Positions 1-64,000 of a DNA stretch of 64,000 nt are shown in pieces. Within the stretch, counting starts at the first letter, position 1; each line of letters starts with the position of its first letter. This DNA is from Nemertoderma westbladi (Eukaryota; Animalia; Xenacoelomorpha). The position numbers were made by a program, and so were the translations under genes. The stretch is taken from positions 53,027 to 117,026 of the forward strand of contig JAUCBJ010007194.1 in NCBI GenBank assembly GCA_032718475.1, in the 5' to 3' direction. Below the pieces are notes generated by a model that was given only the letters and a program-made list of their open reading frames with translations, was not told the origin of the DNA and made no database searches.

Positions 1-586
1 TCCCTAATTCAACCGACATCTAGGGACTCCCCAACTTAATATCGTTCGGAGTGGGCGTGTGACTCTATTATTTTATATTATTTTATTATTTTTATATTTA
101 TGTATGTATTACTATGTAATTTTATTATAATCGTTTTATTTAATTTAGTAGAATATTATTTAGCGATTATTTAGTAGAATAGTGCAATATATTAGTGTTT
201 ATTACGTACGTAATTACTTATATTATATTTAGTGAGACGGCGAAGAAATAATTATTTTTTCTCTTTCCTTACTGTCCGTATTATATTATAAATACGTAAC
301 TACAGTAAGATGAAATGTCCGTACTTATTAAAGTACAATAAAGCCACTACTATATTAAAGTATTATTGGTAGGCAGAGTATTAGGAATGCAAAGTTCAGA
401 TCCTCGTGTCTCGGCTAAACCAAGCTCTGGGTAGACCTTGGAAACGACTTGCCTCTTCACACTGACATTGCTTCGTGCGATATTGCTCTCATACCGTATA
501 TTAAATAATACATATAGTAGCGTGATGTCCCTTTAACAGTAGCGTATAACGCGAAATAAATCTGTTAAACCCTTTGACCATCTGTA

Positions 587-860
587 ATTCTAGTCGATTA
601 AGATATCGTGGCACCCACCGATATACTTGAAAGACAAATTCTAGAATCAGTGGTTAACGTCCCCAGACAAGTTCTGGAATATACTGGTGCCCATCCTAAA
701 TATTAATTATTAATATTTACAAAAATCTGTCAAATATCAGATCCTTTAAAATTCTAGTCGATTAAGATATCGTAGCACTTACCGATACTCTTAAAAGGAC
801 AAAATTCCTAGAATTAAGGATCCTATGTCCCCAGACCTGCCTTGGAATCAAATTGTGTCA
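587..860 (+). repeat. Tandem duplication in the family-1 3' non-coding region
   Basis: The unit TTCTAGTCGATTAAGATATCGT..ACCGATA..AAGACAAATT..TAGAAT occurs at ~587 and ~751. The same duplication is seen at ~19140-19435 and ~48930-49230. Confidence 0.8.
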
Positions 861-1677
861 ATTTAACATTAAATAATAAAATTTACGGGAATGAATTTAA
901 ATTCATATATTTTAATGAATTTAATAAATTGCAATTTTATGCAATTTATAACATTCCCAAAATTCCATTAATTAATAGATCATGGGAGCGGAGATTCACT
1001 CTATTAAGTGTATTTGTGTGTGAGAATCTCCAATGTATAGTCAATAGCCGATAAAATTCATAGAATCATGTATAAAGGGGATATTGACCATTAAAGAATT
1101 ACTATTAAATAGCATCCCAGATCTGTATGCATGAGAATTACCCTAATTCTACCGCTAGCTTTACATAATGTCACCATAGCAACAACCACGCTAGAATTAG
1201 AATTGAGTTAAAAGAACAATAGAAAGCTTGTCCCATTGAATAGCATAGGAAATAAATAGTGCACTGATAGTATCCAAGGATACATAATAATACAGTGACA
1301 TTCTGGAAGGCATTGACTAACGGACAAGTGACCCGAGTGTGTGTAATTTGTGACAAGTTGTGTGTGTGGTATTTGTGAGTTTATAGGCGAATGTTACTAC
1401 TAAGGTGTGTTTACAGTAGCGAGTCGCAATTGTGAAAGTAACCCTAACTCTCCAGTAAGAACCTGAGGTGTATCTAAGCCTTTGGGACGGACAGTCGAGT
1501 GACTTGTACCGGTTGTCGTTGTCGTTGTGCGGCTACGTCGTTGGCGAAAGTATAGCGGCGACGACACATCGGTGCTGAGGATCTCGCACTGTCCGGGGGC
1601 GGATTGGGGTAGGCAGCGACGCTCGCTGGCCTAAATATAAACTCATTATAATATTAATAAACTCATATATAGCAGAT

Positions 1678-3011
1678 ATGACGGAGTTGATAGAAGACGG
1701 TCTTGGTATCAGGGAGCGATATAATCTACTTTCAAGCGTTTGTTGATAGCTTGATAAGCGGTGATACTAGTCCAACTACTACGAAGGATGATGGTTGATG
1801 GTTGTTATATCGAACCTACGATTTCCTGGAAGTAACTTACGCGTGAATTGGACTATGGAAAATTCACCGCTCGCTACACGCATTGTAATGGTATGTATAT
1901 GGACTTCTTAACCATTGACCATTCTATCGGTTTACACGATACGGACTATGTCGAACATATCCTACCCAGAGGAGTCGAAACGATAAACCAAAATTCTAAT
2001 GCGAAAATCCTATTCGAAATCGACTCGAAAGAAAAGACATTAAAGAAACAAATAAACGCGGTAACTCCAACATATATTTGGAATTCTTGATAGAAGCATT
2101 GTAACAACAAATAAATATCATCCGCGTTTCCCCTACAAGACGTGCGTCTTTGGTATTATTACGATAAATGCCCTAGACCCAGCCAATAAACGGAAAGACA
2201 TAAACATCCACGGAAACGTTGTGTTAAACACAGTTGTGCTCGTTATATTTACTGGAGTTTCGAGCGAAACTTGTTTGACATACAACCTATGCTCACTCGG
2301 CTCGAACGATCCTGGAGTAAACCTACGATCAGAGTCCCGGAATACTCGGTCAAACCTCCTCATTCCTTAGTTGGACCTCAGACCTGCGATCCTGGTGGTG
2401 TCGCGGATCCTCGCGGACGGTATTCACTGTTCAAGATCTAGTGCTACCCTAACAATTAATCGGTAACACTCCGACAGTGATTTCTAGCTAGCCGCCCATC
2501 TTACCTAGCCGGATTATGACGCGGACACCTAATATCACTATCCAACCGTATGGTCGTCCCGTTTAACGCGATACAACCCTTCATCAAGGTGAAGGAGAGC
2601 GTTGTACGAAACGAGTTAAACGCTATTCTATAAAGATCAAAAAAGAAACCTGCGTTTGTTCAGATAAACGTAAGTTATAACAGTAAGTCCAATCGATAAA
2701 CGAATTGGCCTTATCTCAGTTCGATTGGGAAATCTCGAATCTCAAAGAAGATATCAAGCTTAGAAAACCCTATTCTCTGCGAGAGTTTTGGACGAACGTA
2801 TCCCATGACAAGCGGAGGAAAATCAGCTCGAGGAGAAGCATATCGAAATGGACGAGACACCGACCGTAAACCCAAACCTTCTAATGCAATCATATTGCAC
2901 CCTTCACCCAGGAGTTATGGCCCTCCTAGTAAAGTGGCTCCCCCCAAAGAGAAAAAGACTCTTGCTAGCCTCAAAAAACTGCGTAAACGCCGTCTGCGCA
3001 AGAAAGACTAA
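1678..3011 (+). pseudogene. Decayed extra 3' ORF of family 1 (unknown protein with a basic C-terminus)
   Basis: Begins ATG ACG GAG TTG ATA GAA GAC (MTELIED) and is homologous to the ORF pieces at 45498-47046(-). Ends ..LASLKKLRKRRLRKKD*. Contains frameshifts and stops. Confidence 0.55.
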
Positions 3012-3089
3012 CTGTTTAGAGTATCTTTATATTTTAGAAACTGTGATTTGTTATATTTTATAGACTTAAATCCCATTTTCTGGGAGCGG

Positions 3090-4320
3090 TGTAAAAGCTT
3101 TTGCGTAATTAGCCGGTTATTATCCCCGTAAAGTACTCTGTGGTTGGTTTACCAGGCATAAAAAGGCCGTGTCCTTGCTGTACTGGTGTTTTGGAGGACA
3201 TAAAAGCCATTTCTTCTGTATTTGTACTTTAGAGGACATAATCTGCAATTTCATGACGTAAAAAGCTCGATACTCTTGAAAACAGTGTCGCTACCATGAC
3301 GACGGCTAACGGCTGATATTGCCACGTTGCAGCTTTCTGTATCTGCCAATAGGATTTGAGTTGGTTTTGATTTCGACCTATCACAGATCTACTGAACTGA
3401 ATTTCCTATCTTTATGCTCATTCTCTGTGGTGGGTGGAAGCCTTTGTAAATAAGGTTATTCTTATCAGTGTTCAGTGTTATGTTTTTGCCCAGAGCCTAA
3501 GAACCGGCTTTTGGCACCTCCGTGTTTCAGTCTTTAGTCTTACATTAGTAGGCTCAATTATAGAACGTATATCTGTTATCTTAATTATCTTAACTTCTTA
3601 ACCACTCACGAGTTACACAAGTTAACTCATTCACTTAATAATCATTTATACATTAATATTACTGCTTTTACTGTCGGTCATTCATTATATTGGTTGATGA
3701 AATATTATATCGGAATACTGATCAATAGTCAGACACCCCACCTTCTTGATATACTAAAGGTTAGAGAGACCGGTTACAGATAAACGATTGCGACCTGTGT
3801 TGAGTGGTTTGAAGTGAATCTAATGCTATTTCATATGCCCAACATAAATTGTCTGTTGCTCTCTTTATACGTGACCAAATTTAGTGAAGGTCGGCAGATT
3901 AGTGTGCAGTATTGTGCAGCATTGTGTATGAGTGTAACTGATAACAAAACATCTCCTAAAGAATGTGCCATATACGTGAATCTATAGCCTTTTCGTTGTG
4001 ACTAGTTTAAGTCATAACTCTGTTTATATAGATAGAGCGCCACGTCCTAAAGGAACTGTTAATATTTCCCGAAAGTGAATAATATTTGTCAGAGATTATA
4101 TATCACGATCAGTCGAATAATACAGTAGGCTTACACCATCAATCATTAAGCCCCGAACTCAGTCTCCCGGGTATATCCAACGGGTGAATGATTGCGCATA
4201 GACTGGCTTCGGCTAATGTAGTGTATCAAATACTCGTCATAGGCTAAAGACTATCTATCATCCAAAAGACATTCTAATTTTGGCAGGTTAAACTGTCAAA
4301 GGTCTTTAAAAGCGCAAACA
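3090..4320 (+). repeat. 3' LTR of family-1 copy 0 (~1.23 kb, TG...CA)
   Basis: TGTAAAAGC...GCGCAAACA. Homologous to the LTRs at 15729, 26717, 44249 and 59221. Confidence 0.93.
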
Positions 4321-4841
4321 GATCAGTTTATAAGACAACTTCATGTCTACGGAATGAAGACGGGACTCGAATAAGCGACTCTGCGGTCTTTGCGGGATTA
4401 CACGGAATAGACTTATCGGTCATCGGAGATCTTCAAAATGTATAATCTCCAGTTCTAGTGGTCGTACGAAGTTCGTTTTAGGCTCATTCGAAAGCTCTTT
4501 TCTTAGAGAACAAAGTTACCATTTGATTTAAGACAAAATGGTTCTAAAGCAACATAACATGAATTTTGATAAAATATGCCTTGCAAATTTTGTTCAAGAT
4601 ATGATTGCTCCGGCACCTTTCAAGAGTTTGCCAAACCAAATGGTAACTTTGGTCTCTGAGAAAAGAGCTTTCGAATGAGCCCTAAACGAACTCCGTACGA
4701 CCACTAGAACTGGAGATTATACATTTTGAAGATCTCCGATGACCGATAAGTCTATTCCGTGTAATCCCGCAAAGACCGCAGAGTCGCTTATTCGAGTCCC
4801 GTGTTCATTCCGTAGACATGAAGTTGTCTTATAAACTGATC
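4321..4841. mobile_element. Foldback/MITE-like DNA element with ~210-bp inverted arms; left end truncated by the LTR insertion
   Basis: 4321-~4530 is the near-perfect reverse complement of ~4632-4841. Related sequence probably continues to ~5140. Confidence 0.75.
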
Positions 4842-5196
4842 AGTAGGTCCAATAATCATAAAAAAATACCTTCTCAATTAAAATTTTGTGCTCTTTCTCG
4901 TGGAGACATCCAATTAGCACCACTGAGCACAGAAATTTGCAGAAATTGAATGCAAACCCCAAACTTTATCGCCTTACCGATATCGCGATATATCGGAGCC
5001 AGTCTCTTCTATCCCAGATATCTCGAAAAGTAAGCAATATATAGGAAAACGGTTTCCATACTTAGATTCAGCATGAAATTCTGCATCAGATAGGATATGT
5101 TTCAAAAATTCGACTTTTTGGTCAGAAAATGCGCTACCCCCCCAATTGGAGTAACTCGGTCTTATCATCATTCATCTTTAAGGGGGGGGGGGCCCC

Positions 5197-6083
5197 CTTA
5201 AAGATGAATGATGATAAGACCGAGTTACTCCTATTGCAGAATCGTTTCGGATGCCACGTAGTCCCTCCGACAGTTCAATGTGGTGCTGACACAATAGTGA
5301 CTAGCACGCATGCACGCAATATTGGGTTTGTTATGGACTCACACTTAACATTTTCAAAACAAATTGCAGCAACAGTACGTGATTAATTTTTTCAATTACG
5401 TAATATATCAAAGATAAAACGGTATTTGTCAAGATACGACCTCGAAATATTGATCCATGCCCTAGTGACAAGCAAACTGGACATCAGCAATTCCCTCTAG
5501 TATGGTCTGCCAGTTAAGTTCATAAAGAAATTACAATACGTACAGAATGCGGCAACACGATTGCTGGCTGGTACTAGGAAGAGTGATCACATTACTCCAG
5601 TCCTTAAAGACCTGCATTGGCTTCCGATTAATCGCCGCATTCAGTTTAAAATAGCTCTACTAACATACAAATGTCTTAATGGCTGTGCTCCATCATATTT
5701 GGTAGACCTACTGACGCCTTACGACCCCTCTCGCCAGCTACGATCCCGTGATGCAGGAATGCTTGCTAGTCGTCCCCCGGTATCGCCTGGAAAACTATGG
5801 GTAACGGACATTCTCCATCGCTGCTCCTACAGTATGGAACACTCTACCCCTCAACATACGACGTTCGCCAACATTAAATGCCTTCAAGACGGGACCCGAA
5901 ACACATATTTTTAAACAGGAATATGTCATCTAACTCACAGAGAACATCTCTTTTTAACTCTTTCCTTTTTTTAGCGTTGTCTTTGTTTTTAATTCAGTAA
6001 ATTTTATATTGTGATATTTTTATAGCGCCTTGAAATAATGGCCAGAAAGGCGCTCTATAAATTATTATTATTATTATTATTAT
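5197..6083 (+). mobile_element. 5'-truncated L2-type (CR1 group) LINE: ORF2 C-terminal part, 3' stem-loop and (ATT)n tail
   Basis: Reads LKMNDDKTELL..RNIGFVMDSHL..KKLQYVQNAATRL..DHITPVLKDLHWLPI..RIQFKIALLTYK. AGCGCCTT..AAGGCGCT hairpin, then (ATT)n at ~6061-6083. Stops and frameshifts present. Confidence 0.9.
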
Positions 6084-6088
6084 AAATG

Positions 6089-6622
6089 CGTTGAAATCAT
6101 GTAAGGAATGGGGAAAGAGGTCGAACTAGTGTAATGGGTTTATACTCAGTTGGCTGGTAGAAATGTTCCAAACGCTGTAAGGAATGGAGAAATTGGGTGA
6201 ATTCATGTAAGGGTTATTATACCAACAGTATTAGAAGAGTATACTTAGACTAACATGTGGTATTATTCTAGGCAGTATAACATTGGGATATGGTTTATAC
6301 GGGGCTGTATGAGTAAGCTAAAACAATTAGAACATTAGCTATACTATTGTCTAGGGATACATTCCTTTGATTGACATTGTTTTTGCCGTGAGGATCAGTA
6401 TTGATCGGGAAACTCAAGGAGAAAATGGTGTGAAAAACGATTCCTTATACAACATTAGTTCCTCTCTAAATACATGTATACCGCTATTTTTTACTATTTT
6501 TTACATTTTTTTTAAGTCACCTGACAATGAACCGTTTAATAGGCAGATACCAGCCAACTGAGTATAAAACCCTTACACTAGTTCGACCCCTCTCTCCATC
6601 CATTCCTTACATGATTTCAACG
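6089..6622. mobile_element. MITE-like element with ~70-bp imperfect inverted ends
   Basis: CGTTGAAATCATGTAAGGAATGG..TATACTCAGTTGGCTGGTA versus TACCAGCCAACTGAGTATA..CCATTCCTTACATGATTTCAACG. No clear TSD. Confidence 0.65.
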
Positions 6623-6746
6623 TCCAATCAAATAATATCTCATTAACCAATCCCATGTGTTAATGCAAGAGGTGTTCCTGGTATTGTAAGGATTGGGAAT
6701 ACGCGCCCTGGAAGGATCTAATTTCCACTGACCGAGCTCGCTCGAC

Positions 6747-7258
6747 CTAGTAAGAGTAGTACGAACAGGCAGTACGGAGGGTAGAGGTTAATTGGTTGCG
6801 GTAAGTAGTAAAAACTAAGTGATTATTTTGAGAGGGGTTTTTAATATAGGCACGGTACAGTTTATTTTTTGTAAGGGTACAGTTAATTAGGTTTTCGGTC
6901 ATCCATGGTTTAAGTGGAATGGAATGAGGGGGGACTGCGGTACGGGGGACGTGTCTAGAACTTTGTAAGCCTTGAGAACATAGAAGGACATTGTAAAAGT
7001 TGTCGAATTTATCGGAAGTGCTCAAGTTATTAGTAAAGGTACTAGTGCTCAATACAGATAGATTGAAGTTTGAGAAATCGAACTTAAATGTTTGTTTAGG
7101 GGCAATGGAAGAAGAGGAGTATTTTTCGAGAATAACAAAGGTGGGTTGGTGGTCGCTGGTGCCAATTTTACAAGAAATTGTAACGGGATTAGTTGAGTAA
7201 GTTGTGATGTTAGTAAAGATATGGCCGATTAGTGTTTCAGAGTGAATGGTACGACCTG
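6747..7258 (-). pseudogene. Degraded CR1/L2-group LINE ORF2 fragment (end of APE endonuclease plus linker)
   Basis: Reads LIGHIFTN..GTSDHQP (APE SDH motif) and KPWMTENLINCTLTKNKLY..YRNQLT. Confidence 0.75.
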
Positions 7259-7451
7259 TAAGTTCACAGTGAAAATTCGAGTAGGTCGATTAAATAATTC
7301 TCTCAATTAATAATAATTATATTATAATTATACAATTATCACAATTAATCATTTATAACACCATTGATCAAATCATAATTAATTAATATTATTGCACACA
7401 AGAATGTTAGGAATAGCACGACTTAGGATATAGGTTACCCTGGAAGGTGAG

Positions 7452-10400
7452 TCAGTATCGCCTTGCGAGCCCCACCCCACGGATCCCAGCCCCATCCCCA
7501 AACCCTAACCCACGCCACGGACGCCGCCCACCACGGAGGCAGAGGGAGTTGGACCGGAGGAGTGCGAATTGCAGCCGCCGGCGAACACCCCCCAGCACGC
7601 ACGCGAGGCCCCTCTCCCGCATACCATCTCGCCTTGCCACGAGTGACTCTGCGAGATGGCGGATAAGGATCTGGGCCTCGGTGCACCAGACACCGTCAGT
7701 GGTGCCGACCAGGGGGGTGAAGGCCATTCTCCGGTCCTCGCAGACGGTGCTGTAGTGGCGTTTCTTATGCCGGCACCGCTCCTCAAGCAGTGACTCGGTC
7801 GAACGGTTGGCCTGGGCATACGAGGTGGCGTCAGCGTTAATTAACGAAATATCAAACGACGCCACCCATTGATTGGCCCTGACCCCCCGAGCAACCAAGT
7901 CAGCTCGCACTCCCCCTACTGCCCAGCCATCACGGTCCAAATGACCTTGGGCAAGGGTCACCTCTCGTTCCACGCTCGATGGCCCAACCACCGAGGCCAA
8001 CAACTCTCCAAAGACCTCTCGCACCTCATCATGGCGCTTAATGATCAGCCCGCCAGACTTGCAGCTCAGTGCGTGTGAGGTGGAGAAAGACTCCCCACAA
8101 CCCTCGCACTTTGCTGGAAGACCTGGCGGGTCAAGGCCATAACGGAGAGCCAGGTTGTCCCTGAACTAATCCGGGCTGAGGTCCGTATGATCAAGGGCTG
8201 ATGGCTGGGCCGTCAACCAACCCCCAGTCTTGTTATTAACGGTTCGTTCCACCGTTCGCCGATGTCTTGTTGGGAGTGCCACCACTGCAACCTCCTGCTT
8301 CTCCTTGTACAGGATGTCCTGGGCAATGCGGCTCTCCTTTAGGACCTCTGATAGCTGAGCGTTGTGGTCGGGGACGTTGAGGGACAGTCCCGAAAGGTTA
8401 CAATCGATGTCCCGCGGGTAGATGTGTCCCGAGCTGGGCCCTTCCGCATCAGCGGGTCCCGCAGACCGACTCCTCCATGCTGCGCCGGGAGGAGAACGAG
8501 ATCCTCGTCGGCCTCGTTCAGGCGGGTTCCGAAGAGCGCAGGGATGTAGGTCTGCAGCAGCGCCGTCCGGATAGGGGCGATCTCACTGTCCTCCGTAGGA
8601 ACAACCCGAAGGAGGTAGTCCCATTCGGCCTGAACACACCGGGACATCCCGGTGTGCGCGGTCTGGGGGTACACTTTGCCCACCTCTGCGAGTTTCCCAA
8701 CATTCGACACCCAGCCAGACACCTTTTTGGCTACGAACTGTTTCCTCCCCGACGCTGCCCCGATATAATCACCCAGGAAACGCTGACCGGAAACAACCTG
8801 GATCCCCCATGGCCCGAACATCGCACGAGCCTCGACTTCGAACTCAGGTTTTACCACCAGGAAACTCTTGGGTGCCTCTGGGTTATAGCCTATCTTAGGG
8901 CCCTCCTGGCAGAGTTCGCGCCACCAGCACCACACCCCGTACAGAGTGCCAGCCGACGAGGCATCGTCGGCATACCAGCACTGGCGCTGTGATGGGGGGC
9001 TAGGTGATGTAGATGGCTGGGGGCCGGGGTCCGGTGGCGGACCGTGGGGTGGCGACGGCTGTGGGCCGGGGTCAGGTGGCAGACTGCAAGATAGCGGCAT
9101 CTGGTGGCCGCGGTCCGGTGGCAGACCGTGTGGTGGCGATGGTTGAGAACCCGGGAAAGGTGGCAGACAGTGAGGAGGAGCCGGTTGAGAACCGGTGTCA
9201 GATTGGAGACTGCGATGTGGCGACGGTTGGGAACCGGTGTCCAGTGGCAGACCGCGTGGTGGCGACGGTTGAGAACCCGGGACGGGTGGCAGACCGTGCA
9301 GTGGCGACGGTTGAGAACCGGGGTCAGATGGCAGACTGCGAGGTGGCGACGGTTGAGTACCCGGGTCAGGTGGCTGACTGCGATGTGGCGACGGTTGGGA
9401 ACCAGTGTCCGGTGGCAGACCGTGCAGTGGCGACGGTTGAGAACTGGTGTCCGGTGTCACACCGTGTAGTGGCGACGGTTGAGAACCGAGGTCAGGAGGC
9501 AGACTGTGAGGTGGCGACGATTGACCCCGAGTCCCGTGCAGCAGTGGAGACAGAGCACTGGGGGTGTGCAAACCTGGGTCTTGAACAGCCCGCAACCTCC
9601 TGATCATGGGGAGAACTCCACACCCATAGCCTAGCATAGCAGCTGGATCCCCCTGGGTCCACCCTTCCTGGCTCCACAATGGCTGGTCGCTGCCGTCGAG
9701 GAAGAGAGCCGCGTGGCCATTATATGAATTGAACAGGAAGCGCGAGGCACGATGCCAAAGAACACGGCAGTTCCAGAGTGCAACAGGGCGACTGATGCTA
9801 TTAAAGGCGTTGCGAGCATCGACAAGCAACATCGCCTCGGTCCCGTTTTCCTCAAAAATTGAGGACATGGCGTGAATGGCCCCTTCAATCCCGGCTTTGA
9901 CACCGGCACACAATTGGTCTGCCCCGCACTCTTTGGAGATATCCGCCTTCGTTTTCAACGTGGTGCAGTTGGAAAGGAGACGATATAGCACCTCACCAAC
10001 CCCAATGGGGCGGACACCGGGCTCCTTGTCGAGTGCAACAAGCCGACAGGCCCGTAGGGCCCTAATCTCACCCCATGGGACAATGGTGTTAGCGAGGCGG
10101 CGACATAGTCCAGCAACGGCTTCACGGAGGCGAGAGCTGTGCGCCTCATAGCGTGTGAGGATTGCGTGCCAGAATTCGGCGTCCCCGCCGATGGGACCGG
10201 CACTACCACAGAGTTTCCTGGCAACCTTTAAAACAGTCTGTCCTGTAACATCCAGGCCCTCAAGGGGAGGGAGTTCGTTGCAGGGTTCGAGAGAGTCTGG
10301 GGAGGTGGGCATCTGAGGCGGGTGTTTCAGCAGGAGGACATCCCGAACCGTCACACCCTGTGGCTGACCCTCCGCCTGTGCGTTGGGGTCAAGGACACCC

Positions 10401-11281
10401 CCGCAGTCCCGCTCAGTTACCATCCGAACTGCGGCCCGGTTCATGCCAGCGAGAATTTTTCGGTTGAACGACCGAGCCAAGTCCGGTGGGGGTAGGTGAT
10501 CACCAGACGGGAACTTTGTGTTGCAACGTGTGGCCTCGTTTATTAGAGTATCGAACTCACCACGCTCCCACATGTCTATTCGACGCAGAATCGTCCGCCT
10601 GATATCCGGAGTGTTGACCACGTCTTTATCTCGTTGGAAGATGGTAGCGATAAAGCAGAGGGGGCGCTCGGATGGGTGCGCCCCCTCCGTCAGGTTGTCC
10701 AACTCCCTTGTGAGGATGTCGACCACCTTGCGCCCCACGTTACCGCCAGGAACAATGTAGCGACGGCTTGGTAGAAGAGCAAGACGTGCATGGCGAGCCT
10801 CCCAAACCGGATCGGTAGATGAGCCTGGAGAGTTTACCCAGGCACCCCCAAATGCGTCTTCCAGCATCCCTGAAATAGCAGAGGTGGTTGCGCTCGTGGT
10901 TTCATCGATTAAGGAGGGGCTTATAGCCGTAACACCGCTTGGGGAAAACATGAGCGATCTGAGTGGACGCACAGTACTGGCGGTTGAGGTGGAGTCATTG
11001 TCCGAATCGCTGCTGGTACTCGGGGAAAGTTCGTCGAATACGTTAGAGCAAACAACCCCGGTCACTTCGGCTTGCACCGCTGTAGAACGGGCGGGAATAG
11101 AAGAAGCCCTAAAGGGGTTTCGGCAGCCCCCAGAGTCGAGTTTGATGCAGTTCCGACACGGACGCTCCGCCCGGACACAGCCGCATTGTCCACCCCTAAA
11201 GCCACCACCGTGGGGGGTGCGTGGGGCGCACTCACGGGCCACGCAATTACAACAACGTTGCGACCCTTGAGACATCACCAA
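7452..11281 (-). mobile_element. CRE-clade non-LTR retrotransposon (RT plus restriction-like endonuclease), near full length but disrupted
   Basis: N-terminal Cys cluster. RT motifs RLVALDK..GVRPIGVGE, LLVDARNAFNS, QGDP and WYADD. C-terminal CxxC..HALSC..RH knuckle and RADL..FD..KKRHY..FTPLV RLE motifs. Frameshift near 8390 and stop near 8166. Confidence 0.9.
8990..9545 (-). repeat. 42-bp coding minisatellite (~12-13 units, PPDPGSQPSPPHGL-like) inside the CRE RT domain
   Basis: Repeated GGTGGCAGACCGTG..GTGGCGACGGTTGAGAACC unit, in frame between QGDP and YADD. Confidence 0.92.
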
Positions 11282-11504
11282 GGATATTATTATAACAACA
11301 AGATCCCAAATAATTGTTACATTTATTGGGCAGTTTAATATGGCGCCAGGCAGTCTGGCAGTTCATCGGGTGCAGTACAGCAGTATTATACAGCAGTAGT
11401 ACAGCAGTATCCAATGTAATGTTCTCAATTGAACCTCAATACATTGGTTGATAATTCTTTCAATTTTTCAAAACTTTCCTTGTATCCTGTAAGAATCTCC
11501 TTTA

Positions 11505-11700
11505 ATTAAATAATTGAACGAAACCATAAGAAGTCAGTAGATCGATATAGGAAGATGAATCAGTGTTCGGTTGAAGTAGGTTAAAGTTCATATCACCAGT
11601 TATAATGATGTCAAGGTTATTTTTAGAAAGGTTAGAAAGGTTGAGTCCAGTACTGTTAGAAATTCAACGTGAGCTACAGAGTCGGGGCGATAGATTTTGT
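11505..11700 (-). pseudogene. APE endonuclease fragment of a LINE, probably the upstream part of 6747-7258
   Basis: Reads IYRPDS..IIITGDMNFNLL..DLLTSYGFVQL. Confidence 0.65.
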
Positions 11701-11763
11701 CGACAAGCCGGTACAGCATTCTTAAATATGCAGGTGCAATGCAGCATGCCGATCGTCGTAGTA
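11694..11763 (+). mobile_element. Short RTE 3'-end fragment
   Basis: Matches 48052-48120 (GACAAGCCGG..GCAGCATGCCGATC..TAGTAG tail). Confidence 0.75.
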
Positions 11764-12184
11764 GGCACTTAATACGGCATACACCATGTCCGAGAATAAG
11801 TGTTATACAAATTTTAATGAGATTGCATGAAATTTGAAACAGAGTTAGTTTCATCTCCCTCCTCCTTACTGGGTGAGTCTAGAACATATTTTTGCTTTCA
11901 TTCTTTAGCTACAAGGGTTTGAAAAAGGTGTCTCAGGCGATATTACACCAGTTACACCGCTGTTATTCTTGAATTTTATAGTGATTTGTTCGTAGCAATA
12001 GAATGCAATAGAAAGGATAAATTGCATGATAGATAATAAAGTGTCAATATTATACCACAGTACGGGGTCGCACTGTGAAACACCCTGATTACTTTTATTA
12101 AACCTATAAACTAATTAGTTATTTTTTCGCGACATTTCCAGTAGCGAAGGGGGGGGGGGGGGGGGGGGGGGGGTTTGTGAATAT

Positions 12185-13281
12185 TGTTGCCGTTATTCCC
12201 AACACCAGGGGGGAAAACGCCGATGCTGGAGGCGGAATTTTCAGACCACTTTATCCCGGCCAGTCACCGGATATTGGGAGTGGAGAAGGATGTTATCTGA
12301 GATGAAAGATTGCAGGTAGAGAAAAAGTTTCATTGGTAGGATATAATCTTTAATGTAACTTGAACCCTGATTGAATCTTGTTCAATACCATAATGAACCT
12401 TTATTGAGAATAATTTGGGCTTCCCCACACCAATATACCAAATATTCACAATAATACACAAATATAAATTCCTAAAGTAAATGATTTAATTACCCACTGT
12501 TCGCTTTCAGATTTTGACCTAACTAATGTTCCCCATTTTCCCTCGGTGCTAGTCCGGTACAGTAGTGTCAGTGTCGGTCGATCCTTCGCATGTCCATCCC
12601 ACCCTTCCCGAACCCTGACGGGATCGGTCATCAGGAAAGCAGTACGGCTTAGCTAGGGGTCTGTCAGTTCATGGCAGGGTCCCAACCACCAAAGCTTTTC
12701 GAATCCTTTTCAGGCTCGTAATCGCATCGGTAGCCGAGAAGCTGCTCTGAATAGTCAGTAGGTCAGTAGAATCCGGTTTTCTGTCTTTCGACCCTGTCGC
12801 ATGGCCGTCCCACCCTTCCTGAACCCTAGCGGGTTCGGTCATCAGGTAAGCGGTACGGCTTAGCTAGGGGTCTGTCGGCCCGTTGTGAGTCCCAACTGTC
12901 GGAGATTTCCGAGTCCCTTTCAGGCTCGTACTAACGCCAGTCGTGGAACCCACGCCAGGAAGTCTACTACTAGGATCGGCATGCTGCATTGCAGCTGCAT
13001 TTTTAAGAATGCTGTGCCGGCTTATCGACAAAATTGCACCGCCACAACTCCCTGTCACCCATGACATTTGCTCATGACACCCATGACAGGAAGTCAGTCC
13101 TCGTCGAACCCTTCCTTTCTGTCCGGTCAGTCGATCCTTCGCAAGTCCCCAATGCGAAGACTCCGGCCGAGTCCCTTTCAGGCTCAGTCGTAGCCAACGC
13201 ACCAGGAACCGCTTAGGATCTGTCAGTTCCCGTCGCAAATCCCCGGCGCAACCAGCTAAGCTTTCCGAATCCTTTTCAGGC
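12185..13281 (-). repeat. 3' LTR of D (U3 end and PPT deleted; contains ~200-bp tandem units)
   Basis: 12185-12388 and 12925-13281 match 36476-36909. Homology stops at 13281. Confidence 0.85.
12965..13086 (-). mobile_element. Short RTE 3'-end insertion in the D LTR
   Basis: Reverse complement of ~48010-48120. Flanked by duplicated CAGGAAGTC, which is single-copy in the other LTR at ~36714. Confidence 0.85.
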
Positions 13282-13354
13282 GTTTGGGAGGCGTTTGGGA
13301 ACGAGAAGTATCCGCTCCGCACGCCATTTCATGTGCGACGTTTCGGGCACTCAG

Positions 13355-15212
13355 TCACGCTCTAGTCTTTACGTGTGCGTTGGCGTACGTCTCGAACATA
13401 ACCATGTTCCCGGTAGCCGTAACGTCCTTGGTGGGACATTTGATGTTGCACCGAGGGCTCGCAGTATGCCCACGGAAACCGCACGTTGTACAGACGTTAT
13501 AGAGTGTCAGGCAAACCGCTACGTCATGGCCCGGGGTAGCGCAATATGGACAATAGAGTATCCCAAGGATTTAGAAGCAGCGTTCGGTAACTCGTTGTTT
13601 CTTAAGAAGTCTCTGAAGTCTCTTAAGGAGTCTCTGAAGAAGATTGGGATCTGTACGCCGGCATAGTATTCCAGACGTCTATCCTTTTTCGGGATAATTG
13701 TCGTAACCGGGAGCCCGCGGAAGGCTGTGCTGTTGCGGAGTTGGGCCTCGTTTCGGTATCCTTCTTTATGGTCCGCTGGATGCATCTCGGGTGCCCGTTT
13801 CTGACGGTATATCCACTCCATCTGTTCCGCGTACCATCGGGTGAGTCTCATTGGGTCTTGAGGAATGGTGGGAGCCGTCGCAACAGCCGGTCGGTCAAGG
13901 GGTGCTGGAATATTCGCTGAGGGAATCCTGAGGAGGTCTCCGGGTGTTGGTGGTATACTAGGACCCTTCGCGACTTGAATAGCTGATAGGGTCCGCTGTG
14001 TACTGGTACTTGGGGTTTCCGAAGACCAACCCTCTCCTCCAGGAAACGGGTATGGAGACAACCTCTTGCATGCATCGCCGAAGTCACTAAGCGCAAAGGC
14101 GGGAACTAGCTCTCTCGCCGGACTACCGGAGCCAAGCGGAGTAGCCGGCTTCCGTCGCAGGCTCAGCCACGGCAATACGCTTAGCAGCCGATCCGTAGGC
14201 AACTTCCGGTTCGAGTTGACGTTTTGGGGTGGATAGCAGAATGCCTTCTTGTTTCCATAACTCCTCCCCTTCCGACGATACCATAGGTTCCTCTGCGCCA
14301 AGGAGATGGGTAATTGTGGGGATATCGAATGGTCCGTGCAGATCCCAGGATTCGATAACGGCGAGCGTCTTGGCGTCTCCCGGTGGGATATTCTTCACCG
14401 CCTTGAATGCGTGGTCGATCACCTCGTTCCATTCGTAGTCTATGAAGGACCTTGGGACCGCGCTAATAAGTTTATCGAGGGTTTTACAGATAAAGTTGGC
14501 AACCGTAGTCGTTAGCATTAGCGTAGTCGTTCCGGATATACGCTTTTATATCCGACCCAATCTTGATAATATCGAAGTCGAACAAGACCTGTTGGATCAC
14601 CAATGGTAGTAGCCAGACCGCCCCAGCTGTCCGTAGTTCCTGTTGGGGTGTCGGGAAGATTCGACATATCAATACCAATCCGTCTAGGGTTCCGAGGACA
14701 ACGATTAGCGACCGACCATACTCCTTCATCCCGTATTTCTCTTTATAGTCGTCTCGGTTTTGGATGACTGTCATACGTTCCTCTCGCAGCGTCGCCGTAC
14801 ATTCCGCCAGGTTTCCCCACTGTGCGAGATAGGTACTCTTGTCGTCGATGAAACTATGACATTGCACCATTGTAACCGCCTTCGGAGTCGGCGTCGCATT
14901 GCCCTCGTTGTCGTATATTAGGCACCGGGATTTGTAAACGCTTCGCCGGAACGTATCCCAGAACGACAACTCTTCTCCTCTGATTGCCTCAGCGTTCCGA
15001 GTCCCTTTCAGGCTCGTACTTGCCTCGAACAACCGGAGCGCCTGCACGTTACGGGTATCCGGGGCCTCCCTCCCGGAGAAACGAATGACTCGCACATTCT
15101 CCTTCAACAGGGCATTCCATTTCGCATCAAAACTAGGAGATCCAGGTTGTGGATAGTCTAATGAATCAATTGTATTACTTAATTTGCCAAGAATCTGGCG
15201 ATTCGGGTCCAT
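13355..15212 (-). pseudogene. Extra 3' ORF of D: DEDDy-like 3'-5' exonuclease domain plus tandem CCHC zinc knuckles (frameshifted)
   Basis: Shows LIYDNEG (ExoI DxE), LIVVLGTLDGLVLICRI, LPLVIQQVLFDFDIIKIGSDI and YIRND (YxxxD). CPYCATPGHDVAVC and CTTCGFRGHTASPRC lie at 13552-13448, in a frame absent from the ORF track. The family call is by motif recognition only. Confidence 0.65.
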
Positions 15213-15728
15213 ATTGTAAATTATGTCCGTTACAAATTAAATCAGTTAATTATAAATCCAGAAAGTCTGATTCTATAGCGACTGCAGAATAGTTATTTTT
15301 AATGTAGTTAATATTATTGCTATATAGGCATCTATCATCTTATTGCAACTACATTCAGTATTTACAGTTACTATAGCTATACATTATTATCCAACCAGAT
15401 TTTTGACTTTTTATGTCCGCTTCTTTTTCAAATTCTTTTTCCATTCTACATTTTATACTTTTTTTTGTCTTTTTTATTTCTATAGTTTATACATTTCATA
15501 TTTCATTTCATTTCTTTCATATTTCATCATGTATTCCACATTATATCATTTATTCCATCATTACATCATTTATTACACATTTCATTGGGGTTATAGCCCA
15601 CCGGCTATCATCATTGGGTTATAAGCGCAAAGCATCAGGAATGCGCATCATCACATTTTCATCATCATCATAATACGCGTCATCATTCAGTTTATAGTGA
15701 GTTATCTGTTCCTTTTCATCATTACTTA

Positions 15729-16917
15729 TGTTCGCGCTTTCAGACCTTTGGCAGTTTAACCCGCCAAATTAGGATGTCTTCTAGATAATAAATCGCTTTA
15801 GCCTCTAACAAGTATTTGATTCACTACACTAGTTGAAACCAATCTGTGCGCGATCATTCACCCGTTGGATATACCCGGGAGATTGATTTCGACAGCTTAA
15901 TCGTATTGCTATGTAAGCCTAATGTATTATTCGACTGACAGTATTATATAATCTCTGACAATATTATTCACCTTCGGGAAATATTAACAGTTCCTTTAGG
16001 ACGTGGCGCTCTATCTATATAAACAGAGTTATGACTTAAACTACTCACAACGGTATGGCTTAGTTACAATTCACATATTTGGCGCATTCTTTAGGAAATG
16101 CTTCGTTATCAGTCTCACTCATACACAATGCTGCACAATACTGCACACTAATCTGCCGATCTTCACTGATTTTAGTCACATATAAAAGGAACACAGACCG
16201 ACTCATGTAGGGTCTATCAAATAACATTAAATTCACTTCAAACCACTTTAACATAAGTCACAATTGTTATATGTAACCTTTCTCTCTTACCTTCGGTATA
16301 TCAAGAATATTGGGTTTCGGGGTTATTTCTCGTTATTCCAAATATAATAATTCATCAACAAATATAATGAATAACCGACAGCAAAGCAGTAATGTTAAGT
16401 TAAGTTGCACAGTATGGGCCAGTTAACCAGTGTTAACCAGTGCAGATAACATTGAGTTACCCAGATAACGGATATATGTCCTTATAATTAAGCCTACTAG
16501 TGTAAGGCTAAAGCAGAAAAGCACAAAATACTCCAAAGCCGTTCTTCCTTGGCTCAGGACTGAATGATAACACTGCCCATAATGCATTACGTGATTTCTC
16601 GGAAATTTCTGTACAAGAGCCATAAAAATGCTCTGATTGGCTGACTGAACTAAGAGAGAACAAAGAAACAAAGAAATGTTCTACGTGGCAATATCAGCTG
16701 TTAGCCGTCGTCATGGTAGCGACACTGTTTTCAAGAGTATCCAGCTATTGCGTCACGAAATACGGATTATGTCCTTTAAAGTACACATACAGAAGCAATG
16801 GCTTTTATGTCCTCTAAAACACCAGTACAGTAAAGACACGGCCTTTTTATGCCTGGTAAACCAACTACAGAGTACTTTAAGGGAAAATAACCGGCTAATT
16901 ACGCAAAAGCTTTTACA
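15729..16917 (-). repeat. 3' LTR of A
   Basis: Near-identical to 26717-27906. Preceded on the minus strand by the PPT TGGGAGCGG. Confidence 0.96.
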
Positions 16918-16995
16918 CCGCTCCCAGAAAATGGGATTTAAGTCTATAAAATATAACAAATCACAGTTTCTAAAATATAAAGATACTCTAAACAG

Positions 16996-18324
16996 TTAGT
17001 CTTTCTTACGCAGACGGCGTTTACGCAGTTTTTTGAGGCTAGCAAGAGTCTTTTTCTCTTTGGGGGGAGCCACTTTACTAGGAGGGCCATAACTCCTGGG
17101 TAAAGGGTGCAATACAATTGCATTAGAAGGTTTGGGTTTACGGTCGGAGCCTCGTCCATTTCGATATGCTTCTCCTCGAGCTGATTTTCCTCCGCTTGTC
17201 ATGGGATACGTTCGTCCAAAACTCTCGCAGAGAATAGGGTTTTCTAAGCTTGATATCTTCTTAGAGATTCGAGATTTCCCAATCGAACTGAGATAAGGCC
17301 AATTCGTTTATCGATTGGACTTACTGTTATAACTTACGTTTATCTGAACAAACGCAGGTTTCTTTTTTGATCTTTATAGAATAGCGTTTAACTCGTTTCG
17401 TACAACGCTCTCCTTCACCTTGATGAAGGGTTGTATCGCGTTAAACGGGGACGACCATACGGTTGGATAGTGATATTAGGTGTCCGCGTCACAATCCGGC
17501 TAGGTAAGATGGGCGGCTAGCTAGAAATCACTGTCGGAGTGTTACCGATTAATTGTTAGGGTAGCACTAGATCTTTGAACAGTGAATACAGTCCGCGAGG
17601 ATCCGCGACACCACCAGGATCGCAGGTCTGAGGTCCAACTAAGGAATGAGGAGGTTTGACCGAGTATTCCGGGACTCTGATCGTAGGTTTACTCCAGGAT
17701 CGTTCGAGCCGAGTGAGCATAGGTGATACGTCAAACAAGTTTCGCTCGAAACTCCAGTAAATATAACGAGCACAACTGTGTTTAACACAACGTTTCCGTG
17801 GATGTTTATGTCTTTCCGTTTATTGGCTGGGTCTAGGGCATTTATCGTAATAATACCAAAGACGCACGTCTGGTAGGGGAAACGCGGATGATATTTATTT
17901 GTTGTTACAATGCTTCTATCAAGAATTCCAAATATATGTTGGAGTTACCGCGTTTATTTGTTTCTTTAATGTCTTTTCTTTCGAGTCGATTTCGAATAGG
18001 ATTTTCGCATTAGAATTTTGGTTTATCGTTTCGACTCCTCTGGGTAGGATATGTTCGACATAGTCCGTATCGTGTAAATCGATAGAATGGCCAATGGTTA
18101 AGAAGTCCATATACATACCATTACAATGCGTGTAGCGAGCGGTGAATTTTCCATAGTCCAATTCACGCGTAAGTTACTTCCAGGAAATCGTAGGTTCGAT
18201 ATAACGACCATCATCCTTCGTAGTAGTTGGACTAGTATCACCGCGTATCAAGCTATCAACAAACGCTTGAAAGTAGAGTATATCGCTCCCTGATACCAAG
18301 ACCATCTTCTATCAACTCCGTCAT
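16996..18324 (-). pseudogene. Decayed extra 3' ORF of family 1 in copy A
   Basis: Same MTELIED...KKLRKRRLRKKD pieces as in copies 0, B and C. Confidence 0.55.
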
Positions 18325-19986
18325 ATCTGCTATATATGAGTTTATTAATATTATAATGAGTTTATATTTAGGCTAGCGAGCGTCGCTGCCTACCCCAATC
18401 AGCCCCCGGACAGTGCGAGATCCTCAGCGCCGATGTGTCGTCGCCGCTGTACTTTCGCCAACGACGTAGCCGCACAACGACAACGACAACCGGCACAAGT
18501 CACTCGACTGTCCGTCCCAAAGGCTTAGATACACCTCAGGTTCTTACTGGAGAGTTAGGGTTACTTTCACAATTGCGACTCGCTACTGTAAACACACCTT
18601 AGTAGTAACATTCGCCTATAAACTCACAAATACCACACACACAACTTGTCACAAATTACACACACTCGGGCCATTTGTCCGTTAGTCAATGCCTTCCAGA
18701 ATGTCACTGTATTATTATGTATCCTTGGATACTAGCAGTGCGCTATTTATTCCCTATGCTATTCAATGGGACAAGCTTTCTATTGTTCTTTTAACTCAAT
18801 TCTAATTCTAGCGTGGTTGTTGCTATGGTGACATTATGCAAAGCTAGCGGTAGAATTAGGGTAATTCCAATGCATACAGATCTGGGATGTTATTTAATAG
18901 TAATTCTTTAATGGTCAATGTCCTGTTTTATACATGACTTTATGAATTTTATCGGCTATTGACTATGTTTGGGAGCCTTTCGCACACTCATACGCATAAT
19001 AAGATAAATCTCCGCTCCCTTGATCTATTAATTAATGGAATTTTGGGAATGTTATAAATTGCGTAAAAATGGCAATTTATTAAATTCATTAAAAGGCATG
19101 AATTTAAATTTATTCCCTGAAATTTTATTATTTGATAATTAAATTGACATATTTTGATTCTAGAACATGTCTGGGGACACAAGATCCTTAATTCTATGAA
19201 AATTGTCTTTTTAAGAATATCGGTAAATGCTACGATATCTTAATTGACTAGAATTGTTGAAGGATCTGAATTTTACAGATTTTGATTTATTAGATTTGCA
19301 AATATTAAATAATTAATATTTGAGATGGGCACCGATTTATTCCAGAACTTGTCTGGGGACGTTAACCACTGATTCTAGAATTTGTCTTTCAAGTATATCG
19401 GTGGGTGCCGCGATATCTTAATCGACTAGAATTACAGATGGTCAAAGGGTTTAACAGATTTATTTTGCGTTATACGCTACTGTTAAAGGGACATCACGCT
19501 ACTATATGTATTATTTAATATACGGTATGAGAGCAATATCGCACGAAGCAATGTCAGTGTGAAGAGGCAAGTCGTTTCCAAGGTCTACCCAGAGCTTGGT
19601 TTAGCCGAGACACGAGGATCTGAACTTTGCATTCCTAATACTCTGCCTACCAATAATACTTGAATATAGTAGTGGCTTTATTGTACTTTAATAAGTACGG
19701 ATATTTCATCTTTACTGTAGTCACGTATTTATAATATGATACGGACAGTAAGGAAAGAGAAAAAGAATTATTTCTCGCCGTCGCACTAAATATATATTAT
19801 ACGTAATTACGTACGTAATAAACGCGAATATATTGCACTAATCTACTAAATGATCGCTAAAATAACATTCTACTGAATAAAATTAAAGAAAACGATTATA
19901 ATAAAATTATATAGTAATACATACAGAAATATAAAAATAATAAAATAATATAAAATAATAGAGTCACACACCCACTCCATATGTTG

Positions 19987-22900
19987 TTACGTTATGGAGT
20001 CCCTAGATGTTTGAAGGATTAGGGAGGTGGTCGTGGGAAGAGAATCTTGCCTTCCACAGTTTCCGGAGAGTCCTCCATTCCCTTCCGGTAAACACAAACG
20101 ACCGACTGGGTGATTGAGTCGCTGCATCCCGAATACGATTCCAGGTTTCCTCTTCGTCCTGGAATAGTGACGATAGAAACATCGCTCTAAGTACACGACG
20201 GCCTTACAAAGCCGATTCCAGGAGCTATAGTGGTCCGTCGCTCCCTGCAGGAGAGGTGAGAGTCCCTGCGAGACGTCTGATGTTCCAGAGCTCCAATCGC
20301 TCCCTCTGATCTTCATGAAGGATCCACTCGCGGTGGGGAGGTCCAGATCCACGGCGTCGTCCCTGGCAATATGTAATACCGACAGATCTATCCCGGGTTC
20401 AAATAACTCCGCTCCACCCGTCCGGGTTTTAGGTTTAACTTTCTCCGCTCCCTTGGCTGGTCTAATCTCAGTCGGAGTAAGATGGGGAGGCCATTCATCC
20501 TCCTTACTCAGGAAGTCGGGTTCACCTAACCGGTCTGTAGTATCTGTCAGTTCTTGAGGAGTTGCTCCTCTGGAAGCGATGTCAGTTGGATTAAACTTCT
20601 TGGGGCAATATCTCCATTGATCTACATTGGAGCTAATATCGTCATTATCTGAGGAGTATGGTGTTCCCTCAGTTGGGTCGTCTCCCTCACTAGTATCATC
20701 TTCCCATTCACTCACCTGGCGGACGCGATCTTGAAGCAGTCTTTCTCTGAGCGTTCTTCGGGAAGGTCCAGTAAGGTACCAACCTACTCTAGTTCTTACC
20801 GCATAGGTCTGAAGTGGTTGCGGTTGAGCAGGTCGTTTCTCCAATGTCTCCAGCGCCTCATGCGCGTTTTGACTGATTAATATTTGTACTCCAGGATAAT
20901 CGGTGTCGAATCTAGGGATGTTAAGTTGTTGGGCATGATCATCTTCGTCCCAATTATAAGGTTCCACTTGGGTGGTAGCGAAGTTCTTTATTGCCACCAT
21001 TTTGACTGACCTTATACTGTATTCTCCTAGTTTATCCTGTGGAGTGGACAACTCACCTATATAATAGTCGGCAGCTACAGTAGAATTCCAAACCTGCATG
21101 ATCCCTGACATGTTTAGCTTGGTTCGGAACTTGGGTTGTCCAGCAAAGATGACTTCGGCTAGTTCTTTATCGATGAATGTTCCTGTGCTACCGGAGTCCA
21201 GGAGGGCGTTCACTATATAGCTCTTCTGAGGTCCGTGGACCCGTAACTGGACTACAGGAAATTCTCGGATTCCTATATTGGAAGTTGGCGCTTTCCAAGA
21301 TGGTTGTTGATCAGAAGTAGTTAAGGTAAGGTCGCTGTCTGTGTCTTTCTCATGCACGAGTGCTCGATACACTGCGGTGGTGTTTATTAGGTAACAGGAT
21401 TCGTTTTGGTCGGAGAACTCGTCCGTATAGAATCCTTCCATCTCAGATTGATCAGTGTCGTTCACATCACTGAATTGGACATGTAGTTCGGACTCACTTA
21501 CCAGACTCGGGCTGTTTCGTTCGAATTCCGTGTGCAACAAAATATGATGTTTTGCGCCGCACTTTGCACACCTTGCGTCGGAGTAACAGGTTCGCCGTTG
21601 GTGTCCTCGTCTGAGGCAATTATAACACAACCGCTTATCCCACATGACTTCACGTCTATCCTTTAGTGATTTCCTCAGGAATTTATCACACGCATTTAAA
21701 CGGTGGGGCCCGTCGCACAGCACACATTTCGGCTTGATGTTACTTACTTTAACCTGTGCTATGTGGTGCACACTTGTTCTTTCCTCGGGCTTTCTCACCT
21801 GAATTCTTTTAGGAGACGTAGGAGGGGTTTTTTGTACCGGTTCCCTTCTGTCATTGGGTCGAGACTTGGATTTACTTACCTGGTCTTTAGGCGTTTTATT
21901 GACATAATAAGATCTTTCAGTGTCTTTCCCGCTGTCCTCTCCTTGAGAGGTTTGGCTTTCGCCGTCGTCTGTATAACACATTGGTGTTACCCTTCTCTTA
22001 GAAACGGGTTTCTCACTTACCTTGTTTTCCAATGTCTTCTCTCTGGACTGCCTTAGGAGCTGTAATTTCACTTCTCTATCTAAGAATGACATGAGATCAG
22101 TCATGGTAGGGTCTCGTCGTTGTTGTTCCATCATATATAACACTTTCTTATCCCAGCGTGTACCTACTCCACCCTTCGGTAAAGTAGAAGCCACTGCTCT
22201 AATAACCATAGCACTCTGATACTCATGAGACTTACCTAGCCAATCTAATTGTCTGCAGATCTCCTGAATTTCATCGGAAAACTCTATAATCCCGTTGCTA
22301 ATAAACTTTCGGGGCGCTACCAACTTTGCATACAAATACCCAGCTATTTTATTCCTATTACCATACCTGATGTTTAGTGTATCCCAAACTTGTCTTAATC
22401 CGTCTGGATGTCCAATAAACTTTAACGCCATTAACTTGGGAGATCCTTCCAAGCACTCAATGAGGAATCTAAGTTTCTCTCCATTAGATAGTACAGAGTT
22501 CTGTATGTTATCTTTGTAATATTCATTAAAAGGTAACCATTTCATCTCATCTCCATTGAACTTGACGATCTCTCCCACCTTTACCGCTTGCCGGGCTTCG
22601 GTTCTAGCCATTTGACGCGTAAAACTTTCTTGGGCCATCGTGTTATTTAATATCGAGTTATCAGTATATAAATTTCTCGGATTATGATCCGTTCTATATG
22701 GAATATCCTTATCAACAGGTCTATAATTACCCTTAATAGGGTTCACTATAGGAGTTTCTACTTCGCTAGCAGTATAGATGCGTGTAGGCTCCACACCTTG
22801 CGCATGCGATACTTCAGACCTAACAGGTTGACACATTGTTACAGAGGGTGGTGGTATACTCTTTTGTGTATTTACTAATTTATCGCGTTCTAGCGCGATA

Positions 22901-24441
22901 CTTTGCTGCACTTCTTGCAACTCTAGCCTACTTTCCCTTACTGTGCCTTTGAATTGTTGAACAGTCTCCTGCATCTGCCCGAGCAGGAGATCCATCCCCC
23001 GCCGTCTCTCGTCCACCCATTCGACTGCCGAAACGGGAGTCGCCAACGTTGTAGCGGGCGGACGAGGGACAACGGGCGACAAATCATGAATATTTCGCTC
23101 GGGGTCCAGGACCTGAACTGTCTCCTGGGCAGTTCTACGGGGCACAGGTAGCTTAGTGCTATGCAGAGGGAATTTAGAGGTAGTTTCAGGGAGCACAGGT
23201 GTGTCTATCACCGAAGGGGTGATTTCAAGAACAGGCCTAATTATTTCAGGCTCATCTACTATAGTAGGGAGTCTTTCTATTTTAATTGTTTGGTCTGTGG
23301 GTTCTGTACTACCTAAGTTGGTGTTATTTAGTTGCCTTCTAACAGCTGGAGGCAAATCAGGCAATTTCTGACGGTGGAATGTTCTTTTACGTCTGCTTAG
23401 ACGAGATATATTTCCTTTGCCTTCAGTATCGGTGGTATCGCCTTCCTCAGATGATGTATATCCCTGTCTTTTGGGAGTAGATCGATTCATCATCTGCATA
23501 TTACTAGCTGCTAACTGTTTATTTATGCAGTCTTGATTCTCCTGAATGTTTTCCAATTCTAATTGGGTGGTTTCTTCAGCCGCTTTCCGTTCTGCTTCTG
23601 CCACTTTTGCCTCTGCCGCTGCCTCTGCCGCTGCCTCTGCTGCTTTTGCCTCTGCCGCTGCCTCTGCCGCTGCCTCTGCCGCTTTTGCCTTGGCCGCTGC
23701 CTCTGCCGCTTTTGCCTTGACCGCTGCCGCCTTTCTTTCTGCTTCTGCAGCTACCACTGCTGCTTTCTTTCTGTCTTCTATGCGTTTTTTCTTTACTTGT
23801 TCTTCTTGGACTCGTGTGATGCGGAGTTGTTCATCAAATTTAGCCTGGTTCGCAGCCCTCATATCCACATCGATGGCATCCAACACAAGCTTGGTTCCTT
23901 CACTATTAGGGCTAAGTCCCTCTAACCTTCTCCTCAACTCGTCATCACCTAAAAAACGTTGATAGTCTGACAGATAGATGTCAATGGCATCCCTCTTATG
24001 CGGTTTCTCTGCTGTCACTTCGCTTTCTTCTTGAGAAGAAGTGGCGTCGGTTGATTCTTCATAGGTTGGCCGCTCATCATAAACCTTATCCACCATCTTC
24101 GCTCCGCGTTCGGGCGTCCGCTCAACAGTATCTGAACTACTGGAGCTATCAGGCCGTTGAGAAGTAAGTTCTTGGCTCGCGGGTTGTTGAGGTTCCGCTG
24201 CTTCTTGGTCCCGCTTGACCTGAGCTCGAGTGCCTATGATAGACCTACGATGTTGGACTAGCCTAGGGTCTGAGATTACTACAGTAGGGATGGCCTTTCT
24301 TACAGCAGGAGGTGACTTCGACTTGGATCTAGGATGTTCTATACTTTGATCTTGGTCACAGATCTTTTTAAGGCACTGTCTAACAGTCATTCTAACACTT
24401 TCTATGAGACTATCTGACAGTGTTTGTCGTGAGTCAGACAT
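19987..24441 (-). CDS. Bel/Pao Gag-protease ORF (1484 aa) fused in frame to residual pol fragments
   Basis: Ala/Glu/Lys coiled coil, capsid-like FNGDEMKWLPF..EKLRFLIECLEG, triple knuckles (CVLCDGPH, CYNCLRRGH, CAKCGAKHH) and protease ALLDSGS. Then WRYCP..NPTDIASRG and the pol C-terminus. No YxDD or integrase core. Confidence 0.93.
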   Translation of the reverse strand: MSDSRQTLSDSLIESVRMTVRQCLKKICDQDQSIEHPRSKSKSPPAVRKAIPTVVISDPRLVQHRRSIIGTRAQVKRDQEAAEPQQPASQELTSQRPDSSSSSDTVERTPERGAKMVDKVYDERPTYEESTDATSSQEESEVTAEKPHKRDAIDIYLSDYQRFLGDDELRRRLEGLSPNSEGTKLVLDAIDVDMRAANQAKFDEQLRITRVQEEQVKKKRIEDRKKAAVVAAEAERKAAAVKAKAAEAAAKAKAAEAAAEAAAEAKAAEAAAEAAAEAKVAEAERKAAEETTQLELENIQENQDCINKQLAASNMQMMNRSTPKRQGYTSSEEGDTTDTEGKGNISRLSRRKRTFHRQKLPDLPPAVRRQLNNTNLGSTEPTDQTIKIERLPTIVDEPEIIRPVLEITPSVIDTPVLPETTSKFPLHSTKLPVPRRTAQETVQVLDPERNIHDLSPVVPRPPATTLATPVSAVEWVDERRRGMDLLLGQMQETVQQFKGTVRESRLELQEVQQSIALERDKLVNTQKSIPPPSVTMCQPVRSEVSHAQGVEPTRIYTASEVETPIVNPIKGNYRPVDKDIPYRTDHNPRNLYTDNSILNNTMAQESFTRQMARTEARQAVKVGEIVKFNGDEMKWLPFNEYYKDNIQNSVLSNGEKLRFLIECLEGSPKLMALKFIGHPDGLRQVWDTLNIRYGNRNKIAGYLYAKLVAPRKFISNGIIEFSDEIQEICRQLDWLGKSHEYQSAMVIRAVASTLPKGGVGTRWDKKVLYMMEQQRRDPTMTDLMSFLDREVKLQLLRQSREKTLENKVSEKPVSKRRVTPMCYTDDGESQTSQGEDSGKDTERSYYVNKTPKDQVSKSKSRPNDRREPVQKTPPTSPKRIQVRKPEERTSVHHIAQVKVSNIKPKCVLCDGPHRLNACDKFLRKSLKDRREVMWDKRLCYNCLRRGHQRRTCYSDARCAKCGAKHHILLHTEFERNSPSLVSESELHVQFSDVNDTDQSEMEGFYTDEFSDQNESCYLINTTAVYRALVHEKDTDSDLTLTTSDQQPSWKAPTSNIGIREFPVVQLRVHGPQKSYIVNALLDSGSTGTFIDKELAEVIFAGQPKFRTKLNMSGIMQVWNSTVAADYYIGELSTPQDKLGEYSIRSVKMVAIKNFATTQVEPYNWDEDDHAQQLNIPRFDTDYPGVQILISQNAHEALETLEKRPAQPQPLQTYAVRTRVGWYLTGPSRRTLRERLLQDRVRQVSEWEDDTSEGDDPTEGTPYSSDNDDISSNVDQWRYCPKKFNPTDIASRGATPQELTDTTDRLGEPDFLSKEDEWPPHLTPTEIRPAKGAEKVKPKTRTGGAELFEPGIDLSVLHIARDDAVDLDLPTASGSFMKIRGSDWSSGTSDVSQGLSPLLQGATDHYSSWNRLCKAVVYLERCFYRHYSRTKRKPGIVFGMQRLNHPVGRLCLPEGNGGLSGNCGRQDSLPTTTSLILQTSRDSIT

Positions 24442-25772
24442 GTTTGATTGTACAGTTGAATGCCTACTGCTATATTACAGTTAAAGCAAGTCTAGTAATT
24501 CAGTATCACTGTTAGCCTAGTAATTAATTACCGATACTGCTACTCAATGTAGCGTGATATATATAATATATTAGAATACCGGTATGTTTATAGTATATAT
24601 AAGTATTATTACAGACTAGGTTTGTTACAGAATACCGGTATAATTTTAGCACAAATATATAAATATATAATAGGCCTATCGTGAATACCGGTATACAGCC
24701 TACTTATAGTATATATAAGTATAATTCTGGACTAGAATTAATTGCAGAGTACCGGTATGATTTCAGCCTAAATTTATAGAAATAAAGATAATAGGCCTAT
24801 CGTAAATACCGGTATGTCAATTATTTTAAATAATTGAATTTCTGAATTTTTTAAGGGTTACTTGGTTACTTTACTTACTTTATTACCGTTATTTGAGCGG
24901 TAGTCCAACTGATATTGAGACCTAATGGTTGTATGGTAGGCCTACTATTTATAAATTGTTAGATTTGATTTATAATATATATATACCCGTTTTAATAGGT
25001 TTTGTCAATGTTTGAAATAAATGTTATTATTTCTGGGGAGTAATCACTACACAAAGCGGTGCGCTTTCAGTGAAGTGTTACTTATAGGACACTAAAACAA
25101 ATAATGCTAATTTACCTAAGTTACTTAATACTACAAATTACGTACAATTCGGGTGAGATTACAATCTCTAAATAAACACAAAAATTTACAAAAACACAAA
25201 ATACGAATTTTCAGGGTAATTTTACAAGAAGTCTACAAACCAGCCTAACAAAGGGTTAGTATCTGGTTATTACAACGGACAGGGTACTGCGGTAGGTATT
25301 TGAAAATAATACGTAGTAGTGAATACACTGCGTTGTCCAGATAGGAAAATACCACCGCCTGACGACCTATAGCCGTATCGTATATACTTAGGTATATACG
25401 GTACTACGTTATGTATCATGGAGTGTTCCTACCTAGAAGTTAATAGAGCTAATCGAACGTGCCTATCAACCACTTTACAACACAAATATAATGTCTACCC
25501 TAATTACTTTCGGAAAGCACTGTACACTAAACCCTAAATTAGGTACGAGTACTTGTACAACATATAATCAGTAGTTAAATATACTTGAACAGCTAAAAGA
25601 ACCACGGCATCTGCTGGAGTGACCGGTGCACAAAATCACCAGTCTTTACCTACGCCAAGCAGCCCGTGTAGTACCGGGGTTAATTTAACTATAGCGGTAT
25701 GTATAACAAACACAATTATTGTAGGAACAAACTTGGGGAATGAATGTTGCGAATAATCGCATAAACTCTGAA

Positions 25773-26345
25773 TAATAAATATTACGCTACCCGTACAAAC
25801 CACTCAAACAAAATGCAGACCAAATACTGACAGACTACTATCAAGCCTAAATAAACTATAGGACATGCAGACTCCGAAATGATTAGGTAGTATGCGTTCT
25901 AACCCAGTAGTACGACTTATTCTTTAGATGGGGGTTTACCTTACAGCTTTGGCTGCCCCTACTTCCTAACCGTTCTTTATCGGACAGAGGCTCTACACAC
26001 ACTGCAATCCGTTCAGACCTAATAACAGCCAGACAACTATCCAGCCTACAAATTATCTAAATAAATATTATACGCTACCTGTACAGACTACACAAACAAA
26101 GTACAGACTAAACGATGGCAGACTACTCTCAAGCCTAAATAAACTACAGGACATGCAGACTCCGAAATGATTAGGTAGTATGCGTTCTAACCCAGTAGTA
26201 CGACTTATTCTTTAGTTGGGGGTTTACCTTACAGCATTGGCTGCCCCTACTTCCTAACCGTTCTTTATCGGACAGGTGATCTACACACACTGCAATCCGT
26301 TCAGACTTAACAACAATCAGACAACAGCTCAGCCTACAAATTGTC
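25773..26345. repeat. ~288-bp tandem duplication in the 5' leader of A
   Basis: GGACATGCAGACTCCGAAATGATTAGG occurs at 25861 and 26149 with continuing identity. Confidence 0.9.
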
Positions 26346-26704
26346 TGTACAATCTGATCAGGCTTACACGCCTTCTGTTCAATACTGGCCTACAAACAAA
26401 TAAAACTTGACAGAAATAAGTAAAAATCTCAATAAAAAACCAGGGCGGGCCCTCCCTGATTAATTATTAAGGCCTACCGGTATATAACTATCAAATTCGA
26501 ATAATACTAATGTACTTATACGGGAAGTACCGGTTAGGACAGTTAGGCCTACGGACCTACAGAAGTACCGGTTCTGGCAGTTGGACCTACGGACCTACGG
26601 CAGTACCGGTTCTGGCAGTTGGGCCTACTGACCTACAGATGTACCGTTCAGGTTTACCGGTTGACCGGTACTTTCAACTTTATTGCTTACTGCAATAAAG
26701 AAGC

Positions 26705-26716
26705 TATATCCGTTAT
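26705..26716 (-). promoter_or_regulatory. Non-tRNA PBS-position sequence of A, complementary to its own LTR
   Basis: Sense ATAACGGATATA abuts the 5' LTR and is the reverse complement of the sense LTR 12-mer at 27453-27464. Confidence 0.7.
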
Positions 26717-27906
26717 TGTTCGCGCTTTCAGACCTTTGGCAGTTTAACCCTCCAAATTAGGATGTCTTCTAGATAATAAATCGCTTTAGCCTCTAACAAG
26801 TATTTGATTCACTACACTAGTTGAAACCAATCTGTGCGCGATCATTCACCCGTTGGATATACCCGGGAGATTGATTTCGACAGCTTAATCGTATTGCTAT
26901 GTAATCCTAATGTATTATTCGACTGACAGTATTATATAATCTCTGACAATATTATTCACCTTCGGGAAATATTAACAGTTCCTTTAGGACATGGCGCTCT
27001 ATCTATATAAACAGAGTTATGACTTAAACTACTCACAACGGTATGGCTTAGTTACAATTCACATATATGGCGCATTCTTTAGGAAATGCTTCGTTATCAG
27101 TCTCACTCATACACAATGCTGCACAATACAGCACACTAATCTGCCGATCTTCACTGATTTTAGTCACATATAAAAGGAACACAGACCGACTCATGTAGGG
27201 TCTATCAAATAACATTAAATTCACTTCAAACCACTTTAACATAAGTTACAATTGTTATATGTAACCTTTCTCTCTTACCTTCGGTATATCAAGAATATTG
27301 GGTTTCGGGGTTATTTCTCGTTATTCCAAATATAATAATTCATCAACAAATATAATGAATAACCGACAGCAAAGCAGTAATGTTAAGTTAAGTTGCACAG
27401 TATGGCCCAGTTAACCAGTGTTAACCAGTGCAGATAACATTGAGTTACCCAGATAACGGATATATGTCCTTATAATTAAGCCTACTAGTGTAAGGCTAAA
27501 GCAGAAAAGCACAAAATACTCCAAAGCCGTTCTTCCTTGGCTCAGGACTGAATGATAACACTGCCCATAATGCATTACGTGATTTCTCGGAAATTTCTGT
27601 ACAAGAGCCATAAAAATGCTCTGATTGGCTGACTGAACTAAGAGAGAACAAAGAAACAAAGAAATGTTCTACGTGGCAATATCAGCTGTTAGCCGTCGTC
27701 ATGGTAGCGACACTGTTTTCAAGAGTATCCAGCTATTGCGTCACGAAATTACGGATTATGTCCTTTAAAGTACACATACAGAAGAAATGGCTTTTATGTC
27801 CTCTAAAACACCAGTACAGTAAGGACACGGCCTTTTTATGCCTGGTAAACCAACTACAGAGTACTTTAAGGGAAAATAACCGGCTAATTACGCAAAAGCT
27901 TTTACA
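26717..27906 (-). repeat. 5' LTR of A
   Basis: TGTAAAAGC...GCGCGAACA on the minus strand, with the TSD adjacent. Confidence 0.96.
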
Positions 27907-27949
27907 ACTTACTACATTCAACCATCTTCTTGGGAAATTTTCGTTGTGG

Positions 27950-28380
27950 AAGGGGTGTTACGCGGCAGTCTGGGATCTAAAGCTGGACTCATTACAACGC
28001 CTACGCCCCAAACTGCACACATAACGGACAATGAATAGAACGCTGGAAGTGAAGTCACGTGGAATGCACCAGGGACCCACCAGAATAACACTCCCAGAAA
28101 CATAAAGCTCAGCCAACAAAGTCATGTGGAATGCATCAGGGACCCACCAGAATAACGTGGCTGAGGAACATAAAGTCTCTATCGACGAAGTCATGTGGAA
28201 TGGTGTTACGCAACATTCTGGGATCTACAGCTGGACTCGTTACACCGCCTACGCCCCAAACTGCACGTAACGATCCCACCAGAATAACGCGATAGAGGGC
28301 GTGTTGCATGGCAGTCCGGGATCTACAGCTGGACTCGTTACACCGCCTACGCCCCGAACTGCACACGCAACGGACAACAC
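27950..28380. repeat. Interleaved direct repeats in the D region between pol and the extra ORF
   Basis: GGGATCTACAGCTGGACTCGTTACACCGCCTACGCCCC occurs 3 times (~27972, 28220, 28318). AAGTCATGTGGAATG..GACCCACCAGAATAAC occurs 2-3 times. Confidence 0.8.
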
Positions 28381-28466
28381 AATACAACATAATGGATACA
28401 ATGAATTCCATTTCGGAACTTTCCCATTTCTGATAATCCAAGGTAGTTGGTCCCGATACCAAAATC

Positions 28467-29215
28467 TACGGTGGCCCATAACTGTCACAGTATATAAAAA
28501 GGAACGGCAGAAATTAAAAAGCCACGGCAGAAATTAAAAAGCCACGGCAGAAATTAAAAAGCCACGGCAGAAATTAAAGAAGCTACGGCAGAAATTAAAA
28601 AGCCACGGCAGAAATTAAAAAGTAACTGCTATTGCTAGATTATATGAGTATGAGTGCCGACTGCAAGCTATTGCTATCGGCCAGTAAAAAAATAGGTAAA
28701 AAAAATAATAAAAAAAAAAGGTAAAAAAAAAGTAGAAAAAATAGGTGAAATGTAAAAAAGGTAAGGTAAAAATAGGTACGAAAAAATATTTGCTATAATG
28801 TGTTGTAATAATCACGGCTTTTTAATTTCTGCCGTGGCTTTTTAATTTCTGCCGTAGCTCCTTTAATTTCTGCCGTGGCTTTTTAATTTCTGCCGTGGCT
28901 TTTTAATTTCTGCCGTGGCTTTTTAATTTCTGCCGTGGCTTTTTAATTTCTGCCGTGGCTTTTTAATTTCTGCCGTGGCTTTTTAATTTCTGCCGTAGCT
29001 TCTTTAATTTCTGCCGTGGCTTTTTAACTTCTGCCGTGGCTTTTTAATTTCTGCCGTGGCTTTTTAATTTCTGCCGTGGCTTTTTAATTTCTGCCGTGGC
29101 TTTTTAATTTCTGCCGTGGCTTTTTAATTTCTGCCGTAGCTTCTTTAATTTCTGCCGTGGCTTTTTAATTTCTGCCGTTCCTTTTTATATCCTGTGACAG
29201 TTATAGGACACCGTA
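28467..29215. mobile_element. Non-autonomous foldback DNA transposon with 20-bp tandem-repeat TIRs
   Basis: TACGGTG..CATAACTGTCACAG / CTGTGACAGTTATAG..CACCGTA termini. Unit AAAAAGCCACGGCAGAAATT ~6x on the left and ~18x inverted on the right. 6-bp TSD AAAATC at 28461-28466 and 29216-29221. Confidence 0.9.
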
Positions 29216-29401
29216 AAAATCAGGGTGAACAAAACATAAACTACCCTGCGTCAGTCGAAACATCTGTAGGGTGACGCTGGACTCCACATAACACGCGAGG
29301 AAACACAAAATACCATGCGTGGTTACAGTTGGTTTAAGGGGGGTCCATATTCATTGTCGGTAAATCACATTTAAAGAGTTTGTCAACAGGATGGGAAGGG
29401 T

Positions 29402-32400
29402 TTAAACGGGTTTATCATTGTCACCAATGTCCGCAGCAGGATCCAGAGTAGGGAACTTATCACCTCTCGTGGAGTTACCACTGTCATTGCCTTTGAGAAG
29501 GCACAGCCTCTGGATAGGGCTTTGGTAGTGGCCCTTTGCCGTTCGTATCGTCACTGTTCTCGCAAATCCATCTTTGCTAGGGGTTATCTCCACGACACGC
29601 GCCACAGGCCAGTGGACGCGGTCTTTAAGGTCTTCAGTGACATGGTACTTCACCAACTGCGACATTCCGGTACGTATTATTCCATTTTCTCCTTGTTCGG
29701 AGGGTTATAAGGTACCCCTGGGCCCAGATTCTCCACCAATGCGCCGCCAGCACTTGGGCCTTCTTCCAGTTTGTGTGTTTCACGATGTCTTTGGGATCCT
29801 GGAACATGGCCTCCGGAAGGATGTTGGTCTTAGGTCTACCGAGGAGATGGTTGGGTGTGAGGGGTTCCAGATCGGTTGGGTCGTCATGGATGGGAACGAT
29901 TGGCTGGTTGTTTAAGGTGGCCGTGATTTCGCAGAATGTGGTGCGCAACGTATCATGAGTGACCCGGGTATCCCCTAACACGATTCGCATGGATCGTTTC
30001 ACTAGATCAATGAGTTTCTCCCATACCCCGCTCGTATGGGGTGCTAGGGGTGTTTGGAAGTGCCATTGGATGTGGTGTTCCTTCCAAACGTGTGATGCGG
30101 TTTCGTCAGTAAACCATCCCTCGATAGCCTCTCTGAGTTCCCTTACTCCTCCCACAAAGTTCGTCCCGTTATCTGAGTACATATGCCGGCAGGAACCGTT
30201 GTTCGCCACGAACAGAAGCAGGGTGTTGATGAATGCGTGCTGCGTGAGGTTCACTATGAGGTCCAGGTAAATCGCCCTCGATCTTAAGCATGTAAAGATG
30301 GCTCCCCAGCATTTAATGTTGGATCGTCACTCAATAACCGTAAATGGTCCGAAGCAATCTACGCCGGTTCGGTTACGTAGAACGGCGGCGAGTCGGACTG
30401 AAGCCGCGTGGTTGGCAGATCGGCCATTCTTTGGGTGAGCGGTGGCGCTAGATATCTCCTGCAAGGGAAACACCATTTCAATACTTTCCGAATCAGTGGC
30501 TGGTTGTGGGTGATCCAGTATCGTTGCCGGATATTGGCCATGATCCAGTTTTGGCCCGCGTGATGATTTTCCTCATGAAATTGTTGGACTAGCAGCTTGG
30601 CTAGTGTAGACGTTCCTGGCAGAAGTGTCGGATACTTAATCTCATACTCGACCGGGGCGTTCGCCATCCTGGTATTAAGGCATATCAATCCGTCCTCTCC
30701 CATCATGGGTCTCAACTGGTAGACCGGGCTGTCAGGTTTCAAAGTCCTGCCCGCATTGAGCTGCTCCCATTCGTCGGGGAAACTTTCTTTCTGGACATAT
30801 CTCACAATACATTTCTCCGCGATAATGAGTTCTTGTATACTCCACCGAACTATCGGTTTGTTATCCTTCCACCGCAGGAAATTACGGAGGGTCATAACGT
30901 GGCTGGTTGCTCGGTAGTCGCAACGTTATAGTGCCTGCCCGAGTCCTTTGCAGGCTCAATCAGACAGCTATAGATCTCCATGGTGGTGCTCCCACGGACC
31001 TTGCGGATCTCCTTATTGTCTTCCGAATATTTCCCGCTATCTAATCCGGGATCAAATTGGGTGCTCCAGGTTCGTTGCGATTGCTTTAGGAATTCCGGAC
31101 CCGTAAGCCAGAGTTTATTCCTACCGAGCTATCGTGGGGTGGTGCCTCGGCTCGATAAGTCCGCCGGTTTAACTTTCCCATTTACATGATGTCACTGTTC
31201 TCTGTTGGTGCACTGTTTTATTTCCGTGGCCCGGTTCGCCACGAACGTTGTGTGTCGCCGTGATGGTGAATGGAGGTAGTAGAGTACAATGCTGGAATCG
31301 ACCCAGAAGTGTTGAGATTCAATGGGGATTCTAAGGTTTCGCATAATCATGCGGTTTTGTCTTACGACCCAGACTGCAGCTTGCAACTCGAGCCTTGGGA
31401 TAGTTGCCACAAATTCCCCGGATACCATCTTCGCTTTGGAGAATAAGAAACTAATATTGCCGTTTCCATCTTGGCTTAATCTCCGGATATATGTAACAAT
31501 ACCGTTTCCAGTATTCGAGGTATCCGAGAAGGTATGTAGCTGGAATATGTCGGTGGGCAGCTTGTTGAGGAAGAACGGTCGAGGAATTCGCATAAGGTGG
31601 AGCTGTTCAAGTTGCTCCATCCACTTCTTCCATTTAGCGCTAAGGTGTGGGGGGAGTTCTTCATCCCATCCCAGTCCTTCGATCCACATCTCTTTAATTA
31701 GATTCATTCTGGCCAACGTTACCGGGGATATGAAATTCAAAGGATCGAATATGGCACTCTTTATGGACAAACATCCCCTCTATGTCATTGGTTTGGGTAG
31801 GGGGTTATGTTTGAAGATAAACTGGTCCAGTTTTATGTCCCATTCAATACCAAGTACGCGGTGGTCTACACCCTCGGAATACATTTTATCATTATCCAAC
31901 TTGATCTCTTCCGGTAGCCTTTCCATAAGCTCTTTGTCATGTGATCTAAATTTTACTAGGGCAAAACCTCCCCTCTTTAAGCATTCTACCATTCCAATGG
32001 CGAGCTGGTATGCCTCGTCAACATTTTCGGCGCCAGCGCATCCATCATCCACATAAAAACATCTCCGGATGGTCTCGATAACAGTCAGAGGGAACTCATT
32101 TTCGCACATGGTCGCAGTTTTCTTCAACATGTCGCTACATGTGACTGGCGAATCCTTCGCACCAAAGATCCGGACAATCATATACATTATGTCCACATCC
32201 TCCGAAGTTAGTTGATTTATCTCTTGTGGGGTTAATGCCTTGTCTGTCCATAGAATACGGAGGCAATCAGAATCTCGTGGTAGAGTTTGCACTTGGTGGA
32301 ACATTGCCTTGATGTCACACATGAAGGCTACTTTATTCTCCCGGAATCGGATTAATACGCCGATCAGTGTACTGTATATGTTAGCTCCGGTATATAGCTG

Positions 32401-35400
32401 GCTATTCAACGATTCACCTTGGTACATAGCTGCCGCATCATTCACTACCCGTATCTTTCCGCCCTTCCGGGCCTCTACTACATAGTGGGTCGGAAGATAG
32501 TAAGTCCGTTTTGTCCCCATCAGTTCGTCTGGGGGAACCATCTCCGCTAATCCATCTTCCAGATATCCCTTGATTACATTGTTATATTTTTCTTTGATCT
32601 CGGGTAGCTTGTGCAACCTGCGTAAGATCCCCTTTAGCCTCCTCAGGTCCATACTAGTATTGTTAGCCATCGGTCTGTCCGGATCCTTCCATAACATTGG
32701 TGAGCACCAATGCCCGTCCTTAAACACTGCTTGATCTAGGACGTCCACACAGTATTGGTCCTCCTCCGATGGGTTTTCATCCTTTTCGGCAAATTCTTGG
32801 GTTTCCAGGTTGAAGTATTTCGTCATCTCTTGTTGTGACGTTTCCGTTTCCAGGAATAGATCCTCATCCATATCGGTCGCTGAACAGTAACCCACGGATG
32901 TTGTATTCCCTTCAATCTGACACTTGGGAGGTATGTATAGGTGTTGGTGGTTTCTTCTTTAATCCCGCAGAGTGTCCATCCCATAATGGTGTGCTCTGCG
33001 TAGAAACCATCATCCGGCTTTACGGAACGGGCGATATCTCCAGTTGGTATATGCAATTCTGGGGTATCGAGTACAATAAGTAACGTAATTCTGTTAACGT
33101 TCAATGGTGGGCATCTTAGATCCACGTCCTCTCAATCTAGTTGTATAAGGGGTGCGTATTCGGAGGATTGTCGGAATCGCACTCTGAGATCGGTATGCAC
33201 CAGGGCGTTTTTAATAGTTAGTTTTACCCTTTCATAACCTGCCATAACCCCTTCTACACTGAGTTGCACCTCTCCGGACTCCACTTCCTTATTGTCCGTT
33301 ATAGTTTGTATAGGTCGCTTGCAGGGCTCGTATTCTAGACCCAGCTGTCCCAGAAAGTCCCCGTCGATTATAGTCCCGTCCGACCCATTATCCAGGAACG
33401 CAAGTGTGGTCAAGGATTTCCCGATGCCTTGGATCCTCACTGGTATTACCTTGGCAAAAACCATATACCGTCGGTTGATCAGGTTGACCGTAGCCGATAT
33501 GCTGGTCACGTGTGCTACGTCTGCGGTGGTCTTGAACGGGTTTGTTTCTTTCCGTTGGATCATCCGAGGGCCTTTTGAGACGTGGTTGGTTTCCCCTCTC
33601 CGCTTGGATTCGATACGGAATGGTAATGTAGTGAAGTCGAAGTTTGCGGGAATGTGGAGGAGCGTGTGATGTCGTAGATCATTACAAACCGCACAACATG
33701 ACCTCTGTTCGCAATCCCTCACATAGTGGCCTGTGCCAAGACACTGGAAGCATCCTCGGTGTTTCATGATTGCTTCAAAGCGCTGGACAAGTTCTGCGAA
33801 CTGGAACTTTCTGCAGAATTCTACTTTGTGCTTCTCTCCACAGAAGAGACATAGAAGGGAGGTTGTTGTGCCTTCCCTCTCGGGCGCCCAATTTGCCAGA
33901 TAGCACGCCCATTCTTCTGCTGATGTCGGTTCCTCATAATCCTCGTCGTCCGAATCCTCAGCCATGGTGATGGCCATCGTACTTACCGGAGGAGGGCGGA
34001 ATCTCGATTTTGGAGTGGGTGCCCTGCTCTCTATCCCATCCAACTTGGAGAGACTTTGCTTAGAGAACATGGAGTCGTTCATGGCCTCGGAGATATTATC
34101 TAGGAATGCCGACATTTCAAGAAAACTAGGATACCGATCCGGGTGTCTTCGCCTGAGATCTACACATTTATATGCCCATTTACTTTGTAGCCATCCGGGA
34201 AATTTCCGGGCAATTTGTCTAAGGTTTAATAAATTATTTATTTGTTCTTCTTTGTTTAATGGTTTCAAAGTATAATAAGCATCCTTCATTGAGTCCGAAA
34301 ACTCTTGTATATTCTGTGGGTCTTCTAGGGATCCAGCATTGTGTATCAGTTTCTCAAGTGTCTTGTTAATTATGGTTCCAACGTTGCCATATCTTTTATC
34401 GAGCGTTTTCCACGCATCGTGATTCGCTTCGTGAGATCCTCCTTCGAAACATGTAACAATGCGGCGTGGTTTGTCACCCAGATACTGAGACAAATATACC
34501 AATTTTTGTGCATCGGTGATGTCCGTCGATCCGATTTGAGCAAAGAACCGTTTTTTAAACCCGAGGTAGTCGACGGGGTCGCCCTCGAAGGTACGAATTT
34601 CCATCTTAGGCATAGCCAGACGGTTCTCCAAGGCTCGTATGATACCGACGTCGTCTGAACTGGAATGACTAGGAGGTCCGTAATTACTAACGCTTTCTCC
34701 CATACATGATGGATCGATAAGAGGGGTGGTTTTAATAATGACGCGGTTACGGATTTTAGGAGTAGACGTAAATAGATTAGTGGATAGAGGGGTGGCGTCA
34801 CGTTCCGAGTCGTTTTCAGGCTCATACTTGTTTGTAGAAGCTCACCGTAGGATTGAAAGGGAAATAAGGTTCCTCGTTCTTAAGAGTAACCGGTGGGGGG
34901 TGGAAAACCGGTGTTTGAGCCGAGAGTGTGGACCGTATAACCGACGGAAGCTTGGCTTTCGGAGGTTTTACTGCCAGTGGTGTAAACGACTTCTCTAATT
35001 CTGGAACCGGGATTGGTTCATAGTCCTGTTCTATACACTTCTCCCAGTACTCGTATAGTTGAAGGTCTCGTTCTATGCGTGCGGCTTCATAGTCTGCGAG
35101 TTTAGCAATATCCGCATTCTTCTTGTGAATTCTTCTTCTTCTTGTTGGGCCTCGGCATTCCGTTTACGCATTTTGGCCTCTTGTTTACGTATTTCGGCCT
35201 GTTGTTCAACCTCCTGTTTCCGTATTTCTGCCTGTTGTTCGGCCTCTTGTTTATGTCTTTTGGCCTCTTGTTTCCGTATTTCGGCCTGTTGTTCGGCCTT
35301 GCAGATCGAACAGGATGTACTAGCAGAAGAAAGCAACCATTTACGCATTTCGGCCTCTTGTTTACGTCTTACGACCTGTATTTCAGCCTCTTGTTTATGT

Positions 35401-36065
35401 CTTTCGGCCTGTATTTCGGCCTCTTGTTTATGTCTTTCTTCTGCTAGTACGTCCCGTTCGATCTGCAATTGAACATATTCATCTTCCATCTGGGCTTTAA
35501 GGGCCAGTGCCCTCTGTTCTCGTAACTGATCTCTAAGGGGTTGACCCCCTTGGGAACTACGCGCTGATCCGGATACCTCGCTCCTGGCGCTGGAGTGCTG
35601 GTGCCTCGAGGACCCAGTCCTTTTTCTCAGAACCAATGTCCTGGTACCGGAGGTCCGCACTGATTCCATGTCTGCCTTTTCAGTCCTTTTGTAATATTGT
35701 TCCTCATAACCTCTCACGAGGCTAAGGGTCCTCCGATGTTGTTAACGGAACTCTTCCAAGTGTGTGGAATGTTCCTCCATTCTGGGGTAGTTCTCCAGAG
35801 TGGTTGCGGGAATGAGCTCTTGGTATGCTTGTAACATTTGTTCGTATCGTTGGAGGATATTCCTGATCTTTTGTAACTGAGTTTGTATATCGCTGAGGGG
35901 GGTCTCGACTCCCCTTAGTTGTTTCTCGATGCGGTTATAGGCCCGAGAGACCCCGCCCTTGAGAGCGCCCAATCGACGTGCCATGTTTCTTACATTTGGG
36001 ACCTCATCGGTGTCTGAGTCTGTATGAGGCTCTACTCCTTCGGTATCGTAGGCGTTGTCCCCCAT
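29402..36065 (-). pseudogene. Bel/Pao gag-pol of D, broken by frameshifts and stops
   Basis: Capsid (FEGDPVDY..QKLVYLSQYL), knuckles, PR (FLDNGSDG), RT (CDIKAMFHQV, FYVDDG), RH (LHTFSD..TIPRLEL), IN (HEENHH..CFPC, SDNGTNFVG, WEKLI) and C-terminal HWPVARVVE. Confidence 0.95.
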
Positions 36066-36256
36066 TACTCTAGTGCTGCATTTATCGCCAAGTATGTGAT
36101 GTAATAAAATAGTTCGTCATACGTTTCGTATTCAGCTTGAACTACCCGGAAGGTAATTCTAAATCGTCCCACGTTGGTACCCTGTACCTCAACTTCGATG
36201 TGCCAGATTCCGGGTTCAACTTGGATTATATCAATAGGCGTGATCGATACTTCCAT
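36065..36256 (-). CDS. 63-aa upstream ORF overlapping the D gag start by TAATG
   Basis: The ORF stop overlaps the next ATG (GAG TAA TG). Could also be a frameshifted gag N-terminus. Confidence 0.35.
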   Translation of the reverse strand: MEVSITPIDIIQVEPGIWHIEVEVQGTNVGRFRITFRVVQAEYETYDELFYYITYLAINAALE

Positions 36257-36461
36257 TGCCTGTTAATAACTCTCTGTCAATGATCTGCTGACTACGAGTT
36301 CTAGACAGTTTGGATTGAGTTTGTGAGTGGATTAAAACACGACTTTGTCTCAAATCAAATACCAAAGTTTCCTCGTAGTGGGTGCTGGTTAAGCATGGAG
36401 ATAATTTAAAGAATACTTGTCTGTTGAATTCCCAACTTCCACCAGTTGAAGTTGACCGCGT

Positions 36462-36473
36462 ATTATTCTCAAT
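36462..36473 (-). promoter_or_regulatory. Non-tRNA PBS-position sequence of D, complementary to its own LTR
   Basis: Sense ATTGAGAATAAT lies 2 nt after the 5' LTR and is the reverse complement of the sense LTR 12-mer at 12403-12414. Confidence 0.65.
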
Positions 36474-36475
36474 TT

Positions 36476-37256
36476 TGTTGCTGTTATTCCCGACACCAGG
36501 CGGGAAAACGCCGATGCTGGAGGCGGAATTTTCAGACCACTTTATCCCAGCCAGTCACCGGATATTGGGAGTGGAGAAGGATGTTATCTGAGATGCAAGA
36601 TTGCAGGTAGATAAAAAGTTTCATTGGTTGGATATAATCTTTAATGTAACTTGAACCCTGATTGAATCTTGTTCAATACTTGTTCGTACTAACACCAGTT
36701 GTGGAACCCACGCCAGGAAGTCAGTCCTCGTCGAACCCTTCCTTTCCGTCCGGTCAGTCGATCCTTCGCAAGTCCCCAATGCGAAGACTCCGCCCGAGTA
36801 CCTTTCAGGCTCAGTCGTAGCCAACGCACCGGGAACCGCTTAGGATCTGTCAGTTCCCGTCACAAATCCCCGGCGCAACCAGCTAAGCTTTCCAAATCCT
36901 TTTCAGGCTCGTAATCGCCGCTGGTGGCCAGGAACCGCTAAGGGCAGTCCTTGTCCCCAGGCCTAGCGGGTTACCAACTACCGAAGTAGACGGAGGTTGT
37001 CTAGGCCTAAATAACTATCAGGCAACCCTGATAGCTGAGATTGCTTGATTTTGCCTCCCACCCCTGGCCCTTAAATATCTGATATGATACCCGTGCCCCT
37101 TAAGTCACCCCAATTATCGCCCATAAATCGCCCCCAGTCTATCAAATATGCCCGAATTTTATGTTCCCGCACCCACTACTGATATTGGCATATTCTTAAA
37201 AAATAAATCTACAAAATATTTAACTCGCGTTATGATAAAGTGAAATACCGCGAACA
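36476..37256 (-). repeat. 5' LTR of D (781 bp; internal ~535-bp segment missing relative to the 3' LTR)
   Basis: TGTTCGCGG...GCAACA on the minus strand. TATA-like TATTTAA at ~37071-37077. Confidence 0.88.
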
Positions 37257-40200
37257 AATATATCTGTTGTTTTCACCTACAGGTAGTTCCATACCTACGT
37301 TATGTTTATTCATTTCTATGTTTACTAATTGTACTGCTGTGATTATTCATTAATAATTAATATTACGAGATTTAGACTGAATTCTCACCGTTTAAAAATC
37401 TTCTAAAAATCTTCATCTGAAAAATTTAAGGCGTTTAATTACAATAGTATTTATGATTTCATGCAGTTAAGGGCGATATGGGTCTACTATCATTATGTAA
37501 AGTAATATCTGCGATTTTTGAGGTATTTTATTAATACGGAAAATGTTTGTTAATGTTTATCTATCAAGAATTTAAGACATAATCAATCATAACATAATCA
37601 ATCATATAAGACATAATCAATCAAGACATAATTTTGGGTTTTACAATGTTAATGATTTTTGGTGTATTTGTTTATTTATGCATTTATTTACCGTATGTTA
37701 TGTGTGTAATTAATTTGTGTATATTAATATTATTACTTTATTTCAATCAACTAACTACTACTATTATTAATTGAAAAATAAGGTGAAAAGGGGAAAAAAC
37801 GGTTGAATAACAATAAATATATATATACTCTTTTGATTTATAAATTATATTTTTAATAAATTGGTAATATATTTCCGAATGTTTACTAAGGTAACAAAAT
37901 GAAAAATCAAGATATATATTATAGGTATGAATTATTAAATTATTCAAATTACCTTAATTAAAAGTATATAAATACACGATCGTGGGGTCTTCGCGCAGCA
38001 CGATGTTCAGTTATGAGATACTGATTACTGATACTGATTAATATTGAGCGATTCAACTTTATCACAAACCCGATATTTAAGAAATTTAACCAAACACCAG
38101 TAAATCAAAGAGAGGGGAATTAACCAACAAAGAGATAAATAAACTCATATTATTGGTAATATGTTAAACTCATAAAGTAATATATTAAATATTTTAGGTG
38201 TGGAGGCGACACAATTTGTAAGAAATATTAAAACTTACTTTATGCCGATAGTATTGATACTGAAATATTAATTTATCAAGTCAACGCCTCAACGAAATTA
38301 TTTAGCTAATTATTCTAAAGAATCATGAATAAATACTCAGCCAATCATTTTGTTATAATAATCATATAATCATAAGCAATAAGGTTCTCTTATTAGTCTG
38401 GGTCATTACATTGCTGCCAAATGAGTAGTGGTGAGCTTGTGGTTGGACTGGTTCCCAGTAGGCAATAGCAGGAATGCCTTGGAATAATGGGAGATAGTGT
38501 AGAATGACGGCTGACGGGATATTTTAATAACTTAATTACGTTTAGATCAATTAAAAACACATTTCTTTTCTAAAAACAAATCAGTTGAACTAATTAAAAA
38601 CTATAATGGAATGGGGTATGGGCATTACAGCTGTATAATTTTTAAGTATAATTATTTATACCTTATACTATAAAATAATTAATTTACATTTAAAGTCAGG
38701 TTGAATATGCTGTTTTTACCCTAGCCAACTTAATTAATTTTAATTTAATTCGACTGCAATCATCCCAGGCATGGAAATCGATAAACTTGCTTTCTGGGCG
38801 TAAAAGCCAACCAACCACCAAGGTTACATAGGGCTGAATCACCAGCCGATTGCCTCAATGGTTGGAAGGCCCACTTTGAAAAGCTCCTCAATAATGACAG
38901 GGTATTGCCCGATAACTTTATAGAAGTAAAAGTGTTCTAGTCTGTACTCCCAGATATTCCCATTGGCGATATCTCCTTTGCAGAAGTGAAGGCTGCAGCA
39001 AAGAGCATTAAGACCAATCGTGCCAGTGGAATAGACGGTGTTCCCCCTGAGGTCTTTAAAATACCTGAGTGTTTAAAGCTCATCTATCCCATCATAATAG
39101 ACATGTACAGAACAACAAGAGTCCCACAAGAAATGAAAACAAATAAGTTGATGCCAGTTAGCCAGTTCACAAGAAGGGTAACCTAACACTCTCTGATTCT
39201 TTTCGGGGAATCTCATTGATCTCGATTGCTGCAAAGCTATACAATAAAATTCTGTTAAATCACATGAGGGATCCCATTGAGAGGCTGCTCCGTGGAAATC
39301 AGAATGGGTTCCGTAAAGCATGTGGGATCACGGAACCCATTTTGGCACTTAGAAGGATAATTGAAGAGTTATTATCAAAAAAGAAATACAGGCATCTGAC
39401 TGTTGTCTTTGTTGACTTCTTCAAGGCCTTTGATTCAGTCTCTCGCTCACGTATGTTCAGCATACTTTAATTATATGGGATTCCTGACGAAATTATAGCA
39501 GCATCATATCAGATCAGTATGCGATGGTTCGACAACATTTGTGTCTATTGTTGACGGTGACACAGAACCATTTGAAGTGTTATGGGGTGTCCTCAATGGA
39601 GACACACTTGTACCATGCTTGTTCATAATTGTGGTTGACTATGTTCTACGCATGTCCTTAGCATGATCATCATAATGATGATGGGGTGACGATAACTCCA
39701 TCTACTGGCTCCAGACGTCGAGGAAATCCTGCCAAGTACCAAACTGATCTAGACTTTGTTGATAACTTCGGAGTACTCTCAGAATCACTAGAGAGAGCCC
39801 AACGGCTCCTCAGCTCATTAGAACATTATTGGATAACGCGAAAGCGATATCCATAAATGAAAACATTTATTGATGTGAAATCAACAAGGTACAATATATT
39901 GATGTAATAATAGGTAAAGATATGTTACTCACAATAAGTACAACAGATATAGGAGTGCGGAATGTATAATGTGTAAATCAGCTGTAAGTACATAGAGTGG
40001 ATTAGTGAACTGTACTAACCAAACACATTAACTGGCAATATAAGTACTAAAGATATAATTGGCAATATAAGGTCTAATATCATATTATTCTCTACACCGC
40101 CCCCTTGCTTTGTATAAAAAGCAACACACATACTGTACTACCATAAATAATAGAAATGGGGCAATGGGCCACGGTTGCTTCTGACAATGTGGGTAACAAT

Positions 40201-40343
40201 AAAAAACAATAACGATGTAAATAGTAAATAATACAGAACATAGCAATACGCGATATGTATTTTGTATTATAATATCGCTCATAAATATGCAACCACCACC
40301 ATTGCAATGCTGTTTATAATTAATTGAGTTTATAATAAATTAA

Positions 40344-43199
40344 TCATACAAATCTAACACCGTATAAGAGTAAATTTAATTGAACAACATCAAGCAACTC
40401 TGGCTCCGTTTTAGATTGTTTGTCCCTGAAACGCTTAATCAACATCAATTCCTGACCTATTATTTGTAATTGATTGTATGTTGAAAAATGTTGTGTTACA
40501 AATGTACGTGTACTTCCTCCATCAAATAATGAGTTTGTATTCGCGGCTTTATTATTGCCCAGTTTACACCTTATAACAGCTGTTTGAAGTAGAATAGGCT
40601 GGGATAGTTTGCTATGTACTTCTTGAGAAGTAGTAAACAAAATGTTGCTAGTGCTTGTTGCTATGTTATCGCTTTGAGTAATGGGTGCATTACTTTCATG
40701 AAATGCTACATTAACTTGAGATACTGATTTCGGTGTTGTGCAAATTGCAGTGTGGTGGCCAAACTTTTTACATGTGAAACAAGGTTTACTGCGCGAGCAG
40801 TTTTGTGAAATATGGTCTTTGCCCAAACAGATAAAGCACCTTCTTAGTGCAATAAGCTGTTTTTTTCGCTCGGCCACCTCTGGTACCATATGACATGATG
40901 AGGAATAATGTGATTCTTGACAGAATATACACTTTGGGGTGTGCGATGATGTCAACGGTGTTTGTGGCCTTGTCTTTGTAATGCTGTAATGATGTGATGT
41001 AGGTTTACTAGTGTTTACAAATGTTGCTGCTGATGGTGTAATATTGAGTTTTGGTTTATTGTTTGCTAATGTAGGTGTGCGGTTTTGTTCGTGAAGTTCT
41101 TGTATAATTTCCTCAGTGTCCAATTGTCCTTTTATTGCAGTCATGAGAACCGATAGGTCGTCTATTTCATTGTTGTGGTCGCGCAATAGTCGTTCAGTGA
41201 GTTGGCGAGGCAGTGACCGTAGTATATCTGGTATAACAATGCGTTGGTATTCCTCAGTACCTACACCTAGTGTTTTTAAAGCTCGAATGTTCTGCATACA
41301 AATGTTATATATTTGTCTAAGTGATGATGATGACCCTAATCGAGAAGTAATTGACCGCAGTTCTTCAATATGACTTCTAATAATTTTATTTTTATTTCCG
41401 AATTGTTGTTTCAAAATATCAAGAGCTATTTCGTAATTTTCACCAGCTACGGGAAGGCCTGCCACAATTTCTTTTGCTGCACCTGTCAAACTTTGGACCA
41501 AGTACTGAAATTTTAGCACATCCGGTAGGCCAGATTCATGTACAGCTGATAGGAAGGCATCGTGCCATCCGAAATATTTCAAAGGATTGCCGTCAAAGGA
41601 AGGTGGATGTAATTTTCCCAAAACAGAACGAGCAAAATGACTACTTGACTCATAAGGAACATTGTGAGATGTATTTGATCCGGCAAAAGTAGAAAATGGA
41701 CTTACTCGTACTATTGTACGTTTGCTATGTACTTCTTGAGAAGTAGTAAACAAAATGTTGCTAGTGTTTGTTGCTATGTTATCGCTTTGAGTAATGGGTG
41801 CATTACTTTCATGAAATGCTACATTAACTTGAGATACTGATTTCGGTGTTGTGCAAATTGCAGTGTGGTGGCCAAACTTTTTACATGTGAAACAAGGTTT
41901 ACTGCGCGAGCAGTTTTGTGAAATATGGTCTTTGCCCAAACAGATAAAGCACCTTCTTAGTGCAATAAGCTGTTTTTTTCGCTCTGCCACGTCTGGTACC
42001 ATATGACATGATGAGGAATAATGTGATTCTTGACAGAATATACACTTTGGGGTGTGCGATGATGTCAACGGTGTTTGTGGCCTTGTCTTTGTAATGCTGT
42101 AATGATGTGATGTAGGTTTACTAGTGTTTACAAATGTTGCTGCTGATGGTGTAATATTGAGTTTTGGTTTATTGTTTGCTAATGTAGGTGTGCGGTTTTG
42201 TTCGTGAAGTTCTTGTATAATTTCCTCAGTGTCCAATTGTCCTTTTATTGCAGTCATGAGAACCGATAGGTCGTCTATTTCATTGTTGTGGTCGCGCAAT
42301 AGTCGTTCAGTGAGTTGGCGAGGCAGTGACCGTAGTATATCTGGTATAACAATGCGTTGGTATTCCTCAGTACCTACACCTAGTGTTTTTAAAGCTCGAA
42401 TGTTCTGCATACAAATGTTATATATTTGTCTAAGTGATGATGATGACCCTAATCGAGAAGTAATTGACCGCAGTTCTTCAATATGACTTCTAATAATTTT
42501 ATTTTTATTTCCGAATTGTTGTTTCAAAATATCAAGAGCTATTTCGTAATTTTCACCAGCTACGGGAAGGCCTGCCACAATTTCTTTTGCTGCACCTGTC
42601 AAACTTTGGACCAAGTACTGAAATTTTAGCACATCCGGTAGACCAGATTCATGCACAGCTGATAGGAAGGCATCGTGCCATCCGAAATATTTCAAAGGAT
42701 TGCCGTCAAAAGAAGGTGGATGTAATTTTCCCAAAACAGAACGAGCAAAATGACTACTTGACTCATAAGGAACATTGTGAGATGTATTTGATCCGGCAAA
42801 AGTAGAAAATGGACTTACTGGGTGACGAGAGGTTGCCCCTACTTGTACATTATGTCCTACATTACCACCTACTATACCTACAGTAGGAGTAAGTGAAAGT
42901 TTCAGTTCAGAAATGGCGTTACACAGTCTAACCTCGTATTCTGCGCATGGAGCTGTATCATCTTCTACCTGATATTCGTTTGAGAGACCCCATATTTGTT
43001 CATTGAGTTCATCCAACCGTGAGTTGAACTTTTCTAACGACTTGATGCGACTATTCTTCGTTGTATCGTCGAGACTGCCAATATCACCGATTGAATTGAG
43101 GACACGTGTTGCAGCAGCTCGTACTCCTCTTCGTGATCCTACATGTTGCTTTAATTCCTGTGATAGCTGGTCTTCACCAGCAGCGTTGTTTATTGACAT
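40344..43199 (-). CDS. Bel/Pao Gag with an internal 371-aa duplication and a truncated protease (951 aa)
   Basis: LHPPSFDGNPLKY..LKFQYLVQSLTG and the triple knuckles each occur twice (period 1113 bp). LFDGGSTRTF protease motif, then a stop. Confidence 0.92.
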   Translation of the reverse strand: MSINNAAGEDQLSQELKQHVGSRRGVRAAATRVLNSIGDIGSLDDTTKNSRIKSLEKFNSRLDELNEQIWGLSNEYQVEDDTAPCAEYEVRLCNAISELKLSLTPTVGIVGGNVGHNVQVGATSRHPVSPFSTFAGSNTSHNVPYESSSHFARSVLGKLHPPSFDGNPLKYFGWHDAFLSAVHESGLPDVLKFQYLVQSLTGAAKEIVAGLPVAGENYEIALDILKQQFGNKNKIIRSHIEELRSITSRLGSSSSLRQIYNICMQNIRALKTLGVGTEEYQRIVIPDILRSLPRQLTERLLRDHNNEIDDLSVLMTAIKGQLDTEEIIQELHEQNRTPTLANNKPKLNITPSAATFVNTSKPTSHHYSITKTRPQTPLTSSHTPKCIFCQESHYSSSCHMVPDVAERKKQLIALRRCFICLGKDHISQNCSRSKPCFTCKKFGHHTAICTTPKSVSQVNVAFHESNAPITQSDNIATNTSNILFTTSQEVHSKRTIVRVSPFSTFAGSNTSHNVPYESSSHFARSVLGKLHPPSFDGNPLKYFGWHDAFLSAVHESGLPDVLKFQYLVQSLTGAAKEIVAGLPVAGENYEIALDILKQQFGNKNKIIRSHIEELRSITSRLGSSSSLRQIYNICMQNIRALKTLGVGTEEYQRIVIPDILRSLPRQLTERLLRDHNNEIDDLSVLMTAIKGQLDTEEIIQELHEQNRTPTLANNKPKLNITPSAATFVNTSKPTSHHYSITKTRPQTPLTSSHTPKCIFCQESHYSSSCHMVPEVAERKKQLIALRRCFICLGKDHISQNCSRSKPCFTCKKFGHHTAICTTPKSVSQVNVAFHESNAPITQSDNIATSTSNILFTTSQEVHSKLSQPILLQTAVIRCKLGNNKAANTNSLFDGGSTRTFVTQHFSTYNQLQIIGQELMLIKRFRDKQSKTEPELLDVVQLNLLLYGVRFV

Positions 43200-43374
43200 G
43201 GTAACTTGATGACTGTGAATTTTAGTGGTGATGGAACATCACGTTGTTCCCAATGAATATAGTGACTGAGTTTAGTTGATTATAGTACCCATAAAGTTTG
43301 TACTTACAACGCAACGTAGTAAGCAAATGAATTCACAAAAAAGTCACAGTAAATTGAAGTTAAAGTATTATTTA

Positions 43375-43384
43375 TCGGGCGCCA
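43375..43384 (-). promoter_or_regulatory. Canonical PBS of E (tRNA-Lys-type)
   Basis: TGGCGCCCGA directly follows the 5' LTR and matches the start of the tRNA-Lys3 PBS TGGCGCCCGAACAGGGAC. Confidence 0.8.
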
Positions 43385-43916
43385 TATTGGATAACGCGAA
43401 AGCGATATCCATAAATGAAAACATTTATTGATGTAAAATCAACAAGGTACAATATATTGATGTAATAATAGGTAAAGATATGTTACTCACAATAAGTACA
43501 ACAGATATAGGAGTGCGGAATGTATAATGTGTAAATCAGCTGTAAGTACATAGAGTGGATTAGTGAACTGTACTAACCAAACACATTAACTGGCAATATA
43601 AGTACTAAAGATATAATTGGCAATATAAGGTCTAATATCATATTATTCTCTACAAACATGCTGCTTCTAGTGTTGGTCTTTATATTAACTCCAGAAAGAC
43701 CAAAATTTTGAAAGTTAACTTTGAAAGTCCTCAGCAAGTCTCTGACCGGATGAGCATAAGCTCAAAGGATGGTATGCTTGAGGACGACTTCTGTTAGCTG
43801 GGATCATGGATCCGGAAGTCAGGTGAGGACCTTCGAATACGTAAGGGAAAGGCATGGGCTGCCTTGGATATGCTTTCCAGGATGTGGAATTCACCGAGAA
43901 TTAATCGGAAACTTAA

Positions 43917-44248
43917 CCCTATTAGTACCGGGCTATAAAATGCTGTACAAATACCAGGGGGGGGGGGGGTCATATTGACCCTTCCCTCTAAAATCTATAA
44001 ATATTAACGAAAACGTCTGATTTTTTGTTTGTACGTAGGTATCACTAGTCTGGATCCGACCGAAAAAATGTTCGAAAAATTTTCGAAAAAATGTACTGGG
44101 GTGGTAATATTGCAGCACCAAAATTACAAGTAGTGCACAATTTTCACAAAATTTAAAAGTTACATTTTTCGGCTAATTGTTTTTCAATACAAGTTTTCTG
44201 GGGCGCAAAATACATTGGGAAATATTTAAAAATGATATGATTACCATA
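43917..44248. mobile_element. Left part of a piggyBac-like non-autonomous element, interrupted by B
   Basis: Begins CCCT immediately after a TTAA in the RTE sequence (the intact RTE reads AAACTTAAGGTCC). The other end is not in the window. Confidence 0.6.
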
Positions 44249-45419
44249 TGTTCGCGCTTTTAGACCTTTAGCAGTTTAACCTGCCAAATTTAGGTGTCTT
44301 CTAGGTTATAAATCGACTTTAGCCTATAACAAGTATTTGATACACATAAAGTTACATTAGCCGAAGCCTGCCTATGCGTGATCATTCACCCACGGTTAAG
44401 GGAGACTGGATTCGGATGCTCTGACCTTATTGCGGTGTAGGCCTACTGTACTATTCGATTGATCGTTAATATATAATCTCTGACAAATATTATTCACTTT
44501 CGGGAAATATTAACAGTTCCTTTAGGACGTGGCGCTCTAAGTATGTAAACAGAGTTATGACTTACACTAAACACAACGGGATGGCTATTGATTTACGTAT
44601 AAAGCGCATTCTTTAGGAAATGCTTTGTTATCTGTCACACTCATACACACTACCTCACACTGCTGCACACTGATCTGCCGACCTTCACTAAATTTGATCA
44701 TATATAAGGAGAACAGCAACTGACACATGTAGGGTCTATGAAATAGCATTCAATTCACTCCAAAACCACTATAATGTAAGTCGCAATTGCTATATGTAAC
44801 CGGTCTCTCTAACCTTCAGTATATCGAGAAGATTGGGCTTTTATGATTATTCATCGATATTCTCCAAATATAACAACATATCAATCAACTTCTAACAATT
44901 AATAACCGACAGTAAATAGCAGTAAAATAATGCGGTGAAAGGTAAGGTGAGTCTGGTATGCCAGGATAACAGTTATACGTTTCTATGATCAAAGCCGTTC
45001 TAATGTTTGGCTAAAGTCTGAAACACAGAATAATTCCAAAGCCGATGTTCTGGGCTCAGGAAAAAAGGTAAACAAAGACCATAATGCATTGCGCGATTTC
45101 CCGGAGGCTTCTGTGCAAATAAAATGAAAATCGCTCTGATTGGTCGAGTGAGTGAGCCTGAACAAAGAAAGCCAAAAGCTCCACGTCGACATATCAGCTG
45201 GTAGATGTCGTCATCTGAACTACACTGAATTAAGAGTATTTTGGCGTATTGCGGCATAAAATGGCTTGTTATGTCCGCTAAAGTACACATACAGAAAAAT
45301 GGCTTTTTATGTCCACTAAAACACCTACACAGTAAGAAAACGGCTTTTTATGTCCGCTAAAACACCTACAGAGTACTTTGCGGGAAAAATGACTAGCTAG
45401 ATCCGCAAAAGCCTTTACA
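44249..45419 (-). repeat. 3' LTR of B
   Basis: TGTTCGCGC...CCTTTACA on the plus strand, followed by the PPT complement CCGCTCCCA. Confidence 0.92.
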
Positions 45420-45497
45420 CCGCTCCCAGAAAATGGGATTTAATTCTATAAAATATAAAAAATCACAGTTTCTAAAATATAGAAATACTCTAAACAG

Positions 45498-47046
45498 TTA
45501 GTCTTTCTTGCGCGGACGGCGTTTACGCAGTTTTTTGAGGCTAGCAAGAGTCTTTTTCTCTTTGGGGCGAGCCACTTTACTAGGAGGGCTATAACTCCTG
45601 GGTGAAGGGTGCAATACAATTGCATCGGAAGGTTCAGGATTACGGTCGGTGTATCCGCCGTTCGAGGTACCCGTTGATCGGTATTAACCTCAGTGGAACG
45701 AGGTCGAACAACCTTGAGAGCGCGTTTTAAGACAGCAGCTCTTACTGGTCCCTGACGGGTCGTTTGCACGAGAGCGGTAGGTGGACCGTGTGTAGTGAGA
45801 AATTTCCTCGGTTTGATGATTCTTTCCAACTCGCGTTCTTGGGCTCTATCGGAATCGATATGCTTCTCCTCGAGCTGATTTTCCTCCGCTTGTCGTTGAA
45901 AGCATTCGTCCAAACTCTTGCAGGAAGTAGAGTCGTCCAAGTTCGATATCTTCTTATAGATTCTGGATTTCCTGATTGAACTGAGATAAAGCTAATTCGT
46001 TTACCGCTTGGACTTGCTGCTGCAATTTACGTTTCTCTAAACATTGTAGGTTCCTTTTCCGATCTTTTGACGAATAGTGTCCAACGCGTTTCGTACAACT
46101 CTCTCCTCCACCTCGGTGACAGGTTGTATCGGGTTAAACCGGGACGATGATACGGTTGAATGGCGATATTAGATGTCCGCGTCCCAATCCGTCTAGGTAA
46201 GATGGGCGAATATTTAGGGAGCCCACAACCGGAGTGCCACCGACTAATTGTTAGGATAACACTAGATCTTTGAACAGTGAGTACAGTTTGGGAGGATTCG
46301 TGATACTATTAGGATCAAGAGTCTGAGGTCTCACTAGGGAGTGAGGAGGTCTGACCGAGTATTCCAGAACTCTGATCATAGGTTTATTTAAGGATCGTTT
46401 GAGTCGAGCGAGCGTAGGTGATACATCGAACAAGTTTCGCTCGAAACTCCCGTAAATATAGCGAGTAAAACTGTGTTTAGAACAACGTCTCCGGGGATGT
46501 TTATGTCCTTCCGTTTGTTGGTTGAGTCTTGGGCATTCATCGCAATAATACCAAAGACGCATGTCTTGTAGGGGAAATGCGGGTGATATTTATTCGGTTT
46601 TACCATGTTTCTCTCAAGAATTTCAAATATACGTTGGAATTACCGCGTTTATCAGGTTCTTTAACGTCTTCTCTTTCGAGTCGATTTCGAATAGAATTTT
46701 CGCATTCGATTTTCAGTTTATCGTTCCGACTCCGCTGGGTAGGATATTTAAATAGGACCATTTCCCTTTCGGTGTCGACATCGTCCGTATCGTGTAAATC
46801 GATAGGATGACCAGTAGTTAAGAAGTCCATATGCGTACCATTACGATGCGTATAGTGAGCAGTGAATTTTTGATAGTCCAATTCACGAGTGAGTTGCTCC
46901 TGGGACATTGGCGGTTCGATATAACGACCATCGTCCTCCGTAGTAGTTGGACTAGCGTCGCCGCGTATTAAGCTATCAACAAATGCTTGCAACGGTAGAG
47001 TATATCGCTCCCTGATACCAAGATCATCTTCTATCAACTCAGTCAT
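45498..47046 (-). pseudogene. Best-preserved copy of the family-1 extra 3' ORF (~500 codons)
   Basis: Consecutive pieces 46600-47046, 46251-46562 and 45446-45940, with a basic C-terminus. Confidence 0.6.
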
Positions 47047-47100
47047 AGCTGCGATATGAGTTTATCAATATTATAATTAGTTACAATTAGGTTATAATTA

Positions 47101-48119
47101 CTGTTGACGGTGACACAGAACCATTTGAAGTGTTATGGGGCGTCCTCCAAGGAGACACACTTGCACCATTCTTGTTCATTATTGTGGTTGACTATGTTCT
47201 ACGCATGTCCTTAGATCATCATAATGATGATGGGGTGATGATAACTCCACCTACTGGCTCCAGAAGTCGAGGAAATCCTGCCAAGTACCTAACTGATCTA
47301 GACTTTGCTGATGACTTAGGAGTACTCTCAGAATCATTAGAGGGAGCCCAACGGCTCCTCAGCTCATTAGAACATGCTGCTTCTAGTGTTGGTCTTTTTA
47401 TTAACTCCAGAAAGACCAAAATTCTGACAGTTAACTTTGAAAGTCCACAGCAAGTCTCTGATCGGATGAGCATAAGCTCAAAGGATGGTATGCTTGAGCA
47501 TGTGGACGACTTCTGTTACCTGGGATCATGGATCCGGAAGTCAGGTGAGGACCTTCGAATACGTAAGGGAAAGGCATGGGCAGCCTTGAATAGGCTTTCC
47601 AGGATTTGGAAGTCACCGAGAATTAATCGGAAACTTAAGGTCCGATTATTTAGAGCAGCAGTAGTTCCAGTACTCCTCTATGGGAGTCCATGCTGGGCTC
47701 TAACTGCTGAGGACACCAAATCTCTGGATGGCACATTCACAAGAATGCTACGCCGGGTTCATTGTGTCAAGTACAATGCACACATCTCCAACCAGACACT
47801 ATATAACATTGGAGGTGTCTCATTGGTTCCCCCAAGCTTGACACTAGAACAAAATCGCCTCCGCTTTGCAGGACATTGCTTTCGCTGTGAGGACCAGCCA
47901 GTGCATAATCTTGTACTTTGGCAGCCTCATGGAGTGAATAAGCATGGTGGACAGCCCATGACTTTCTTGAGACGCATCTTAAAGGACACTGGCCTTAAAG
48001 ATGCGGATGATCTAGCAAATGTCATGGGTGATAGGGAGTTGTGGCGGTGCAATTTTGTTGACAAGCCGGCACAGCATTCTTAAAAATGCAGCTGCAACGC
48101 AGCATGCCGATCCTAGTAG
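47101..48119 (+). mobile_element. 5'-truncated RTE LINE inserted in B; open RT C-terminal ORF at 47130-48083
   Basis: Reads GVLQGDTLAPFLF, LDFADD, FCYLGS, VLLYGSPCW and RLRFAGHC. TAGTAG tail. TSD TATAATTA at 47093-47100 and 48120-48127. Confidence 0.95.
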
Positions 48120-49789
48120 TATAATTAGGCTAGCGGGCGTCGCTGCCTACCCCTCACGGCCCCCGGACAGCGCAAGATCCTCAGCGCTGATGTACTGTCG
48201 CCGCTGTGCCTATCGCCAACATAGTAGCTGCACAATGACAACAACAACCAGCGCGAGTCACTCCACTGTCCGTCCCAAGGGCTAAGATTTACTTCAGGTT
48301 CTTACTGCAGAGTTAGGGCTACTTTCACAATTGCGACTCGCTACTGTAAACACACTTTAGTAGTAACATTCACCTATAAACGCACAAATTCCACACAACT
48401 GTCACAAACCGCACACATTCGGGCCATTTGTCCTTTAGTCAAGTGCCTTCCAGAATGCCACGTTATTATTATGTATCCTTGGATACTAACAGTGTGCTAT
48501 TTATTCCTTATGCTATTCAATGGGGCAAGCTTTATTGTTCTTTTAACTCACTTCTAATTCTAGCGTGGTTGTTGCCATGGTGACATTATGGAAAGCTAGC
48601 AGTAGAATTAGGGTAATTCTCATGCATACAGATCTGGGATGCTATTTAATAGTAATTCTTTAATTGTCAATATTCCTCTTTATACATGATTTTATGAATT
48701 TTATCGGCTATTGACTATATATTGGAGATTCTCGCACACTAATATACTTAATAGGGTGAATCTCCGCTCCCATGATCTATTAATTAATGGAATTTTTGGA
48801 ATGTTATAAATTGTATAAAAATGACAATTTATCAAATTCATTAAAAGATATGAATTTAAATTTATTCCCGTAAATTTTATTATATATCATTAAAACAGAC
48901 ACAATTTTATTCCAGAGCATGTCTGGGATCTAGGATCCTTAATTCTAGGAATTTGTCCTTTTAAGAGTATCGGTAAGTGATACGATATCTTAATCGGCTA
49001 GAATTTTAAAGGATCTAAAATTTAACAGATTTTAATATATAGATTTTCTAGATTTAACTTGTAAGTAGTTACTCTATTGTATTTATTTGACAGATTTTAC
49101 AAATATTAATAGTTAATATTTAAGAAGGGCACCGGTTTATTCCAGAACATGTCTGGGGACGTTAACCATTGATTCTAGAATTTTGTCTTTCAAGTATATC
49201 GGTGGGTGCCGCGATATCTTAATCGACTAGAATTACAGATGGTCAAAGGGTTTAACAGATTTATTTTGCGTTTTACGCTACTGTTAAAGGGACATCACGG
49301 TACTATATGTATTATTTAATATACGGTATGAGAGCAATATTGCAAGAAGCAATGTCAGTGAGAAGAGGCAAGTCGTTTCCAAGGTCTACCCAGAGCTTGG
49401 TTTAGCTGAGACACGAGGATCTGAACTTTGCATTCCTAATACTCTACTTACCAATAATACTTAATATAGTAGGAGCTTTATTGTACTTTAATAAGTACGG
49501 ACATTTCATCTTACTGTAGTCACGTATTTATAATATGATACGGACAGTAAGGAAAGAGAAAAAGAATTATTTCTCGCCGTTGCACTAAATATATATTATA
49601 ATATAAGTAAGTAAGTAATAAACACTAATATATATTGCACTAATCTACTAAATAATCGCTAAAATAACATTCTACTAAATAAAATTAAAGAAAACGATTA
49701 TAATAAAATTACATAATAATACATACATAAATATAAAATAATAAAAAAAATTATAAAATAATATAGTCACACACCCACTCCAGACGCTG

Positions 49790-52700
49790 TTACGTTGGGG
49801 AGTCCCTAGATGTTTGTTGGATTAGGGAGGTGGTCGTGGGAAGAGTATCTTGCCTTCCATAGTTTCCGGAGAGTTCTCTGTCTCTTTCCAGTAAACATAA
49901 ACGACCAACTGGGTGATTGAGCTGCTGCGTCTCGAAGACAATTCCCGGTTTCTTAAAGTTACGTCGCATGACGACGAGTTCTACTGATCGCACTAAACCA
50001 TCATCCGAGATATGAGTCTCGATGATACGACCTGTCTACCACCGCTTAAGTGGAAGATCTGAATCCACAATAAGGACCATGTCTCCGGTGCTGACGTTTT
50101 CTTGCTGCGCAAACCACTTAGTTCGAAGTTGTAGCGTAGGCAGATAATGTTTTTCGAAATGGTCAGCGAAACGACGGGATAACAACTGCATAAGTTGCCA
50201 AGTTTGCCGGCAGTATTCGTCTCCGTCCGTGATTTCCGATCGTGGGAGCATGGCTACAGGTTTCTTCAGTAGGAAGTGTGCGGGTGTTAGCGCTTCCAGG
50301 GAATCGGGACTCGATGAGACTGGCATAAGCGGTCTCTCGTTGAGATAGGCGGCGATTTCCTCCATTAACGTCCGCAAAAGTTCGTCGGTGAGATACGCGC
50401 GGCATGGCACTATAAAGTGAAATGCGGTCTTCACGCTTCTGATTAATCTCTCCCAACTTCCTCCCCACCAAGGGGCGTCGGCGCCGTTAAAGGTCCAGCT
50501 AGACGCTGTTACCCTTAGCTGATCGTCCACCTGTCTTTGGTTCCAATCTTTGACGTAAGCCTTGATTTCATTGTTGGCACCAATGAAGTTCGTTCCCTTA
50601 TCAGATCTCATCGTATTACTAGTTCCAAAGCGAGCGATCTGTTGGCGTAAGCTCAGTATAAAGCTGTTGGTAGATAGATCGTTCACCATATCGAGATGGA
50701 TAGCTCTACAAGTCATACAGACAAAGATGACACACCATCTCTTGACTATAGTCCTAGCACGATATACTTCAATAGGGCCAAATAAATCCACACCGGTATT
50801 AGTAAAGGGTGGTTCATAGAAGCTTACACATTCCCTAGGTAATTCTGCCTCTCGCTGTGTTAAAGGCCTACTGAATACTTTCCTACAGGGTATGCAGTTC
50901 CTAAGAACTTGGTTCAGAGCTCTACGGGGTTTATGAAAATAATAGCGAGTTCGAATTTCGCTAAGAACTCATTCTCTACCAGCATGGTAAAGCTTACTGT
51001 GAACATCTACAATCATCTTGATTTGTATTTCAAGATTTCTAATGAGTATGGGAAACTTAGTGTCAAAGGATAATGGGGCATTAGTTAGTCTTGTTCCAAC
51101 ACGTATCAACCCATCTATCATTGTGCTAGAGAAACGATCCCTTAAGCGCATCTGTGGATTTCTCAACAACAGGAAATACTTATCGGAATCCTCATAGCAT
51201 TGCAGGAGTCTCAGTATCTTCTTATTGGTTTCTTCATGCTCCTGGTAGCTGATTTTCTCCTTCAGAAATCTTTCTGATATCTTGTATTTGGGAAGATCTT
51301 TAACAACATGGACGTGCGCAGATGTCGGTGGAGCGGTATCACTAGCGATCTTTGTCCTGGAGTAGTGATGATGAAAACATCGCTTTAAATAAGCAACGGC
51401 CTTACAAAGTCGATTCCAGGAGCTATAGTGATGTATCGCTCTCTGCAGGAGTGGTGAGAGTCCCTGCGAGACGTCTGGCGTTCCAGATTTCCAATCTCTC
51501 TCTCTGATTTCCACGACAGACTTATTAGTGGCGGGGAATTGTGGATCCAAAGCATCGTCTCCGGAAATGTGTAGTACAGACAGATCTATCACGGGTTTAA
51601 ATAACTTCGATTTACTCGCCTGGGTTTTAGGTTTGACTTTCTCCGCTCCCTTGGCTTGTCTAATCTCAGCCGTGGTAAGATGATGAGGCCATTCATCCTC
51701 TTCCTTGCTTAGGAAGTCGGGTCCACCTAACCAGTCTGGAGTATCTATCAGTTCCTGTGGAGTGGCTCCTCTGGAGGCGATGTCGGCTGGATTAATCGTC
51801 CCGGGGCAATGTCTCCATTGATCTATCTACGTACGACTAAGTATAATGGCTACTCTGTTGGTAACGAAGACGCTGAACTGACAGACTTCATTGGTGATAT
51901 ACTCCAACACGAGTAAAGCATCGGTCCAATAGACAGTTTTCTCCAGTGGATAGTCTATCTGTTCTGTTACATTCCTGCCGATGGCTGTAGCGTATAGAGC
52001 CGCTTTTAACTCCGCTCGAGGAACTTTCAACTTATTGTTTATCAAGGCCTTAGAGGTAACTAAGGCGACCTTAATTCCATCCGGAGTTTCAACCCTCAGG
52101 TAGGCTACTATACCTATTCCCATGTCGCTGGCATCTCCAAACACATGGAGTTGATAGGAATACGTGGGGAGAACGTGACCAAAATATGAACGGGAAATTA
52201 TAAAGTTCTCGATGGATGGCAGAGAATCTTCCCATTTCATCCACTTCTTTAAAAGTTCTCCCTTAAGTGGATCGTCCCATGAGTGGTTTTCAAGCCACAT
52301 TTGTTGTACTAAACTCCGAGCAATCAATATAACTGGGCTAATAAATCCCAATGGATCGAAATAAGTGCTCAGGATACTTAGACAAATCCGTTTAGTCCGA
52401 ATTGGATTATCTCGCTGTTTTAGCTGGAAAAACAGGATATCTCTCTCTGTGTCCCATTTCAAACCAAGAGTCTTGGTTTCTGGAAGATCGTCCTTGATAA
52501 GGTGTAGATCTTTAACTCCTCGGTCTTCTACCGGGATCGATTCCAGAAATTCACGGAATTTGCTGGTGAATTTAGTTAATCGAAATCCACCTCTTTTCAA
52601 GCACTCTACCGTTCCTTTGGCGACATCAATGGCTTCTTCCACCGATGGGAGGGACTTTAAATTGTCGTCCATGTATATATCTCGTTTGATGTTGTCGATA

Positions 52701-55700
52701 ACTTCTTTGGAGAAGGCGTCCCGGTTGTCATCAGCAGTGGTACGCACTACTGAGCAGGTGTTTGAAGGGCTCGAGATGATCCCAAAAGCCTGGATGGTCA
52801 TCCAGTACTCGACCGGTTTCTGGTTGAGATCTCCTTCAGGCCACCACAGAAATCGTAGGCTGTCTCAATCCCTATCCAGCGCCTTAACTTGTAAGAACAT
52901 GCCTTCTATATCGGAAGCGAAAGCGATATTGTCATAATCTTAAGAGTATTCCCAACAAGGATTGGAGTAAGTTGGGTCCCGGCAACAACTCGGAGTTAAG
53001 GGATTGGTTCATGTAGAGGGCGGAGCCGTCAAATACTACCAGGACTTCATTGGGTTTACCGGGTTTGGGAACGTAATGATGTGTTAGATAGTACGTTATC
53101 TCAGTTATGGGAGTTTCTTCCGGTACTCGCTCCGCATATCCCTTGTCAATGAATTTCTTCAGCTGGGTCTTGTACATCTCCTTAGCTGAAGCATTTGCCG
53201 TAAGGCGTCGATGTAGTTGCGCAATTCTCTTCTCCGCCAAGGGTCGGTTGTTTATAAAATTGGGTTCTCGCCGTCGGAAAGGCAGACCAATCTCATATCT
53301 ACCTTGATCTTTAAGAAAACGTGTAGTTGTTTCCTGTATCTGCTTGGCTCTTTCTTCTTCTACCGATAGGGCCTTATCGTAGGAATTGGGCTCTACAGCC
53401 TCTTGAGTAAAGAATCGTACGGCGTGTTCATCACGAGTCTTCGCGTTATAGCGATCTATCACTTCATTCAGTTCGTCGTTGTAATCAACTTGTCCAGCTG
53501 GATGAATGAGGTGACATAAGTTCACTTGGTTTTGCCAAGTTTCATTTTCCGTAAGGAGGTCGATGGTATTCTCCTCGTCGAAGAGTTGGTGGATATCGTC
53601 ATTATCTGAGGAGTATGGTGTTCCCTCAGGTGGGTCGTCTCCCTCACTGGTCTCCTCTTCCCATTCACTCACCTGGTAGACTCGTTCTTTGGGTAGCCTT
53701 TCCATGAGAGTTCTACGGGAAGGTCCAGTAAAGTACCAACCTACTCTAGTTCTTCCCGCATAGGTTTGTAGTGGTTGCGGTTGAGCAGGCCGTTTCTCCA
53801 ATGTCTCAAGCGCCTCATGCGCATTTTGGCCGATGAGTATTTGCACTCCAGGGTAATCTGTGTTGAATCTAGGTATCTTATGCTGCTGGGTGAAATCGTC
53901 CTCATCCCAGTTATAAGGTTCCACTTGGCTGGTAGCGAAGTTCTTTATCGCCACCATTTTTACTGACCTTATACTGTGTTCTCCTAGTTCATCCTGGGGG
54001 GTGGACAACGCGCCTACATAGTAATCTGTAGTTACTGTAGATTCCCAAACCTGCATAATTCCTGACATGTTCAACTTAGTTCGGAACTTGGGTTGTCCAG
54101 AAAAGAAGTCTTCGGCTAGTTCTTTGTCGATGAATGTTCCTGTGCTGCCGGAGTCAAGGAGGGCGTTCACTATATAGCTCTTTGCTGACCCGTGGACTCT
54201 CAACTGCACTACGGGAAATTCTCGGATTCCTACGTTGGAAGTTGGTGCTTTCCAAGATGGTTGTCGGTCAGGAGTAGTTAGGGGGAGCTCACTATCTGTT
54301 TCCTTCTCATACGTAAGTGCTCGATACACTGCGGTATTTATTAGGTAACAGGATTCGTTTTCGTCGGAGAATTCATCCGTATAGAATCCTTCCATTTCAG
54401 AACTTTCAGAACTTTGGTCAGTGTCGTTCACATCACTGAATTGGACATGTAGTTCAGACTCACTTACCTGACTCGGGCTGTTTCTTTTGAATTCAGTGTG
54501 CAACAAAATGTGATGTTTCGCGCCGCACTTAGCACACCTTGCGTCGGAGTAACAGGTTCGCCATTGGTGTCCTTGTCTGAGGCAATTATAACACAACCGC
54601 TTATCCCACATGACTTCACGTCTATCTTTTAGAGATTTCTTTAAAAATTCATCACACACACTTAAACGGTGGGGCCCGTCGCACAGCACACATTTTGGTT
54701 TGATGTTACTTACTTTACCTTGGGTAACGTTGTGCACTCTCGTTCTTTCCTCGGGCTTTCTTCTGTGAACTCTCTTAGGAGACGTAGGAGGAGTTTTTGT
54801 TACCTGTTCTCTCCTGTCATTGGTTCGAGACTTAAATTTACTTACGTCTTTAGGCGCTTTGTTGACATCGTAAGATCTTTCAGTGTCTTTCCCGCTGTCC
54901 TCCTCTTGAGAAGCCTGGCTTTCGCCGTCGTCTGTATAACACACTGGCGTTACCTTTCTCCTAGAAACGGGTTTCTCACTTACCTTATTTTCCGGTGTCT
55001 TCTCTCTGGACTGCTTTAGGAGCTGTAATTTTACCTCTCCATCTAAGAATGACATGAGATCAGCCATGGTAGGGTCTCTTCGTCTTTGTTCCATCATATA
55101 TAACACTTTCTTGTCCCAGCGTATACCTACTCCACCCTTTGGTAAAGTAGAGGCCATGGCTCCAATAACCATAGAACTCTGATATTCATGAGACTTACCT
55201 AGCCAATCTAATTGTCTACAGATCTCCTGAATCTCATCGGAAAACTCTATAATCCCGCTGCAAATGAACTTTCGGGGCGCTACCAATTTTGCATACAAAT
55301 ACCTAGCTATGTTATTCCTATTACCATACCTGATGTTTAGTGTATTCCAAACTTGTCTTAATCCATCTGGATGTCCAATAAACTTTAACGGCATTAACTT
55401 GGGAGATCCTTCCAAGCACTCGATGAGGAATCTAAGTTTCTCTCCATTAGATAGCACAGAGTTCTGTATGTTATCTTTATAATATTCATTAAAAGGTAAC
55501 CATTTCATCTCATCTCCATTGAACTTGACGATCTCTCCCACTTTTACCGCTTGACGGGCTTCGGTTCTAGCCATTTGACGCGTAAAACTTTCTTGGGCCA
55601 TCGTATTATTTAATATCGAGTTATCGGTATATAAATTTCTCGGATTATGATCAGGTCTATATGGAATATCATTTTCAACAGGTTTATAATTACCCTTAAT

Positions 55701-57904
55701 AGGGTTTACTATAGGAGTTTCTACTTCACTAGCAGTATAGATGCGTGTAGGCTCCACACCTTGCGCATGAAATACTTCCGACCTAACAGGTTGACACATT
55801 GTTACAAGGGGTGGTGGTATACCCTTTTGTGTATTTACTAATTTATCGCGTTCTAACGCGATACTCTGCTGCACTTCTTGCAACTCTAACCTACTTTCCC
55901 TTACTGTTCCCTTGAACTGTTGAACAGTCTCCTGCATCTGCACGAGCAGGAGATCCATCCCCCGCCGTCCCTCATCCACCCACTCGACCGCCAAAGCGGG
56001 AACCGCCAACATAGTAGCGGGTAGACGAGGGACAACGGGCGACAAATCGTTAATATTTCTCTCGGAGTCCAGGACAGGAACTGTCTCAGGGGCGGTTCTG
56101 CTGGGCACAGGTAGTTTAGTGCTGTGCAAAGGGAATTTAGAGGTAGGTTCTGGGAGTACAGGTGTCTCTATCACCGAAGGGGTGGCTTCAAGAACAGGCC
56201 TAATTATTTCAGGCTCATCTACTATAGTAGGGATTCTTTCTACTCTAATAATTTGGTCTGTGTGTTCTTTACTACCTAAGTCTGTGCTAGCTAGTTGCCT
56301 TCTCACAGCTGGGCGCAAATCAGGCAATTTCTGACGGTGGGGCATTCTTCTACGCCTGCTGGTAGAAGATCTATTTCCTCCGCCTTCAGGATCTGTTGTA
56401 TCGCCTTCATCCGATGATGTAAAGCCCTGTCGCTTGGGGGTGGATCGACTTATCAGCTGCATCTGACTAGCTGTTATCTGTTTATTTAAGTAGTCTTGCT
56501 TCTCTTGAAGATTTTCCAACTCTAGTTGGGTTATCTCTTCAGATGCCTTCCGTTCTGCTTCTACCACTGCCTCCGCCGCAGTTCTTTCGGCTTCTGCCGC
56601 TGCCGCTTTTCTTTCTGCCTCTGCCACTGTCGCTTTTCTTTCTGCCTCTGCCGCTGCCGCTTTTCTTTCTGCCTCTGCCACTGCAGCCTTTCTTTTCACT
56701 TCTGCTGCTGCTGCTGTTGCTGCCTTTCAGTTTTCTATTTGTTTTTTCTTTAATTGTTCTTCCTGTTCCCTAACGATGCGGATTCTTTCATCAAATTTAG
56801 CTCGATCCGCTTCTAACCTTTCCGCATCTATTGCGTCCAACACAAACTTGGCTCCTTCACTATTAGGGCGAAGTCCAGCCAGCCGTCTCCTCAACTCTTC
56901 GTCTCCTACAAATCGTTGATAGTCTGACAGATAGATGTCAATAGTGTCCTTCTTCTGCGGTTTCTCTGCTGTCGCTTCGCTTTCCACTTGAGAAAAGGTA
57001 GCGTCTGTTGATTCTCCATGGGTTGAGCGCTCAGCCAGCTGAGATTTCCACTGGGCCGTTCCTTGAACCTTGAGACCCACCCGCTGGAACCAAGTCTTTA
57101 CGGCAACTTGCAACGAAGTGTGTCTTGTCTTCTTTTCGAAGCTTCCTCAACGGCCGATAGGATTAGTCTGATTCTTAGAATTCTTTCTCTAACTTGATAA
57201 AGCAGCTCTCCCTACTCTTGAGGTCCTTGGGGTTGTTGAAACAGTTGTTCCTCTAATCGCTCCAAAGAGCTGAAGAATCCCTGTACGTATCCTGCTGCCG
57301 ACCTCTTCCACACAGCAGGATCACTAGTGTCTTTTGTCACTCCCATCTTGTATAAGTCCTCCCAGGCAGCTTCCGATAAGTTAAACGGGAGTCCGGGTCC
57401 GGGGAAGTTCCATTGCGTCTCGACAATAGACTTCAGTTCCTCCCTTGTGTATCCTGCATAACTGTCCTTGGTCGATCGCTTACTTCTCCCCCAATCGATT
57501 TGGTTTTCCTCCACCGCAATCATTACCCTAGTGAGTACGGCTGCAGGAAGAATGAGAAGGGGATCCGAATAAACTGCATCTGCCATCTTTGCTCCGCGCT
57601 CGGGTGTCAGCTCTACAGTATCCGAACTACTGGAGCTATTGGGCCGCTGAGAAATAAGTTCTCGGCTCGAGTGTTGCTGCTGTTTAACAGCTGCTTCTTG
57701 ATCCCGCTTGACTTGAGCCCGAGTGCCTATGATAGACCTACGGTGTTGGACTAGCCTAGGGTCTGATACTACTACTGGAGGGATGACCTTTCTTGCAGTA
57801 GGAGGGGAGTTGAACTTCGGTCTCAAACGTTCCGCACTCCTATCTGGATCACAGATGGTTGTATCTAGGAGACTGTCTGACAGGTTTTGCTTTGTGTCAG
57901 ACAT
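49790..57904 (-). pseudogene. Bel/Pao gag-pol of B with several stops and frameshifts
   Basis: Gag and PR as in A. RT (IYMDD), RH (LHVFGDAS..VPRAEL) and IN (DLFGP..SDKGTNF..WERLIRSVK). Confidence 0.95.
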
Positions 57905-59220
57905 GTTTGTTTATAAAGTTGGATGCCTACTGCTAGAACTACAGTTAAAGCAAGTCTAGTAATTCAGTATCAACTATAAGCCTAGTAATTAATTACCAAT
58001 ATCGTTACTCAGTGTAACGTGATATATATACACATTATATTAGAATACCGGTATACACTTATAGTATATATATAAGTATTATTACAGACCAGGTTTGTCA
58101 CAGAATACCGGTATATAATTTCAGCGCAAGTATATATAAATATATAATAAGCCTACTGTGAATACCGGTATACAACTTACACTTATAGTATATAAGTATA
58201 ATTATAGACTAGAATTAATTACAGAATACCGGTATATAATTTCAGCTTAAATTTATAGAAATAAATATAATAAGCCTACTGTAAATACCGGTATGTCAAT
58301 TATTTTAGAATAATTGAATTTCTGAATTTTAGGGGTTACTTGGTTACTTTACTTTACTTTATTACCGTTATTTAAGCAGTAGTCCAACTGATATTAAGAC
58401 CTAATTGATGTATAACAGGCCTACTATTTTATAAATCGGTTTGAGTTGATTTATATATATACCCGTATAATGGGTTTTTGTCAATGTTTGAAATAAATGT
58501 TATTATTTCTGGTAAGGAGTCACTTCACAGAAGCTAAACGCTCTCAGTGGAGTGCTACTTATTGTATTGGACACTAAAACAAATAATTCTAATTTACTAA
58601 GTTACTTATTACTACAACTTATGTACAATTGCGGGGTGAGATTACAATCTCTAAATAAACACAAAAAATTACACGTACAAATTTTAGGGGTAATTTTACA
58701 AGAAGTCTATAAACCAGCCTAACAAGGGGTTAGAATTTCTGGTTATTACAAACGGACAGGATACTACGGTATTTGAAAATAATAAAGCAGTAGTAAATAT
58801 ATTGCGTTGTCCAGATAGGAAAAATACCACCGTCTGACGACTTATTGCCATAGCGCTATAAATACTACGAAATGTACCCGGAGTGTTCCTACCTAGAAGT
58901 TAATTACCGCAGCCTACTATAGCTAACGTGCCTATTAACCACTTTACAAGTACTTATGGTACTTAGGTACATAGGTACGTAGGTTACTTAGGTACAAGTA
59001 CTTATACAACAAATAACCAGCAGTTAAAAATACTTGTACAGCTAAAAGAACCACGGTATCTGCCGGAGTGACCAGAGCATAAAATCACCAGTCTTTACCT
59101 ACGCCGAACAGCCCTGATGTAGTACCGGGGTTAATTTAACTATAACAGTATGTATAACAAGCAGAATTACTGTAGGAATAAACTTGGGGAATTGGAGGTT
59201 GCGAATACTCGCATAGACTC

Positions 59221-62131
59221 TGTTCGCGCTTTCAGACCTTTGGCAGTTTAACCCACCAAATTAAGATGTCTTCTAGATATTAAATCTGTTTTTAGTCTAT
59301 GACAAGTATTTGATTCACTACACTAGTCGAAACCAATCCGTGCGCGACCATTCACCCGCTGGAGATTCCCGGGAGATTGGGTTCGACGGTTTAATTTTAT
59401 TGCTATGTAAGCCTAATGTATTATTCGACTGACAGTATTATATAATCTCTGACAATATTATTCACCTTCGGTAATATTAACAGTTCCTTTAGGACGTGGC
59501 GCTTTATCTATATAAACAGAGTTATGACTTAAACTACTCACAACGATATGGCTTAATTATAATTCACATATATGGCGCATTCTTTAGGAATTGCTTCTTT
59601 AACAGACTCACTCATACACAATGCTGCACAATACTGCACACTAATCTGCCAATCTTCACTGATTTTAGTCACATATAAAAGGAACACAGACTGACTCATG
59701 TAGGGTCTATCAAATAACATTAGATTCACTTCAAACCACTTTAACATAAGTCACAATCGTTTATCTGTAACCCTTCTCTCTTACCTTCGGTATATCAAGA
59801 ATATTGGGTTTCGGGGTTGTTTATCGTTATTCCAAATATAATAATTCATCAACCATATTATGAAGAACTGACGGTAAATAGCAGTATAAAACAACAACTG
59901 AACACTGATTGTTACGAGTTTGCAATGTTTCAGCAGTCAGGATGTATGATCCGTCAGCAGTAGTCTTTAGGTATGCCGATATGTCAGTTAAAGGATATAT
60001 GCCCTTTATAATTAAACCTACTAGTGTAAGACTAAAAACAGTAAGGCACAAAATACTTCCAAGCCGTTCTTTCTTAGGCTCAGGACTGAATGTAAACACT
60101 GCACATAGGCATTGCGTCATTTCTCGGAAATTTTCTGTACAAGGAGCCACAAAAACGCTCTAATTGGCTGACTGAACTGAGAGACGCCGTAGAACAAAGG
60201 AAATCAACACGTATGAATGTCAGCTGTTAACCGTAGTCATAGTAACTACTGTTCAAGAGTAGCTATCACCCCTTTGCGTCACGAATTGCCATAGCATCAT
60301 AAAATATGCCTTTCACAGTACACATACGGAGGAAATAGGTCTTAGATCCTCTAAAAACACCGATACAGCAATAATACGGTCTCTTACACTTATTAAATCA
60401 ACTACAGAGTATTTTAATGTAAAAGATAATAAAAATAACGGGGCAATTCAGCAAAGGCTTTTACACCGCTCCCAGAAAATGGGATTTTCAGTCTATAAAA
60501 TATAAAAATCACAGTTTCTAAAACATAAAGATACTCTAAACAGTTAGTCTTTCTTACGCAGACGGCGTTTACGCAGTTTTTTGAGGCTAGCAAGAGTCTT
60601 TTTCTCTTTGGGGGGAGCCACTTTACTAGGAGGGCCATAACTCCTGGGTGAAGGGTGCAATATGATTGCATCAGAAGGTGTAGGATTGTGGTCGAGGTAT
60701 CTGCCGTTTCGATATGCTTCTCCTCGAGCTGATTTTCCTCCGCTCGTAGCTGGATACGTTCATCCAAAAACTCTCGCAGAGAATAGGATCGTCCAAGTTC
60801 GATAACTTCTTAGAGATTCTGGATTTCCCAATCGAATTGAGATAAGGCCAATTCGTTTATCGATTGGACTCACTGTTATAACTTACGTTTATCTGAACAA
60901 ACGCAGGTTTCCTTTTTGATCTTTATAAAATAGCGTTTAACTCGTTTCGTACAACGCTCTCCTTCACCTTGATGAGGGGTTGTATCGCGTTAAACGTGGA
61001 CGACCATACGGTTGGATAGTGATATTAGGTGTCCGCGTCACAATCCGGCTAGGTAAGATGGGCGGCTAGCTAGAAATCACTGTCGGAGTGTTACCGATTA
61101 ATTGTTAGGGTAGCACTAGATCTTTGAACAGTGAATACAGTCCGCGAGGATCCGCGACACCACCAAGATCGCAGGTCTGAGGTCCAACTAAGGAATGAGG
61201 AGGTTTGACCGAGTATTCCGGGACTCTGATCGTAGGTTTACTCCAGGATCGTTCGAGCCGAGTGAGCATAGGTGATACGTCAACAAGTTTCGGTTTACGT
61301 GGATGTTTATGTCTTTCCGTTTATTAGTTGGGTCTAGGGCATTTATCGTAATAATACCAAAGACGCACGTCTGGTAGGGTAAACGCGGGTGATATTTATT
61401 TGTTGTTACAATGCTTCTATCAAGAATTCCAAATATACGTTGGAGTTACCGCGTCCATTTGTTTCTTAAGTGTCTTTTCTTTCGAGTCGATTTCGAATAG
61501 AATTTTCGCATTCGAATTTCCGTTTATGGTTCCGACTCCGCTGGGCAGGATATATAGTCGACATAGTCCGTATTGTGTAAATCGATAGGATGACAAGACC
61601 ATCTTCTATCAACTCCGTCATATCTGCTATATATGAGTTTATCCATATTATAATGAGTTTATATTTAGGCGAGCGGGCGTCGCTGCCTACCCCAATCAAC
61701 CCCGGACAGTACGAGATCCTCAGCGCCGATGTGTCGTCGCCGCTGTACTTTCGCCAACGACGTAGCCGCACAACGACAACGACAACCGGCACAAGTCACT
61801 CAACTGTCCGTCCCAAAGGCTTAGATGTACTTCAGGTTTCCTTGGAGAGTTAGGTTACTTTTACGATTGCGACTAGCTACTGTAAACACACCTTAGCAGT
61901 AACATTCACCTATAAACTCACAAATACCACACACACAACTTGTCACAAATTACACACATTCGGGCCATTTGTCCGTTAGTCAATGCCTTCCAGAATGTCA
62001 CTGTATTATTATGTATCCTTGGATACTAGTAGTGCGCTATTTATTCCCTATGTTATTCAATGGGACAAGCTTTCTATTGTTCTTTTAATTCAATTCTAAT
62101 TCTAGCGTGGTTGTTGCTATGGTGACATTAT
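59221..62131 (-). mobile_element. Family-1 copy C: 3' LTR (59221-60465) plus 3' region, interrupted by a LINE
   Basis: The LTR is followed on the plus strand by the PPT complement and extra-ORF remnants, so it is a 3' LTR and not B's 5' LTR. Confidence 0.9.
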
Positions 62132-64000
62132 TTTTTTAACTTTTTTTTTTAACTTTAATTATTTCTTTCATAACATTACATTAACATTACATTACATAAC
62201 ATAACATAACAACGATTAATTATTGGTTGTATAATATAGAATGCACGTACATTTGGGCAATAGCAGAGCTAGTATAGCCCAACTGTACACACTGTAATGC
62301 TATGGGGGCGGGGGGTGGGGGTGGGGGGGGGGGGGGGTCGTTCTTTACTTACTTACTCGTGATTCGATAGGATGTTAGATAGGATTTTAATAAGTAAATA
62401 TTATTAATTAGTTAGATCGTGGGACTCATGTCTATACCGTTCATATATAGATTACCGCTATGCGCGATACGTAAGCTGTAGTTAATATGAGTTAATATAT
62501 TCACTGTATTAATTAAAGTGAGGATTCATCGTTACAATTTGTTAAATAAAAACCATAAAATCAAAAGTAAATTTTATTAAAGCGATTCCAGTAAGTATGT
62601 TTTTAGTTTTTTTACAAATGAATTTTTTGAAGTTGAGTTTTTTATTTGCGGTGGTAATTTATTCCAGACATCAGGACCTTGAAAACTCATGGATCGCTGT
62701 GAAGAGTCTAGTCGTACAGTATCTATGTAATAGTCACCGCGAGCCGCTGAGCGTGTATTATATTTATGTATAGTTGAGGATTTCCTAAATAAGTTCTGTA
62801 GTGTTTGATTTGTTATTATATTATTATTAATCTTGAACATAAAGATGCCTACTTGGAGTTTATATAGCAAGTCTAAAGGGAGAATAGATAGGGATTTATA
62901 GATAGGTTGAGCTGTAGATCTATAGCGGTTGAAGGTAATACACCTAACTATTTTATTAATTTTTGTCCGTAAGGGATTTAGTGTAGTAGAATGCGCACTA
63001 CCCCATAGTATAATGCCGTAATTGAGATAGGGATGAATTAGAGTGAAATATAGTTGCCTATTGATGTGTAATGGGAATATATGACGTAATTTATAAAATA
63101 TACCGGCAGTTTTGGAAATTTTAGATAGTATATATTTTATGTGTATTTGCCAGTTTAATTTATTGTCTACGTAAATTCCTAAGAATTTAGTACTATTTGT
63201 AAGTGTTATATTTTGGTTATTAATTTTTAATCTGTTAATATCCTGGGAATTTTTTAATATGTTGGAGAATACAGTGGTTTCAGTTTTTTTTAGATTTAGT
63301 GATAGACGATTTTCAATCAGCCAATCAGCAACGTTATTTAATTCAGAATTAATATTATTAATTAGATGAGTTATATTGTTGCCGGATTGGAAGAGTGTCG
63401 TATCATCAGCGAATAAAGTTGATAGAAGGGTAGTGGCATTAGGTAGATCATTAATATAAAGGAGGAAAAGTAAAGGAGAGAGTACTCCTCCTTGTGGTAG
63501 CCCACAGAGGAGAGGGAGTAGAGAGGAGCAGCGAGAGTCTAAGGATACGTACTGTAATCGGGATGATAGAAAGCTAGCAATTAGTTTTAGAGGGAGCCCG
63601 CGTACGCCATAGCATTCTAGTTTATTTAGTAGGATTTTGTGGTTGATTGTATCAAAGGCCTTTTTTAGATCAATGTAAATAGCGCAGGTTGATTGTTTCT
63701 GGTCTAGTGCTTTATGAATTTTTTCAATGACTGAGAGGAGAGCGTGCGACGTTGATGTTTTAGGGCGAAAACCATATTGAGAGTTTGACAGGATGAAGTA
63801 TTTGGAGATGTAAGACTGTAGTTGCGAATTTATTATCTGTTCAAATGTTTTACTTAAAATCGGCAGGAGTGAAATTGGACGGTAATTGTTTGGGTCCGTT
63901 GGATCTTCGGTTTTAAAGGACGGAATAATTTTAGCTATTTGCAGTGATTTGGGGAAGAATCCTTGGGTTATAGAGAGATTTATAAGGCTACTTAGACGGA
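62132..64000 (-). mobile_element. L2/Crack-type LINE: RT, 3' UTR and A-rich tail; runs off the window
   Basis: Reads NYRPISLLP, QYGFR, IDLKKAFDTINH, GLPQG..LLFLLYINDLP, LFADDT, KFLGI and FQGPDVWNKLP. T-rich tail at 62132-62152 on the plus strand. Confidence 0.92.

Follow-up and report, generated by a model that had tools for sequence, protein, structure and literature searches.

The LTR retrotransposon that we call element D, a Bel/Pao element by its domain order, lies on the minus strand of the analysed 64,000-nt stretch of Nemertoderma westbladi DNA (the window) and carries, beside its 5' LTR, a 12-mer that is complementary to a stretch of its own LTR; this match is far beyond chance. Judging from the DNA sequence, we propose, with a probability of about 0.5, that D primes its own reverse transcription with an LTR-derived stretch of its own RNA and not with a host tRNA, as the Tf1 retrotransposon does. 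On the best reading such Tf1-type self-priming would be new for Bel/Pao, as no self-priming Bel/Pao element was found in the literature searched. The primer would come from either the 5' or the 3' copy of the LTR, and both origins are considered below.

The primer-binding position of D, ATTGAGAATAAT (36462..36473, minus strand), starts 2 nt past the 5' LTR, the spacer between them being AA (36475-36474). Its exact complement, ATTATTCTCAAT, is found at 12403..12414 (minus strand), 217 nt from the LTR end and, in this copy, in the 3' LTR only. The 12-mer pattern has exactly two occurrences in the window, one at 36462-36473 on the minus strand and one as a plus-strand match at 12403-12414, the latter placing the complement on D's sense strand. 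The complementarity extends over exactly 12 nt, with mismatches on both flanks. Position and sequence of the pair thus agree with the initial annotation, which had further stated that the partner runs into AATAAA (12400..12405, minus strand). This too is borne out: the two share the final 3 nt of the partner, and a motif scan reveals no other AATAAA in the 1095-nt 3' LTR; the hexamer (read 12405-12400) is likely to be D's poly(A) signal. A motif scan also revealed a TATA-like element, TATATT (12432..12437, minus strand), of putative promoter function, which precedes the start of the 12-mer by 23 nt and the A of CTCAAT by 32 nt. The first 30 nt past the 5' LTR contain no TGG, in keeping with the earlier claim of a non-tRNA PBS. 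A TGG-type PBS starting 33 nt past the LTR (~36443) was rejected as being too far downstream to account for the LTR end that is observed: all that lies upstream of the primer would become part of the two LTRs, but the LTR stops at 36476. In the leader, 8 nt downstream of the 12-mer, cofolding predicts a 7-bp hairpin (CAACTTC/GAAGTTG; 36433..36454, minus strand), and its region displays no base variation among the matches listed.

The LTRs of D end in ...GCAACA, at 36476 in the 5' LTR (36476..37144, minus strand) and at 12185 in the 3' LTR (12185..13281, minus strand), and the pair is 96% alike. Contigs from other loci diverge exactly at this LTR end (loose ends at 36476 and at 12197), which they and the comparison of the two LTRs make firm. 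The start of the 5' LTR is provisional. ATATT follows the 3' LTR (12184-12180) and is also present at 37149-37145, before TGATAG, the criterion used for a Bel/Pao target-site duplication being 4-6 bp. High-copy depth runs on to 37250, and position 37144 differs in nearly all other copies, so the 5' LTR start and the ATATT target duplication are only candidates. The 3' LTR is 5'-truncated, the depth upstream of 13287 falling to 31-124, and is interrupted by a MITE-like 108-nt repeat (12965..13072, no strand assigned) that is flanked by GACTTCCTG, reaches a depth in the millions and is not D sequence. This copy of D is defective, with broken genes and a 5' LTR that is devoid of the partner. As the initial annotation had cautioned, a segment is lost from this LTR: 537 nt (12925-12389), corresponding to 12389..12925 of the minus strand and carrying the TATA-like motifs, the 12-mer and AATAAA, are replaced by 4 nt. 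The resulting joint from 12388 to 12926 is seen in a single contig, at the single-locus depth of 36.7 in run X2, and in none from X1, X3 and X5 among the matches listed; the loss is a deletion private to this copy.

Pfam scans identified the gag-pol remnants of D on the minus strand (29402..34841), in frames interrupted by stop codons and frameshifts. Read from 34841 to 29402, these comprise, in order, DUF1759 with an aspartyl protease, the RT region, Peptidase_A17, Integrase_H2C2 and DUF5641, with matches to PF03564 (2.5e-12), PF05380 (1.6e-37), PF17921 (1.6e-07) and PF18701 (2.1e-11). A Bel/Pao element is recognized by a Gag DUF1759, a Pol with Pao-type Peptidase_A17/RT, an integrase zinc domain and DUF5641, in this order between LTRs, and by its domain order D belongs to the Bel/Pao (Belpaoviridae) LTR retrotransposons. 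Its domains, being Bel/Pao-type, place it outside the Tf1/sushi clade of Ty3/gypsy, which is defined by a Ty3/gypsy-type Pol and, in most members, a chromodomain integrase. A Bel/Pao trait that appears to be missing from the sequence of D is a PBS that pairs with the 3' terminus of a host tRNA, as given in the ICTV profile. Protein relatives of D show 31-42% identity, the best ones carrying PF05380 and PF18701, and a metagenome scan recovered 8 loci at 31-38% identity. Internal repeats were seen in just two of these (L001 and L003) and were rejected as LTR pairs, being overlaps of permuted contigs; a 12-nt inverted pair common to 4 of the 8 loci was likewise discarded, as it lies in gag coding sequence and is at about chance level for the search space. 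Viral contigs scanned with the D junction pattern, and with a Peptidase_A17 piece, gave no match.

A second Bel/Pao family with a comparable pair in different letters, as the initial annotation had reported, is represented by the family-1 element nested in D (15729..27906, minus strand; LTRs of 1190 nt, 99% alike; target duplication TAAGT). Its PBS, ATAACGGATATA (26716-26705), directly past the 5' LTR, pairs with TATATCCGTTAT in the LTRs (27464-27453 and 16476-16465) over exactly 12 bp, with mismatches on both flanks. Two further statements made about this family do not hold. D and family 1 had been termed unrelated, whereas their Gag/Pol sequences share 22-38% identity and only the LTRs and the 12-mers are unlike. 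They had also been said to share one geometry, but the partner lies ~737 nt from the LTR end in family 1 against 217 nt in D, and the motif scan detected neither AATAAA nor ATTAAA in the family-1 LTR. TATAAG is situated 10 nt upstream of the family-1 12-mer and 33 nt upstream of CTCAAT. Three other family-1-like LTR versions (partners at 3568, 44977 and 59999), whose 5' junctions are outside the window, contain 1-2 changes in the partner. A pyrimidine-purine step stands before the 12-mers: in D it is CA/CAA, and each of the four family-1-like LTR versions has CA or CG. This fits, weakly, a transcription start at the 12-mer. A splice-built primer was dismissed for both families by eye: the D partner is contiguous and preceded by CCCAA, not AG, splicing being neither needed nor indicated, and the family-1 partner is likewise contiguous, with ACA and not AG before it. 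Element E offers the contrast for which it had been put forward. Its PBS, TGGCGCCCGA (43375..43384, minus strand), directly after a 270-nt 5' LTR, is TGG-type, and we take it to be of the tRNA-Lys type; its longest LTR complement is 4 nt. In E, a TATATT is located 27 nt upstream of TCAATAAA.

The initial annotation had named frequent matches in shuffled controls as a result that would speak against it. In 5000 dinucleotide shuffles of the LTR, scored for a complement starting 0-5 nt past the LTR, D attained at least 12 nt in 0/5000 and at least 10 nt in 31/5000, and the 12-nt complement of family 1 was reached in 2/5000; such matches are thus not frequent. Cross-pairings of leader and LTR between elements amount to 7 nt at most, and isolated 12-mer complements of the D LTR in the window number ~6 among ~120000 12-mers (~5e-5 per 12-mer). 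These figures make it highly improbable that the match is due to chance or is a passive relic, such as a small inverted duplication amplified from one master copy, as do the unrelated letters that occupy the same functional position in the two families and the location of the match at exactly the only place where a primer can bind. In favor of such an origin, all copies would stem from a recent master, in which case conservation is expected without function, and many elements had been inspected for the initial annotation.

Family sequence was sampled from the contigs of three public DNA runs (X1, X2 and X3), with contigs unique to D's locus providing a reference depth of 35-65. The depth at the D primer-binding position is 13008 (X1), 13014 (X2) and 31821 (X3), and that in the partner bin 12408-12451 is 8563 (X1), 10068 (X2) and 27219 (X3). 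Both 12-mers are high-copy D-family sequence, lying in sequence hundreds of times deeper than the locus-unique contigs. Among the matches listed, the family contigs have no base difference across 36428-36481 (41 of 137 matches) and no substitution across 12339-12515 (40 of 99 matches), which leaves room for minority variants at the 12-mers. In the partner region the sole variant among the matches listed lengthens the adjoining T run by one T, at about 1/4 of the depth, with the 12-mer intact. At least one X1 contig end reads from the LTR end through AA into 11 of the 12 letters of the 12-mer (loose ends at 12197). In run X5, which bears the same species label and contains distant sequences, there is no contig across either D 12-mer among the matches listed. 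Because the copies of the D family are young, conservation alone is no proof of selection. As a separate observation, in a minor contig variant (depth 121.7 in X1) the spacer and the 12-mer are replaced by 22 other letters, for which there is no match anywhere in the window.

If D is primed in the Tf1 fashion, its transcripts would begin with the 12-mer or immediately before it, at ~12416-12414, and the 5' end of the RNA would fold back over ~215 nt of U5 onto the site beside U5. The RNase H of the element would then cut after the 12-mer, between U12403 and A12402 and hence inside AAUAAA, and the freed 3'-OH could be extended through AA and U5. The ~12-32 nt that remain from the cut to the poly(A) site would constitute the R used for the first strand transfer, and the new DNA would receive a copy of the primer in every cycle, by which the match would stay perfect and sharply bounded. 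The placement of the 12-mer also favors priming, since minus-strand synthesis has to begin no more than a few nt from the LTR end. Both D and family 1 possess a complement of at least 10 nt in the 5' LTR, starting 0-5 nt past the LTR, which is the published criterion for predicted self-primers as given in the methods of PMC6317226; the D partner is deleted in this copy and present in the family. Moreover, an RNA fold that unites primer and PBS, a trait of the Tf1 class, is predicted for D: the minimum-energy cofold of the natural LTR stretch 12416-12187 with the natural leader 36475-36400 contains the 12-bp duplex. This duplex is AU-rich and weak (10 A-U and 2 G-C pairs), with -11.2 kcal/mol on its own, which counts against the proposal.

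The position of the TATA-like motifs speaks against the 12-mer being at the cap. In D, TATATT is 23 nt from the 12-mer, and at the usual spacing of ~30 transcription would begin within the 12-mer, at A12405; in family 1, TATAAG is merely 10 nt upstream of the 12-mer. Both spacings sit badly with a 12-mer at the cap. The initial suggestion that the partner is situated not at the cap but close to the 3' end of R is not supported as stated. Given the one AATAAA and the TATATT 23 nt upstream of the 12-mer, the R of D is probably only 20-40 nt long, and with so short an R the 12-mer could be at the cap and beside the poly(A) signal simultaneously.

The same spacings could instead be taken to mean that the primer, or a bridging duplex, derives from the 3' copy, a possibility that we consider rather unlikely and that comes close to the first alternative of the initial annotation, in which the RNA 3' end serves as primer. 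With a start at A12405, the U3/R junction towards the RNA 3' end would hold the sole full 12-mer; this 3' region would pair beside U5 of the same RNA or of a dimer partner, and with the ends so joined a cut between AAU and AAA would prime the minus strand. Such an origin is favored by the location of TATATT 32 nt (D) and of TATAAG 33 nt (family 1) upstream of CTCAAT, with the TATATT of E 27 nt from TCAATAAA. With those starts the 12-mer would span -9 to +3 in D and -23 to -12 in family 1, and both would be mostly or wholly in U3; the arguments from placement and from statistics count equally for this origin. Against it, the RNA would lose R and the poly(A) tail through the cut, so that the first strand transfer would call for a second RNA, and the long primer would have no natural stop for plus-strand copying, which leaves the sharp 12-nt bounds unexplained. 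In addition, CTCAAT is not retained in the other three family-1-like LTR versions, which kept the 12-mer site, and we know of no 3'-end-derived priming mechanism described for any retroelement or reverse-transcribing element. We regard as unlikely the specific proposition that the primer is the U3/R junction of the RNA 3' end and not the capped 5' end, with priming and end-joining as one event. Were it true, the mechanism would operate in a whole branch of Bel/Pao. As the D partner overlaps the poly(A) signal and is just downstream of the nearest TATA-like motif, the ends of the transcript would separate a Tf1-like primer from one with this new 3'-end origin.

It is also conceivable, if decidedly unlikely, that the pairing has only a structural or regulatory role and that another primer is used, the duplex closing the U5 domain for packaging or dimerisation or partially hiding the 5' poly(A) signal. 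The predicted cofold indeed puts the 12-bp duplex at the base of the U5 domain, and retroviruses use U5-leader stems around the PBS. However, with the LTR end 2 nt away, a primer would still have to anneal to the same nucleotides, and, there being no TGG, each family would depend on a separate host RNA that by coincidence matches the LTR of that family. The idea, already raised in the initial annotation, that the pairing masks the poly(A) signal of the 5' LTR stands in part: AAU is inside the duplex, but the rest of AAUAAA is outside, so that the duplex takes in just half of the hexamer (3 of 6 bases) and masking would be partial. A poly(A) signal so near a cap is, moreover, usually inactive anyway. 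A U5-leader structure is described for RSV in PMC5445492.

Belpaoviridae are described as tRNA-primed, with a poorly understood replication (ICTV profile). If Tf1-type self-priming of D is true, tRNA-independent priming would be extended to the third LTR-retrotransposon superfamily, through two distinct Bel/Pao families in one genome. It would explain why annotation tools based on the PBS miss such elements, and would bear on the idea, found in the discussion of PMC3601003, that self-priming is ancestral to tRNA priming.

Among known systems, Tf1/Tf2 of S. pombe and Tj1 of S. japonicus, of the Tf1/sushi group of Ty3/gypsy, resemble D in having no tRNA-type PBS, according to PMC7175516 and PMC4600332. 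PMC7175516 gives 11 nt for the exact complement between the U5-adjacent site and the element's own LTR-derived RNA in Tf1, compared with 12 nt in D, and in the same two sources Tf1-type elements share with D a predicted fold-back that closes U5. For Tf1, both the RNase H cut and the identity of the primer, which consists of the mRNA's first 11 nt, have been shown, whereas priming in D is deduced from DNA. The two also differ in superfamily, D being Bel/Pao (DUF1759, Peptidase_A17, DUF5641) and Tf1 Ty3/gypsy, and in that the TATA spacing of D favors a start inside the 12-mer and its partner overlaps AATAAA. The long-range 5'-3' pairings of Ty1 (CYC5/CYC3) and the bipartite PBS of Ty3 would resemble a primer from the 3' copy, for which a stretch close to the RNA 3' end would pair beside the PBS, but Ty1 and Ty3 are still primed by tRNA-iMet. 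In plants, self-primers were predicted by the criterion applied here to D for the Tcn1 chromoviruses and for TAR (Ty1/copia; Houba, Osr-1), in PMC6317226, so that signatures of self-priming occur in more than one superfamily. The Tcn1/TAR lineages are plant and fungal and none is Bel/Pao, self-priming being predicted there as in D. Canonical Bel/Pao elements such as Achilles and element E have the protein domains and LTR architecture of D; Achilles uses tRNA-Tyr, as stated in PMC4580426, and E has TGGCGCCCGA, whereas D and family 1 are without such a site.

Inspection of the minus-strand Bel/Pao element D reveals that its 5' LTR is followed, after the spacer AA, by ATTGAGAATAAT (36473-36462), which is perfectly complementary to ATTATTCTCAAT (12414-12403) in the element's own LTR, with mismatches on both flanks. 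Isolated 12-mers of the window have a complement in the D LTR at an empirical count of ~6 per ~120000, and dinucleotide shuffling of the LTR, repeated 5000 times, never produced a complement of at least 12 nt that began 0-5 nt beyond the LTR (0/5000), and produced one of at least 10 nt in 31 cases. In the established model of LTR-element reverse transcription, both LTRs receive a copy of whatever lies upstream of the primer's 3' end, so that primer annealing is confined to the few nucleotides next to the LTR end. No TGG occurs in the 30 nt following the D LTR; a TGG-type stretch starting 33 nt downstream was rejected, as it cannot define the observed LTR end. These comparisons bear out the initial annotation, which had reported the complement and proposed checking it against shuffled controls, and the sequence evidence supports a non-tRNA, self-complementary primer-binding site (PBS) in D.

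The initial annotation had also described the same picture, in other letters, for family 1, a Bel/Pao element nested in D (27906-15729, minus strand; LTRs of 1190 nt, 99% alike; target duplication TAAGT). Here ATAACGGATATA (26716-26705) directly follows the LTR and pairs with TATATCCGTTAT in both LTRs, a 12-nt complement whose length was reached in 2/5000 shuffles. In this element gag (DUF1759) is present, whereas comparison with D's Pol detected neither RT nor integrase, making it a young, non-autonomous copy. Element E (39827-43654, minus strand; LTRs of 270 nt, 99.6% alike; target duplication ATGTT) is the one other element whose 5' junction can be defined and provides the contrast, with TGGCGCCCGA as primer site and a longest LTR complement of 4 nt. 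The signature is present at two of the three testable 5' junctions in the window (D and family 1 but not E), and complements in cross-pairings between the elements reach at most 7 nt. A host RNA would have to differ between the two families and happen to fit the LTR of each, so it is more economical to derive the primer from RNA of the element itself; both D and family 1 also show the features by which self-primers are operationally predicted in PMC6317226. Three further family-1-like LTRs retain the partner, i.e. the LTR 12-mer complementary to the primer site (3568-3579, plus strand; 44966-44977 and 59988-59999, minus strand; 11/12, 10/12 and 10/12 identical, with 1-2 substitutions); the sequence just downstream of it is unalignable, and their 5' junctions lie outside the window. 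E has a 1100-nt internal tandem duplication (40607-42819) yielding two DUF1759 domains, and a pol was not found in it; it sits within a ~540-nt repeat with another copy at 47099-47638.

Contigs of three public DNA runs with the same organism label (X1, X2 and X3) were aligned to the region at 80% likeness. Depth is 13008, 13014 and 31821, respectively, in the junction bin (36454-36487), 20634, 17681 and 41909 in the next leader bin (36420-36453), and 8563, 10068 and 27219 in the LTR bin holding most of the partner (12408-12451), against 35.5, 36.7 and 64.8 for contigs unique to the D locus; the D family is clearly abundant, depth not being equal to copy number. Across the junction (36428-36481) there is no base difference among the rows listed (41 of 137), and the difference at 36482 is common to nearly all copies and agrees with the D 3' LTR. 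Likewise, LTR positions 12339-12515 show no substitution among the rows listed (40 of 99), the sole listed variant there being an extra T in the T run beside the 12-mer, which accounts for about a quarter of the depth and does not alter the 12-mer itself. One set of contig ends in X1 runs from the LTR end through AA and covers 11 of the 12 letters. The 12-nt complement of D is thus real, non-chance and family-wide, with minority variants possible beyond the listed rows. High depth reaches only ~150 nt into the D leader (156-600 by 36250-36317 in X1, for the region 36250-36487), and the coding part is far scarcer than the LTR, the primer site and a short leader, which suggests that solo LTRs or short non-autonomous derivatives of D are numerous.

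The D LTRs align as three blocks of ~96% identity (36908-36706 with 13281-13079, 36722-36684 with 12964-12926, and 36679-36476 with 12388-12187), and both close with ...GCAACA (the 5' LTR at 36476, the 3' LTR at 12185). Their end is fixed both by this pair and by contigs from other loci, which diverge exactly there. The 3' LTR holds 537 nt (12925-12389) absent from the 5' LTR, and within these lie the partner, a pair of TATA-like motifs and the single AATAAA of the LTR. The partner is one uninterrupted stretch, and no AG precedes it. The loss of the partner segment from this 5' LTR, already seen in the initial annotation, is private to this copy, since its joint occurs in one contig of depth 36.7, in X2 only; depth across the joint in the 5' LTR drops to 388-576. 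The 3' LTR in turn is without ~236 nt present at the start of the 5' LTR. ATATT at 37149-37145, followed by TGATAG, recurs directly after the 3' LTR; the upstream boundary of the 5' LTR is uncertain, because repeat-level depth runs on to 37250 and base 37144 differs in nearly all other copies. A MITE-like repeat of ~108 nt (13072-12965) is inserted in the 3' LTR between two GACTTCCTG copies; it has a second copy in the window (48014-48121, 96% alike) and a summed contig depth over X1-X3 in the millions, exceeding every other part by far.

Downstream of the 5' LTR, D encodes on the minus strand gag (DUF1759) with an aspartyl protease (34841-33132), an RT region (32958-31780), Peptidase_A17 (31779-31192), an integrase zinc domain (30925-30359) and DUF5641 (30326-29402), which is the Bel/Pao architecture. 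Stops and frameshifts disrupt every coding part; the best relatives of the proteins, 31-42% identical, come from corals, sea anemones, sea urchins and fishes. Family 1 splits the element, and the assignment to D of 13288-15725 (minus strand), between its truncated 3' LTR and the nested insertion, is uncertain; this segment has ORFs with CCHC-type zinc knuckles spotted by eye and no Pfam match, and its sampled end (13288-13400) is low-copy, with contig depth 31-124. Arrays of a 20-nt satellite occur in both orientations downstream of D's pol (28467-29238), and a 1007-aa ORF (8339-11362, minus strand) contains 42-nt tandem repeats (8982-9566) and gave no match in a Pfam scan. Two metagenome contigs (L001 and L003) carry a distant Bel/Pao family (31-38% identity) in circularly permuted form, with one LTR-sized gap separating pol from gag, the pattern expected from collapsed tandem copies or one-LTR circles.

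We propose, at a probability of roughly one half, that D uses self-priming of the Tf1 type. The LTR 12-mer would lie at or within 1-2 nt of the RNA 5' end and fold back onto the site beside U5; RNase H cleavage behind it would then free a 3'-OH for extension. When the two natural stretches are cofolded, the minimum-energy structure contains the 12-bp duplex (predicted at -11.2 kcal/mol by itself), closing a ~215-nt U5 domain. Furthermore, the match is sharply limited to 12 nt in both families, as would be expected of a short primer copied back into each new DNA, like that of Tf1 (11 nt; PMC7175516), and the 12-mer is preceded by CA, CAA or CG both in D and in each of the four family-1-like LTR versions. 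These predicted and sequence-level features count in favour of Tf1-type self-priming, whereas the TATA spacing counts against it. D's 12-mer is 23 nt from the nearest TATA-like motif and that of family 1 is 10 nt from a TATAAG; in both, the motif is 32-33 nt from the A of the shared CTCAAT. Canonical spacing would thus place the RNA start inside D's 12-mer, or after that of family 1, so that the complete partner would exist only at the U3/R junction of the 3' end. This spacing supports priming by the RNA 3' end, as the initial annotation had suggested; we consider such priming unlikely, as R would be cut off the RNA, plus-strand copying would be without a natural stop, and CTCAAT is not retained in the other family-1-like LTRs. 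The initial annotation's specific placement of the partner near the 3' end of R rather than at the cap is not supported. Its other suggestion, that the pairing masks the 5'-LTR poly(A) signal, is weak, as just three of the six signal bases are paired. TATATT followed 27-32 nt on by TCAATAAA is common to D (12405) and E (43429), and in family 1 (27444) TATAAG is followed 33 nt later by CTCAAT; the three may share a core-promoter layout, with the poly(A) hexamer beginning at the transcription start.

Self-priming has been shown for Tf1 and proposed for Tj1, the Tf1/sushi group, Tcn1 and the plant TAR copia lineage (PMC4600332, PMC7175516, PMC6317226). For Bel/Pao, the ICTV profile describes the elements as tRNA-primed and their replication as poorly understood (PMC8742986), and a term search of a metazoan BEL/Pao survey returned no mention of PBS, tRNA or self-priming (PMC3118150). 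Full-text literature searches, mostly outside subscription journals, found no paper linking self-priming with Bel/Pao. While the Bel/Pao element Achilles has a tRNA-Tyr site (PMC4580426), D and family 1 have a self-complementary one. The novelty is the putative carrying of self-priming, known from other groups, into Bel/Pao.

What the first reader, a model, noticed from the sequence alone, without database searches (positions are those of the whole stretch)
12700..36911. A 19-nt GNRA-tetraloop hairpin with a bulged A recurs 9 times across D, including inside coding regions
Seen on the sense RNA: YGAG-CCU-GAAA-RGG-A-YUCG at 12700, 12910, 13168, 13266 (truncated), 14998 (exonuclease ORF), 30940 (pol), 34806 (gag), 36795 and 36893. 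All are in one orientation. Most variants keep pairing through G-U/G-C or U-G/U-A swaps; the 34806 and 36795 copies each have one mismatch. The single loop variant (30940) is GCAA, still GNRA. The wobble pairs only work on the sense strand. Inference: a dispersed protein-binding or packaging signal, architecturally like phage coat-protein operator hairpins, for Gag or the knuckle protein. The LTR copies are not independent, but the three internal ones are.
Basis: partly seen in the sequence, partly recalled or inferred. Interest (0 to 1): 0.75.

Follow-up and report, generated by a model that had tools for sequence, protein, structure and literature searches.

The report
Repeated RNA hairpin tags a retrotransposon
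A decayed BEL/Pao jumping gene of an animal carries the same 19-letter sequence nine times on one strand, predicted to fold into an RNA hairpin that caps long stems in its terminal repeats and recurs inside three genes, so it likely served as a repeated protein landing pad that escorts the element's RNA, a kind of signal we did not find described for this group.

Summary
Confirmed: nine copies, all on the sense (minus) strand of one decayed BEL/Pao LTR element (37144-12185, 5-bp target duplication), far above chance, and the only dispersed repeat in its internal region; four other retroelement regions in the window have none. The unit is larger than reported. The six LTR copies are four diverged U3 unit types, each a ~90-100-nt stem-loop capped by the hairpin (sense z -1.6 to -6.4, antisense +0.5 to -2.0; 6 of 27 pairs with two-sided change). 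Three sites add opposing AGUA/GAA, the loop-E (bulged-G) signature, and identity between them stops at its edges. The core itself has no two-sided change, its wobble pattern alone is weak (5 of 7, P=0.13), and the gag and extra-ORF copies get no folding support in context. The family is high-copy in its host, but no relative carrying the motif was found elsewhere. Function is untested. Best reading: a multi-copy post-transcriptional escort (export/transport) element bound by a protein, possibly the extra ORF's twin zinc knuckles (0.4); Gag packaging signal next (0.25). The extra ORF's 'exonuclease' label was not verified by any tool.

The parts
12185..37144 (-). Host element D: decayed BEL/Pao LTR retrotransposon, interrupted by three later insertions
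   Evidence: TG start at 37144, CA end at 12185, 5-bp target duplication at 37145-37149 and 12180-12184; Pfam DUF1759, Asp_protease_2 (below cut-off), Peptidase_A17, Integrase_H2C2, DUF5641 in order; tblastn of BEL homologues
36476..37144 (-). 5' LTR, with an internal deletion whose junction lies in the 5' arm of the third hairpin unit (about 36680-36690)
   Evidence: 95-96% identity to segments of the 3' LTR; junction sequence
36893..36911 (-). Hairpin copy, U3 unit type A, AUUA/GAA flank, capping a stem-loop at about 36860-36941
   Evidence: sense z -2.12 vs antisense +0.45
36795..36813 (-). Hairpin copy, U3 unit type B, one broken core pair, capping a stem-loop at about 36760-36847
   Evidence: sense z -5.28 vs antisense -1.81
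34806..34824 (-). Internal copy in gag, upstream of the DUF1759 domain; AGUA/GAA flank; one broken core pair; read as E-P-E-N-D-S
   Evidence: no folding support in context, z 0.0; 5' half and AGUA flank kept in other family copies whose upstream flank differs (7 of 18 loose-end rows shown)
30940..30958 (-). Internal copy in pol, in the variable linker between RNase H and integrase; GCAA loop; type-B flanks with an extended stem
   Evidence: sense z -2.02 vs antisense +1.14
14998..15016 (-). Internal copy in the extra ORF, AGUA/GAA flank; read as S-L-K-G-T-R, a different frame from the gag copy
   Evidence: 26 nt identical to the 12910 copy; in-context folding depends on flank length (pair probability 0.34-0.88; z 0.04)
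13325..15236 (-). Extra ORF downstream of pol, in several frame pieces; two CCHC zinc knuckles starting at 13552 and 13492; nuclease identity unverified
   Evidence: Pfam zf-CCHC_6 E 0.038 and zf-CCHC_4 E 0.083, below cut-off
12185..13281 (-). 3' LTR remnant; its 5' part is lost, the junction lying in the 5' arm of the type-A hairpin
13266..13281 (-). Truncated type-A hairpin copy (3' part only)
13168..13186 (-). Hairpin copy, U3 type B, capping a stem-loop at about 13133-13220
   Evidence: sense z -5.69 vs antisense -2.03
12910..12928 (-). Hairpin copy, U3 type C, AGUA/GAA flank, capping a stem-loop at about 12879-12959
   Evidence: sense z -1.56 vs antisense +0.28
12700..12718 (-). Hairpin copy, U3 type D, AUUA flank, capping a stem-loop at about 12661-12758
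   Evidence: sense z -6.37 vs antisense -0.92
12400..12405 (-). AATAAA downstream of all U3 hairpin units (candidate poly(A) signal)
   Evidence: sequence; only AATAAA in the terminal regions scanned; function inferred

Best explanation
The repeated 19-nt sequence of this BEL/Pao element is predicted to fold on the element's RNA into a GNRA-capped hairpin that likely works as a multi-copy protein landing pad, which would escort the long unspliced RNA out of the nucleus or to its site of use, in the manner of retroviral RNA transport elements. Shown: nine copies on one strand; four diverged U3 units plus single copies in gag, pol and the extra ORF; two reading frames, so not a peptide repeat. 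Predicted: each U3 unit is a ~90-100-nt G-U-rich stem-loop that holds the hairpin at its tip; at three sites opposing AGUA/GAA would form a loop-E (bulged-G) motif directly under it, with an AUUA variant at two more. Inferred: the near-invariant letters are read by one protein; the U3 cluster lands in the 3' end of every transcript, just upstream of AATAAA, and nucleates binding, while internal copies about 2.3, 6.2 and 9.2 kb from the element's start (later insertions not counted) spread it along the genomic RNA; the partner is most likely the extra ORF's product with its twin zinc knuckles, otherwise a host export or localisation factor.
For: Recurrence far above chance and unique to this element. 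Sense-only folding of the U3 units: z -2.12, -5.28, -5.69, -1.56, -6.37 vs +0.45, -1.81, -2.03, +0.28, -0.92 antisense, G-U share 0.15-0.27 of pairs. 6 of 27 consensus pairs with a two-sided change, reached by 1 of 500 shuffles; slid controls give 0-3. [quoted passage not shown] The pol copy has its own extended stem, with U-A where the U3 type-B unit has C-G at -4/+4. In host contigs the majority letter at 12699, 12905 and 13166 agrees with the sister copies rather than with this decayed copy. Location matches known transport elements: HTLV-1 RxRE in the 3' LTR, MusD MTE next to it, MLV PTE inside pro-pol (PMC4588558), HERV-K RcRE in U3 (PMC11379458). Two CCHC knuckles in the extra ORF.
Against: No function was tested. 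The core shows 0 of 7 two-sided changes and its wobble pattern is not significant (5 of 7, P=0.126). The covariation count rests on 5 sequences, two of them LTR twins, with a structure derived from the same alignment. The gag copy breaks a core pair and neither it nor the extra-ORF copy folds better than shuffles in context (z 0.0 and 0.04). One family-majority letter (12691) turns a predicted G-U pair of unit D into a mismatch. Loop-E flanks are absent from type B and the pol copy. The extra ORF has no arginine-rich stretch like Rev/Rex (at most 4 R in 12 residues). Conservation of the internal cores across the family could not be measured.
Confidence: 0.4

Rival explanations
1. Dispersed packaging signals: Gag binds each hairpin and the spaced copies nucleate particle assembly on the genomic RNA.
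For: Same hairpin at wide, fairly even spacing along the element; bulged A plus tetraloop recalls coat-protein operators; multiple dispersed packaging signals occur in many RNA viruses (PMC6281560); Gag carries Cys/His knuckles.
Against: Five of seven sites (U3 and extra ORF) would also be on a subgenomic extra-ORF RNA, so they would not single out the genome (inference); no site in the 5' leader; no degenerate shape-only copies (6 hits, all the known ones); bulge side and loop differ from MS2 TR.
Confidence: 0.25
2. Only the U3 stems are functional (stability, 3'-end formation or strand transfer); the internal copies are short stretches copied from U3 by template switching during reverse transcription and merely tolerated in linkers.
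For: 26-nt identity of 14998 with 12910 and shared class flanks; gag and pol copies lie in variable linkers; weak in-context folding of two internal copies.
Against: Three separate in-frame copies bounded by the motif's edges; the pol copy has its own extended stem with different letters; the gag copy's 5' half and AGUA flank persist while its upstream flank is rewritten in other family copies.
Confidence: 0.13
3. A DNA binding site (enhancer motif, or target of an element-encoded anti-silencing protein as in the VANC/VANDAL system).
For: Repeats cluster in U3, the usual enhancer region (established knowledge); the core letters are conserved as sequence; TE-encoded sequence-specific DNA binders exist (PMC5735166, search listing only).
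Against: Strict single orientation; asymmetric half-sites; long G-U-rich arms that fold on one strand only and covary, which a double-stranded site does not need.
Confidence: 0.08
4. A cleavage, pausing or recombination site: the hairpin is cut (by itself or by the extra-ORF protein) or stalls reverse transcriptase.
For: Both LTR deletions of this copy have their junction in the hairpin's 5' arm; contigs show variable numbers of U3 units and one joint between the 12910 and 14998 copies.
Against: No Rfam ribozyme match; both junctions carry short duplications that blur the break point and fit ordinary DNA repair; cutting inside gag and pol would destroy the genome.
Confidence: 0.07
5. An antisense 3' splice or trans-splice acceptor (TTNCAG|G on the plus strand).
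For: All nine copies keep TTNCAGGC on the plus strand.
Against: It does not explain conservation of both self-complementary flanks, the AGUA/GAA edges or the sense-only long stems; the pyrimidine tract is only 5-7 nt.
Confidence: 0.04

Closest known systems
Retroviral response elements in the 3' LTR (HTLV-1 RxRE, HERV-K RcRE) with Rex/Rec
   Same: Multi-stem RNA region in U3 / 3' LTR present on all transcripts; element encodes an extra protein (PMC4588558; PMC11379458; PMC10746203).
   Different: Here one short hairpin is repeated at the tips of four separate stems and again inside coding regions; the extra protein has zinc knuckles and no arginine-rich motif; host is a BEL/Pao element; no function tested.
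Constitutive transport elements (MPMV CTE, MusD MTE, MLV PTE, SERV-K/MER11 CTE)
   Same: Structured cis-elements near the 3' LTR or inside pro-pol of LTR retroelements.
   Different: Those are single 160-1400-nt elements bound by host factors; the AAGACA-type loop (recalled, not from a call) is not part of this motif.
MS2 operator and multiple dispersed packaging signals
   Same: Short hairpins with a bulged A and a four-base loop, repeated along a genome (PMC6281560).
   Different: MS2 has a 5' bulge and an (x)xYA loop with many degenerate sites; here a 3' bulge, a GNRA loop, few near-identical sites, and clustering in U3.
Loop-E / sarcin-ricin (bulged-G) motif
   Same: Opposing AGUA and GAA close the hairpin at 12910, 14998 and 34806 (definition in PMC4695836, PMC5737476).
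   Different: In the ribosomal loop the GNRA tetraloop sits one pair above the motif (recalled); here 8 pairs and a bulge separate them, so it is not a ribosomal mimic; two sites lack the motif.
LTR retrotransposons with extra ORF3 (bdelloid Vesta/Juno DEDDy ORFs)
   Same: An additional ORF downstream of pol, by eye resembling a DEDDy nuclease (PMC5408684).
   Different: Those are other lineages; the passages seen mention no repeated RNA motif ('stem-loop' 0 occurrences); no tool confirmed a DEDDy fold here.

Membership tests
BEL/Pao LTR retrotransposon (host element) | gag (DUF1759) - protease - RT - RNase H (Peptidase_A17) - integrase (H2C2, DUF5641) order | tested here: met
   best homologues 35-42% identical, all shown rows carrying PF05380 (120 of 156 listed)
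BEL/Pao LTR retrotransposon (host element) | LTRs TG...CA with a 5-bp target duplication | tested here: met
   both LTRs carry deletions
Rev/Rex/Rec response-element system | Structured RNA region in U3 or near the 3' LTR | tested here: met
   predicted only:
Rev/Rex/Rec response-element system | Element-encoded protein with an arginine-rich RNA-binding motif | tested here: not met
   at most 4 R (6 R+K) in 12 residues in four frame pieces of the extra ORF; the ORF is broken, so a spliced product is not excluded
Rev/Rex/Rec response-element system | Leucine-rich nuclear export signal | tested here: inconclusive
   a loose pattern matches at two places; such patterns are common by chance
Rev/Rex/Rec response-element system | Protein-dependent export of intron-retaining RNA | not testable with these tools
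   needs a reporter assay
Constitutive transport element (NXF1 type) | AAGACA-type NXF1-binding loop (recalled) | tested here: not met
   not in the motif; 10 scattered occurrences in about 12 kb, one in U3
Dispersed packaging signals (MS2 type) | Multiple stem-loops sharing a recognition motif along the genome | tested here: met
Dispersed packaging signals (MS2 type) | 5' bulged A and (x)xYA loop; many degenerate sites | tested here: not met
   3' bulge, GNRA loop; shape-only search gives 6 sense hits, all known copies, shuffled mean 0.09; definition
Dispersed packaging signals (MS2 type) | Specific binding of the capsid/Gag protein | not testable with these tools
   needs binding assays
Loop-E / bulged-G motif | Opposing 5'-AGUA and 5'-GAA in an internal loop | tested here: met
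   3 of 7 distinct sites (12910, 14998, 34806); AUUA variant at 2 (types A, D); absent at 2 (type B, pol)
Loop-E / bulged-G motif | Non-canonical pairs and S-turn in three dimensions | not testable with these tools
   needs probing or structure
Known small self-cleaving ribozymes and other Rfam families | Match to an Rfam covariance model | tested here: not met
   0 at gathering score in 64 kb; 2 chance hits at E 3-4 in 12150-15300; 0 at E<=2 in 27800-37200
DEDDy 3'-5' exonuclease (extra ORF) | Profile, homologue or fold match; Exo I-III acidic residues | tested here: inconclusive
   no Pfam hit, no homologue among longer proteins, 4 unrelated weak hits, no PDB hit, atlas blank, model pLDDT 31; a D-x-E after a hydrophobic strand resembles Exo I by eye (recalled pattern)

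The most novel reading that the evidence does not exclude
This BEL/Pao family evolved a complex-retrovirus-like accessory system of its own: a sequence-specific hairpin with a loop-E foot, displayed on four U3 stems and written into gag, pol and the extra ORF, is read by the element's twin-knuckle (possibly nuclease-bearing) extra protein as a self tag that licenses its RNA for export, protection and packaging.
Probability: 0.2. Interest if true: 0.8.

Novelty: new variant of a known kind. Interest (0 to 1): 0.55.

Why it matters
Cis-acting RNA signals of BEL/Pao elements did not turn up in six literature searches (open-access library only), and the role of extra ORFs in invertebrate LTR elements is open (PMC5408684). 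A short, exact, repeated hairpin next to an extra ORF with RNA-binding knuckles gives a concrete RNA-protein pair that can be tested with synthetic 30-100-nt RNAs and a small protein domain. If true it would show that a retrotransposon group outside the retroviruses can mark its RNA with a dedicated repeated tag, even at the cost of rewriting protein linkers.

Tried and rejected
No whole genome is held for this window. Relatives with DNA: RT query in viral contigs, 19 pattern hits, none confirmed; gag query in metagenome contigs, 163 pattern hits, none confirmed; motif patterns gave 12 viral and 55 metagenome loci, of which 0 of 67 hold a second copy within 2 mismatches and none encodes a BEL protein, so they were treated as chance. 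Protein searches for family members across the motif found none (1561 candidates, longer proteins only; 20 candidates, shorter only); near-length proteins were not searched. Sequencing runs: no RNA holder listed. One search lists no variant at 34802-34822, but every one of its 32 rows lies at least 31 nt from a contig end in some run and most contigs end at 34828-34831, so the blank was rejected as evidence, for invariance and for whether the gag mismatch is family-wide. One search shows 40 of 619 differences, none in a core against 1.0 expected: uninformative. Depth differences along the element were not used. A peptide repeat was rejected (two frames; the pol frame is uncertain because a frameshift lies just downstream). 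A histone-type stem-loop on the antisense strand (recalled consensus) was rejected: its closing pair fails where the sense strand has U-G. Hammerhead and hairpin ribozyme readings (recalled cores) were rejected by eye and by Rfam. A possible tenth copy at 14147 scores 8.1 bits, background level. The structure model of the extra ORF was too poor for a fold search. Earlier findings of the scan: nothing by sequence or words. PMC3362945 (11 passages) held nothing on this motif. No covariance model was built: too few independent sequences.
Full report
Observation. A scan of both strands with up to 4 substitutions returns exactly the nine reported sites, all on the minus strand. A weight matrix trained on five U3 copies scores the internal copies 33.2 (14998), 27.3 (30940) and 26.8 bits (34806), the truncated copy 18.2, and the next site in the window 12.4. 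The expected number of matches with at most one mismatch in the 8.7-kb internal region is 1.7e-5. An unbiased search for 19-mers with three or more dispersed near-copies finds only this motif in D's internal region, none in four other retroelement regions, and one AT-rich seed in the whole nested element.

Host element. D is a decayed BEL/Pao LTR retrotransposon on the minus strand: DUF1759 gag, protease, RT, Peptidase_A17 RNase H, integrase and DUF5641 in order, TG at 37144, CA at 12185 and a 5-bp target duplication. Its nearest protein relatives found are at most 42% identical; the named ones are from cnidarians, echinoderms, molluscs, a bryozoan, a flatworm and insects, so the host is inferred to be an animal. 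It is interrupted by a younger BEL element, a MITE-like array and a 109-nt repeat. Both LTRs carry deletions. Host contigs cover all 30 bins of the 3' region with many diverged copies, so the family is high-copy. An extra ORF lies between pol and the 3' LTR; it has two CCHC knuckles (weak Pfam support). Its exonuclease label resembles a DEDDy pattern by eye only; eight tool results did not confirm it.

The unit is larger than 19 nt. The six LTR copies belong to four diverged unit types; only A and B occur in both LTRs, so one RNA would carry four U3 sites and three internal ones. Each U3 unit is predicted to be an irregular stem-loop of about 90-100 nt with the hairpin at its tip: sense z-scores -2.12, -5.28, -5.69, -1.56, -6.37 against +0.45, -1.81, -2.03, +0.28, -0.92 for the antisense strand, with G-U making 0.15-0.27 of the pairs. 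On an alignment of the five full units, 6 of 27 pairs show a two-sided change (1 of 500 shuffles; slid controls 0-3). This count is soft: five sequences, two of them twins, and a structure derived from the same rows. All six two-sided changes are in the carrier stems; the seven core pairs have none.

Two flank classes. At 12910, 14998 and 34806 the hairpin is closed by AGUA on the 5' side and GAA on the 3' side, with an AUUA variant in types A and D. Identity of 12910 with 14998 and with 34806 stops exactly at -4 and +3. [quoted passage not shown] Type B and the pol copy instead share Y-G-A-Y / G-G-C-R flanks that extend the stem, with C-G in U3 and U-A in pol at -4/+4. So each internal copy matches a U3 class: they may have been copied from U3, and their independence is not shown.

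Family evidence. Of 40 differences shown (619 in all) between this copy and host contigs, those at 12699, 12905 and 13166 bring the flanks into line with the sister copies, 13159 keeps a pair, and 12691 breaks a predicted G-U pair. For the gag copy, 7 of 18 loose-end rows shown keep the 5' half of the motif with its AGUA flank while the sequence upstream differs, and about half of the depth has the alternative letter at position 1 that also pairs (X1 and X3 are one sample). The absence of listed variants over the core is an effect of the 31-nt end filter and is not used. No element outside this host was found with the motif: 0 of 67 pattern loci hold a second copy or a BEL protein.

Results against the reading. 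The core's wobble pattern is not significant alone (5 of 7 substitutions keep the fold, P=0.126), although all seven pairs are possible in 6 of 8 copies on the sense strand and in none on the antisense strand. The gag copy breaks a core pair and does not fold as the hairpin in context; the extra-ORF copy does so only with some flank lengths. The energy model does not score loop-E motifs (established knowledge), which may understate these two. A shape-only search finds no sequence-diverged copies: the motif is kept as sequence as well as shape, which fits protein readout but also recent copying.

Mechanism. Shown: recurrence, single orientation, two reading frames, position upstream of AATAAA. 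Predicted: the hairpin, carrier stems and loop-E foot. Inferred: protein binding and its purpose. The U3 cluster would lie at the 3' end of every transcript, which suits a post-transcriptional transport element better than a genome-selecting packaging signal. Precedents for the location are the HTLV-1 RxRE in the 3' LTR, the MusD MTE beside it and the MLV PTE inside pro-pol (PMC4588558, first of two parts read), and the HERV-K RcRE in U3 (PMC11379458, 12 of 20 passages; PMC10746203, 8 passages). I put 0.4 on an escort element, about half of that on the extra ORF's knuckles as partner; 0.25 on Gag packaging (PMC6281560, 12 of 14 passages); 0.13 on inert internal copies; 0.08 on a DNA site (PMC5735166, listing only); 0.07 on a cleavage or pausing site; 0.04 on an antisense acceptor.

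Comparison and novelty. It works like retroviral transport or response elements in place and likely purpose, but is not filed as a Rev/Rex/Rec system (no arginine-rich motif), a CTE, an MS2-type operator or an Rfam family. Extra ORFs are known in rotifer LTR elements (PMC5408684, 12 of 16 passages). Six searches of the open-access library found no description of such a repeated hairpin in BEL/Pao elements; subscription journals and repeat databases were not searchable and no supplements were read, so a prior report is not excluded. Verdict: a real, family-specific RNA feature, a new variant of a known kind, with function untested; interest 0.55.

Noticed in passing
window 36680-36690 and 13281-13292: Both LTR deletions of element D have their junction in the 5' arm of a hairpin copy, each with a short local duplication. 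Two events only; break points are blurred by 2-4 nt.
   Followed up: partly
window 27965-28368: A second repeat, about 50 nt in three copies, lies in the spacer between pol and the extra ORF; each copy is predicted to fold into a modest stem-loop.
   Followed up: partly
window 28471-29238: Two arrays of a 20-21-nt unit in opposite orientation, MITE-like, inserted in element D.
   Followed up: no
window 12964-13072; also 48014-48121 and 11694-11764: A 109-nt insertion between U3 units B and C, with very high depth in host contigs (about 1e6 against about 16 for unique pieces); a short, very abundant repeat.
   Followed up: no
window 15729-27906: A younger BEL element (LTRs 99.2% identical) nested in D; sister copies at 1-4320 (plus strand) and about 44237-62131. 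None of their internal regions examined has a dispersed repeat.
   Followed up: partly
window 12933 and 14995: Contigs of one sample (X1, X3) join the U3 type-C copy to the extra-ORF copy; either misplacement across the shared 26 nt or a variant with two adjacent hairpins. Other joints suggest a variable number of U3 units in the family (15 of 33 joints shown).
   Followed up: no
window 7452-11362: A non-LTR-type reverse transcriptase ORF (CRE-like by recalled motifs; no Pfam hit) interrupted in frame by nine 42-nt repeats encoding a Pro/Ser-rich tract.
   Followed up: no
window 40344-43238: A BEL gag ORF with a 1.1-kb internal tandem duplication (99.5%), inside a 270-nt direct repeat that interrupts an RT-encoding LINE fragment.
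   Followed up: no
window 4318-4844: A 212-nt inverted repeat (96%), MITE-like, holding the best non-D look-alike of the motif (12.4 bits).
   Followed up: no
window 30900-30960: The pol copy falls where homologues begin a hydrophobic helix (P-L-x-x-L-I pattern); in the frame continuous with RNase H, D has polar residues there, as if the protein yielded to the RNA motif; the frame is uncertain.
   Followed up: partly

Follow-up and report, generated by a model that had tools for sequence, protein, structure and literature searches.

The minus strand of the 64-kb window, by which we mean the whole stretch of Nemertoderma westbladi DNA analyzed here, carries at 15212-13355 a single gene that is now split into four reading-frame pieces. 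The gene is real and coding, and it has been kept by purifying selection in an element family. The explanation that we hold to be on balance probable is that it is a broken copy of a multi-copy, selectively maintained additional gene, that it encodes a pair of CCHC zinc knuckles at its C-terminus and likely occupies the 3' ('env') position within a Bel/Pao LTR retrotransposon, and that its product would be a nucleic-acid-binding accessory protein rather than a recognizable exonuclease.

The open frames to be joined are 15212-14487, 14545-14126, 14394-13522 and 13570-13358. These four pieces lie in three phases and thus require at least three frame changes, the minimum number of frameshifts that had been proposed in an earlier note on this DNA. 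Open frames of 250 and 291 amino acids are confined to the minus strand, and the plus-strand frames are short. Piece 1 (14487-15212, 242 amino acids) begins with an ATG at 15212, within the 250-residue frame 15236-14484; the motifs quoted previously, namely IYDNEG, IVVLGTLDGLVLICRI, LPLVIQQVLFDFDIIKIGSDI and YIRND, are all present in this frame. Piece 1 also includes D101-N-E103, a hydrophobic hairpin-like stretch at residues 168-186, and IKIGSDIKAYIRNDY, and its residues 234-242 come from the junction and are found in no other copy. Piece 2 (14126-14494) is the portion of the 140-residue frame 14545-14126 that is common to other copies. Piece 3 (13571-14150), the likely coding portion of frame 14394-13522, is proline-rich and then basic, and contains a tandem duplication of 21 bp (13600-13639), over which other copies are covered less deeply. 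Piece 4 (13358-13570), in the same phase as piece 2, carries the two knuckles. Upstream of the ATG is an A-rich spacer (15213-15728), cut at 15728 by a nested element; because a contig from another copy (X5) spans 14514-15384, this spacer is present in copies of the family. In a simple hydropathy scan, the only hydrophobic 19-mer was internal, at residues 168-186 of piece 1 (Kyte-Doolittle 2.11); the scan revealed none in pieces 2-4, and neither a signal peptide nor a C-terminal membrane anchor.

The gene belongs to a family that is repeated within the organism, with 297, 290 and 285 contigs (from runs X1, X2 and X3, respectively) on 13300-14560, most of them less than 95% identical to the copy in the window. 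The variant sites listed are 78 of about 900, and contigs drawn from a repeat family cannot be treated as independent; with this reservation, 48 of 76 listed sites fall at the third codon position (p 1e-7), and 47 of the 76 are synonymous, where a fraction of about 0.28-0.29 would be expected if there were no constraint (p 3e-8 against 0.31). In every region, third-position sites among those listed are most numerous when counted in the locally open phase. In piece 1, third positions account for 25 of 38 listed sites (p 4e-5), with 24 synonymous and 14 non-synonymous differences. The corresponding counts are 6 of 10 in piece 2, with no listed site at the second position, 10 of 18 in piece 3, with four in each of the other phases, and 7 of 10 in piece 4. 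That is, the differences between copies are mostly silent in the locally open phases, and we therefore conclude that the ancestor of the gene had a single uninterrupted frame, at least about 650 codons long. Neither blastn nor tblastn detected a second copy within the window, where elements A, B and E are without the gene.

The copy examined here is broken by at least three frame changes, one deletion or rearrangement, and one stop that is absent from most other copies. The deletion or rearrangement junction lies at 14495-14513 (minus strand), where the frame passes from phase 1 into phase 2, and is private to this copy. Contigs of other copies diverge from it at 14514 from above (seven in X2 and seven in X3) and at 14494 from below (one in X1 and two in X2), and the match of two X5 contigs ends at 14513/14514. 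A deletion had been suspected in this region, and these contig ends do place a break just after the YIRND stretch, made by either deletion or rearrangement. The stop is a TGA at 13357-13355, followed by 32 open codons up to a TAG at 13258-13256 (13256-13357, minus strand). It is not a stop in most other copies: at 13357, the depth of other letters is 215.6 of 269.2 in X1, 140 of 208.8 in X2 and 226.2 of 267 in X3. The frame behind the TGA runs to 13256, inside the long terminal repeat (LTR), and ends in a basic tail.

Both zinc knuckles are found exactly where the earlier note had placed them, at 13552-13448 on the minus strand. Knuckle 1, CPYCATPGHDVAVC (13552-13511), is a CX2CX4HX4C motif with exact retroviral-type spacing, and knuckle 2, CTTCGFRGHTASPRC (13492-13448), follows CX2CX4HX5C. 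The pair is beyond chance, because the window contains nine knuckles, compared with a mean of 0.05 (maximum 1) over 100 shuffles. The other seven are all in Bel/Pao gag frames. In Pfam, piece 4 scores below the curated cut-offs for both zf-CCHC_4 (E 0.034, 14.2 bits, cut-off 27) and zf-CCHC_6 (13.5 bits, cut-off 22). Motifs this short often fall under Pfam cut-offs.

The host is most likely element C, which the earlier note called D, and whose gag-pol occupies 29402-35741 on the minus strand in several broken frames. Pfam domains identified in C are DUF1759, Peptidase_A17, Integrase_H2C2 and positions 2-43 of DUF5641; positions 46-94 of the 94 in DUF5641 follow in frame 29704-29402, so that the C pol is complete to the last Pfam position. 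A DUF1759 gag, a Pao peptidase A17, an integrase and a DUF5641 tail together define this element as Bel/Pao (Belpaoviridae). The GC content at third codon positions in the gene (0.57-0.61) falls toward the upper end of the range for C pol (pieces at 0.51-0.61), and exceeds that of the A and B pol frames (0.42-0.43). A 26-base motif that is identical in the gene and in the LTR behind it also favors this placement.

Directly behind the gene is a likely 3' LTR, denoted S (12177-13293, minus strand, both ends uncertain). It contains tandem units of about 105-210 bp (12572-12930), an AATAAA at 12405-12400, and a 109-bp insertion of a hyperabundant repeat at 12964-13072. The likely 5' LTR and an adjoining site that resembles a primer-binding site (PBS) are at 36423-36920 (minus strand), with S at 36920-36445 and without 537 bp found in the 3' copy. 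The two copies of S are in the same orientation and match at 12180-12388 and 36471-36679 (96.2%), at 12926-12964 and 36684-36722 (94.9%), and at 13079-13281 and 36706-36908 (96.1%), differing by the 537-bp indel and the 109-bp insertion. They bracket the C gag-pol, the nested element and the gene. The sole partner in the window of 36471-36920, upstream of the C gag, is 12180-13293, and no other LTR candidate for C was found within the window. The PBS-like site, a 22-mer unique in the window, starts with TGG at 36444-36423; more degenerate repeat units lie upstream of 36920. We also considered whether S might be a mere fragment hit by the insertion of C, and dropped this idea, as just 26 nt separate the end of the S homology from the PBS-like site. 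No target-site duplication was found around the S pair (no matching 4-6 bp flanks), nor a polypurine tract or purine run before 13293, and the ends of S are not sharply defined; by contrast, element E in the same window has a clean PBS, polypurine tract and 5-bp duplication. The two halves of S are 10-fold apart in word depth, although contig depth is a poor measure here. Scans of the window for tRNAs and Rfam families gave no match.

The likely order on the minus strand is thus 5' LTR S, PBS-like site, gag, pol (ending at 29402), minisatellite spacer, gene and 3' LTR S. The extra sense-strand frame accordingly most likely resides between a Bel/Pao pol and a 3' LTR, as had been proposed, given an S pair of 96% identity that brackets both. 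Between pol and gene now lies a second Bel/Pao element, B (15729-27906, minus strand, Pfam DUF1759), which consists of a 3' long repeat X (20149-15729), an internal region from which the reverse transcriptase has been deleted (25770-20150), and a truncated 5' X (27906-26717). X ends sharply at ...GCGCGAACA in four of four copies, each with a different flank. The possibility that the gene is a part of B was discarded, as the long repeat of B stops sharply at 15729. The two X copies of B are 99.2% identical over 1190 bp, compared with 96% for the S pair, and therefore B is the younger. Thus, B likely landed in the spacer, and a later deletion took the outer 3.2 kb of its 5' repeat. Because this repeat is truncated at 27906, a deletion has joined the two halves of the arrangement, which could stem from two different S-type elements.

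This junction is central to an alternative that we judge to be unlikely, namely that the gene was brought beside C by the deletion at 27906/27907, and is either the gag-like (nucleocapsid-bearing) gene of a gag-only, non-autonomous element sharing the S LTR with C, or ORF1 of another retroelement. A gag-only product would package the element's RNA, with pol borrowed in trans. Paired C-terminal CCHC knuckles are a hallmark of gag nucleocapsids, the remaining knuckles of the window are in gag frames, and the gag of element E has two adjacent ones; however, no piece of the gene contains DUF1759 or any other capsid domain, and the gene is unlike the gags of A, B, C and E (best E-value 0.82, restricted to the knuckles). 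Element E shows that this genome does contain Bel/Pao derivatives that have LTRs but only gag, and both the S pair without target-site duplication and the deletion proven at the truncated 5' repeat of B are as this alternative would have them. What lies beyond the nested element, though, is the intact end of the C pol and not a 5' S repeat, and for this reason a gag-only origin needs more events than the nested arrangement. As to an ORF1, a LINE reverse-transcriptase frame, which we take to be of the REL-endonuclease type, does occur downstream on the same strand (8339-11362), but about 2 kb of repeats separates it from the gene, and what comes after the S copy at 36471-36920 is gag rather than a LINE ORF2.

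The earlier note had proposed that the gene encodes a DEDDy exonuclease. In this reading, the N-terminal half would be a diverged 3'-5' exonuclease similar to WRN, Rrp6 and RNase D, possibly catalytically dead and fused to RNA-binding knuckles, that trims or holds RNA 3' ends. We consider this improbable. By eye, piece 1 has a collinear likeness to E. coli RNase D, with D-N-E at 101-103, a hairpin-like LIxxL...DG..LxLI at 169-182, and PL..I..VL.D.DIIKIGSDI..YI.NDY at 203-230, to be compared with PLKAILRDPSITKFLHAGSEDLEVFLNVFG of RNase D. In this alignment, however, D101-N-E103 is 64 residues ahead of the putative strand, compared with 11 in E. coli RNase D, and a D occurs in GSDI, but with four residues absent, among them the H-A of HAGSED in RNase D. 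This copy breaks right after the 203-230 stretch, and the ExoIII region falls within the part that is deleted or rearranged.

Profile and sequence searches gave no relevant match. At E<=1, Pfam returned neither DNA_pol_A_exo1 (PF01612), for all four pieces, nor HRDC (PF00570), for pieces including 2 and 3, and there was no match in NCBIfam or PHROGs. A search of PDB sequences at E<=10 gave no DnaQ-like chain, its single match being a chain of HIV gp120 (E 0.29). Against 1.84 billion protein representatives, phmmer produced four matches (E 3.6e-6 to 5.2e-4), with no exonuclease among them; these were rejected as compositional, because they are long bacterial PKD/Ig/LRR-repeat proteins matched in several stretches. 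BLASTP against RNase D had a best E of 2.9, out of motif register. We then used an exo-domain HMM of RNase D, for which 30 loci were drawn from 151 Pseudomonadota genomes, 28 of them yielding a usable ORF; this source was chosen because searches with E. coli RNase D gave only Enterobacteriaceae (at least 87%; contigs at 74-100% identity). Run unfiltered, this HMM, which is built from bacterial RNase D only and is without eukaryotic WRN, Rrp6 or Mut-7 sequences, left piece 1 unscored, though 1246 of 2000 shuffles scored, and gave piece 2 -2.6 bits, a level that 1231 of the 2000 shuffles also attained. Among 51 frames taken from the two strands, the highest score was 0.7 bits, whereas the exonuclease domain of E. 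coli PolA, the positive control, was found at 16.0 bits (E 4e-7). The lack of any profile or structure match to DnaQ-like exonucleases had been named in the earlier note as a refutation, and of these two, no profile match was obtained. What stands of the proposed RNA-binding exonuclease is a gene with two knuckles, probably carried by a transposable element; no profile used here supports an exonuclease.

Searches for homologues of any kind were blank as well. None was confirmed among 1561 candidates for piece 1 or 881 for piece 3, in libraries that may lack this organism. The ESM Atlas gave no usable match for piece 1 or for residues 95-291 of piece 3, and none of 252, 48 and 13 pattern matches was confirmed in metagenome contigs (pieces 1 and 3) and viral contigs (piece 1), respectively. 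These blank searches do not establish the novelty of the gene. An AlphaFold2 model from a single sequence, with no homologues for an alignment, had a mean pLDDT of 31.1 and a pTM of 0.18, values too low for the model to be informative. It would be surprising, in our estimate, if the N-terminal half, joined to the CCHC knuckles in a Bel/Pao element, were a module of the DEDD fold so diverged that its sequence is no longer recognizable, and that may have lost catalysis, as Maelstrom and EXD1 have. Lastly, that there is no gene, and that these are chance open frames in decayed repeat DNA, is very improbable: homologues are found nowhere, and piece 1 shares with the tandem units of the LTR an identical 26-base motif (15020-14995 and 12932-12907), but all four pieces show the third-position and synonymous excess, each in its own open phase, and chance would also have to account for two perfect CCHC knuckles and for the long frames on the minus strand only.

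The preferred reading, an accessory gene of a Bel/Pao element, can be set against several known systems. Gag nucleocapsids, as in A, B, C and E, share with the gene CX2CX4HX4C knuckles and a basic tail, the tandem arrangement being that of E; the gene differs in its place behind pol, and in having neither a DUF1759 capsid domain nor sequence likeness to those gags. ORF1 proteins of non-LTR retrotransposons have a poorly conserved N-terminal domain and C-terminal CCHC knuckles, and act as RNA-binding chaperones. The gene has the same domain layout; it differs in that it runs into an LTR-like repeat, with no ORF2 within the normal distance. Third genes of some Bel/Pao elements are described as env-like and of unknown function (PMC8742986, PMC3118150). 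The gene is likely also third, between pol and 3' LTR, but compared with those descriptions it is without signal peptide or membrane anchor, and ends in nucleocapsid-type knuckles. DEDDy-type exonucleases are encoded by ORF3 of the Juno, Vesta and Athena/Terminon elements of bdelloid rotifers, and a Cys/His zinc motif is noted for the ORFs of Vesta2 and Vesta5 (PMC5408684). Like the gene, these ORF3s are extra non-envelope genes behind pol in LTR retrotransposons, without envelope-type transmembrane features. Unlike it, they have 'strong homology' to DEDDy enzymes, detectable with RNase D, WRN and Rrp6, and their hosts as described there are Juno and Vesta rather than Bel/Pao. The rotifer ORF3s are thus a lead toward an exonuclease, not support for one.

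Judging from its motifs, the protein likely binds nucleic acids. The knuckles and the basic tail may bind the element's single-stranded RNA or DNA, in a chaperone or packaging-type role. As with other genes at the 3' end of these elements, translation may be from an RNA that is subgenomic or spliced.

How retrovirus-like elements acquire new functions can be seen from the extra genes that they carry behind pol, and among such elements Bel/Pao is the least studied group. The gene is less striking than the exonuclease first proposed, and exonuclease ORF3s in LTR elements are already published for bdelloid rotifers (PMC5408684); if its N-terminal half were nonetheless a DEDD module, retrovirus-like elements would have captured an RNA-binding gene of exonuclease descent independently for a third time, and here outside rotifers. 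As it stands, it is a third gene of a non-envelope kind, under clear purifying selection, and very large protein libraries contain no relative. Should its position behind pol be confirmed, it would be a tractable orphan accessory protein, whose partner RNA and N-terminal fold would tell what a second nucleic-acid-binding protein adds to the element.

Four stop-to-stop frames that overlap one another, with lengths of 250, 140, 291 and 71 residues (pieces 1 to 4 of the gene), lie in 15236-13355 on the minus strand. The first is opened by an ATG at 15212 and includes IYDNEG, IVVLGTLDGLVLICRI, LPLVIQQVLFDFDIIKIGSDI and YIRND; the last includes two CCHC zinc knuckles, namely CPYCATPGHDVAVC at 13552-13511 and CTTCGFRGHTASPRC at 13492-13448, both on the minus strand. 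The coordinates and peptide strings reported in the earlier note match these frames and knuckle positions exactly. The four pieces use three phases, with pieces 2 and 4 in a common phase, and therefore at least three frame changes are needed, in agreement with the at least three frameshifts previously claimed; three phase changes are observed in this copy. The window holds nine CCHC-type knuckles, against a mean of 0.05 over 100 shuffles, a number far from chance expectation, and the seven outside the gene are all within Bel/Pao gag frames. No second copy of the gene was found within the window. Word depth is elevated at 14887-15033.

Other copies of the gene were obtained as contigs from three of six public sequencing runs (X1-X3; two studies, one organism), placed at a likeness of at least 80%. 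There are 297, 290 and 285 contigs over 13300-14560 in the three runs, the majority less than 95% identical, and short diverged contigs cover 13316-15384. The variant places examined were the best-supported 40 of 791 and 40 of 109, and 76 of them lie inside the gene. Among these best-supported sites, which derive from contigs of one repeat family and hence from non-independent samples, 48 of 76 fall on the third codon position when read in the phase that is open locally (p 1e-7; 25/38, 6/10, 10/18 and 7/10 in pieces 1 to 4), and in each region this phase is the richest in third-position sites. Likewise, 47 of the 76 listed sites are synonymous; an unconstrained sequence would give a fraction of about 0.28-0.29 (p 3e-8 against 0.31). 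The periodicity switches along with the phase changes of this copy, as predicted by a once-continuous frame with later indels, either in this copy or in its subfamily. Periodicity alone is insufficient to assign the strand, and the gene is placed on the minus strand because the long open frames are found there. Thus, we conclude that this is a real gene belonging to a repeat family; that is, these data show a gene under selection, of about 650 or more codons, whose C-terminal end carries two nucleocapsid-type knuckles.

This copy is nonetheless broken. Contigs from other copies diverge from it at 14514 from above (seven in X2 and seven in X3) and at 14494 from below, and in two contigs of another run, X5, the match also ends at 14513/14514. 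Therefore, 14495-14513 is a deletion or rearrangement junction private to this copy. It lies just behind YIRNDYANA, at the place where the earlier note suspected a deletion. In the short contigs, whose ends fall close to the phase changes, a single indel, of one base at 14449, reaches a share of at least 50% (one or two contigs per run). The depth of other copies falls at 13601-13643, the site of a 21-bp tandem duplication in this copy. Most of the depth (215.6/269.2, 140/208.8 and 226.2/267) has a different first base at the TGA stop, 13357-13355, and behind this stop the present copy has 32 further open codons, with a basic tail, up to a TAG at 13258-13256. At 13573 and 13354, all of the depth in all three runs has a letter other than that in the window. 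The difference at 13573, which abolishes a stop codon in the piece 4 phase, is probably also present in a near-identical contig over 13547-13788, with one difference in total. Both may stem from strain variation or from errors in the assembly.

The window consists of stacked Bel/Pao elements on the minus strand. A long repeat of about 4.4 kb, X, is found on both sides of the elements A (49953-59220) and B (20150-25770), its copies being at 15729-20149, 44237-49952, 59221-62131, 26717-27906 and, inverted, 1-4320; its end reads ...GCGCGAACA in four of four copies, with flanks that are all different. PMC8742986 and PMC3118150 describe Bel/Pao elements as 4.2-10 kb long, with between one and three genes and LTRs of 0.2-1.2 kb, and X as the LTR of A and B would far exceed that LTR range; as no copy in the window shows where X begins upstream, it may instead be a tandem LTR-internal array.

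Within the window, the sequence immediately following the gene has one partner only, in the same orientation and with 94.9-96.2% identity. This LTR-like pair, S, comprises 12180-12388 and 36471-36679, 12926-12964 and 36684-36722, and 13079-13281 and 36706-36908. The partner is just upstream of the gag of another Bel/Pao element, C, for which the window offers no other LTR candidate; the pol of C reaches the last DUF5641 position, with a stop at 29402, and a unique, PBS-like 22-mer starting with TGG is found 26 nt past the point where the S homology stops. In addition, 26 bases that code for part of the N-terminal region (15020-14995) are identical to an S tandem unit (12932-12907), which ties the gene and S together; the LTR tandem units are ~80% alike among themselves, and this identity could result from gene conversion or from an LTR unit copied into the gene. 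The repeats of B are 99.2% identical, versus 96% for the S pair, and thus the insertion of B is younger. In the simplest model, the host element on the minus strand would comprise LTR S, the PBS-like site, gag-pol (35741-29402), a minisatellite spacer (29401-27907), an A-rich spacer (15728-15213), the gene and LTR S, and B would have landed in the spacer later.

Counting against a single element, tandem units leave the S ends without sharp limits, and neither a target-site duplication around the S pair nor a polypurine tract was found at the S copies, in contrast to element E (39827-43654), with its textbook PBS (TGGCGCCCG...), a purine tract ahead of its 3′ LTR, and a 5-bp duplication, ATGTT. 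The 5′ repeat of B is cut at 27906, so a deletion took place there, and the two halves of the proposed element could derive from two S-type elements. On balance, it is reasonably probable that the gene lies behind the pol of an S-type Bel/Pao element, and its earlier assignment to the 'env' position appears largely right. The main rival, which we regard as rather unlikely, is that this is a gag-like gene from an element that has gag alone and the same LTR S; gag-only derivatives do occur in the window, E being one. The gene shares no sequence similarity with the window's gags. That the gene is part of B is ruled out, because B ends at 15729, the shared X end.

The identity proposed in the earlier note, a DEDDy exonuclease, is unsupported by every sequence-based test. 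In Pfam, pieces 1-3 match no family at E<=1, and piece 4 matches zinc-knuckle models alone, all sub-threshold; NCBIfam and PHROGs give no relevant match to the gene. Among PDB sequences at E<=10 there is one match, an HIV gp120 chain (E 0.29), which is noise, and no exonuclease. A phmmer search of 1.84 billion representatives returned four matches (E 3.6e-6 to 5.2e-4), rejected as homologues: each is a long bacterial protein with PKD/Ig/LRR repeats, aligned over 5-12 stretches, and none is an exonuclease. Because weak single-family signals get hidden in library-wide searches, we added a targeted profile test, using E. coli rnd and PF01612 matches from 151 Pseudomonadota genomes (30 loci, 28 with an ORF). 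The resulting exonuclease-domain HMM (mean pairwise identity 0.48), run unfiltered, assigns 16.0 bits (E 4e-7) to a distant PolA proofreading domain, the positive control. Piece 1 fails to obtain a reportable score, which 1246 of 2000 shuffles of it do obtain; piece 2 obtains -2.6 bits, a value reached by 1231 of 2000 shuffles; and the best of 51 frames of at least 25 aa, on both strands of 13200-15300, obtains 0.7 bits. In BLASTP, the best match to RNase D has E 2.9 and is out of register. By eye, residues 169-230 show a collinear likeness to RNase D from the second strand to ExoII; in this alignment D-x-E is 64 residues too far upstream, the ExoII motif is short of four residues, and the ExoIII region is lost at the break of this copy. 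An AlphaFold2 model computed without homologues has a pLDDT of 31.1, too low to read a fold. We consider it improbable that the N-terminal half is an exonuclease.

Several other features of the window were recorded. E is a young non-autonomous Bel/Pao derivative with 270-bp LTRs that are 99.6% identical; its one gene, a gag-only frame with DUF1759 twice, carries a 1.1-kb internal tandem duplication (40607-41706 and 41720-42819, 99.5%). Minisatellite arrays occupy 27945-29215, directly behind the pol stop of C: the array at 28816-29187 has a ~20-bp unit and recurs in inverted orientation at 28467-28622, and repeats of about 70-100 bp occur at 27945-28377. A run of 25 C (minus strand) stands at 12149-12173, where the LTR homology stops; in its place, the other LTR copy carries 14 bases of unrelated sequence. 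A repeat of ~109 bp at 12964-13072, inside the LTR, recurs at 48014-48121 and 11694-11764, and the word depth of contigs in the runs adds up to 1 to 1.7 million over it, a thousand-fold over its surroundings; its 17-bp flank (12948-12964) apparently recurs at 13079-13095. It looks MITE- or SINE-like, and has no match to tRNA or Rfam. Lastly, 7452-11362 on the minus strand holds a 1007-aa frame with a YADD reverse-transcriptase motif, broken by proline-rich tandem repeats (9004-9538), in which Pfam RVT is absent even at E<=1; a 237-aa frame follows, with a Cys/His motif and with motifs that resemble those of the restriction-like endonuclease of R2/NeSL-type LINEs.

Among published elements, a few Bel/Pao members carry an env-like gene of unknown function, according to the same two papers (PMC8742986, PMC3118150). 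Non-envelope ORF3s are known from the rotifer Juno, Vesta and Athena retroelements, and include DEDDy exonucleases that are strongly homologous to enzymes of cells, as described in PMC5408684. No Bel/Pao third gene with CCHC knuckles was found in full-text searches of the open-access literature. The gene has no C-terminal membrane span. CCHC knuckles bind single-stranded nucleic acid in Gag nucleocapsids and non-LTR ORF1 proteins, and by analogy we infer that the C-terminus of this protein does the same. Overall, the earlier observation is confirmed, including, for the most part, what it stated on the breakage of this copy. The most likely reading is an LTR element carrying an orphan accessory gene, whose protein would help to handle the RNA or cDNA of the element.

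Follow-up and report, generated by a model that had tools for sequence, protein, structure and literature searches.

The Bel/Pao family to which element A of Nemertoderma westbladi belongs very probably primes reverse transcription, in some form, on its own RNA. The primer-binding site (PBS) position of element A is the exact complement of 12 nt of its own LTR, here called P, and in the public contigs of the family the PBS varies in step with P. The LTR also holds a second partner of P, a mimic of the PBS called P', and the P:P' helix is likely to be under selection. Among the forms that self-priming could take, we favour, with modest confidence, one in which the RNA would start at P and the helix would lock the P copy of the 3' LTR. 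The window analysed here is the whole stretch of 64,000 nt taken from contig JAUCBJ010007194.1 of assembly GCA_032718475.1 (positions 53,027-117,026, forward strand).

Table 1. Features of element A, of other family copies in the window and of related families (window coordinates)
Feature	Position	Strand	Remarks
5' LTR of element A	26717..27906	-	1190 bp, TG...CA
3' LTR of element A	15729..16917	-	carries P copy at 16476-16465
Target site duplication (TSD) TAAGT, element A	left 27907..27911, right 15724-15728	-	5 bp, both sides
Polypurine tract (PPT) of element A	16918..16925	-	G-rich, before 3' LTR
gag-protease frame of element A	19987..24474	-	open, 1495 aa stop to stop
PBS position of element A	26705..26716	-	not TGG-type; 12/12 complement of P
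Hairpin past PBS of element A	26678..26700	-	9 bp, 4 nt past PBS; predicted, p 0.96, single sequence
P, candidate self-primer	27453..27464	-	12 nt, LTR position 443-454
Upstream arm lengthening P:P' helix	27465..27482	-	TATA-like word inside
P', PBS mimic in LTR	27045..27098	-	second partner of P
Parts of P'	27098-27092; 27089-27072; 27068-27061; 27057-27045	-	7-bp half; looped-out hairpin; 8-bp half; outer arm
CCAAT box	27624..27628	-	-164 relative to P in A; -164 to -168 across copies A, B and C
Putative intron enclosing P'	26771..27278	-	donor AAG|GT (A, B, C and 0), acceptor TAG/AAG
LTR copy C	59221..60465	-	P variant 59999-59988, matching P' changes; commoner family type
LTR copy B, 3' LTR of element E	44249..45419	-	P variant 44977-44966, matching P' changes
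LTR copy 0, 3' LTR	3090..4320	+	P variant 3568-3579, matching P' changes
gag-pol of element E, same family as A	50036..56726	-	interrupted by stops
Families with PBS complementary to a splice junction			L004, L009, L012, L015, L023, L026/L028, L027, L037, L079
Families with junction match at true LTR boundary			L004, L023, L026/L028, L027

Element A is a young, recently inserted Bel/Pao copy without a reverse transcriptase. Its two LTRs show 10 differences across 1190 columns, and its open frame contains DUF1759, three Cys-His knuckles and a DSG motif fused to leftover pieces of pol. Relative to family member E, with which it shares 87% DNA identity in gag-protease, it has lost the reverse transcriptase, most of the RNase H and the integrase. 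Element E itself has a reverse transcriptase (YMDD), a Pao RNase H region in which the acidic motifs appear recognizable, integrase, DUF1759, Peptidase_A17 and DUF5641. The best protein matches are 36-41% identical, the named ones being coral, fish and mollusc records, and the Pao domain PF05380 is present in 88 of 88 protein matches. The domain content and order, the three Gag knuckles, the PPT, the TG..CA LTRs and the short TSD agree with the ICTV profile of the Belpaoviridae, as does the LTR size (range 0.2-1.2 kb). Belpaoviridae are described as host-tRNA-primed (PMC8742986), in agreement with the first-pass annotation of this DNA, and the ICTV profile gives them an 18-nt PBS matching a host tRNA 3' end; element A, in contrast, has no such site. 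Its Bel/Pao membership rests on Pol phylogeny and domains, and the lack of a tRNA PBS is a departure from the family description. A further element of the window, F (29.5-35.7 kb), has no LTR pair.

The end of the 5' LTR is defined exactly, and on the minus strand the abutting window positions 26716-26705 read ATAACGGATATA. The reverse complement of this 12-mer lies at 27464-27453 and 16476-16465, with no third site in the window. The complementarity begins at offset 0 and ends at 12 nt, and its polarity is that of a primer, the 3' base of P pairing with the first base past the terminal CA; TGG is absent from the 57 nt that follow the 5' LTR. A match of 12 nt was reached in 1 of 10,000 dinucleotide shuffles of the element A LTR and at 0 of 9,768 interior positions used as a control, and the mononucleotide expectation is 2.3e-4. 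The first-pass annotation had described a PBS that is not TGG-type and that exactly complements an LTR 12-mer, with a rough chance of ~1e-4; the match is confirmed at the same positions. Taken from the sequence, this would point to tRNA-independent priming of element A. ARAGORN found no tRNA in the 64-kb window, Rfam gave nothing above threshold in 24400-28000, and inspection by eye found no splice junction that would extend P in element A.

Three more LTRs of the family are present in the window, and their P variants read as the first-pass annotation had quoted them. Copies B, C and 0 are all 3' LTRs, with a PPT in front and no leader behind, so the window contains a single PBS and cannot itself show covariation between PBS and LTR. 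A TGG two bases past LTR B was rejected as a PBS, being flanking DNA behind a 3' LTR. At 59221-59222, LTR C abuts sequence homologous to the leader of element A at ~25770, with CA microhomology, and ~950 bp including the PBS are missing at this join. LTR B, although it is element E's own 3' LTR, is only ~77% like C, which suggests nested insertion or recombination. Copy 0 is a mosaic, A-like (92%) over its first 250 bp and B-like from ~60 nt before P onward, its P and P' being of the same type.

Covariation was therefore sought in public contigs of four runs (X1, X3, X4 and X5), of which 13,187 aligned to 26600-27600. Among the 40 of 142 variant positions listed (the other 102 may include further PBS variants), two fall within the 12 PBS positions, 26716 and 26712. 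The first variant holds 66% of depth in X1, 53% in X3, 74% in X5 and 0 in X4; the second holds 69%, 64% and 74% in X1, X3 and X5, and X4 is without coverage there. Together they are the complement of the two transversions that separate the P of copy C from that of element A, and a single contig of X5 carries both. The first-pass annotation had predicted exactly these two PBS variants from copy C, and both are present in independent contigs. By a hand calculation, two given differences in 12 sites match in place and letter by chance once in 594. The PBS of the family varies as P does; the covariation is one across molecules, unphased with the LTR, and constitutes one evolutionary contrast (one two-site difference). 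The family is very high-copy with two common PBS types, the commoner being C-type (53-74% of depth in three runs, contig depth of public runs not being copy number) and element A having the less common one. Contigs aligned to the copy C LTR gave no variant position, among the contigs listed, the deepest of X3 and of X4 show C-type P free of mismatches, and conservation across the family stops 1-3 nt beyond the 3' end of P. Directly 3' of P lies a hypervariable segment (27449-27382), with indels and duplications among copies and an ~80-fold drop of depth in X1, which may mark a strand-transfer junction.

These variants bear on two further explanations. Half-tRNA priming exists in copia lineages, and a host tRNA fragment of this type could prime element A with the LTR match incidental. 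We consider this very unlikely, as the two transversions between the common PBS types are mirrored in both P and P', which a fixed host tRNA does not explain, and the chance of the match is ~1e-4. An assembly artefact, or an isolated case of PBS decay in a defective copy, would fit an element that lacks reverse transcriptase and carries the less common PBS type; it is scarcely credible given that contigs with both PBS types occur at high depth in independent runs and that element A has a TSD and near-identical LTRs.

Folding of the LTR pairs P, together with the 18 nt upstream of it, with 27098-27045, where P' mimics the PBS; the mimic is split into two halves by a conserved hairpin. All four LTR types share this topology (7 bp, bulged C, 8 bp, outer arm), and in each of them P' ranked first among the ~200 candidate partner windows tested per LTR. 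Over the five LTRs of the window, 93 of 95 cells are paired and 6 of 19 pairs show two-sided changes, 5 of these among the 15 core pairs and including both C-type sites. The covariation score of 0.316, as against at most 0.10 in slid controls, was reached by 0 of 500 shuffles; copy A was the source of the initial structure, and the independent units are only the four LTR types. RNAalifold recovers the helix unaided, with the stem extended to about -35, and 5 of the 9 two-sided pairs in the 470-nt region fall in its core. Copy B is without the TATA-like word of the upstream arm and keeps the helix. Because this covariation is phased, P and P' being in the same LTR copy, and because P', unlike the PBS, cannot be rewritten by primer copying, the helix is likely to be under selection. 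The pairing of P with the PBS had been noticed in the first-pass annotation, but the second partner within the LTR and the splice-junction form of the relatives described below had been missed.

The fact that P:P' (phased) is better supported than P:PBS (unphased), and that P:PBS is unstable in long folds, would also suit an explanation in which the two pairings form a structural switch acting in translation, packaging or poly(A) control, with another RNA serving as primer, such as a small one released from the P:P' stem by a host nuclease. This is quite unlikely in our judgement: the duplex starts at the first base past the LTR, where the 3' end of a primer must sit, related families keep the register (offset 0-3) with unrelated letters, and no other primer site is present. 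Both this switch and the tRNA fragment are less likely than self-priming, to which the main rival is an upstream start with P released later. Two further features of the LTR were observed. The word CCTAAAG occurs twice (27082-27072 and 26988-26982), invariant in five LTR copies and once as the loop of the P' hairpin, and may be a protein-binding signal. A U5 word at 26845-26837 complements the LTR end at 26725-26717 in 8 of 9 bp; inspection by eye showed one two-sided change there in copy 0, which could be CpG decay. The pair of words could form a U5-IR-like stem.

In the form of self-priming that we favour, transcription would start within ~10 nt upstream of P. At the 5' end of the RNA the outer P:P' arm would be missing, so that P would anneal to the PBS and prime minus-strand DNA, while in the 3' LTR the full ~28-bp P:P' helix would form and keep the second P copy off the PBS. 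A cut at the 3' end of P, for which, by analogy with Tf1, the RNase H of the reverse transcriptase is the probable enzyme, would free the primer, and P would then be extended into U5. Locked by the helix, the 3'-LTR copy could be neither used nor cut, which would leave the acceptor available to first-strand transfer. During plus-strand synthesis the primer would itself be copied, so that P would serve as template for a new PBS, and we propose that the PBS tracks P for this reason. Element A, having no reverse transcriptase, would borrow one from a coding family member. The decoy helix would answer a problem of self-primers, in which the same sequence is present in both LTRs and the 3' copy must stay unused.

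The predicted switch was folded with RNA 3' ends at 26690-26560 and with the RNA start varied. For starts 0-11 nt upstream of P the P:PBS probability was 0.99-1.0, for starts 18-26 nt upstream it was mixed (0.09-0.99) and for a start 36 nt upstream 0.97-1.0; for starts 56-136 nt upstream, P:P' replaced it (0.97-0.98). Moving the 3' end to 26450 or 26300 lowered P:PBS to 0.01-0.02, which speaks against a start at P, as does the RNAalifold stem reaching about -35. Since the competing folds differ little in energy and predictions over long distances are unreliable, these calculations show the feasibility of the switch and no more. The promoter words of the LTR are ambiguous as to the start site. 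The spacing of the CCAAT box and of an Inr-like word ~90 nt upstream of P, the latter found in A and C only, favours a start upstream of P and fits it better than a start at P. The interval 25-30 nt before P holds no TATA box. A TATA-like word lies 10 nt upstream of P in element A; as a promoter, with a start downstream of P, it was ranked low, being lost in copy B with the helix kept. An AATAAA poly(A) signal is present in copy C, ~150 nt before the LTR end and downstream of P'.

An upstream start is the basis of the main rival, itself a self-primer, in which the RNA would begin ~90 nt upstream, P:P' would be the off state, and P would be freed by a Gag chaperone or by removal of the putative intron 27278-26771; the freed P would pair with a PBS, possibly on a co-packaged unspliced RNA. 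Such a mechanism would resemble that of relatives whose primer is built by splicing. Besides the CCAAT and Inr-like words, it draws on the location of P' within a GT..AG stretch, the donor GT of which all four LTR types retain, on the return of P:PBS to 0.65 when this stretch was blocked in the fold (3' end 26600), and on the splice-junction pairing found in 9 of 43 related families. Against this, B and copy 0 have a weak donor, GTTAG, and the blocked fold gave 0.03 with the 3' end at 26300. The 27278-26771 joint is not among the 7 joints listed for the 13,187 aligned contigs, so no DNA copy of spliced RNA was observed. If spliced RNA were primed in cis, progeny LTRs would moreover lose the intron, yet all 5 copies in the window keep it. 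We therefore regard this alternative as unlikely, if less so than the structural switch, and retain the start at P as the preferred form; the covariation that supports the latter counts from only 4 distinct LTR types.

The comparison with related elements covered 80 loci, of which 57, representing 43 families, had upstream sequence to scan. A PBS complementary to an LTR splice junction was found in 9 of the 43 families as against 6 of 860 cross-family controls. Such a match consists of 11-15 nt after a CA that pair with the joint left by a GT(A/G)AG...YAG intron of 75-344 nt; many of the 34 families without it lack the needed LTR part, and eight more loci, which reach 11 nt with relaxed donors, are left out of the count. 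At nine loci with an apparent LTR end that was read directly, the junction match lay at the true boundary in 5 loci of 4 families; of the remaining four, L033 has a contiguous 11-nt PBS/LTR match, L065 carries a site of TGG type, and neither L016 nor L060, whose LTR ends are unclear, shows a match. As in element A, matching relatives of the clade lack TGG, and their PBS pairs with the element's own LTR. The scan for contiguous matches of at least 12 nt showed no enrichment (2 of 43 families as against 5 of 860 null pairs); both of these families' matches, in L030 (low complexity) and L055 (local hairpin), were rejected. A P'-like partner was present in 3 of 12 junction loci at p up to 0.02 and in 7 of 12 at p up to 0.1, 3 of the 12 being relaxed-donor loci, which is suggestive only. 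In L009 and L026, TATA words precede the donor by 111-144 nt, and as the primer of relatives of this type spans the splice junction it would not be the capped end there, which again argues against a start at P.

In a tree of 53 rows, built from reverse transcriptase to integrase, the family of element A falls in a 36-row clade (SH-aLRT 98) that holds all 11 junction-type rows and L033, both TGG rows being outside. It sits on a long branch outside an inner 32-row clade, and another tree agrees in outline; its pairing with element F was flagged as doubtful by the tool. The tree neighbours are coral, fish and other marine elements, and insect Pao/BEL elements stand apart. The junction families thus share with element A both the clade and a PBS that pairs with LTR-derived RNA, and the last 5-7 bases of their primer form a separate half, like the 7-bp half of P:P'; unlike theirs, in which the complement exists only across the intron, the match in element A is contiguous, as in L033. 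It may be, although we would put the chance somewhat below even, that a wide marine Bel/Pao clade has given up tRNA priming in favour of a gated RNA self-primer, spliced in most families and contiguous here, with a conserved PBS mimic in the LTR as its off state. The transcript end, splicing or a chaperone would then release the primer, and an RNA switch would control the initiation of reverse transcription. In L033 (566-911 and 7075-7401) the 11-nt PBS complement is kept in both LTRs, which are only 74% alike, and its position nested among splice-junction families makes intron loss likely. L065 and L070, outside the clade with self-complementary PBSs, have a TGG-type PBS after a 5-nt spacer. 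A search of viral contigs gave 0 matches to the LTR-end pattern and 0 confirmed relatives.

In Tf1, according to PMC7175516 and PMC4600332, the first 11 nt of the RNA anneal to the PBS, and RNase H cleavage falls between nt 11 and 12. Like Tf1/Tf2 of S. pombe, Tj1, Tosmo1-3 and the Tf1/sushi group, element A has no tRNA site and has 11-12 nt by the 5' LTR that complement its own LTR. It differs in superfamily, with Pao-type Pol where Tf1/sushi elements are Ty3/gypsy chromoviruses, in the location of P, which lies 736 nt before the PBS within an LTR of 1190 bp, and in the conserved PBS-mimic partner, which the accessible text of PMC7175516, PMC4600332 and 10.1101/2022.12.06.519325 does not mention for Tf1. 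The last of these describes a Tf1 'pretzel' of three duplexes, two of which flank the PBS. Flanking duplexes of this kind were not found in the fold of one sequence of element A (26900-26640, PBS held open, no pseudoknots), which gave U5 stems and a separate leader hairpin but no stem enclosing the PBS; this may weigh against a Tf1-like model.

PMC6317226 lists self-priming for Tf1/sushi, Tcn1 and TAR, and gives as its diagnostic an LTR complement of at least 10 bp that starts 0-5 bp past the 5' LTR; in element A it is 12 bp at offset 0. The first-pass annotation had named only Tf1/sushi, whereas according to this source the plant lineages Tcn1 (gypsy) and TAR (copia) are further predicted self-primers. 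Tcn1 and TAR/Houba/Osr-1 (copia) are plant and fungal elements, for which the same text describes neither a decoy helix nor a splice junction. In the accessible text of three Bel/Pao surveys (PMC3118150, PMC6238403 and PMC554778) PBS or primer-binding terms were not found, and that of PMC2864245, PMC3601003, PMC5443660, PMC6934838 and PMC8220671 contains nothing on Bel/Pao priming. The literature searched, mostly outside subscription papers, Repbase/GyDB and supplements and in part accessible only as excerpts, yielded no report of Bel/Pao self-priming; it also yielded no paper on the splice-junction-PBS families and nothing relevant on Cer7. Tf1 is the only element for which self-priming has been shown, and for some gypsy and copia lineages it is predicted; within the literature searched, a Bel/Pao case with a decoy helix appears to be new. 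If Bel/Pao does include a self-primed lineage, self-priming would have arisen independently once more. Such a lineage would explain why PBS finders fail on these Bel/Pao elements, and it would presumably place the family beyond the reach of silencing by 3'-tRNA fragments.

Several other elements were noted in the window. At 39827-43654 (minus strand) lies a small gag-only Bel/Pao-type element with 270-bp LTRs (99.6%) and a canonical TGG-type PBS at offset 0, in contrast to element A in the same window; it has a 1.1-kb internal duplication within an open gag frame and sits in a non-LTR reverse transcriptase fragment. A non-LTR retrotransposon at 7452-11362 (minus strand) has QGDP and YADD motifs and a restriction-like endonuclease, without a Pfam match, and from its appearance by eye we take it to be R2/HERO-like; ~12 in-frame Pro-rich repeats of 42 nt (9024-9524) lie between its two reverse transcriptase motifs. 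The stretches 28467-29215 and 4318-4844 hold inverted, foldback-like arrays of a 20-nt unit and an inverted repeat with 212-bp arms that adjoins LTR copy 0.
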